This document shows positions 1 to 27,168 of a stretch of DNA of 27,168 bases, piece after piece. The DNA comes from an uncultured virus (IMG/VR IMGVR_UViG_2061766007_004178) (taxonomy: Duplodnaviria; Heunggongvirae; Uroviricota; Caudoviricetes). The translations under genes were made by a program, and so were the position numbers. The first letter of the stretch is position 1; every line of letters begins with the position of its first letter. The stretch lies in IMG/VR virus record IMGVR_UViG_2061766007_004178; one strand, given 5' to 3'. The notes beneath the pieces are model-generated. The model had not been told where the DNA came from and searched no databases. It saw only the letters and a list, made by a program, of their open reading frames with translations.

Positions 1-5
1 CACAT
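1..5 (-). CDS. Start of a gene running off the left edge
   Basis: ATG at 5-3 preceded by an AAAGGAG ribosome-binding site and the ATTTGCTAAATTA motif. Confidence 0.5.
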
Positions 6-33
6 GGCTTGCTCCTTTGGTGCAGTCTCAGTA

Positions 34-46
34 TAATTTAGCAAAT
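34..46 (-). promoter_or_regulatory. Putative phage late promoter ATTTGCTAAATTA (copy 1)
   Basis: Exact 13-mer present three times, each time between a terminator and the RBS/ATG of the next operon. Confidence 0.65.
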
Positions 47-60
47 AGATTTATTAAAAA

Positions 61-91
61 TAAAGAAAAAGCCCGCGTTTAAGCGAGCTTT
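61..91 (-). terminator. Intrinsic terminator
   Basis: AAAGCTCGC-TTAAAC-GCGGGCTTT stem-loop followed by a U-rich tract, just after the TAA at 107. Confidence 0.8.
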
Positions 92-106
92 GGTTTCAGC
101 CATGTT

Positions 107-2461
107 TTAATTCAGTTTGATTCTGCCGCAGATATTCTGGTATCTCGGAGGTATGCCGCCGTTGGCGATCGTCCTGCTCCAATTGCCGAATTCGTATCTG
201 CCGCTGGTCTGCTGGACCCATTCGACCCAGCTTGCCCTTCTGAGCGCGTCTACGATCCTCATGGCGTCGTTCGAGCTTATGTTATAGAACTCGAATACGC
301 CGTTCGAGCGCAGGATAGGCTGCGCGCCCGCCAATCTGGCGAGCTTCGTCAGATATTCGCGCCTCTCCGGCTCAGTGAGCTCGAAGGCTTCGAGAAGCGA
401 TTCCTGCAGCAATTCGCCGATGGTTTTCTGCGCGTCGGCGTCTTGGATGACCATGACCGGGAAATCGATGTCCCAGCCGAACATCTCGCCTAACGCGTAC
501 ATCCTATGCCTGCCCTCGATGCCACCGATGTCCTCGATCGAGCTGAAGCTCACGTATGGGAGCGGAAGCTTTTTGTTGAACTTGAGTATGACGTCTTTGA
601 TATGGGCTATCTGCCTTTCGTCTTTCGATATGAAATCGATTATCTCGTCAGGCGACGTATCCTGGGCTTTGCCACAGAGCTCGAAATACTGGGTCGGCGT
701 GATCTGGGCGATCGTGTACATCGCGCTTCTGTAGCGGCCGTCGTCGCTGCCGTCGAGCAGGTCTTGCGTCTGAAGCGTGCTGGCTTTGCGCGTGTCTATG
801 ACGTCTTGGCCATTCGCCTCTTCGGTTCCGTAATCCTTGAACTCATGGTCGTCGTCAAGATACTTGATGCCTTCCTCTAATGACAGCTTTTTGCTGGCGA
901 TTTTCAGCTTGAGGTCTTTCAGTTTGTCGAGCAGACCGGCGTTCCTGACTTCCTTGAAGATGAGGTTTTCGGTAGAGAATTCGCTGCCGGTGGCGCTGTG
1001 CAGGCCTTGCTGCCTCAGCTCATACAATCTGTTTATGTAGTCGTCTATCTCTTCGTCTCCGTCGGCGATGTTGTCGCTCGCGGATTTCACGAGCGCTTTC
1101 GCCTCTTCTATCCAAGGCGCGGCTGCTTTGTCGATGGCTTTCTGGTCGATATCGGGGACATAGCTTTCAGTCGGCTCTTTTATCCACCTGTCGTACATGA
1201 TGGAATAGACGCCGTTGCTGATGAGGTTGCTGTTGTCGGCCATTTCGATATAGGTCTCGACGGGGATGCCGTAGAAGGAGATGTCGTATCTGCTTTCGAA
1301 TATCCTGCGGTACGCGTTATATAATTTCTGGTACAGCTCGGATTGTTCTATGCCTTCTGGCGTCTCTGCCACGAGATGCACGTCGAGGTCGCTGTCTTTC
1401 GTGTAATTGTAGCTGGCGTTCGAGCCTGCCAAAATGACGTCTCTGATTTTCAGGCGGACGCCGTCTTCGAAGAGCATTTTGATGTATTCGTTGGCGATAT
1501 CCTGCACTTTCTGCCTGACTTCAGGCTTAAGCTCGTCGCCGTCGAATATCTTCTGGTTTAGTTCGTTGTGTTTCTCGATTGCTTCGTTCATATCGCTTCC
1601 CTCTAGGCTTTCGGCGTAATGCTTGCTTTTGTTATGCAGATAAGCTCCGCCGCATGTCGTATAGACTTTACGCGTGTTTTTCAGGTCCCTTATCTCTGGC
1701 TCTGGGTCGCCATAATGCCAGTCAGGGTCGTTTTTGATTTTGATCGGCTCATCGGTGATGGTATAGCTCCAATCACTGAGGTTCGGCGTTCTCGTCTGCG
1801 CACGCCCGCTCATGAAATTGGCTGCGAAATTGAATGCCTTGCTTCTATCGTCGAACAATGGCGTATCGTATCAGCTGTGCCCGCCGGCGGTTNNNNNNNN
1901 NNNNNNNNNNNNNNNNNNNNNNNNGCGATTTTTGCCGATGAGAATATGGCGTCTGATGCCGTCTGGTCTATAAGCTACTATTCGGTAAAACTGATCGGTC
2001 TTTCCCGATAGCTTGAATTTAATATTGCCGCCGGATTGGCTTGCGGCCTGCTTTTTCNNNNNNNNNNNNNNNNNNNNNNNNNNNNTCAGGTCATCCAGCT
2101 CATCTTCTGGCATCAGCGCGTATTTGTCGCAAGCCGATGAGTATCTGTCCGTGAAAAGCTTTATTCCGGCCAGCATGTTTCTTATGTCATCGATTGAATA
2201 CCCATATTCGCTCATAAGATGCATTTGCAGGTGCTTGGCCAGCGCATTCCATTTCATTATGACGGCCGCGATGAAACGACGGCAGATATCCGCTATTTCG
2301 GCATCTTTTTTGACGAGCGTCATATCGTCGAGCGCGTATCTCAAAGCGGCGTTCGTGAGTATGATGCCGCGTCTGAGCATATTAAGGCCGACGGCGACTT
2401 TTTTGAAGTCTTCTTCCGTTGGGACGCACTCTGCAACTGTCGGCACTTTCGGCATCAGCAT
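107..2461 (-). CDS. Multidomain protein (~780 aa): unknown N-terminus, pol-beta-type nucleotidyltransferase, ParB/Srx-like domain; in-frame TGA at 1871-1873
   Basis: ORFs 1871..2461 and 107..1858 join in frame through TGA (GHS*YDTPLFDD); motifs ILAGSNASYNY..SDLDVH and LPY..EGRHRMYAL. Confidence 0.75.
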
Positions 2462-3417
2462 TAGCCTTCCTCTTTCTCTTCGTTGTCCTTGCGCATTTCG
2501 GCGGCTAGCTGCTCAGCTCTGGCCGGAATGACGAATTTCTTATTGCAGGCATCGCAGCAGCGACCGCTGTGTTTGTACGGCTCTGGATTATTGCCATAGC
2601 CGATGCAGTCTTCGCCGCAGATGCAGCATGTGTATTCTCTGTCTGGATCTTCGGTCAGGCATTCTCCATAGACGTTAATGTCCGGGAAATCCTGGCTGAA
2701 TTCGTTTTCGTTATTGTTTTGCATATGATTTTTAGGTTTTACGATCAATGGCGATAGCGCATCGAAGTCGCTGCGCAAAATAGCCACCACTTTGTTTATC
2801 TCCGTAATCGCGGTGCCGTTGAAATAACCCGCATAGCCGGTTGGAAGGCCTTCTAAATCCGGCACGCGGATTATGCCGCTGATGCCGAACTTCATCGGGT
2901 ATCCGCCGCTCGTTCTCTGGTCCGCATCATAAATCGTTATCTGGTCATCTGTCAAGTCTGGCAGCAGTCATTTGAGTGCTCCGACTTTATCGGCTGGGCT
3001 TTGAAGTGAGATCGACGCACGTTTCGCCAGCAAAAACGAAACGATATCGTTGAATGATACCGTGATTGGCTTCGGAGGCTGCTCTGAGTCAACTTCGCCT
3101 CTGAGCGTCTTTTCGACGTCTTTGGCGGCTTTCTGCCTGAAGTATTCTCTGCGCTCTTCGGCCAATTCGGCAAGCTTGGCGTCGTAGCCCGCTATTCGGG
3201 CCGCTATCGCCGCTTTCTCCTTTTCGGCCGTCTTTATCTTGTTAGCCACGGTATTGGCGTGCTTAGGGTCTGTGTCGCTGGCATAGCCTGCGATTCTGAT
3301 ATCCGTGTCTTCGAGGCTTTTCAGCGCCTGCTCTTTCTTCTGTTTAAGCACAGTTACCTCGGCATCTATGATCAAAGGACGCCTTGCGGTTATGGTTTCA
3401 TTCAATTCGAAACTCAT
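2461..3417 (-). CDS. Hypothetical protein (318 aa) with coiled-coil N-terminus and C-terminal Cys-rich Zn-binding module; in-frame TGA at 2968-2970
   Basis: ORFs 2968..3417 and 2461..2955 join in frame (ALK*LLPDLTDD); CCICG..GYGNNPEP..CCDAC; AAGGAG RBS before 3417 and none before 2955. Confidence 0.7.
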
Positions 3418-3428
3418 CGCCTGGCTCC

Positions 3429-5774
3429 TTATTTCATCTGTCTGGCGTTGATGGCCCTGAAGTTGGCGACCGCCTCTTTGTCTTTGAGGTCGGCGTCGGT
3501 CAGCCTATCATCGTACTCTTTGTTGACCTGAGCATCCGGAGCAGCTTCGACGTCGGCGAATTTCTTGCGCTCTTCCTCATGCTTGACGTTTAGGTCGTAG
3601 TCCATGACCTTAACGTGGTTTTTGTCATAGAGGATGCCGTCGTCATAATAATATATGATATCCGAAGGCTTAAGTTCTTGGACATTGTCATGGTCGGTGA
3701 GGTTCTTCAGAGAATATATCGAGCAGTTTTCGCCATTCACTCTGAGAAGCGCTTTTAAGATGTCTTCTTTATTTGAGCAGAAGATGTTCTGAGGCCTGAC
3801 GTAATAGCGTTTGACGTAACGCTTGGCTTCGTCCAATCCAACGCTCTCTTCGATGCCGTTTTCAATTTGGTTTTCAGACAGGCTTTCCGTTTTCGGCACG
3901 ATCCTGCCGATCATATGAGTTATCCTGTCTATCGTATCTTTATCGCTGACGCAGGCTTTGAGAGACTCCTTAATCAGGTTTTCCGGATAATTAAGCTTGT
4001 TGACGATATGATCTTTGAGCGTTCCGACGAACGCTGCGTCTTTCTTTAGGCAGACCGCGAAAATCAAAGCCATCAGATAGTCCGCTGCTGGGTCTGTGCC
4101 TGGGGCGACGAATGTTATGGCTATCTGCTGTATGAGCGCCTGCGCGTCATTCGCAGCAGCGACTACGTTGAGAAGCGAGGCGCTGAAATCTGCCTCATTG
4201 AATTTAATGGCAGCTTTCGCTGGCTGCGCGGCAGGTTGTGCCGCAGGCTGCGGAGTCGGCTGCGCTGATGGGGCCGAGATCAATCCGCGCTGCATCATCT
4301 CGTCTTCGATGACTTTCAAAGCGTCGGTATAGCCTTCTGACCTGCAGACTCGCAGATTGAACCTGAGTTTCTCATCTGAGGCGGCTTTCGCGTTGAAATT
4401 GCGGGCTGGCTGACGTCTGTTCAAGAGATTGTTGAACTTGAACATCTTGTCTTTCTGCTCATACCAGTCCAAGTGCGCTTCGGTCAGCTGTTCTTCTGGC
4501 TGTTCTTTCGATTCGCTCAGGTCATCATCTGGCCTGCTCGCTTCGGCGGCGTTTTTGAGCTGCCCGTCTTCTTGCTGGACCCATGTCTCTTTCTTGATTG
4601 AGCAGAGCTTATTGTCTGTATCGCAGTCGATGCTCTCTGATACTCTTGCGATCGGATTATCTAAAATATCCTGCAAAACCGTATCCAATGGCTCGCCGTA
4701 ATATTCGTCTTCCGCCTCGAAAGCGTCGCATTCTGGCCACCAGTTCAGGTACAGGTCCAAGAAATTGTCACCATCGTCGTATTCGATGACATTCTGACGA
4801 AGCATCGAATCGTTTTCCATGGCGGCTTCTAAATCTGCGCCGCTGTCATAACCGAAGTTTTTCGCATATTTATCTAATCTCGCATGGTATTCGTTTTCTA
4901 GCTTTTGATTAAACGCTGGGTCATATTCTAGCTTCTCGTTCAAATTTTCGTCCCCACGATTGTCTAGCATATATTTGGCGAAGCCTTCCATCGTTTCACC
5001 GCCTTTTAAATAGCTGTAGAATGTGCGCTCAGCGTGCATGAGCTTTAAGAATTTGGTCAGAACTTTAGCCATTTCGTCGACTGTCTTGGCTGCGTAAAAC
5101 TCATCTAAGATATCATCTGGGCAGTCGAAACTGTTTATGTAATTCTCGGCCTTTCTATAGCTTTCTGCCAGGCTTTCGCCCATGCCTTCGCTTTCTCCGC
5201 CTGACGCGCCGGCGTCACCGGCTCCGTCTGAGGCTCCGGAATCAGCCGCAGCCGCATCGGNNNNNNNNNNNNNNNNNNNNNNNNNNNNNNNNNNNNNNNN
5301 NNNNNNNNNNNNNNNNNNNNNNNNNNNNNNNNNNNNNNNNNNNNNNNNNNNNNNNNNNNNGCCGCAATAAGCCGATGAATACGGCTTTTTCTTCTTTTTG
5401 CCTTCGGTCAGGCCGCAGCTCTCCCAGCAGGAGATCTGCTCGCAGTCCGCTCTGTTGAACAGGTCGCGGGTGGCTTCGATTACATGAGGATCGCATGAGC
5501 TGCCGTTGAACAGGCCGGTTTTGCACATATTGGCCGTTTGGTCGGTGTTCGGGACTTTGATGAGGTAAATCCTCGTCTGCTCGTCGCATCCGCAGTCGCC
5601 ATACTGTCTAGCCAAATCGTCGTATGCCGACTGCATCAAAGCGTCGTCTGTGTCGAACGCCTCGACGTAGCCTTGGTCGAAGCTGCCGTGCTTCAGCAAG
5701 ACGATGAACAGGCTATCGAGGTCCTCTACCTCGACAGGCTCCCAATTTTCGTTGATTTCGATTTTCTTTGCCAT
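3429..5774 (-). CDS. Large acidic multidomain hypothetical protein, possible virion internal protein
   Basis: 781-aa ORF with AGGAG RBS; modules separated by L-x-E motifs and AQP-type linkers; one N gap. Confidence 0.7.
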   Translation of the reverse strand: MAKKIEINENWEPVEVEDLDSLFIVLLKHGSFDQGYVEAFDTDDALMQSAYDDLARQYGDCGCDEQTRIYLIKVPNTDQTANMCKTGLFNGSSCDPHVIEATRDLFNRADCEQISCWESCGLTEGKKKKKPYSSAYCGXXXXXXXXXXXXXXXXXXXXXXXXXXXXXXXXXXDAAAADSGASDGAGDAGASGGESEGMGESLAESYRKAENYINSFDCPDDILDEFYAAKTVDEMAKVLTKFLKLMHAERTFYSYLKGGETMEGFAKYMLDNRGDENLNEKLEYDPAFNQKLENEYHARLDKYAKNFGYDSGADLEAAMENDSMLRQNVIEYDDGDNFLDLYLNWWPECDAFEAEDEYYGEPLDTVLQDILDNPIARVSESIDCDTDNKLCSIKKETWVQQEDGQLKNAAEASRPDDDLSESKEQPEEQLTEAHLDWYEQKDKMFKFNNLLNRRQPARNFNAKAASDEKLRFNLRVCRSEGYTDALKVIEDEMMQRGLISAPSAQPTPQPAAQPAAQPAKAAIKFNEADFSASLLNVVAAANDAQALIQQIAITFVAPGTDPAADYLMALIFAVCLKKDAAFVGTLKDHIVNKLNYPENLIKESLKACVSDKDTIDRITHMIGRIVPKTESLSENQIENGIEESVGLDEAKRYVKRYYVRPQNIFCSNKEDILKALLRVNGENCSIYSLKNLTDHDNVQELKPSDIIYYYDDGILYDKNHVKVMDYDLNVKHEEERKKFADVEAAPDAQVNKEYDDRLTDADLKDKEAVANFRAINARQMK

Positions 5775-5818
5775 GCTGCGATCTCCTATTTATATTGATT
5801 ATGATATAGCTTTTGCTG

Positions 5819-5869
5819 ATGATGCTTGGGCAACCGGTGAAAGGATAAGCTCAATTGCTCAAACATCAT
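5819..5869 (-). promoter_or_regulatory. Structured 5' leader hairpin (15-bp stem, 21-nt loop)
   Basis: ATGATGTTTGAGCAA pairs with TTGCCCAAGCATCAT (one G-U, one mismatch), immediately after the motif at 5871. Confidence 0.5.
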
Positions 5870-5870
5870 A

Positions 5871-5883
5871 TAATTTAGCAAAT
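5871..5883 (-). promoter_or_regulatory. Putative phage late promoter ATTTGCTAAATTA (copy 2)
   Basis: Exact repeat of the motif, directly downstream of the terminator at 5891-5918. Confidence 0.65.
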
Positions 5884-5890
5884 GATAAAT

Positions 5891-5918
5891 AAAAAAGCCC
5901 GTTTTCGGGCTTTCTTTT
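5891..5918 (-). terminator. Intrinsic terminator (possibly bidirectional)
   Basis: AAAGCCCG-AAAA-CGGGCTTT perfect stem followed by T tract. Confidence 0.85.
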
Positions 5919-5939
5919 TCAGGAGGCTTTTAGTGTCTT

Positions 5940-6639
5940 TTATTCGTCGCTTTCGACCGTTTTCTCAGGCTCGATGCCGTCGTCGATCTTCTCATTCTCG
6001 ATAGGCTGCTCNNNNNNNNNNNNNNNNNNNNNNNNNNNNNNNNNNNNNNNNGAAGTCTACGAAGAAATCGGCGACTTCAGGTTTTTCGAACTTTTTGGCG
6101 CCTTCGGCCTCTGGCGCATCGAATTCGAACGGCGTGTTGAACTGACCATCATCCGCGGCGATGGTCTCTTCGGCAGGAGCTTCGTCTTTAGGTTCTTCTA
6201 TAGCTGGGATCTCGACTTCGGCAGGCGGTATCTCGGACTCTTCTGCCTCAGCGGCTTTTTCTTCTGGTTCTGTTGGTTTTTCGCCGGCAATCGGCACGAT
6301 GATCTCGCCGTCGCCCTCAGCGTCTTTAATGGTGACGTTGCCGTCTTCGCCGATGTGGATATCGACGTCTTCCTTAAGCGCTTTGGCCTCTTCTGGGATA
6401 TCGAGGTAATCTTTGGCGTCGAGATGGAGCTCGATTTGGCCTATGCAGACCAAGTATGCGTCAAGGAGCGCCTGAAGGAGCTCTTCGACTTTTTTGGTCC
6501 CGCTGAAGTTCTCGCCGATGGACCTGATGGTCTCTTTGAGATAGCCGATGTCCTCCCAGCCTCTGCTGACGAAATCGGTCAGGAATGAGACAGGCAGCTT
6601 CTCTTTGGACTCGTTCAATGTTTGCTTTTCGATTTTCAT
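5940..6639 (-). CDS. Acidic hypothetical protein
   Basis: ATG 6639 with AGGAG RBS; after the N gap the acidic frame continues EQPIENEKIDDG..VESDE-TAA (5940). Confidence 0.7.
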
Positions 6640-6659
6640 GTTCTATAGTCTCCTGTATT

Positions 6660-7864
6660 TTATAACATATATTGGCTCGNNNNNNNNNNNNNNNNNNNNN
6701 NNNNNNNNNNNNGGAATCTCTCCATATGAACCAAACATAGCCTTTAAGCTTCAATGGGCTGCATCGATTCCAGTTAGTCTGGTCCTCGATATCATCATCA
6801 GACATGACGATTACGTTCGTGTACCCGTTCTGCTCGATGTTTTCCATTACCTCTGGGAAGCCATGTGTGCCGCCTTCATGCCAATCGGGACGGTCTTTGC
6901 CATTCGCGTTTGGGTCATCAGGCGGGTTCGTATGCAGATGGTTCGAGAAGTAATATAAGTCGATCTTCTTAATTTTATGTCTGGCTACGAAGCCATTCAA
7001 TACATTGATGGCTTCGACGCCTTTTCTGACGTCATCTCGTCCCCAAGAGCCAGACTGATCGAAATAGATCGCGAGAGATGGCAGAGTCTTCTTGTCTGGG
7101 TAGTCTTGTCCAGGCATGAGGTAATCGGTGCCGGCGTAGCTGGGATTAGGTCTCAGCCAGGTGTCTTCCGGCTCTTTGGCCGTGCCGATTTGGCTCTTCA
7201 TGGCCATGAATAGATCATTTGCGAAGTCTTCGAAATCCAATATGCCGCCGCGGGCTTTTCTAGCCGCTTCTTTGGCCGCGTTTTTCTCGGCCTTTATGCG
7301 TTCTTTCTCCGCTTTCGCGCGCTCTTGATCCTGATAGGCCGCGTCAGCTCTTATGTCGTCGAGGTCTTTTTGGATTTCGTCTGGATCGTTTATTTTCTTG
7401 ATGCGCTCTTTGCGTTCTTCTTCGGTCTCTTGGCTCACGTCTTCGTCTTTGTCTTTCACTGAAGAGTTTTTAGGCATAATCAGGCCATTGACCGTAAGTC
7501 GCTCGTCTTTGCTGCCGTTTTGGCCGGCCTGCCCATCGGCCTTATCGCCAGCGCTTTGACTGCCGTTTTTCGCGCGACCGGAGCTATTCTGCTCTGGGCC
7601 GGCGCTCGATTGCGATTGCTGGCTGTCGCCGTTCTGCTGGCCTTGGCCGCTCTGATTTGGTTTACTCTGCTGGCCTAAGTCGTTTTTGGAGGCGTTTTCA
7701 GAGCCTTGAGCGCCGTTTTCGCCCGCTTGCTTACTTGGCTTGTTTTTCGTCTGATCGCATTCGTCTGGATCCAGCTGAACAGGCCTAGTCTTGGATGTGA
7801 GCAGCGTCGAAAGCGCGTCTAAAGCGCCTTTCTTTTTCTGTGGATTGGTTAGGTTGATTGCCAT
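6660..7864 (-). CDS. vWA (MIDAS) domain protein with Q/G/S-rich N-terminal linker, DUF2201 C-terminal-like
   Basis: LAIYFDQSGSW (DxSxS), GGT, VIVMSDD; the end lies after an N gap (probably SQYML-TAA at 6660). Confidence 0.75.
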
Positions 7865-7873
7865 ATTCGTCTC

Positions 7874-8552
7874 CTATAAGACGTCGATGTCTCCGTTTTT
7901 GATTCTATCTATGATCTGCTCGATCTCTCGTTCGTCGACGCCTTCTTTGTCATAGCGCATCATGACCTCATTCCAAGCGGCTTTGTAGTCTGGATCGATT
8001 TCTTGGTCGTTTCCGGAGCCGCCGGCGCCGTTTTCGCTCTCCAAGCTTTGGCTGTCTGTGTCTGNNNNNNNNNNNNNNNNNNNNNNNNNNNNNNNNNNNN
8101 NNNNNNNNNNNNNNNNNNNNNNNNNNNNNNNNNNNNNNNNNNNNNNNNNNNNNNNNGCTTTGCGAACCGTTGCTGTCGGCATCGGCGTTTTCGCTGCTGG
8201 AGCTGTCACCACCAGCGCTGCCTTGGCCGCTCTGCGCCTGCTGATCGTTTTTGTTTTCGTTGTCTTTATTGTCACCCTCACCCTCGCCTTGCTGGCCTAC
8301 GCCGCCTTGGCTGGATTGCTTTTGCTGCTGTTTCTGCCTAAGCTGATCTAAGACATGGTCTGGGTCATCGAATTCGAACTCGTCTTGGCTGTCCATATCA
8401 GGCGAATTCGGCATCTCAGGCATATCGAGCTCAGGGTCTATTTCGACCTCTTGCCCCATCATCGGTGGCATTCCGGCTATGCCGCTGGCCGCCCTTGCCT
8501 TAAGAATGGCCTGCAACGCGTCGATTTTAGCTTGTTTCTCTGTCGCTGTCAT
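7874..8552 (-). CDS. Low-complexity Q/G/D/S-rich protein between the HExxH and vWA genes
   Basis: ATG 8552 with AGGAGG RBS; the two ORF halves flank the N gap 8065-8156; ends IDVL-TAG. Confidence 0.65.
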
Positions 8553-8563
8553 AAATGGCCTCC

Positions 8564-9292
8564 TTAATCGGCTTTCTCCGCCATAATGTCGGCAAGGATG
8601 TTNNNNNNNNNNNNNNNNNNNNTAGGATCATCATAAGTCCTCATTATTTCGTTGTAGGCATTGATGTATTCTGGCGTATGGGTTGCTTTCTTTATTTTGA
8701 TTTTAGGTTTTTTCGGAGGGTTTTTCTTCATGTTCTCCTCATGTTCTTTCATGAGCAGATCATACATCTCCTCCAATGTTTTGTTCATCCACTCTGGCTT
8801 ATCCATCTCAAGGACGAGGCCGCCGACGACTCTGCCGCAAATCGACAGATTGTGTGCGACTTGCTGATCGTGCTTATTATAGCCCTCTCTGGACAGATCC
8901 CAGTCTTCGGCTTTGTTCGCCAAATCACGGACGGTCGGATTGCGGAGCTTCTGCTCGAAGTCTTTGTGATGCGCTTTTAGATAATCATAAAGGCGCTTTT
9001 CGTGAACGAGCAAAAAGTGCAGCAATTCATGTCTGATTACGAGACTGAGCTGATCTTTCGTACGCTGCGATTCGCCTTCTGAGAACATGCCTGGGTTGAC
9101 CACGATCTCGCCGGTTTCCGGAAACATCGCGGCAACATCTATATAATGGCCATGGTAAACGTCGGCGCATACCAAATCGAATTCCTGCAGGCGTCTGGCA
9201 TACGTGCCATACCCTTGTTCGATAAGCAGCGAAACGAGATAGGCCTTTCTTTCGATGTCTGATTTATTCATTCGTTCTGTGATCTGCTGCAT
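8564..9292 (-). CDS. HExxH metallopeptidase-like protein (DUF2201 N-terminal-like)
   Basis: IVVNP..LVIRHELLHFLLVH..ANKAED; adjacent to AAA+ and vWA genes. Confidence 0.75.
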   Translation of the reverse strand: MQQITERMNKSDIERKAYLVSLLIEQGYGTYARRLQEFDLVCADVYHGHYIDVAAMFPETGEIVVNPGMFSEGESQRTKDQLSLVIRHELLHFLLVHEKRLYDYLKAHHKDFEQKLRNPTVRDLANKAEDWDLSREGYNKHDQQVAHNLSICGRVVGGLVLEMDKPEWMNKTLEEMYDLLMKEHEENMKKNPPKKPKIKIKKATHTPEYINAYNEIMRTYDDPXXXXXXXNILADIMAEKAD

Positions 9293-9308
9293 AACGCGCT
9301 CCTTACGC

Positions 9309-10576
9309 TTAATCTGGGAGGTTCATGATGAAATCGTCTATCGCGCTTGCTATCTGAGCGTCGGTTTTGGCGGCCTTATTCGGATTGACGCCTTGTTTAT
9401 TAAACACGTTGTTTCCGGTTGTTTGTACGTCGACATAGCTCGCAAGGGCGTTTTTTATAATCTGCTTCTTGCTCTGCTGCATACCAGAAAGCTCCAAAGC
9501 TTTCAAATAACTGGCCTTAGTGCCGTTGCTAGCTCTCAAAATACGCAAGAATGAACGATANNNNNNNNNNNTAAGATAATTGTCAACCTCGCCATACTTA
9601 CGGAAGATAGTTCTGACATCGTCTGCGTCATCTCAGCCGTCCTGTATGAAAGCCTTATCTGTGAGGATCTTATCGGCGATCGCATGCTGACCGGCGTACC
9701 TTTGCTGCGATTTAGGCGAAAGGAATTTGTTTTTTTCGATGGCTTTATATAAGGTATCTATGTGCTTTTTGAAAGCGGCCGTATTCGGTGCATGCTCAAT
9801 AACGAAGGCGTTTCTTGAAACCATGGCAGGGTCGAGCTGCTGTGCATCTTCGAAGACATCGCTGGCCGGATTAATCGCGCTGACCGTAAAAAGTATGTTA
9901 GGGAAGCGTCTGATATTTGAGATGACCCTGCCGTTCGGGTCTCTCGTAACGCCGGGAAGCGTGTGCTCATTGATCAACGTAAGCAAAGAGCCGATGATAT
10001 TGCCCCTGGCTCTATTAAGCTCATCCAAGAACAAGACTGTATTCGGGCGGCTCAAGGTCTCCCAGTAGTCCGAGACGACTGGGGTCTGCTTAAGGGTGCC
10101 ATTCGCGTCTGGGGATGGATATGGGATGCCGCCGACGGTCGCGATGTCGAGCGACTTGGCATCACATTCAAACATATTAAGGTGATGCTCCCTGCAGAAT
10201 TGTTTGACGATCGAGGTCTTGCCGAAGCCAGCTAAACCATAAATGAGCACATTTACGGATTCGCTTATGTCAGTTTCCCCAAGCTCTCTATCTGCTATAG
10301 CGGCTTCTAAAGCCATCTGAAGAGCGGNNNNNNNNNNNNNNNNNNNNCCGTGCCATATGGGTTTTCGATCAAGTCGGCCGTCTCATAGACGTCTTTGACG
10401 TGCTGCTGGAGAGCGGCTTGGTCTTTGACCTGTTTCCCGGCTTCGGCGGCGCCTTGCTCTATGTCTGCGGCGATCTCTTTAGGCGTGGCGTTATCCAATT
10501 CGACGACGTCTTCCTCAGGCGTTTCTTCTTCGGTCAGCTTCTTTTCTTCTGGTTTGTTGGTTTTTACGATTTTCAT
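9309..10576 (-). CDS. MoxR/AAA_5-type AAA+ ATPase with acidic N-terminal leader; in-frame TGA at 9633-9635
   Basis: Walker A GLAGFGKT, Walker B LFLDELNRA, SAINP, LDPAMVSR; frame continues QDG*DDADDVR..YRSFLRILRASNG to TAA at 9309; N-terminal piece joined across gap 10328-10347. Confidence 0.8.
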
Positions 10577-10590
10577 GTATGTGGCTCCTC

Positions 10591-11560
10591 CTAATCAATG
10601 AAGCTATAAAGGGCGTCAAACGCCTCTTTGATGTCTTTTTCGTATTCTTCTTTAGTTTTTTCACAGTCTTCTTCCAGCTCTTCACACAGCTTTCTCGCCA
10701 GAATATAAGCGGTACCGAATTCGGTGTTCACCTCAAAGTAGCCGCCTGGTTCTTCTTTAGTTCTCTTTATGCCTAAGCTGGCGACTTTGTTAGGCTTATG
10801 CGCAAGGCAGGTTTCCAGGAATTGCTGGCAGCTGTTGCGATCCGTAAAATAAAGCAAGCAGTCGTTATAGCCTTGCCCAGTCGTGAATTTAACAGGTAGT
10901 AGGGTAGTAGAGCTGTAGCCTTGTGGGCTGACGTGGATTCTAGGCTTGGTTGCTTTATTGCTGGATTGATTCGGATCAAATGTACCGTCGATTCAGAATA
11001 GGTAGCCTGANNNNNNNNNNNNNNNNNNNNNNNNNNNNNNNNNNNNNNNNNNNNNNNNNNNNNNNNNNNNNNNNNNNNNNNNNNNNNNNNNNNNNNNNNN
11101 NNNNNNNNNNNNNNNNNNNNTCGAATTCCCATAAAGCGGCTCCGAAAGCGGTCTTTTTGAAGAACTCAAGCTCCTGCGTCGTATGCGTCGACGCTGGCCA
11201 GAAAATCTCTGTCTTCGCGCATAGGCTGGCCAGAACGCGGGCGAGTTCGGCGATCTTGAAATAATAGCGGTCGTCGTCGCCGGCTGGATATGGATGCTTG
11301 TTGGCGTCGTATCAATAGCTGACGGTCGCNNNNNNNNNNNNNNNNNNNNNNNNNNNNNNNNNNNNNNNNNNNNNNNNCTTCAGTATATTGGCGTAAATCG
11401 CCTTGCATGCGGCGATGATATCGTCTTTTTTCGTCGGCTCTTTGATGTATTTGATATAGCCATCGATGATATCGCCGTTTTTGACCGCCGGGAAGAATAT
11501 CGTCTTCAGCCAAACCTTGGCTTTCCTGGCCTCAGATGCTGACAGTGAAGTGCTTGCCAT
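10591..11560 (-). CDS. Hypothetical protein, first gene of the AAA+/vWA operon; in-frame TGA at 11312-11314 and 10993-10995
   Basis: ATG 11560 with AAGGAG RBS; VSY*YDANKHP..ALWEF, then gap, then GYLF*IDGTF..CLLYFTDR..SFID-TAG. Confidence 0.65.
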
Positions 11561-11594
11561 TGAATGTCTCCTTAATTAATTTTCGAAAATCAAT

Positions 11595-11607
11595 TAATTT
11601 AGCAAAT
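11595..11607 (-). promoter_or_regulatory. Putative phage late promoter ATTTGCTAAATTA (copy 3)
   Basis: Exact repeat of the motif between the topA terminator and the RBS of 11560. Confidence 0.65.
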
Positions 11608-11614
11608 AAAAGAC

Positions 11615-11644
11615 AAATAAAAGACTACGCTTTAGCGTAGCCTT
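11615..11644 (-). terminator. Intrinsic terminator after topA
   Basis: AAGGCTACGC-TAAA-GCGTAGTCTT stem followed by TTATTT. Confidence 0.8.
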
Positions 11645-11648
11645 GCGT

Positions 11649-13863
11649 TTAATCTATATTGATTATGCCTCGGNNNNNNNNNNNNNNNNNNNNNNNNNNN
11701 NNNNNNNNNNNNNNNNNNNNNNNNNNNNNNNNNNNNNNNNNNNNNNNNNNNNNNNNNNNNNNNNNNNNNNNNNNNNNNNNNNNNNNNNNNNNNNNNNNNN
11801 NNNNNNNNNNNNNNNNNNNNNNNNNNNNNNNNNNNNNNNNNNNNNNNNNNNNNNNNNNNNNNNNNNNNNNNNNNNNNNNNNNNNNNNNNNNNNNNNNNNN
11901 NNNNNNNNNNNNNNNNNNNNNNNNNNNNNNNNNNNNNNNNNNNNNNNNNNNNNNNNNNNNNNNNNNNNNNNNNNNNNNNNNNNNNNNNNNNNNNNNNNNN
12001 NNNNNNNNNNNNNNNNNNNNNNNNNNNNNNNNNNNNNNNNNNNNNNNNNNNNNNNNNNNNNNNNNNNNNNNNNNNNNNNNNNNNNNNNNNNNNNNNNNNN
12101 NNNNNNNNNNNNNNNNNNNNNNNNNNNNNNNNNNNNNNNNNNNNNNNNNNNNNNNNNNNNNNNNNNNNNNNNNNNNNNNNNNNNNNNNNNNNNNNNNNNN
12201 NNNNNNNNNNNNNNNNNNNNNNNNNNNNNTGCAGGAATTCCGATTTGGTCTCTTTGCCGGACGCGATTTTGTCGAGGTCTTTCTCCATCTGATTGGTATA
12301 ATCGAGGTTGATGACGCCGCTGAACGCTCTGTCTAAGAAAGCCGCCAGCTGCATGCCTTTGTCCGTCGGGACGATGGTCTTGTCTTTAAGCTCGGCATAG
12401 CCGCGTTTCTGGCTCAATACTGTCTCGATGATGGTAGGCAGTGTGGCAGGCCTTCCGACGCCGGCCGCTTCGATCTTCTTCGATAAGGTCGCCTCGGTGT
12501 ATCTCGCAGGCGGNNNNNNNNNNNNNNNNNNNAGGTCGCAGTTCTTGAGCACTTCGCCTTTCTTGAAGGTCTCTTTGACCACGCCGTCGTCTTCTTGGTC
12601 GTCGTCTTTGTAGCTGTAGACCTCGCGATAGCCCAAGCTGGTTATCTCTTTCGACACAAGTATGAATTTCTCGCCATTGTTGTCGATGAGGTATTGGGTC
12701 TCTGAGATTTTGGCGTTAGGCAAAACCGATGCGATGGTCCTCTGCCATATGAGCTTGTACACTTTCTGGTTCAAGGTATTCGCGTCCAATTTATTATATG
12801 CTTCCGGGGTGAGACTTGGGTCGGTGACGCGCAAGCACTCATGGCCTTCTTGGGCGTTCTCCTGCTTTTTGCCGGTCCTAGGCTTCGTCCAAGCTGACTT
12901 TCCATACGTGCTTTCGACATAATCCTTCAGAACAGGGATAAATTCGGCCGCGATGCTGGTATCGTCCGTTCTTGTGTAGGTTATACGGCCGGATTCAAAT
13001 AGCTTCTGGGCGATGGCGGCAGCGTCTTTCGTCTTGAGATTGAGCTTGCTGTTCGCCTCTTGCTGGAACGTGCTTGTTATGAATGGCGGCTTCGGCGCCT
13101 CTTCTTTCTCTTTCTGCTTGACGGCCTCGATCACGAAATCGCCTGTGCAGTGCTTCTTTATCTTATCGACTTCTGCCTGCGACTTGAGATGGTCTACGTT
13201 GCCGATTTCGTTGTTTCCGGCGAATTTCGCCTTGAATTTGGTTTTGTTTTTAACGAAATTGACATATAGATCCCAATATTTCTCAGGGACGAAGTTCTGT
13301 ATCTCCCGCTCTCTGTCCGCGACTATCTTGAGGCCGACCGATTGGCAGCGGCCTACCGAAAGAGCCCCGACGTATGTCTTGGCGATCGGGCTAAGCCTGA
13401 AGCCGATCANNNNNNNNNNACCTGCGTCTACGAGATTTTCGTTGAGCGTTATAGGGTTTTCGATGGCCTTCACGACCGCTTTAGGCGTGATCTCATGCGT
13501 TACCGTCCTTCTGATTTTGCTCTTAGGTATGCCTAAGAACTTGATAAGGCTCCATGAGATGACCTCACCTTCTCGGTCAGGGTCGGACATGAGATAGACC
13601 AAATCGGCCGTTTTGACTGCGGCTTTCAGGTCTTGCACGGTCTTGTATTTATCGTCCGCAATCTGAAGGTTCAGCTCGAAATCTTTGCTTGGATTGATGC
13701 CTGAGTTGGCGTATGGCCCGCCGTTGGCGAGCTGCATTATGTGCCCGACGGATGCTTGCACGTTAGCTTGATATCCGGCTTTCCTCAGGTAGTCTCTGAT
13801 GTGGTCGCGCTTGGTCGGAGACTCGACGATTACAAGTATTTTCTTACTTTTCAAATCTTCCAT
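11649..13863 (-). CDS. topA: DNA topoisomerase I (type IA)
   Basis: IVESPTK, SVGHI, DPDREGE (TOPRIM), GRCQS, ITYTRTD (catalytic Tyr), AQEGHE, GVGRPAT; C-terminus in gap 11674-12229, probably ending RGIINID-TAA at 11649. Confidence 0.92.
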
Positions 13864-13881
13864 TCAAAATCTCCGTATAGA

Positions 13882-14028
13882 TTATTTTTTGACGTTGAGC
13901 TCTTTCTCCAAGATCTCGCGGATCAAAGCTGAGACGGTGACGTCTTTGTTGAACGCTTCGACCTTGAGGGCTTTGCGCAAATATTCTGGGATCTCAAGGC
14001 TGATGATTTTCTTTTCTTCTTTCTTCAT
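13882..14028 (-). CDS. Ribbon-helix-helix (CopG/Arc-like) DNA-binding protein, 48 aa
   Basis: IISLEIPEYLRKALKVEA..VTVSALIREIL pattern; GGAG RBS. Confidence 0.75.
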   Translation of the reverse strand: MKKEEKKIISLEIPEYLRKALKVEAFNKDVTVSALIREILEKELNVKK

Positions 14029-14038
14029 AGCTGTCTCC

Positions 14039-14290
14039 CTATCTTTTGTTCTTTGGGTTCTGCGGGTTCTTAGCCCACGCTTCATAGATGAAGGATACGA
14101 CCGAATTGCCCTTCGTCTTGACCATGCGGGTCGCGAAGTCTATCGTATCGTTCGTTTTCGGCCTGTAGATGCCTAATATCTTGCGGCTGCTGAATTCGAG
14201 CGCGTAGATATTGCCGTCGTCTCTCGTTTCGAGCATGCCGATGATGTTCTTAGTATCGAAGTCTCTGATGTATTCGACGTTAGTGGGCAT
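14039..14290 (-). CDS. Hypothetical protein (83 aa)
   Basis: Tightly packed ORF with GAGGA RBS. Confidence 0.65.
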   Translation of the reverse strand: MPTNVEYIRDFDTKNIIGMLETRDDGNIYALEFSSRKILGIYRPKTNDTIDFATRMVKTKGNSVVSFIYEAWAKNPQNPKNKR

Positions 14291-14292
14291 AG

Positions 14293-15043
14293 CTATTTCC
14301 TCTTCTTGTTAACGAATCTCATGCGCTGCGCCCTTTGGGCCAGCTTCTGGCTTTGGTCTGCGGCTCGGATCGCCAAAGCGGCTTTCGCCTGCGCTTTGAC
14401 CGATGGCGATTTGCCGACCACGTTGGCCTCTCCGTTGATTACCTTTTCGGTGAAGCGGAGGTTCTGGTACTGTTTGCTGAGGCTTTCGTCGGCGCCGATG
14501 GCTTTCTGCATCTCGGCCGACCTGGCCGCCATGATTTTCTTGTACATGTCGACGAGCTGCGCCATCTCTTCTTCGCTGGCGTCCCATAAGGAGCCGTCTT
14601 CGTCGATGTCGGTGACGACGCCCATGACGTCTGGGGTGACGCCGTCCAATAGCTGGGCATTCTGGTCGAACACCCTGGCGGCGATGCCTAGGAGCTTGTT
14701 CTCTTCGTACTGAAAGCCGTCGGTGTAATAGACTACGGTGATCTCGTCTGGGCGGCAGATGAGTATCTCTTTGCCGGGCATGCTTGAGCACGTCTCAGGC
14801 TGTATGTTGTAGTTGGATTTCTTGGTTATGACCGGGTTGATGAACGTCTTGACGCTGTCTTTGAACCTCATGCAGAATATGCGCTTATTGATCCCGAGCT
14901 GAGGCGCGGTGACGGCGACGGNNNNNNNNNNNNNNNNNNCCTTCAATTTGCCGATGATTTCCTCGCCTTCTTCCTTCTCAACGCCCTTTTCGGTGAGGAA
15001 TTCCAAAGGCTCGGCGGCTGATTTAAGCTGCTCTATATCGGTG
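14293..15043 (-). CDS. def: Peptide deformylase homologue lacking the catalytic HExxH, with C-terminal extension (start lies in gap)
   Basis: VAVTAPQLG..RIF..FINPVI, ETCSSMPG (cf. EGCLS), RP..I.V.Y, ARVFDQNAQLLDG (cf. ARxxQHExDHLDG). Confidence 0.8.
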
Positions 15044-15304
15044 NNNNNNNNNNNNNNNNNNNNNNNNNNNNNNNNNNNNNNNNNNNNNNNNNNNNNNNNN
15101 NNNNNNNNNNNNNNNNNNNNNNNNNNNNNNNNNNNNNNNNNNNNNNNNNNNNNNNNNNNNNNNNNNNNNNNNNNNNNNNNNNNNNNNNNNNNNNNNNNNN
15201 NNNNNNNNNNNNNNNNNNNNNNNNNNNNNNNNNNNNNNNNNNNNNNNNNNNNNNNNNNNNNNNNNNNNNNNNNNNNNNNNNNNNNNNNNNNNNNNNNNNN
15301 NNNN

Positions 15305-15586
15305 CGTGGCGTTGCGCCGTTCGAATTCGTCATGCAGCGCCTTATTGGCTCTGCCGTATTTGGCCTTCTTCGATTTTTTGTTCGGCATCTCAAGCAGGTA
15401 TAGGATATAGCCGACGCGATCGACGTTGTTCTGCACCGATGCGTTCATGTCCTTGACCTCAGTCAGCTTATCTTCCGTGATATAGCCGTTTCTGAGCGCT
15501 TCTTCAAAATCGGCGTAGTCTCTCGCGAGCTCGTCTTTCTGGGCGATCAGCTTCCAATAGTATTCTTTGACGTCTCTTATTGCCAT
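15305..15586 (-). CDS. Hypothetical helical protein (end lies in gap)
   Basis: MAIRDVKEYYWKL.. ORF starts 2 nt after the upstream TAA. Confidence 0.6.
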
Positions 15587-15588
15587 TA

Positions 15589-16008
15589 TTATGCGTCTCC
15601 TGTCTTCTCGTCGTTTATGGTGTATTCCAGCGTCGCAGCGAAATTGTAGTTCTGCGGCAGGTTCTCGAACGCCGCTTCTATCTCGATCGCAGCCGCCTCA
15701 TATATGAAGTGCATGCTGTCGTTCAGGAACATGTTTATCTCCCTGTTGACGCCTGCTTCTTTGTATCTGAATGACTTGACCGATAGGTCGAAGCCGCCTG
15801 GCAGCTCAGGGCATCCGTCCACAGGACCCCAGCTCAGAACGGTCGACTGGCCCATGACGGTCTTGATTATCATATAATAGTCAGCCGGTATCTTAAGGCC
15901 TTTGCCTACCGAGTAATAGCCGTGCGCCACTATCGCGCAGGTGCCTGGGTCCTCGACTTCCAAGGTCGCCGAGAACGACTTGACGCCGCTGTAGTCAAAC
16001 AGCGCCAT
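15589..16008 (-). CDS. Hypothetical protein (139 aa)
   Basis: TAATG-coupled to the upstream gene. Confidence 0.65.
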   Translation of the reverse strand: MALFDYSGVKSFSATLEVEDPGTCAIVAHGYYSVGKGLKIPADYYMIIKTVMGQSTVLSWGPVDGCPELPGGFDLSVKSFRYKEAGVNREINMFLNDSMHFIYEAAAIEIEAAFENLPQNYNFAATLEYTINDEKTGDA

Positions 16009-16310
16009 TATGCGGTCCTTTCGGCGATCTTGACGTAATACTTGCCTTCCACGAAATCCGCGAACAGGAAGATATCGTACGTGACCTCATCGACGTCTAT
16101 TTCGAAATAGTTCGTGATTTTGGTCGTAGCTTCGTTCGTGTTCTTGGCGAATTCCGGGTATTCGGTGTTGATCGCGTTTTTGTCGAGCTTGGTGTACATC
16201 CTGGCGTAATCGTTGCTGTCTTTAAGCTGGATCACGTAGAAATGGTCTTTATAGCTGCCGGTCTCGGTGATTCCGAGCTTGTTCAGGATCTCTTTGATGT
16301 TACTTATCAT
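16008..16310 (-). CDS. Hypothetical protein (100 aa)
   Basis: Overlapping coupled ORF with GGAGG RBS. Confidence 0.65.
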   Translation of the reverse strand: MISNIKEILNKLGITETGSYKDHFYVIQLKDSNDYARMYTKLDKNAINTEYPEFAKNTNEATTKITNYFEIDVDEVTYDIFLFADFVEGKYYVKIAERTA

Positions 16311-17151
16311 CTGTCTTGCCCTCCACGCCGTCGAGCGCGTCTATCACGTCTTTGCTGACGTTTTCGCTGCCTTTGATCTTGCTCATGAACTGCAATACGG
16401 CGCGTTTGACGCGGTCTCTGGACTCGCGGTCCATTTCCTCTGGCTTGTCGCCGCCGAGGTTGTTGTTCTGCTGGTTTATCTGAATGAACGGAGGCTTTTC
16501 CTCGACGCTCGCTTGCTTGCCGCCGCGCTCGATGATCTCCTGTATCAGCCTGATGGCCTGCATGAGCTCTGCATTCGAGATGTTATCTGGCCTGTCTTTG
16601 ACGCGGTTGAAAAGCTGCTTGACGAGCAGATCCTGCGTCTCGCTCAAGGTGTCTATCCTGACGAGCGTTTTCTTCGTCTGGTTGACGTTGAACAGATAAG
16701 TCAGGTCTTTCGCTTTGTCGAGGTCGTTCTCGGCTATGAGCTTGTTGAGGAGGTCTTTGGCCTCTTCGCTCAGGCTCGCCGTATCGATGGCGACGAGGGC
16801 GGACGTATCTTCGGCAGGCGAAGAAGCGGTTACGNNNNNNNNNNNNNNNNNNNNNNNNNNNNNNNNNNNNNNNNNNNNNNNNGATTCCAATGGGTCGGCG
16901 TCGCCGTTCAGACTGTCTTTAATGGCGGTCTTCAAGTCTTTGCTAGGGACGAATTTGCACTGCATGTCGATCAGATCGACGCTTAAGGTGCCGATTCCGA
17001 TGTTGATGATGACCGTCTGCTCACCGGCCGCTTTCGCGTCGCAGATGATGCTTCCGATGCAAAGATTGGCCTTCTGTATCAGCTCATTCGTGAGTTTGTT
17101 CGGAAGCTTGAGCAGCGTTCCGACGTCGTTTATAAGATTAGGTTGGTTCAT
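16300..17151 (-). CDS. Hypothetical protein(s); possibly two genes joined across gap 16835-16882
   Basis: Open frame on both sides of the gap; AAGGAG RBS before 17151. Confidence 0.55.
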   Translation of the reverse strand: MNQPNLINDVGTLLKLPNKLTNELIQKANLCIGSIICDAKAAGEQTVIINIGIGTLSVDLIDMQCKFVPSKDLKTAIKDSLNGDADPLEXXXXXXXXXXXXXXXXXVTASSPAEDTSALVAIDTASLSEEAKDLLNKLIAENDLDKAKDLTYLFNVNQTKKTLVRIDTLSETQDLLVKQLFNRVKDRPDNISNAELMQAIRLIQEIIERGGKQASVEEKPPFIQINQQNNNLGGDKPEEMDRESRDRVKRAVLQFMSKIKGSENVSKDVIDALDGVEGKTDDK

Positions 17152-17153
17152 GT

Positions 17154-17450
17154 TTATTCTCCTTGATCATGAGGAATCACAGGCTTTTGCTTAAGTCGCT
17201 CGATTTCGAGCCATCTGCGCATCACAGGCGGCATTGTGTCATAAAGGTATGTTATCATCGCTTGACGCTCCGTGTAGACAAGCGAAGGGCCGCTGGTATC
17301 GCCGTTAAAATAATCCATAAGCTTACCGAACGCCTGATTAATCGTATAAGCTTCTGTGTCTATGCCAGAAAGATGCTTGGCGCATTTGCTGATACCTTCT
17401 CTGTCTTCTTTTGGGCTGCATTCTTCTTTTGGGTTGCATTCAGTTTGCAT
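17154..17450 (-). CDS. Hypothetical protein (98 aa)
   Basis: AGGAG RBS; packed between neighbours. Confidence 0.6.
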   Translation of the reverse strand: MQTECNPKEECSPKEDREGISKCAKHLSGIDTEAYTINQAFGKLMDYFNGDTSGPSLVYTERQAMITYLYDTMPPVMRRWLEIERLKQKPVIPHDQGE

Positions 17451-17463
17451 TTTTCGAAATCTC

Positions 17464-17691
17464 CTAATTGTCTATTCTTTTCAGCAGCGCGATCGGGTCT
17501 TCGTTCTCGAGCTGCCAGGCGCTGTTTTGCACCTCAGTCACGTAGGCGAGCAACGATCTGTCTAGCTTATGCGTGATGCAGTGCGCCATGATCTGATACG
17601 GTTCGAACGTGTGCGAGAACAGCTCTTTCACGAACTTGACCCTCGTCTCGAACGTTCGCTCGCCGAGTGGGAATTTATCTGTAGTCGCCAT
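17464..17691 (-). CDS. Hypothetical protein (75 aa)
   Basis: MATTDKFP.. start with AAGGA RBS. Confidence 0.55.
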   Translation of the reverse strand: MATTDKFPLGERTFETRVKFVKELFSHTFEPYQIMAHCITHKLDRSLLAYVTEVQNSAWQLENEDPIALLKRIDN

Positions 17692-18079
17692 GTTTGATCT
17701 GTTCCTTGTCGATATTGTACTGACGCATGATAGGTATGATCTTGAGATACAAATCGGTGGCTTTGTCCAATTGCTTCGGGGTGACGTCCTCAAGTTTGCC
17801 TTGAGCGTCGACCAAGGTCATGCCGTCTATATTGATGTATTGATATAAGAGCAATGCATTCGCCATGGTCGCGAATTCCTCGGCGCTTGGAACTTTGAGC
17901 GTCCTGCCTTCGAAATAGGTGAACAGCCTCGTGAGGTTGGCGCCGTCGAGCAGATAGCATAATTCGCTCAATGAGGCGTATTCTGGGATATCCTGTATTT
18001 TGTAGATTATGAACAGCATCAGCGAATATATGTCCGACAGATGCAGGTTGTTCAGGTGCGCTTTAACGCTAGTCTTCAT
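17675..18079 (-). CDS. Putative Mor/C-like transcription regulator
   Basis: LCYLLDGANLTRLFTYFEGRTLKVPS resembles the Mor-family L..l...FGG..lYiP motif; GGAGGAG RBS. Confidence 0.45.
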   Translation of the reverse strand: MKTSVKAHLNNLHLSDIYSLMLFIIYKIQDIPEYASLSELCYLLDGANLTRLFTYFEGRTLKVPSAEEFATMANALLLYQYINIDGMTLVDAQGKLEDVTPKQLDKATDLYLKIIPIMRQYNIDKEQIKHGDYR

Positions 18080-18887
18080 AAGCGTCTCTCTCCTCCGTCG
18101 TGTTCTGGAGCATTTTGTCGAGCACGCCATCATCGATGTTCGTGGCTTGATAGCAGTCCATTATCTCGTTTTTGATTTCTGAGTAGAATTCCTTCAGCAA
18201 TATCCTGACGTATCCGGACATCGATTTAGGGAGCTTCCACAGCATCAGCGTCGGCAAGTCTGAATCGAGCTTCTTCTTCATCTTCAGCGAATTGGCCGCG
18301 TTGAGCAATAACGATATCTTAAGCTTTTTGTAGTCGACCGACCTTGGGCTGAACGGCGATTTCTTGAGCACCTCATCGGCGAGGTCTCCTATGTTCTCGA
18401 AAGACGCCGTGATGTATGTCTTGAAATCCTCGTTCACGCCGAGCGTCGCCCTGACGCTTTCCCTAAGCTGCTCTCTGAACGTCCATGAATCGAATTTCTT
18501 GGACGTGAACTGCTCGTCGAGTATCTCTCTGAAGGTCTCGTTCTGGTATTCGATTTTCATCGGATACAATAAGGCTTTCATGTAATTGAGGCACGATTTG
18601 ATAGGCCTGATTTCTTTGCCTTTGATGGTCTTGCCTTGGTTCCATTGATTTTTCCTCAAAGCGAAGAACAATCTGTTGGCCGCATAGAAAGCATATGGGT
18701 CATAGTCCTGGAAGTTGTTGAACATGCATTTCTTGATGGCCAATGCCTTAACAACCAATCACAGATAATTGTAGACCGTGTTTTCTATTTCGGGGTATTG
18801 CCCAGGCTCGGCAATCTTAGGAATGTTCTGGTCGATGTAAATACACAGGTCTGTGTATTTCTTCGCCGGGTCCTTTTTCCATTGCAT
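18069..18887 (-). CDS. Hypothetical protein (272 aa), possible divergent sigma factor (gp55-like); in-frame TGA at 18759-18761
   Basis: ATG 18887 with GAAAGG RBS reads MQWKKDP..VYNYL*LVVKALAIKK into ORF 18069..18758; region-2-like spacing; next to gp46/47-like genes. Confidence 0.55.
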
Positions 18888-18911
18888 ATGTGTAATACCT
18901 TTCTATAGTTG

Positions 18912-18929
18912 TTTTATTATACAATAAAA
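18912..18929 (-). promoter_or_regulatory. TATAAT -10 element inside an inverted repeat
   Basis: TTTTATTGTATAATAAAA upstream of ATG 18887; the -35 region is in an N gap. Confidence 0.55.
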
Positions 18930-18962
18930 GGCNNNNNNNNNNNNNNNNNNNNNNNNNNNNNN

Positions 18963-20821
18963 TTAGTTTATCGAGCTTATTCCGTCTGCGTTTTTGACTA
19001 TCTTGATTTCTGAATCGATAGGCAGCTCAAGCTCCGAAGAGTGATGGCTGACGATGAACACCGATTCGATGTCCGTCAGCTCGGATTCGACAAGCTTCAT
19101 GACGGCTGAGCAGCTCTGTTTATCCAAGAAATCCGTGATTTCGTCGAGGACCAGGATGTTCGCGCTGGAGCTCAGGTAGACGTTCAGCATGTCTCTGATG
19201 GCGAATTGCAGTATGAGGTCGACCCTTTGTTTTTCGCCGCCGGATAAGTTATCGAACATCTTGCCGCAATAGGATATGTCCAAGGCGTTTCCGTCGAGAT
19301 AGACGTTGAGGTCTCTGGTCTCGAATACGATTTCGCTGTAGTCTTTGGCCTTCTTGTCTATGTAGCTGATTATGTTCGTCAGCAAATAGCCTCTGAAGTC
19401 GCGCTTGGCCAAGGAGTCCATCTTCTTGATGACCGCGAGGTGAGCGTCGAGATCCGTCTTATTGGCGTCTGTCAACCTTTGGATGTTCTCCATGCCGTTT
19501 ATCGCTTTGTTCAGCTCGGCGACCCTGTCGGTCAGGCTTCGCTGATGCTTGTCCCAGTTCGCTTTATCAGACACGAGCTTGTCGTATTTCGATTTCTCTT
19601 GGTAATAATACTGCGAGTTGTCGTTGTAATCATTCATGGCCCTGTCGTAGTCGGCTTTTGCTTTACTTGCGGCAGAGCGGGCGTCGGACTCTTTTTGGTC
19701 GTAGTCTTCTTTGAGCTGCTTTTCGTAAGCGGCTTTTTTGCTCTCGACCTCATTGACCCTGGCAATGAGCGCAGGCAGACTTTCCGTAAGCCTTCTGATC
19801 TCAGATTCTTGGTTGGATGTGTCTGGCTTGACGGCGTTCGGAAGCTTCTGGCCGCAGGTCGGGCAGACGTCTTTGACCGCCTTCAATCTGGCGACCTCAG
19901 CTTCGAGGTTCCTGATGGTGGTCTCGGTCGCGAGCTTCTCTTGCCTGACCGGGCCGATGTTGCTCTGATATTGGGTATAAAGATTATTTACTTGAGCGGT
20001 CTTCTCTTGGCTGATCTTAAAGAGCGCCTCATTCGCCGCAGATGCGGTTTCGCCGAGCGTTTTCTTGGCGCTTTCCAGACGCTTTATCTCGGCGTCGAGG
20101 AAAGCCAGCCGCTTGNNNNNNNNNNNNNNNNNNNNNNNNCCTCTTCTATCTCTTTCTGGGCGAGGTCCCTCTGCCTGATGGCTTCAGCGAGCTTCGAACC
20201 ATTGAGGAGCAATCCGTCCTCGCAGTCCCTTATCTGTCTGCCAAGCGCCTCCGCCCTGAGCTGGATTTTGTTCTTGATGTCTTCGATCATGAAATCCGTT
20301 CCGGTCAGGTTCTCAAGCAATTCTTTGCGCCCCGATGGGCTTAATTTGCTGAACGCATTCGGCATGCCCTGTCCGATGATGACCGTCGACGCAATGTAGT
20401 CTTTGGTGAGATCCGGCAAAAGATTGCTGAGCTTTTTCTCGGAATCCCTGAACGTGCCGCCTGAGACGTCGGCATCATTTTGGATGATCTGCAAGTCGGA
20501 TTTAGGCTCGAAGGTCCTGGTTATCTTGTATTCGTCGTTGTTAACTTTGAAAATCAAAGTGACGTAGCCTTTGGCGTCGTCTTGGACGTTGACGTTCTTC
20601 AGGTTCTTCTGAAGGCCGGTCAAAGTCTCGCCGGTGATCGCATAGCAAATGGCGTTCCAGATAAGGCTTTTGCCTGAGCCGTTGGAGAACGCGTTGTCCT
20701 TCTTGAAATGGTTCTGGCCTGAGACGAGGCAGAAACCTCTGCTCTTAAGGTCGAGCTCGGCATGGCCGTAGCTGCCGAAATTATGCAATATGATTTTTTC
20801 GAAATCTAAGAAATTCGACAT
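18963..20821 (-). CDS. sbcC: SbcC/Rad50 (T4 gp46-like) recombination ATPase
   Basis: NFGSY, NGSGKS (Walker A), CPTCGQ zinc hook, LSGGEKQR signature, LVLDE, VSH; halves joined across gap 20116-20139. Confidence 0.92.
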
Positions 20822-20838
20822 TGGTTACCTCGCTCTTC

Positions 20839-21767
20839 TTATTTAAGTATCTCAGCCAATTCGGCTTCGAGGATAGGGGTGTCTTCCAGCTTCTCTCGGC
20901 AGCACTCGGCGAACTTGACGTACTGGTCGACCGTCAGGTCTGTGACGTCGAATTCCGTCTCGCCGTCCACGGTCATTCTGACGATGATGGTCCTAGAGAT
21001 AATGATATTGCTCAAAGTCGGCAGCAATTCTTTGACGGTTGGCACTAAGGTGTCTCTGCACTTGATTTGGACGACTGCGTTGTTCTTGAGCTTTTTCAGC
21101 TGCTCGATGTCTTCTTCGGCGTCTATCGTAATGTTGTAGAAATTGAACGCATATGGGTTCTCAATCAGCTCATACGTCCAGCTGTCGGTATCGAACAGCA
21201 TCGCGTTATGGCTGTATCGAAAAGCGTCTTCGCCGAGGTCTNNNNNNNNNNNNNNNNNNNNNNNNNNNNNNNNNNNNNNNNNNNNNNNNNNNNNNNNNNN
21301 NNNNNNNNNNNNNNNNNNNNNNNNNNNNNNNNNNNNNNNNNNNNNNNNNNNNNNNNNNNNNNNNNNNCGAAAAGGTCATTGTGGGAGATGAGCAGCCTTT
21401 TATGTTTCTTTTCTGGGAAATATTCGGAAACGTCTTTTCTCATGCTCTCTTTGATATAAGGCAAAAAAGCGATTTCGAAATCGTCGAATTGAACTAAGGT
21501 CGGCTCATCGACTACATGTCGGTCGGCCCGATCTTGTCTGAGAACCATCGCCGAGTTGTAATGCAAGTNNNNNNNNNNNNNNNNCTCGCAAAAACAAGCC
21601 GGATATATCTCTTTCTCAAGAGCGGTCAATTCTTGCTGCGTCAGATTGGCTTTATCGAAGAAATCTCCTGCGCAGATGACGCATTTGCAGCCGTTTTCCT
21701 GCGCGGTCTTTTCGGCCCAATTGACGGACTTGATTACGTTTTCAAGCCTTTGTGTGTATTTGTCGCC
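20839..21767 (-). CDS. sbcD: SbcD/Mre11 (T4 gp47-like) metallophosphoesterase nuclease (start lies in gap)
   Basis: RLENVIKSVNWA..VICAGDFFD, FLPY, LISHNDL; immediately upstream of sbcC. Confidence 0.85.
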
Positions 21768-22446
21768 NNNNNNNNNNNNNNNNNNNNNNNNNNNNNNNNN
21801 NNNNNNNNNNNNNNNNNNNNNNNNNNNNNNNNNNNNNNNNNNNNNNNNNNNNNNNNNNNNNNNNNNNNNNNNNNNNNNNNNNNNNNNNNNNNNNNNNNNN
21901 NNNNNNNNNNNNNNNNNNNNNNNNNNNNNNNNNNNNNNNNNNNNNNNNNNNNNNNNNNNNNNNNNNNNNNNNNNNNNNNNNNNNNNNNNNNNNNNNNNNN
22001 NNNNNNNNNNNNNNNNNNNNNNNNNNNNNNNNNNNNNNNNNNNNNNNNNNNNNNNNNNNNNNNNNNNNNNNNNNNNNNNNNNNNNNNNNNNNNNNNNNNN
22101 NNNNNNNNNNNNNNNNNNNNNNNNNNNNNNNNNNNNNNNNNNNNNNNNNNNNNNNNNNNNNNNNNNNNNNNNNNNNNNNNNNNNNNNNNNNNNNNNNNNN
22201 NNNNNNNNNNNNNNNNNNNNNNNNNNNNNNNNNNNNNNNNNNNNNNNNNNNNNNNNNNNNNNNNNNNNNNNNNNNNNNNNNNNNNNNNNNNNNNNNNNNN
22301 NNNNNNNNNNNNNNNNNNNNNNNNNNNNNNNNNNNNNNNNNNNNNNNNNNNNNNNNNNNNNNNNNNNNNNNNNNNNNNNNNNNNNNNNNNNNNNNNNNNN
22401 NNNNNNNNNNNNNNNNNNNNNNNNNNNNNNNNNNNNNNNNNNNNNN

Positions 22447-22717
22447 ATAAAGCGACTTTGACGATATCCTCATCGGAATAAGTGTCAGGCTTATAGATAT
22501 TGACTATCTTGAAGAGCTCGCTGCAAAGCTTGAGGGCATGCTCGCAGAGCGCGCCGTCGTAGGCGCCTTCCGTGTAGATTTTGTAAGGCTTATTGAAAAA
22601 ATCGGCCCTTGGCGACTCAAGGTATTTGACGAATGGCGTCAAGTCCGTCTTGGCGTTCTCGGCGAGAAGCTCAAGGTATTTCGTCTTATTCAGATAGATC
22701 TGTTCTTCGTTCAGCAT
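22447..22717 (-). CDS. HD-domain phosphohydrolase-like protein (5' part only)
   Basis: DFF.KP..GAYDGALCEHAL..DIVKVAL, the pattern that precedes the HD motif; the rest is in the gap. Confidence 0.55.
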
Positions 22718-23555
22718 TATTTCCCTCCTCTGATCAGGCAGTTGCCTACGGTCGTGATGCTTCGTTTGGTGTTATGCTTGGCGCATTCGCCGATGGCATA
22801 GATATTATGGACGCGCGTCGTCTGATGCTGCGTGTTTATCTTAATGGATCTGTNNNNNNNNNNNNNNNNNTGATGGATCTGTCTTGGTCGAGCTCGACCA
22901 TTTTTTGGTCGATGCCGTTGACGTCGGGCGTTTTGCCGAGCGCCAAGACCAAAGCCGAGCAGTTGATCGAGTCGTACGTATCGAGCATGACTTCGCACAG
23001 CTTGCCTTCTTTGTTGTTCTTGCATGCAGTGATGCTGCAGTTCGGCAGNNNNNNNNNNNNNNNNNNNNNNNNCTTGCTCATCTTGGCGTCGCAGCCGAGC
23101 TTCATCTCATGGCTGCACAGATAAACGTATTTGAACCTCTTTGACATGGCCAGCGCGTATTTCACCGCATCGGCGTTCGCGCCGTAAACGACCGCCGATC
23201 TGTTTTTCGGCAGCGTTTCCAGGTCTCTTGGGTTATAGCAGACGTTGACGTTTTTGAAAGCGGTCGTTTTGATTGGGCTCGAGCCGGTCGCGATGACCAG
23301 ATTCTTGCCTACGACCGTGCGTCTGTCTTTTAAGGTCAATATGACCAATCCGTGATTGAAAGACGAGTAGATGGACTCGCCTTCGACCTTGACCGTATCG
23401 CCTAATTTGTCGCCGTCTTTGACGAACCTGAAATGCCTGCTCACGAGAGCGACTTTCTTCTCAGGCGATTTGGCCTTGACGTATTCGCATAGCGCGATGC
23501 CTTCCAGCGACGCGCCCAATACGATTATGTCGAATAATTCGTTCAGTTGCTGCAT
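22717..23555 (-). CDS. Degenerate thioredoxin reductase-like FAD/NAD(P) oxidoreductase homologue
   Basis: DIIVLGASLEG, LVIATGS, AVVYGANADA, LALGKTP, then after gap QTTRVHNIYAIGEC..TAA 22717; no CxxC. Confidence 0.7.
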
Positions 23556-23578
23556 ATAGGTATACCTATTATATTATA
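23556..23578 (-). promoter_or_regulatory. Tandem TATAAT boxes plus perfect 14-bp palindrome ATAGGTATACCTAT abutting the start codon
   Basis: CGTATAATATAATAGGTATACCTATATG read on the minus strand. Confidence 0.5.
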
Positions 23579-23582
23579 CGGC

Positions 23583-24497
23583 CTATTTGGCCTGTCTATG
23601 GAGGAAATTCTCCATGATCTTCTGATGGTTTTCCATGCCCTGCCATTTGTTCTTCACGTCATATACGCGGTTTTCTTTGGTCCAAAGGGAATAGTAAGGG
23701 CATCTATCGTGCGCATTAGGGTCTTTCGGCTGATTTGGGTTCGTCGGGCAATACGTGCACCAGTGGCATAATGTGGTCGGGTTCGGCACGAATTCGCCTG
23801 CGTTGATGCCCGTAAGCAATTTCTCTATTTTGGCGAGGCCGCGCTTCATATAGCCTTTCGTTCCGGCTGGCTGGACCGTGTCGCAGAATGGCAGGTCATA
23901 AGCGCAGCTGATCTCTTCGTTGATTACGCCGTACAGCTGCTTGATCGCGATTGTGTAGACGACGAACTGAAGTGGCGTCGGCAGGTCTTCCTTCTCCGCA
24001 GGCTTAGGCCAGGTTTTGATATCCTGGCAGTAATATTCGCCTGTGTTCTTGTTTCTCAGCAAGCGGTCTATCTTGCCTGAGAACACGTAATTCATGTGCT
24101 CGAACTTAAAAGGCACCTCAGCACCGACTATCTCAAGCTCGGAATGCTCTTTCATGAACTTCTCAAGACGATAGATGCCGGATTCGAGATAGCCGTAGAT
24201 CTTCTCTTTGTAGAACCTGCCAGTTTTATCTGGCTCGTGCCATTCTTTTGGGAATTTGTGCTCTATCGCGAGCGATTTGAGGATGATGCCGTTCTTCAGG
24301 CTTATGTAATCTATCGGCTCGCCTGCTTTTATGCTGTTGGCGATATGCTCTTCAGCGTCATGTATCATAGTGCCGACGTCGAGCGCGATGCCTGGCGTGC
24401 TGATATATGGGCCTTCGACGTACTGGAGCAGATAACGCCAGCCGCATTGCTTGTAAACGTCCATTTTCGAATAGGACATCTTATTGTTCGCTGCCAT
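23583..24497 (-). CDS. PD-(D/E)XK nuclease, Cas4/AddB-like with Fe-S cysteine staple
   Basis: SYSK..YKQC..RY, GT.IH, EVPF, GKIDRL, DIKT, LQFVVY, CHWCTYC..C. Confidence 0.88.
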   Translation of the reverse strand: MAANNKMSYSKMDVYKQCGWRYLLQYVEGPYISTPGIALDVGTMIHDAEEHIANSIKAGEPIDYISLKNGIILKSLAIEHKFPKEWHEPDKTGRFYKEKIYGYLESGIYRLEKFMKEHSELEIVGAEVPFKFEHMNYVFSGKIDRLLRNKNTGEYYCQDIKTWPKPAEKEDLPTPLQFVVYTIAIKQLYGVINEEISCAYDLPFCDTVQPAGTKGYMKRGLAKIEKLLTGINAGEFVPNPTTLCHWCTYCPTNPNQPKDPNAHDRCPYYSLWTKENRVYDVKNKWQGMENHQKIMENFLHRQAK

Positions 24498-24510
24498 CGC
24501 TTGCTCCTTT

Positions 24511-25382
24511 CTATATGATTGTGTTGGCTATCAGATAATCTATCTGCGCCGTTTTCGACATGTCCAGTAAGCCTGATTTGAGCTTCAGGTCGATTCCGGA
24601 AAGGAAATGCAGCAGATATTGCAGTCTGTCGAGCGGGAAACCACTCCAATCTTTCTTAAGACGCCAGAAATAAGTGTCTTTGATCCCCAAATCGGATGCC
24701 GTCCTTCCGGCCTCTGGCCTGGACAAAAGTATGTTCTTGACTTTCTGCAAGATCACACCGACTAAAGAAAGAAAATCGAAGCTGACGCTCTCATGCCTCA
24801 TGAATTCGAGGACGAACGGCTTGTTGTTCCTGATTATCGCATCAGCGACGTCGAAAATGCTGACCGCGTATAAATCGCTGTCTGGGTCGAATTTAAGCGC
24901 CGCCAGAACCTTCTTGTGGTCCGTCTTGTCGAACAGAAGCACTTTATCGAGCTCGTTGATTATCTTATATATGTCGCCGTTCGCCGCATCATAAAGCCAA
25001 TCGACGTCGGCTGGCTCNNNNNNNNNNNNNNNNNNNNNNNNNNNNNNNNNTCGATTATGTAATCTTCTACGAAAGGCTTTATTTTCTTGTCTATCTTATT
25101 GCAGACGACGACGGTGTTCTTCAGATTGGAATAGTCTATCAGCGCTTCTTCGAAGGTATCGACTTTCATGACGCTCAGCTCATCGGTCCTTTCCATGACC
25201 AAAGCCAATGCGGAAGTCTGCTCTTGCAGGCTGTTGATGCTCGTTTTCGTCAGGTTGTTGATGTCGCAGATCGCATCGATATATTGGTCAGCGATGAAAG
25301 AATTGTCGCTGCATAGGAAAATGATGAAATCATCGTCCACGCATTGCGATTCTATCTGTTTTTTCAAATCTATCAAAGTCAT
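24511..25382 (-). CDS. holA: DNA polymerase III delta (HolA)-like clamp loader subunit
   Basis: MTLIDLKKQI.., then after gap ANGDIYKIINELDKV.., SIFDVADAI, DLKLKSG; follows dnaX and holB. Confidence 0.7.
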
Positions 25383-26182
25383 TATCGTGTCAATCTCCAC
25401 AGATTGTCGAAATAGTTCAATAAAAAGCTGTCTTTATTGAGCGTTTTATTGAATGCTTTCGCGCGCTGTTCGGCGGTATAGCTGTAAATCCTGAAGCTGA
25501 GATCGTCTCCGGTTTTTAGATAGCTGTCGAAAGCGACCGCGAGCAAAACCTCGAAGAACAGGTCGAAATCGAATTTCTTGACGTCGTCCTTGGTGTTTAT
25601 CTTCGTGCATAAGCTAATCGTGTTCGCGTAATTCGACGTGCGCACCAAATCGACGATTTTCTCGCAGAACGCGAAAAGGCCATCGAGGTTGTCATCTGGC
25701 AGATTGTTGAGCTGCCCTGGCGTTTTGCAGATTTGGTAGATGCGCTGGTCTGAGCAGTTTATCGCCCAGTCGAACTGGCTGAGCTGCTCTGGGGTGTAAT
25801 CTTCGAACGTGTATTTCACGCATCTGTTCAAAATCGTCGGCAAGACGCCGATTTCCGAACGAGCGGTCAAAATGACATACATGTTGGCGGAAGGCTCTTC
25901 GATGAACTTCAGTATCTTATTCTGCTGCTTTTCGTCTATGACGTTGAGGTCTATGATATAAAGCTTAGGAACCGGACACTGATAGTAATCCATCAGCTTT
26001 TCACTGGTGAAATCGCTTGAGATGTCGACGTGGTCCAATCCGAGCTGCTGCGCGAACCTGGTCGCGAGCCAGCTTTTGCCGCATCCCGCAGGGCCTAAGA
26101 AAAGAATGGTCCTCGGAGCGCTTTGCAACGTATAGCCATCTAAGATCTTTACGAGTTTTTCTTGTCCTACTACGGCGTTCAT
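25382..26182 (-). CDS. holB: DNA polymerase III delta-prime (HolB)-like clamp loader subunit
   Basis: VVGQ, GPAGCGKS, QNKILKFIEEP, LPTILNRC; ATG 26182 overlaps the dnaX stop (TAATG). Confidence 0.8.
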   Translation of the reverse strand: MNAVVGQEKLVKILDGYTLQSAPRTILFLGPAGCGKSWLATRFAQQLGLDHVDISSDFTSEKLMDYYQCPVPKLYIIDLNVIDEKQQNKILKFIEEPSANMYVILTARSEIGVLPTILNRCVKYTFEDYTPEQLSQFDWAINCSDQRIYQICKTPGQLNNLPDDNLDGLFAFCEKIVDLVRTSNYANTISLCTKINTKDDVKKFDFDLFFEVLLAVAFDSYLKTGDDLSFRIYSYTAEQRAKAFNKTLNKDSFLLNYFDNLWRLTR

Positions 26183-27168
26183 TATTTGCAAGCCCTCAAT
26201 AAGTAGGCCTCGATGGTCGATTTATAAGAAGTGTCGTATTTGATATTGAGCTTGATTTCCAAAAGGAGATCGACGAAATTCTTGAACCAGCTCAGACTGT
26301 CGTTGATTCGGATAGTCTGCTGAACGGCCGGCTCAAGATACGCCGGGAGGTTCGTAAGCTGCATATTGTTGAACAGGATGTACTTGGATAGGTCTAAAAC
26401 GAACTCCAAATAGTTGTCGATGAAGTGCTTCAGATCGACGCCAGACGAATAAAGCTTGTCGATGATCTCCATAATAAGCTGCGCGTCTTTTTCCTGCACG
26501 CCAACGGTAAGCTTGAACATGGCCTCATACGATATGTCATTAATAACTTGCTTGACGTTATCCATGCTGAGGTCAGTCGAAAAATTAGCGCACTGGTCCA
26601 GCTTCATGATGGCGTCACGCATGCAGCCATTAGAGGTTTTCGCCAAGAAATCGCAAGCCATATCGTAATTGGTGAAGCCTTCTTGCTTGCAGATAAATTC
26701 CAGCCTGGCTTTGATGTCGGCCGTATCTATTTTCGTGATGTTATATCTTTGGACCCTGTTCAAAATCGTCTGCGGGACTTTGTTAGGATCGGTCGTGCAG
26801 AAGATATATATGGTATATTCAGGTGTTTCTTCGATGCTTTTCAGGAAGGCCTGCCAACCTGCTGTGGTGATGGCATGGCACTCATCGATGATGAATATCT
26901 TGTATTCGCCGTCTAAGGCGCGCTCATTGGCGGAATCGATTATGGTTCTGACCTGATCGACGCCGTTGTTCGATGCCGCGTCGATTTCGATAGGCTCGCC
27001 GACACCTTTATTGAGCTTATTGGCGAATATCCTAGCGAGAGTCGTTTTGCCACATCCTGAATCGCCAGCCAATAAATAGGCATGCTTAAAATTGCCTTTT
27101 TCGATGGCTCTGGCTAAAATCTGAACGGTCGTGCTCTGGCCACAGACGTCTTCGAATGTGGCTGGCCT
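26182..27168 (-). CDS. dnaX: DNA polymerase III gamma/tau (DnaX)-like clamp loader ATPase, 5' truncated by window edge
   Basis: RPATFEDVCGQ, AYLLAGDSGCGKTT, EIDAASNNGVD, IIDECH, FLKSIEE, GCMRDA. Confidence 0.93.
   Translation of the reverse strand, partial: RPATFEDVCGQSTTVQILARAIEKGNFKHAYLLAGDSGCGKTTLARIFANKLNKGVGEPIEIDAASNNGVDQVRTIIDSANERALDGEYKIFIIDECHAITTAGWQAFLKSIEETPEYTIYIFCTTDPNKVPQTILNRVQRYNITKIDTADIKARLEFICKQEGFTNYDMACDFLAKTSNGCMRDAIMKLDQCANFSTDLSMDNVKQVINDISYEAMFKLTVGVQEKDAQLIMEIIDKLYSSGVDLKHFIDNYLEFVLDLSKYILFNNMQLTNLPAYLEPAVQQTIRINDSLSWFKNFVDLLLEIKLNIKYDTSYKSTIEAYLLRACK

Follow-up and report, generated by a model that had tools for sequence, protein, structure and literature searches.

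In-frame TGA codons corresponding to tryptophan in replication-block genes of an uncultured jumbo phage

Results

Gene content and gaps of the window

The DNA analysed here (the window, 27,168 nucleotides in all) is a stretch of the replication-gene block of an uncultured jumbo phage; its origin, a bovine gut metagenome, is taken from the organism label of the sequencing runs that contain it. All genes in the window, including those described below, lie on the minus strand, with ribosome-binding sites resembling AGGAG at the true gene starts. The window is interrupted by 25 N runs (2,395 N in total), and comparison with contigs showed that their lengths differ from the true ones. This departs from what the first-pass annotation had assumed. 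The reading frame changes across at least seven of the runs, making frames read across them unreliable. A greedy automatic choice of ORFs was misled by these runs, and a hand-curated gene list was therefore used for the counts.

Five genes of the window, all of them replication-block genes, contain in-frame TGA codons. The six codons begin at positions 1871, 2968, 9633, 10993, 11312 and 18759, in exactly the peptide contexts that the first-pass annotation had quoted; for those at 1871, 10993 and 11312, an N run lies only 5-6 codons upstream.

One of these genes (18069..18887) encodes a protein of 272 aa that belongs to a large conserved phage family. It has 871 homologues at E<=0.001, of which the best 120 span 255-278 aa, and it matches no Pfam or PHROG family. 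Twenty-five aligned homologues match it along nearly the whole length. Its TGA (18759..18761) is residue 43, which is Trp in 24 of 24 full-length homologues, and in the DNA of 44 distinct relatives the codon is TGA in 25, TGG in 15, TAC in two, and TTT and TAT in one each. A code-11 database call of this protein, P0125, is shortened to 224 aa.

Two TGAs fall in a gene of about 320 codons to which no function is assigned (10591..11560). It looks like two frames in the window because of an internal N run that is not true to length according to the contigs, and both halves match a single frame of the relative L005 (8738-9142 and 9296-9703). The TGA at residue 83 from the start at 11560 (11312..11314) corresponds to TAT (Tyr) in the continuous L005 homologue, the one relative that covers this site; a search of 19 relatives' records for the gene gave weak matches only, all missing site 11312. 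The second TGA (10993..10995), in the distal part of the gene, is TGG in L005 and Tyr in L095.

The neighbouring gene (9309..10576) encodes an AAA_5-type ATPase of about 420 aa, matching Pfam AAA_5 and AAA, whose homologues measure 404-530 aa and start like the ORF at 10576. Owing to an N run, at which the contigs have one extra letter, the first ~87 residues appear in a different frame. The ATPase TGA (9633..9635; residue 228 counted from the ATG at 10316) is opposite Phe in 15 and Trp in three of 18 full-length homologues, the three with Trp being the closest (56-67% identity). The database protein P0001, identical in sequence and called with code 11, terminates at precisely this TGA.

The last two genes lie near the start of the window. 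A protein of 318 aa whose C-terminal part is Cys-rich (2461..3417), and which gave no Pfam or PHROG match as a query, has its TGA at residue 150 (2968..2970), where five of six full-length homologues (60-64% identity) have Trp and one has Arg. The 784-aa protein (107..2461) matches phrog_36119 in its centre, a part labelled as a nucleotidyltransferase domain in some phage records, and an L001 homologue aligns with it in one frame over residues 9-784 (48% identity). Its TGA is residue 197 (1871..1873), opposite Trp in four, Glu in three and Asn in two of nine full-length but distant homologues; two L001 paralogues, both continuous, have Leu and Ile in this column. P0309, which is 89% identical to the 784-aa protein, ends exactly before the TGA.

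Homologues are continuous across all six sites. Trp, the residue proposed from the sequence alone, occurs in relatives at five of the six: it is the commonest residue opposite the TGA at 18759, 2968 and 1871, and is found in at least one relative at 9633 and 10993. The sixth site, 11312, has only Tyr, in one relative.

The TGA codons are real and are not used as stops

We asked whether the bases themselves were sound. Contigs of two public runs span all six sites with zero differing letters, although both runs come from one sample and one is possibly the source of the window, so that their independent support is weak. Two further runs (X3 and X4) covered none of the six sites, and the RNA-library contigs, located at 10216-10427 and 12835-12874, give no sign that the TGA codons are transcribed. 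Sequencing error was rejected as the origin of the TGAs.

The 7,985 readable codons of the curated gene pieces comprise six TGA, 60 TGG, and no TAA or TAG, and the two off-frames of the same pieces contain 198 and 166 TGAs. TGA therefore makes up six of 66 Trp codons (9%), in line with the earlier description of a low-frequency recoding in which TGG still dominates. The statement that genes end in TAA or TAG was likewise borne out, with 18 TAA, nine TAG and no TGA at 27 readable ends. Under code 11, four ORFs (5992, 6461, 7968 and 21165) appear to end in TGA, but each is found immediately downstream of an N run at which the frame slips; the true frames are closed by TAA or TAG. Similarly, TGA occurs at none of the 38 gene ends of the closest syntenic relative, a 32.6-kb record.

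These counts bear on the alternative that the TGAs are real stops, in genes that are split or decaying, or whose two products arise by no more than occasional read-through. Under code 11 every upstream half forms an ORF preceded by a good ribosome-binding site, as the first-pass annotation had noted, and database gene callers do call the shortened forms. However, neither starts nor ribosome-binding sites are present for the downstream halves: the five restarts examined (1858, 2955, 9548, 10857 and 18758) have only TTG and no ribosome-binding site, again as first described. Moreover, relatives, up to hundreds of them, conserve the two halves as a single protein; at one site the TGA occupies an invariant Trp position, where 25 distinct relatives also have TGA; and six in-frame cases stand against no TGA at 27 gene ends. 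With no restart signals, conserved continuity and no TGA gene ends, we rejected the split-gene explanation, which we consider extremely improbable.

TGA and TGG interchange in relatives of the phage

Relatives of the window were not found readily. Megablast of 17.7 kb of the window produced no hits among 50,697 phage records, tblastn of two window proteins gave distant domain matches only, and a first viral scan and a first metagenome scan with the ATPase alone as query found nothing; relatives were then found with an alignment query and another protein. They are jumbo phages of about 200-237 kb. The window has about 50% GC and its closest relatives 30-35%; other TGA-bearing relatives checked range from ~27 to 52%.

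In the relatives' DNA, TGA and TGG interchange at conserved Trp columns. The 95 TGA columns of the window and five relatives' records align to TGA in 40 cases, TGG in 33, Tyr in eight, Phe, Ile and Leu in three each, Asp in two, and Ala, Lys and Val in one each, with neither Gly nor Cys. Among informative columns, TGG thus accounts for 33 of 55. Reciprocally, at 50 TGG sites of the window the relatives show TGG 228, TGA 69, TTT 51 and TAT 37 times. Comparing codes, the coverage of a 104.7-kb relative by ORFs of at least 150 aa, our measure of coding density, is 0.55 with code 11 and increases to 0.79 with code 4, as would be expected of the recoding first proposed; the same relative contains a block of ~27 kb with almost no TGA. 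Trp in some database proteins may itself be translated TGA: the contig of P0132 has three TGAs in that gene.

It is also conceivable that TGA encodes another residue, either glycine, as in table 25 of Gracilibacteria/Absconditabacteria and their phages, or selenocysteine. Phages using table 25 do exist (Borges et al., bioRxiv 10.1101/2021.08.26.457843), and ARAGORN labels the UCA tRNAs of the relatives 'SeC', from the anticodon alone. Yet none of the 55 informative columns opposite TGA has Gly or Cys, whereas 33 have Trp, and a tryptophan-tRNA ligase adjoins the tRNA arrays in relatives. The UCA tRNAs in G013 and G015 are 75-nt cloverleaves in which the acceptor stem has 7 bp and the variable loop is short. 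A tRNA of the selenocysteine type is long, unlike an ordinary 75-nt cloverleaf. Table 25 was rejected on the Gly count, and selenocysteine on the Cys count and the ordinary shape of these tRNAs; we give either meaning hardly any chance of being correct.

Recoding machinery is carried by some relatives

The first-pass annotation had suggested looking for a tRNA-Trp(UCA) or a release factor gene. A tRNA(UCA) and a release factor gene were found in relatives, but the window itself has no tRNA, and neither RF1 nor tryptophanyl-tRNA synthetase (TrpRS) is among its named genes. Among seven nearly complete relatives, the four TGA users each carry some of tRNA(UCA), TrpRS and RF1. The tRNA(UCA) of G013 most resembles the same phage's tRNA-Trp; in G015 tRNA-Arg is slightly ahead and tRNA-Trp comes second. 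G016 has a tRNA with UCA in a 6-nt loop, which may or may not be a suppressor. Matches to the trpS equivalog were obtained in G013 and G014 (317 and 324 bits; cut-off 177), a PF00579 (TrpRS) match in G015, and matches to the prfA equivalog in G014 and G016 (472 and 436 bits; cut-off 400). In G014, RF1 and TrpRS are encoded side by side in the standard code and are followed by a gene with nine TGAs.

Seven relatives in a 28-contig viral set have no TGA anywhere in the gene for the 272-aa protein. In family members without TGA in the marker gene, ORFs ended by TGA have short read-through tails, like those of the standard code, by what is a crude test. In G008, G009 and G012, which are near-complete and have no TGA in the marker gene, no tRNA(UCA), TrpRS or RF1 was found. 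The same three were also sought without success in the partial records G001-G005 (10-46% complete), the first syntenic relatives, two of which yielded no tRNA with ARAGORN. The stretch searched of G007 (64% complete), from the group with the marker protein most similar to that of the window (76-78%), contains 38 tRNAs, none with a UCA anticodon.

Discussion

Our comparisons indicate that TGA is read as a sense codon in this phage, that it corresponds to Trp and that it is not used as a stop, as judged from the DNA and its alignments. The best explanation, of which we are highly confident, is that TGA serves as a rare Trp codon (NCBI table 4) and not as a terminator, decoded most likely by phage-borne machinery. 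Full-length products of the five TGA genes can arise only if UGA is decoded. By analogy with the sequenced relatives, decoding would be carried out by a phage tRNA that has the anticodon UCA and is charged with Trp, a tryptophan-tRNA ligase encoded by the phage may sometimes take part, and a phage release factor 1 would stop at UAA and UAG and spare UGA. The host would then be expected to use the standard code, and the phage of the window probably carries such machinery itself, as some of its relatives do.

A further alternative is that the host uses table 4, like Mycoplasma-like bacteria, and that the phage simply follows its host with no recoding of its own. TGA is a Trp codon throughout the host in some Mollicutes, the window contains no recoding machinery, and its AGGAG sites fit a Firmicutes-type host. 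On the other hand, RF1, TrpRS and tRNA(UCA) genes of the relatives' own would be needless in a code-4 host, and the phage family includes members without TGA in the marker gene that apparently use the standard code. In addition, the ~27-kb near-TGA-free block of the 104.7-kb relative fits a code switch during infection, and standard-code hosts are predicted for such clades by Borges et al. (bioRxiv 10.1101/2021.08.26.457843). We therefore think it highly improbable that the host dictates the code, and favour phage-borne decoding of TGA as Trp.

It is possible that TGA acts as a timing device. In a stronger form of this idea, TGA would be retained as a deliberate gate and not by drift, with lineages switching repeatedly between table 4 and the standard code and the retained TGAs awaiting a suppressor. 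This is suggested by the invariant Trp that the window and 25 of 44 distinct relatives write as TGA, while seven others have no TGA in the gene, by the location of all six surviving TGAs in five replication-block genes, and by the presence or absence of RF1, TrpRS and tRNA(UCA) among sister genomes. If true, a defined set of genes would be held back until the suppressor is present; we regard this stronger form as unlikely, and offer it tentatively.

The practical consequences concern annotation. As had been anticipated for standard annotation, the near-identical database proteins P0001, P0125 and P0309 are cut at or after their TGAs, meaning that table-11 gene callers truncate at least three of the proteins described here, and six codons within 27 kb would barely register in a density-based test of recoding. 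Recoded phage families are thus probably mis-annotated and under-counted where their members recode at low frequency. To the biology itself our observations add little, beyond a further example of the jumbo gut phages already known to recode TGA to Trp, whose tool kit of tRNA(UCA), TrpRS and RF1 is the same as that of the relatives.

Indeed, TGA-to-Trp recoding is not new here but a published habit of some gut phages. Borges et al. (bioRxiv 10.1101/2021.08.26.457843) describe the clades Jade, Sapphire and Agate as gut phages that recode TGA to Trp (table 4) in standard-code hosts. The likeness extends to in-frame TGA aligned with Trp, genomes of ~200 kb (201-237 kb in the relatives here), an animal-gut origin, a suppressor tRNA(UCA) that some of the genomes lack, TGA use that varies in replication genes, and the coexistence of standard-code and recoded members within one clade. 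RF1 and TrpRS also occur in some members of both sets: they are reported for two Jade genomes, and they adjoin each other in G014. The resemblance to Jade is one of genome size and RF1 plus TrpRS only, membership in that scheme being defined by a large-terminase tree, and the window contains no terminase. The window differs from its own closest relatives in GC content (~50% against 30-35%), with TGA at 9% of its Trp codons.

A survey of jumbo phages (PMC13037316) describes members from animal habitats that recode TGA or TAG and carry the matching suppressor tRNAs. It counts a genome as recoded only if coding density rises by 10%, and its scheme assigns Gly to TGA; recoding at as low a frequency as in the window would probably fall below such a threshold.

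Finally, the codon meaning is the same as in table 4 of the Mollicutes type, where the tRNA also has the anticodon UCA. In Mollicutes the whole cell uses UGA as Trp and RF2 is missing. In contrast, the machinery is phage-borne in the relatives described here, and their family mixes recoded members with others that apparently keep the standard code.

Results

The window contains 27,168 bases, of which 2,395 are N in 25 runs, and has a GC content of about 50% with the N excluded. Its minus strand carries every convincing gene, and these make up a replication block that encodes two clamp-loader subunits, a RecB-like exonuclease, SbcD-like and SbcC-like nuclease subunits, a type IA topoisomerase (11632-13863; Toprim and Topoisom_bac), a peptide deformylase (14293-15042; phrog_2890), an AAA_5 ATPase and several unnamed conserved proteins. 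No tRNA genes were found within the window, and no close relative of it among 50,697 deposited phage records. Two stretches of the window, 10216-10427 and 12835-12874, are matched (95-99% alike) by short contigs from another study's metatranscriptome library, which indicates presence in an RNA library, not transcription.

The first-pass annotation had proposed that TGA is read as tryptophan in this phage, and the six in-frame TGAs on which it relied (1871, 2968, 9633, 10993, 11312 and 18759, minus strand) were all recovered in identical peptide contexts. In the curated gene pieces (7,985 readable codons), the 6 TGAs stand against 60 TGGs, TGG thus dominating as had been stated and TGA making up 9% of Trp codons, while the two off-frames of the same pieces contain 198 and 166 TGAs. 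Among 27 readable gene ends, TAA stands at 18, TAG at 9 and TGA at none, and the five positions downstream of the TGAs that were considered as possible restarts are all TTG codons with no AGGAG-like site, sites of this kind being present at the true starts; both patterns were as originally reported. All six sites are covered by contigs of two public runs, X1 and X2, without a differing letter; as the two runs share a single sample and the window may derive from X1, this agreement is weak as independent support for the bases. They are more strongly backed by the TGA shared at 18759 with many other records. Contigs of two other runs (X3 and X4) covered none of the six sites.

The lengths of the N runs are not true, since the public-run contigs have other letter counts there, and at least seven runs change the reading frame (for example near 6012-6051, 6680-6712, 8065-8156, 10328-10347, 11011-11120, 20116-20139 and 21242-21367). 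The SbcC, SbcD, ATPase and 10591-11560 genes only seem split because of such shifts; in L005, a sequence piece from a relative, the halves of SbcC share one frame, as do those of the 10591-11560 gene. Four code 11 ORFs that appeared to end on TGA (5992, 6461, 7968 and 21165) were likewise N-run artefacts, their true frames leading to TAA or TAG. The two halves of window 16300-17151 match different L005 frames (3455-3709 and 3804-4310) and the contigs give a different length at its internal N run; it may represent two genes or one shifted frame.

Alignment of homologues showed proteins that continue across the TGA sites, with Trp found opposite 18759, 2968, 9633, 1871 and 10993. Site 18759 lies in a 272-residue protein (18069..18887) whose family comprises 871 database proteins: Trp occupies the position in all 24 aligned full-length members and the preceding 42 residues are conserved. 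In the DNA of 28 viral contigs this codon is TGG in 17, TGA in 7, TAC in 2 and TTT and TAT in 1 each, and once metagenome contigs had been included and redundant entries dropped, the 44 contexts comprise 25 TGA, 15 TGG, 2 TAC, 1 TTT and 1 TAT. Opposite 2968, five of six full-length homologues (60-64% identity) have Trp and one has Arg. At 9633 all 18 full-length homologues are continuous, with Phe in 15 and Trp in the three closest (56-67% identity). Nine distant full-length homologues have Trp (4), Glu (3) or Asn (2) opposite 1871, and two continuous paralogues in L001, another relative's piece, have Leu and Ile. In L001 (9107-9952 and 10001-12313), a full-length homologue of the window's 784-residue protein is accompanied, just upstream, by a tandem paralogue that corresponds to the N-terminal ~275 residues and is 24% identical to the window protein. 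Site 10993 is TGG in L005 and Tyr in L095, and 11312 is Tyr in L005, the sole relative covering it; a search of 19 further relatives' records failed to reach this position. Standard annotation does miss the recoding, as had been anticipated, and three proteins are demonstrably mis-called: the code 11 call P0001, identical to the window, stops exactly at TGA 9633, P0309 (89% identical) ends immediately before TGA 1871, and P0125, a code 11 call of the 272-residue protein, is shortened to 224 residues.

TGA and TGG also exchange more widely. Opposite 50 window TGG codons, relatives have TGG 228 times, TGA 69, TTT 51 and TAT 37; in 95 well-aligned TGA columns from the window and five relatives' records, the opposing codons are TGA (40), TGG (33) or those for Tyr (8), Phe, Ile and Leu (3 each), Asp (2) and Ala, Lys and Val (1 each), with no Gly or Cys, these tallies being counts and not events because related genome pairs are not independent. 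In the relative G001 (104.7 kb), moving from code 11 to code 4 raises the coverage by ORFs of at least 150 residues from 0.55 to 0.79 and the longest ORF from 919 to 1,798 residues, and none of 38 picked genes in G002 (32.6 kb) ends on TGA. TGA accounts for 0.09-0.24 of the Trp codons over the final ~27 kb of G001 (L007-L012; ~77-104.7 kb) and for 0.32-0.59 elsewhere. This block of small genes, with its very few TGAs, has the look of an early region that the standard code could decode, and fits with being readable before a code switch.

The relatives are jumbo phages: the seven with an estimated completeness of 90% or above measure 201-237 kb, and each carries 6 to 33 tRNA genes. Four of them have TGA in the gene of the 272-residue protein (G013, G014, G015 and G016) and three do not (G008, G009 and G012). 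G013 and G015 encode a 75-nt cloverleaf tRNA with anticodon UCA and a PF00579 match, confirmed in G013 as tryptophan-tRNA ligase (TIGR00233, 317 bits; cut-off 177) and putative in G015. In G014, prfA (release factor 1, 472 bits; cut-off 400) comes immediately after trpS (324 bits), both being free of TGA, and the next gene encodes a papain-family (Peptidase_C1) peptidase with nine in-frame TGAs (L088 1495-3549 and L086 1976-2869). In G016 (52% GC), prfA (436 bits) adjoins the tRNA array, and an unusual tRNA-like gene carries UCA within a six-base anticodon loop (L077 11230-11305). A similar six-base loop, with UUA-like letters, occurs in G007 (L073 4046-4119); both genes may be unconventional suppressors. 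Phage tmRNA genes adjoin tRNA genes in G016 (L077 5654-6038) and G014 (L080 1641-2046). Searches of G008, G009 and G012 found no genes for tRNA(UCA), TrpRS or release factor 1, and a crude test on parts of these genomes gave short read-through tails behind TGA-ended ORFs, a pattern that looks like the standard code. G009 and G017, with no TGA in the 272-residue protein's gene, have identical 89-nt tRNA-like genes (L082 10667-10755 and L084 1165-1253) whose variable arm is long and whose anticodon loop has eight bases ('tcac' according to ARAGORN), possibly a UCA or four-base decoder.

Discussion

Our analysis leaves almost no doubt that TGA is a sense codon in the window's phage. The in-frame TGAs first noted are real, and their reading as tryptophan, supported by Trp opposite TGA and by TGA/TGG exchange in relatives, is very probably correct. 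Because the machinery is seen in relatives only, we infer its role here: phage-borne factors probably decode TGA in a standard-code host. The case is of modest interest for the rarity of TGA in a genome of about 50% GC, for the mis-called proteins, and for a recoding tool kit neatly present or absent among sister genomes.

Passages of Borges et al. (bioRxiv 10.1101/2021.08.26.457843) describe gut-phage clades of ~150-200 kb that read TGA as Trp, with suppressor tRNAs in about one third of genomes, variably recoded replication genes, and a single clade mixing standard-code and recoded members. Two Jade genomes are also reported there to encode RF1 and TrpRS, in an operon that keeps the standard code and lies upstream of lysis genes that are recoded, and the order in G014 of TrpRS, RF1 and then a TGA-rich gene is this 'code-change operon' layout. 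Parts of a 2026 jumbo-phage survey (PMC13037316) likewise cover recoding and suppressor tRNAs. All features of the window and its relatives fit the description in those passages of Borges et al., and the TGA-to-Trp recoding seen here belongs to this already published phenomenon of gut phages.

Follow-up and report, generated by a model that had tools for sequence, protein, structure and literature searches.

Uneven use of TGA as tryptophan in a T4-like jumbo phage lineage and its persistence in a candidate late sigma factor gene: a possible code-switch timer

Can a phage hold back its late genes by writing them in a code that has to be changed before they can be read? Recoded stop codons in late genes are believed to give phages control over when lysis and assembly occur, and a 27,168-nucleotide stretch of DNA from an uncultured virus (IMG/VR IMGVR_UViG_2061766007_004178; hereafter the window) raises the question anew. 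A preliminary description had located five in-frame TGA codons in operons headed by the motif ATTTGCTAAATTA and a sixth at codon 43 of the gene starting at 18887, and had proposed that recoding is confined to putative late genes and a putative late sigma factor, on a standard-code host. All six codons, the total for the window, were recovered at these positions on the minus strand, and the window is a piece of a T4-like jumbo phage from a sub-lineage that reads TGA as tryptophan. It finds no match in the GenBank phage collection, and we compared it with relatives from genome records (G numbers) and metagenome loci (L numbers). The window has a GC content of 49.6% and contains 2395 N in 25 runs, across several of which the reading frame shifts; further apparent extensions under code 4 at 6463, 5994/5967, 7970/7952, 15465/15447 and 21167 were rejected as junk frames beside masked stretches.

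Table 1. Features of the window discussed in the text
Feature	Coordinates	Strand	Evidence
Replication/repair block: dnaX, holB, holA, PD-(D/E)XK exonuclease, sbcD, sbcC, small ORFs, peptide deformylase, topA	11632..27168	-	Pfam and PHROG
TTGTATAAT, extended -10-like element before the sigma-like gene	18916..18924	-	Sequence read; putative function
Gene of the predicted sigma-region-2-like protein, 272 codons, one TGA (codon 43)	18069..18887	-	Orthologs 65-87% identical; fold match
TGA, Trp43 of the sigma-like gene	18759..18761	-	TGA in the window, L001, L002 and L003; TGG in L004-L007; same invariant column
ATTTGCTAAATTA, promoter-like motif after the topA terminator	11595..11607	-	Exact match; terminator 11644..11621
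First motif-headed unit: gene 11560/11010, MoxR-like AAA ATPase (10316..9309), genes of no assigned function	5875..11560	-	AAA_5/AAA matches
TGA, codon 83 of the gene starting at 11560	11312..11314	-	Homology to G005 and G001 orthologs runs past the codon; aligned residues Y/L/T/F
TGA read as conserved Trp	10993..10995	-	Opposite W (YAYW / YVYW) in G005 and G001
TGA, codon 228 of the AAA ATPase gene	9633..9635	-	Alignment to the 415-aa G005 ortholog covers residues 2-329; opposite F and E
ATTTGCTAAATTA, promoter-like motif	5871..5883	-	Exact match; terminator 5916..5891
Second motif-headed unit, three genes: 5774..3429, 3417..2461, 2461..107	107..5774	-	Orthologs in relatives
TGA, codon 150 of gene 3417..2461	2968..2970	-	No ortholog alignable there; only the C-terminal Cys-rich domain conserved
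TGA, codon 197 of gene 2461..107	1871..1873	-	Alignment to an 803-aa single ORF of G003 covers residues 11-784; opposite E
Third ATTTGCTAAATTA, at the head of a gene that begins near base 5 and leaves the window	34..46	-	Exact match; terminator 91..68

The assignment of TGA to tryptophan is carried by the relatives. In ortholog alignments, TGA codons of the recoded genomes stand opposite W in 30 of 37 pairs for G001, 54 of 73 for G003 and 43 of 62 for G004, and TGG codons in the same alignments do so in 181 of 240, 198 of 282 and 113 of 153 pairs, respectively. TGA thus pairs with tryptophan as often as TGG does and is a tryptophan codon here. Within the sigma-like gene the two codons interchange at four Trp columns between relatives. 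As for the window's own codons, a conserved Trp of the relatives aligns at 18761 and 10995, the residue is not conserved at 11314, 9635 and 1873, although homology continues past these three, and the TGA at 2970 is the least certain of the six. Reading the DNA under code 4 raises coding density in the window, G001 (0.798 to 0.881), G003, G004 (0.84 to 0.951) and G005, but not in L004-L006. All curated genes of the window stop at TAA or TAG, and none of the 93 stops in replication-block genes of G001, G003, G004 and G005 is TGA. By contrast, in the standard-code relative G002, TGA ends 40 of 209 ORFs, and four such stops in the replication block recur in standard-code loci; such close standard-code relatives are interleaved with recoded ones on the tree. 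It is extremely improbable that the in-frame TGAs are instead true stops, sequencing errors, selenocysteine codons or broken genes. No ortholog backs the codon at 2970, and at three others the residue is not conserved, as such an origin would allow, yet TGA and TGG swap at invariant Trp columns across dozens of independent contigs, homology runs across the codons and no gene ends in TGA.

Tryptophan codons of the window, counted by hand, comprise 0 TGA and 26 TGG in the replication block from dnaX to topA (without the sigma-like gene), 1 TGA and 4 TGG in the sigma-like gene, and 5 TGA and 30 TGG in the two motif-headed units. For dnaX, holB, holA, the Cas4-like gene, sbcCD and topA, previously described as all-TGG with about 20 codons, our recount gives 21 TGG and no TGA. 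The difference between the motif-headed units and the replication block gives p = 0.066 in a Fisher test, or p = 0.20 if the sigma-like gene is added to the block; the skew within the window alone is therefore not beyond chance, which bears out an earlier warning about the small counts.

The relatives extend this comparison (all pairs of figures are TGA/TGG; the post-topA class comprises the two motif-headed units or the block after topA, and the replication class excludes the sigma-like gene). Replication and sigma-like genes have 1/51 and 4/0 in G001; replication, sigma-like and post-topA genes have 2/52, 4/2 and 23/44 in G003, 0/18, 2/1 and 28/47 in G004, and 2/55, 3/1 and 1/10 in G005. Pooled over the window and these four recoded relatives, the replication class has 5/202, the sigma-like gene 14/8 and the post-topA class 59/134, with p = 8e-16 for post-topA versus replication and p = 4e-13 for the sigma-like gene versus replication, values that overstate independence because the genomes are related. 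TGA is thus not spread evenly over gene classes, as it would be if the proposed bias were spurious. Across the whole of G001, replication and nucleotide genes have a raw count of 9/92, in which four of the nine TGAs fall in N-terminal extensions missing from orthologs, a lysis and tail-fibre-like block has 45/97 and homing endonucleases have 20/10. The metagenome loci behave alike. All four recoded genome records have TGA in the sigma-like gene, as do 38 of the 80 metagenome loci. In the 36 loci where such a TGA lies past the first 10 codons, the counts are 72/28 for the sigma-like gene, 25/268 for replication and 28/52 for post-topA genes, and in the other 44 loci they are 0/111, 1/364 and 0/80. 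The strict claim of confinement nevertheless has to be relaxed. The replication block is near TGA-free and the units toward the virion genes are TGA-rich, but TGA occupies conserved Trp positions within replication genes in L119 (9/12) and L111 (4/4), and G001 and G003 have isolated TGAs in a small number of replication or nucleotide genes (NrdD codon 246, PhoH codon 156, SbcD codon 232). The lineage combines three features of a code-4 (TGA = Trp) phage: TGA opposite Trp in conserved genes, denser coding with no TGA stops, and, apart from L119 and L111, TGA enriched in structural and lysis genes and depleted in replication genes.

The same figures bear on the host. That the host itself reads TGA as tryptophan under code 4, the differences between gene classes having another cause, would fit with the lack of a suppressor in the phage DNA examined. 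We nonetheless regard it as very unlikely, since at about 31% GC TGA would be expected in all gene classes, whereas replication genes have 5 TGA against 202 TGG, and TGA serves as a stop in close relatives. In addition, a preprint (Borges et al., bioRxiv 10.1101/2021.08.26.457843) reports that, in code-25 phages whose hosts also use code 25, about 90% of genes have an in-frame TGA, as opposed to 26-71% for phages of standard-code hosts. From the TGA-avoiding replication block at 31-33% GC, the interleaved standard-code relatives and the Shine-Dalgarno-like motifs that precede 60-75% of ORFs, we infer a host using the standard code. The phage suppressor tRNA that such a host would call for did not turn up: tRNA(UCA) was found neither in the window nor in G001 (146.5 kb, 64% complete, 39 tRNAs), G003, G004 and G005, an Rfam search returned tRNAs only, and the phage DNA examined, from incomplete genomes, yielded neither an RF-1 domain nor a TrpRS-class enzyme. 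Since the genome records are incomplete, as in the case of G001, the missing decoder is to be read as a gap and not as an absence.

Whether the TGA-rich units are late can be approached through their context. The window holds three exact copies of ATTTGCTAAATTA, all on the minus strand, and each is preceded by a terminator hairpin; these hairpins are the three best on that strand. The motif core occurs at the same position as the 11607 copy in G001, G002, G003, G004 and G005. Orthologs of the first unit directly follow topA in G002, G003 and G005, and its gene 11560/11010 is one ORF in relatives. Orthologs of the second unit, in which gene 2461..107 has a nucleotidyltransferase-like region (phrog_36119 at 1.3e-32, weak NTP_transf_2), lie just upstream of terminase and portal in G002, G003 and G004, and in G003 and G004 the counterpart of the third motif copy heads a unit with terminase and portal. 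In G002 the post-topA block runs on into genes for terminase, gp20-like portal, prohead protease, gp23-like capsid protein, adaptor, sheath and tube, and the phage motif heads these units in G002, G003 and G004. The earlier reading of the motif-headed units as late thus gains from their running into terminase, portal and capsid genes, but replication units, too, have less exact copies of the motif in front of them (G001, 117033 and 114788), so that the motif as such is not established as a mark of late expression.

The gene at 18887 was proposed to encode the late sigma factor, and here the support lies at the level of the fold. The predicted structure (pLDDT 90.1) has as top matches in VIA-align ShbA (Z 8.2), chain 7d7d_F of the T4 late complex (Z 8.0, rmsd 3.1, 96 aligned) and SigB (Z 7.6). 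Sigma factors make up 26 of the best 50 rows, counted by entry titles and chain letters, and about half of the top 50 rows for two independent models, with several rows covering both domains; many sigma-2 domains score Z 6-8, which the tool rates as middling for helical proteins. Sequence searches give a different picture. The protein has no match in PHROG or in Pfam, Sigma70_r2 and r4 included, and 105 diverse family members share no Pfam family and show no sigma region 2 or region 4 match at E <= 0.1. Foldseek with the model returns nothing at E <= 0.001, a PDB profile search with the family nothing relevant, and hhalign against T4 gp55 a probability of 0.1% with both alignments. We consider it somewhat doubtful that the protein is another helical protein and no sigma factor, in which case its TGA would be silent on the control of late transcription. 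The lack of a shared sequence family and a best Z score in a range where, by the tool's own caution, a match can result from a widespread arrangement of helices speak for this reading; the recurrence of sigma factors with both models, the conservation of a phage-specific promoter-like motif in all relatives and the failure to detect any other sigma factor or RNA polymerase speak against it. Indeed, searches of G001-G005, including the 95%-complete G002, found neither PF04542 (Sigma70_r2) nor an RNA polymerase beta domain, and a phrog_234 search of the same genomes at E <= 1 found nothing. The gene thus probably encodes a helical protein of two domains, with a sigma region-2 fold in the N-terminal half, a candidate late sigma factor. 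The TTGTATAAT element in front of its gene is kept in L001, L007, L074, L084 and L135; it is missing from L002, L003, L004, L006, L123 and L132, in which the gene directly adjoins sbcC. Standard-code gene callers truncate the protein, and the database copy of the window's version has 224 residues instead of 272.

Trp43 of this protein is invariant in 71 of 71 sequences, encoded by TGA in 30 and by TGG in 41, and 30 of 33 recoded relatives use TGA. This persistence has to be weighed against passive tolerance, in which AT-biased mutation would turn TGG into TGA wherever translation follows the decoder, the sigma-like gene being merely middle or late and its TGAs without regulatory role. The relatives' GC content of 28-39% favours TGA, unrelated late classes have similar TGA shares (post-topA genes, homing endonucleases and the sigma-like gene), and the GC-rich window keeps 6 TGA among 66 Trp codons, as mutation pressure predicts. 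Nor is the bias of the sigma-like gene unique, because the homing endonucleases and the G004 region 17603-19615 (7/3) are equally TGA-rich. Against passive tolerance, TGA at Trp43 extends across deep branches and is the sole TGA that the GC-rich window keeps in this gene. Moreover, all eight metagenome loci with TGA in post-topA genes also have it in the sigma-like gene, whereas L100, L119 and L145 have it in the sigma-like gene with none in the post-topA codons seen. As shared descent could explain both patterns, they are suggestive only; we judge passive tolerance unlikely, though worth keeping in view.

The account that we favour overall, with fair but limited confidence, combines code-neutral replication with a TGA-gated sigma-like gene and TGA-gated late units. 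The replication and repair genes of the window, apart from the sigma-like gene, contain no TGA as sense codon or stop and read alike in both codes; a host ribosome can therefore make their proteins at once under the standard code. The post-topA units contain TGA-Trp, so that their full-length products need UGA read-through. In the proposed order, the early, code-neutral genes would be expressed first and a putative UGA decoder would then appear. The sigma-like protein, whose gene shares the dependence on read-through, could be completed next; it is the only candidate found for steering the host RNA polymerase to the motif GCTAAATTA(W)(W)TG. The motif-headed late units would be transcribed last, and their messages would again need the decoder. 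We put this timer forward conditionally, because the searches yielded neither a UGA decoder nor a host and because replication genes of two lineages do contain TGA. A stricter version, in which late transcription is locked behind the code change by a two-step gate, with the sigma-like factor and then the late messages both needing read-through, is tentative. The sole sigma-like factor found in this clade keeps TGA at an invariant Trp near its N-terminus, within a replication operon that is otherwise code-neutral, and the decoder may be non-canonical, since no tRNA(UCA) was seen and the phage tRNA-Trp(CCA) of a recoded relative has a weakened D stem.

The clade is of value in that standard-code and TGA-recoded genomes are interleaved in it, either code can be used to read its replication block, and its most persistent recoded codon sits in a single regulator-like gene. 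Should the 18887 protein be the late sigma factor, replacing TGA43 by TGG43 would be expected to free late transcription from its dependence on the code change. A second question concerns the decoder, for which standard tRNA finders give no candidate.

Late-biased stop recoding as such has already been published, as the available text of the preprint makes clear (Borges et al.), where early genes under the host code and late genes after a code change were proposed for other clades. The new detail is a persistently recoded regulator-like gene; the word sigma does not occur in the preprint text accessible to us, which names intron endonuclease, tail protein and membrane protein as the significantly biased families. 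Like the Agate and Jade code-4 gut phages described there, the present clade has TGA opposite Trp, recoding that affects structural and lysis genes but spares the replication machinery, strongly recoded homing endonucleases, close standard-code relatives and AT-rich genomes that prefer TAA stops. Unlike them, it is T4-like, with relatives of about 220 kb carrying 33-39 tRNAs. Incomplete as the genomes examined here are, they yielded no suppressor tRNA, RF1 or TrpRS; according to the same text, only 35% of code-4 genomes have a TGA suppressor tRNA. The relation to T4 is equally mixed. In T4, late transcription depends on the sigma factor gp55 together with gp33 and the gp45 clamp (PMC7892883). 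Like gp55, the phage-encoded 18887 product is small and would carry a domain resembling sigma region 2, 7d7d_F being the second-best structural match of its model, and its gene adjoins sbcCD (46/47) homologues as T4 gene 55 does (NC_000866). It differs from gp55 in lacking sequence similarity and in its 272 residues with a second helical domain, compared to 185 residues. The relatives share T4-type portal, capsid, protease and tail-tube genes, and late units of the present clade, as in T4, carry a short A/T-rich phage-specific motif. This motif, GCTAAATTA..., is nevertheless distinct from the T4 late promoter, TATAAATA, and T4, unlike the present phage, uses the standard code throughout.

Based on counts by gene class, the uneven use of TGA noticed in the preliminary description is confirmed, and it is strong in the relatives of this virus. 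Such relatives are present in IMG/VR and in metagenomes, and the GenBank phage collection gave no match either to the window (megablast of 5.9 kb) or to the sigma-like protein of the 18887 gene (tblastn). Among the five related viral records compared (G001-G005), G002 is a standard-code relative: 40 of its 209 ORFs end in TGA, and an aligned ortholog exists for only one of its 181 in-ORF TGAs. Beyond the window's left end, G002 carries genes for a terminase, a gp20-like portal, a prohead protease, a gp23-like capsid protein, an adaptor, a sheath and a tube, and we are therefore dealing with a T4-like jumbo phage. The proteins of the window share up to 87% identity with those of its relatives despite the gap in GC content (49.6% vs. 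28-39% in related loci, except loci L097 and L148 with fractions of 0.49 and 0.42, respectively). Within an AT-rich clade, the window represents a GC-rich branch, and its low number of TGA codons fits this.

Every gene of the window lies on the minus strand, and motif sites split the sequence into three parts: the dnaX-topA block, two units (11560..5875 and 5774..107) and, at the left edge, the start of a third unit. There are 2395 N across 25 masked runs. The frames of single genes shift across such runs in holA, sbcC, sbcD and 11560/11010, the latter being one ORF in relatives. The runs thus either conceal indels or differ in length from the true sequence, which makes ORF lists across them unreliable, and gene segments were hand-curated because of these shifts. 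Plus-strand ORFs over masked stretches and a plus-strand ORF at 17694-17918 are regarded as spurious. The MoxR-like AAA ATPase is located two genes upstream of a protein (6713-7864) bearing a DxSGS stretch, and this pair is kept after topA in relatives; read from the translation, without a tool match, the stretch resembles a von Willebrand A metal site. The protein encoded by 2461-3417 is conserved only in its C-terminal Cys-rich part (CCICGE...CCDACN), of which the 83-residue ortholog in G003 solely consists. G001 has two peptide deformylase genes (L039 5343-5810 and L045 2594-3382), the second being the ortholog of the one in the window.

Coordinates of genes, masked runs and motif sites in the window and in related records
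Feature	Record	Position	Strand	Basis or remark
Clamp-loader subunits	window	27168..26182 and 26191..25382	-	Pfam/PHROGs
PD-(D/E)XK exonuclease	window	24497..23583	-	Pfam/PHROGs
SbcD and SbcC pieces	window	across 21629..18963	-	Pfam/PHROGs
Sigma-like gene (18887 gene)	window	18887..18069	-	272 codons
Peptide deformylase	window	end at 14293	-	Pfam/PHROGs
Topoisomerase I	window	13863..11632	-	Pfam/PHROGs
MoxR-like AAA ATPase	window	10316..9309	-	Pfam/PHROGs
N runs with frame shift	window	25018-25050, 20116-20139, 21242-21367, 11011-11120		
Motif before terminase-portal unit	G003; G004	41784; 27900		
Motif before protease-capsid unit	G002; G004	87813, 88224; 35068		
Motif before adaptor unit	G002	91608		
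Motif before homing endonucleases	G001	61217, 62976, 120987		
Homing endonuclease	G001 (L044)	1018-1626		TGA/TGG 8/1
Homing endonuclease	G001 (L041)	1227-2054		TGA/TGG 7/3
Homing endonuclease	G001 (L041)	2974-3783		TGA/TGG 5/1

The reading of TGA as tryptophan is well-illustrated by the 18887 gene, where Trp43 is invariant and encoded by TGA in the window and in loci L001, L002 and L003, and by TGG in L004-L007. TGA and TGG are exchanged among relatives at columns 3, 82 and 217 of this gene as well. In genome-wide ortholog alignments, TGA codons fall on tryptophan at roughly the same rate as TGG codons, both in G001 (30/37 vs. 181/240) and in G003 (54/73 vs. 198/282). Within the window, the TGAs at 18761 and 10995 occupy a conserved tryptophan, those at 11314, 9635 and 1873 occupy variable residues with the homology running on past them, and the one at 2970 is without ortholog support.

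For the window, hand-curated counts match those of the preliminary description. The two motif-headed units differ from the upstream block without the 18887 gene with p = 0.066 (Fisher), or p = 0.20 when this gene is added to the block; the pattern is thus real, yet not significant within the window. In the relatives, genes were classed by their G002 ortholog and codons were counted from the first aligned residue. Here, the same unevenness appears in the Fisher check by gene class, with very small pooled p values that overstate independence because the genomes are kin. In G001 as a whole, replication and nucleotide-metabolism genes have a raw TGA/TGG count of 9/92, with four of the nine TGAs in N-terminal extensions that the orthologs lack, and the lysis and tail-fibre-like block has 45/97. 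The three homing endonucleases of G001 (20/10 together) are the most TGA-rich genes of this record.

TGA/TGG codons by gene class (replication block, dnaX to topA with the sigma-like gene counted apart; for metagenome loci, replication flanks)
Record	Length	CheckV completeness	Replication block	Sigma-like gene	Post-topA block
Window			0/26	1/4	5/30
G001	146.5 kb	64%	1/51	4/0	2/3
G002	221 kb	95%			
G003	51 kb	23%	2/52	4/2	23/44
G004	43 kb	19%	0/18	2/1	28/47
G005	33 kb	14%	2/55	3/1	1/10
Window, G001, G003, G004 and G005			5/202	14/8	59/134
Metagenome loci with TGA in the sigma-like gene (36/80)			25/268	72/28	28/52
Metagenome loci without TGA in the sigma-like gene (44/80)			1/364	0/111	0/80

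The claim that TGA is kept out of replication genes does not hold for the whole clade. In the recoded records none of 93 replication-block genes ends in TGA, and TGA stops are present in this block in standard-code loci; the block of the recoded records is thus readable under both codes. Against this, two metagenome loci, L119 and L111, supply 13 of the 25 replication-block TGAs of the recoded metagenome loci and carry TGA at conserved tryptophans of SbcD, SbcC and other replication/repair genes. A code-neutral replication block is consequently not universal in the family.

The 18887 protein received no name from Pfam, PHROGs or PDB profiles, and sequence comparison with T4 gp55, hhalign included, revealed no similarity. 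Its family comprises 871 proteins at E <= 0.001 (from 1277 candidates), and forms 502 clusters when grouped at 50% identity. In the database, the copy of the protein from the window is 224 residues long and was therefore called short of the TGA. Two models were built, from 37 sequences (pLDDT 78.5) and from 105 diverse sequences (pLDDT 90.1), the latter having two helical domains with a weak linker between them. Foldseek found nothing in the PDB at E <= 0.001 with either model. In an exhaustive VIA-align search, sigma factors came out on top for both models and filled 26 of the best 50 rows for the pLDDT 90.1 model (similar for the other). The matches include ShbA (Z 8.2), 7d7d_F (Z 8.0, rmsd 3.1, 96 residues), SigB (7.6), pro-sigma-K (7.4) and SigC region 2 (7.3), values to be read with the caveat that a Z below 8, or below about 13 for helical folds, can reflect a common arrangement. 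The 7D7D entry represents the T4 late activation complex, and a sigma region-2 homology domain is present in its gp55 (PMC7892883); chain F is presumably gp55. Neither a Sigma70_r2 nor an RNA polymerase beta domain was found in G001-G005, so that the phage seems dependent on the host polymerase; a PF00940 search for a T7-like RNA polymerase gave no match, and neither did its control. The 18887 protein is the sole candidate specificity factor found, and we consider it, with moderate confidence, to be a sigma factor.

A 13-mer, ATTTGCTAAATTA, has three exact copies in the window, on the minus strand only, and the three strongest terminator hairpins of this strand each directly precede one copy. 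After the motif core, GCTAAATTA, comes ATTG, TATG or AATG. The motif stands at the head of the post-topA unit in the window and in all five related records, and in some of these it also precedes packaging, head and adaptor units as well as, in G001, tail-fibre-like genes. Each G001 homing endonuclease starts right after a GCTAAATTA copy. Looser copies also lie ahead of the dUTPase-DnaC-DnaB unit (G001 117033). Judged by its placement, the motif appears to be a phage-specific promoter-like signal that is biased to late units, not demonstrably late-only. The sigma-like gene itself is preceded by a TTGTATAAT element in some relatives. In L001 (5866) and L074 (sbcC end), a copy of GCTAAATTA that lacks the upstream TTT occurs just before this gene, followed by a terminator and the TTGTATAAT element.

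A phage suppressor tRNA, which the timer idea invites, did not emerge: no tRNA with a UCA anticodon was found in the window or in the relatives' records, which are partial (G001 64%), and searches for tRNAs, RF-1 and TrpRS domains and Rfam families there disclosed no other UGA decoder. The window contains no tRNA genes and no Rfam match. The arrays of G001 (39 tRNA genes; tRNAs are also the only Rfam matches in this record) and G002 (33) lack a UCA anticodon and both include Trp(CCA), and no RF-1 or TrpRS-class domain occurs in G001-G005. The lone UCA-type hit of a relaxed ARAGORN run and a YTTCARN-loop/T-arm scan was discounted, since in G004 it falls within a coding sequence on the opposite strand, and a weak tRNA-like piece (62216-62280) was rejected for its Thr-type loop. 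G001 (L040) has an odd tRNA-like gene of 115 bases with a long insert (47549-47663) and a tRNA-like gene with a six-base anticodon loop, TATTAA, and a two-base ARAGORN anticodon (48045-48118); no loop of either contains TCA. D-arm variants of tRNA-Trp act as suppressors. The tRNA-Trp(CCA) of recoded G001 (L040, 45918-45991) has a three-pair D stem including a G.U pair, vs. four pairs in standard-code G002 (L056, 207521-207597), and could possibly be a UGA-reading variant. Among viral contigs, matches to its 3' part are confined to G001 and a nearly identical 42-kb fragment. Shine-Dalgarno-like words ahead of 60-75% of ORFs (background 9-16%) and the TTGTATAAT element weakly hint at a host that uses sigma-A and Shine-Dalgarno sequences in the ordinary way.

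The recoded position in the sigma-like gene is persistent. TGA occurs in 33 of 71 full-length genes, in 30 of these at Trp43 and including deep branches, and it is the only TGA left in this gene in the GC-rich window. All eight loci with TGA in post-topA codons also have it in the sigma-like gene; three loci have it in the sigma-like gene and none among the small number of post-topA codons covered. Much of this persistence and co-occurrence may be due to shared descent. On a quick tree, six changes of recoding state are needed, at least two of them forced by well-supported branches, which implies that the code state flipped repeatedly, and Borges et al. (bioRxiv 10.1101/2021.08.26.457843) describe such flips.

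In summary, the interpretation put forward in the preliminary description, a code switch that times late expression, is the published late-recoding model in a new clade. The same preprint presents stop-codon recoding as late-biased and absent from replication genes, describes sister genomes with the standard code and suppressors that often escape detection, and includes Agate phages whose homing endonucleases are recoded, as in G001. The new detail is that a probable late sigma factor would itself be gated by recoding; a literature search, mainly at title/abstract level, yielded no earlier account of recoding in a late sigma factor. The position of the 18887 gene next to sbcCD has a counterpart in T4, where gene 55 likewise lies near 46/47, the sbcCD homologues.
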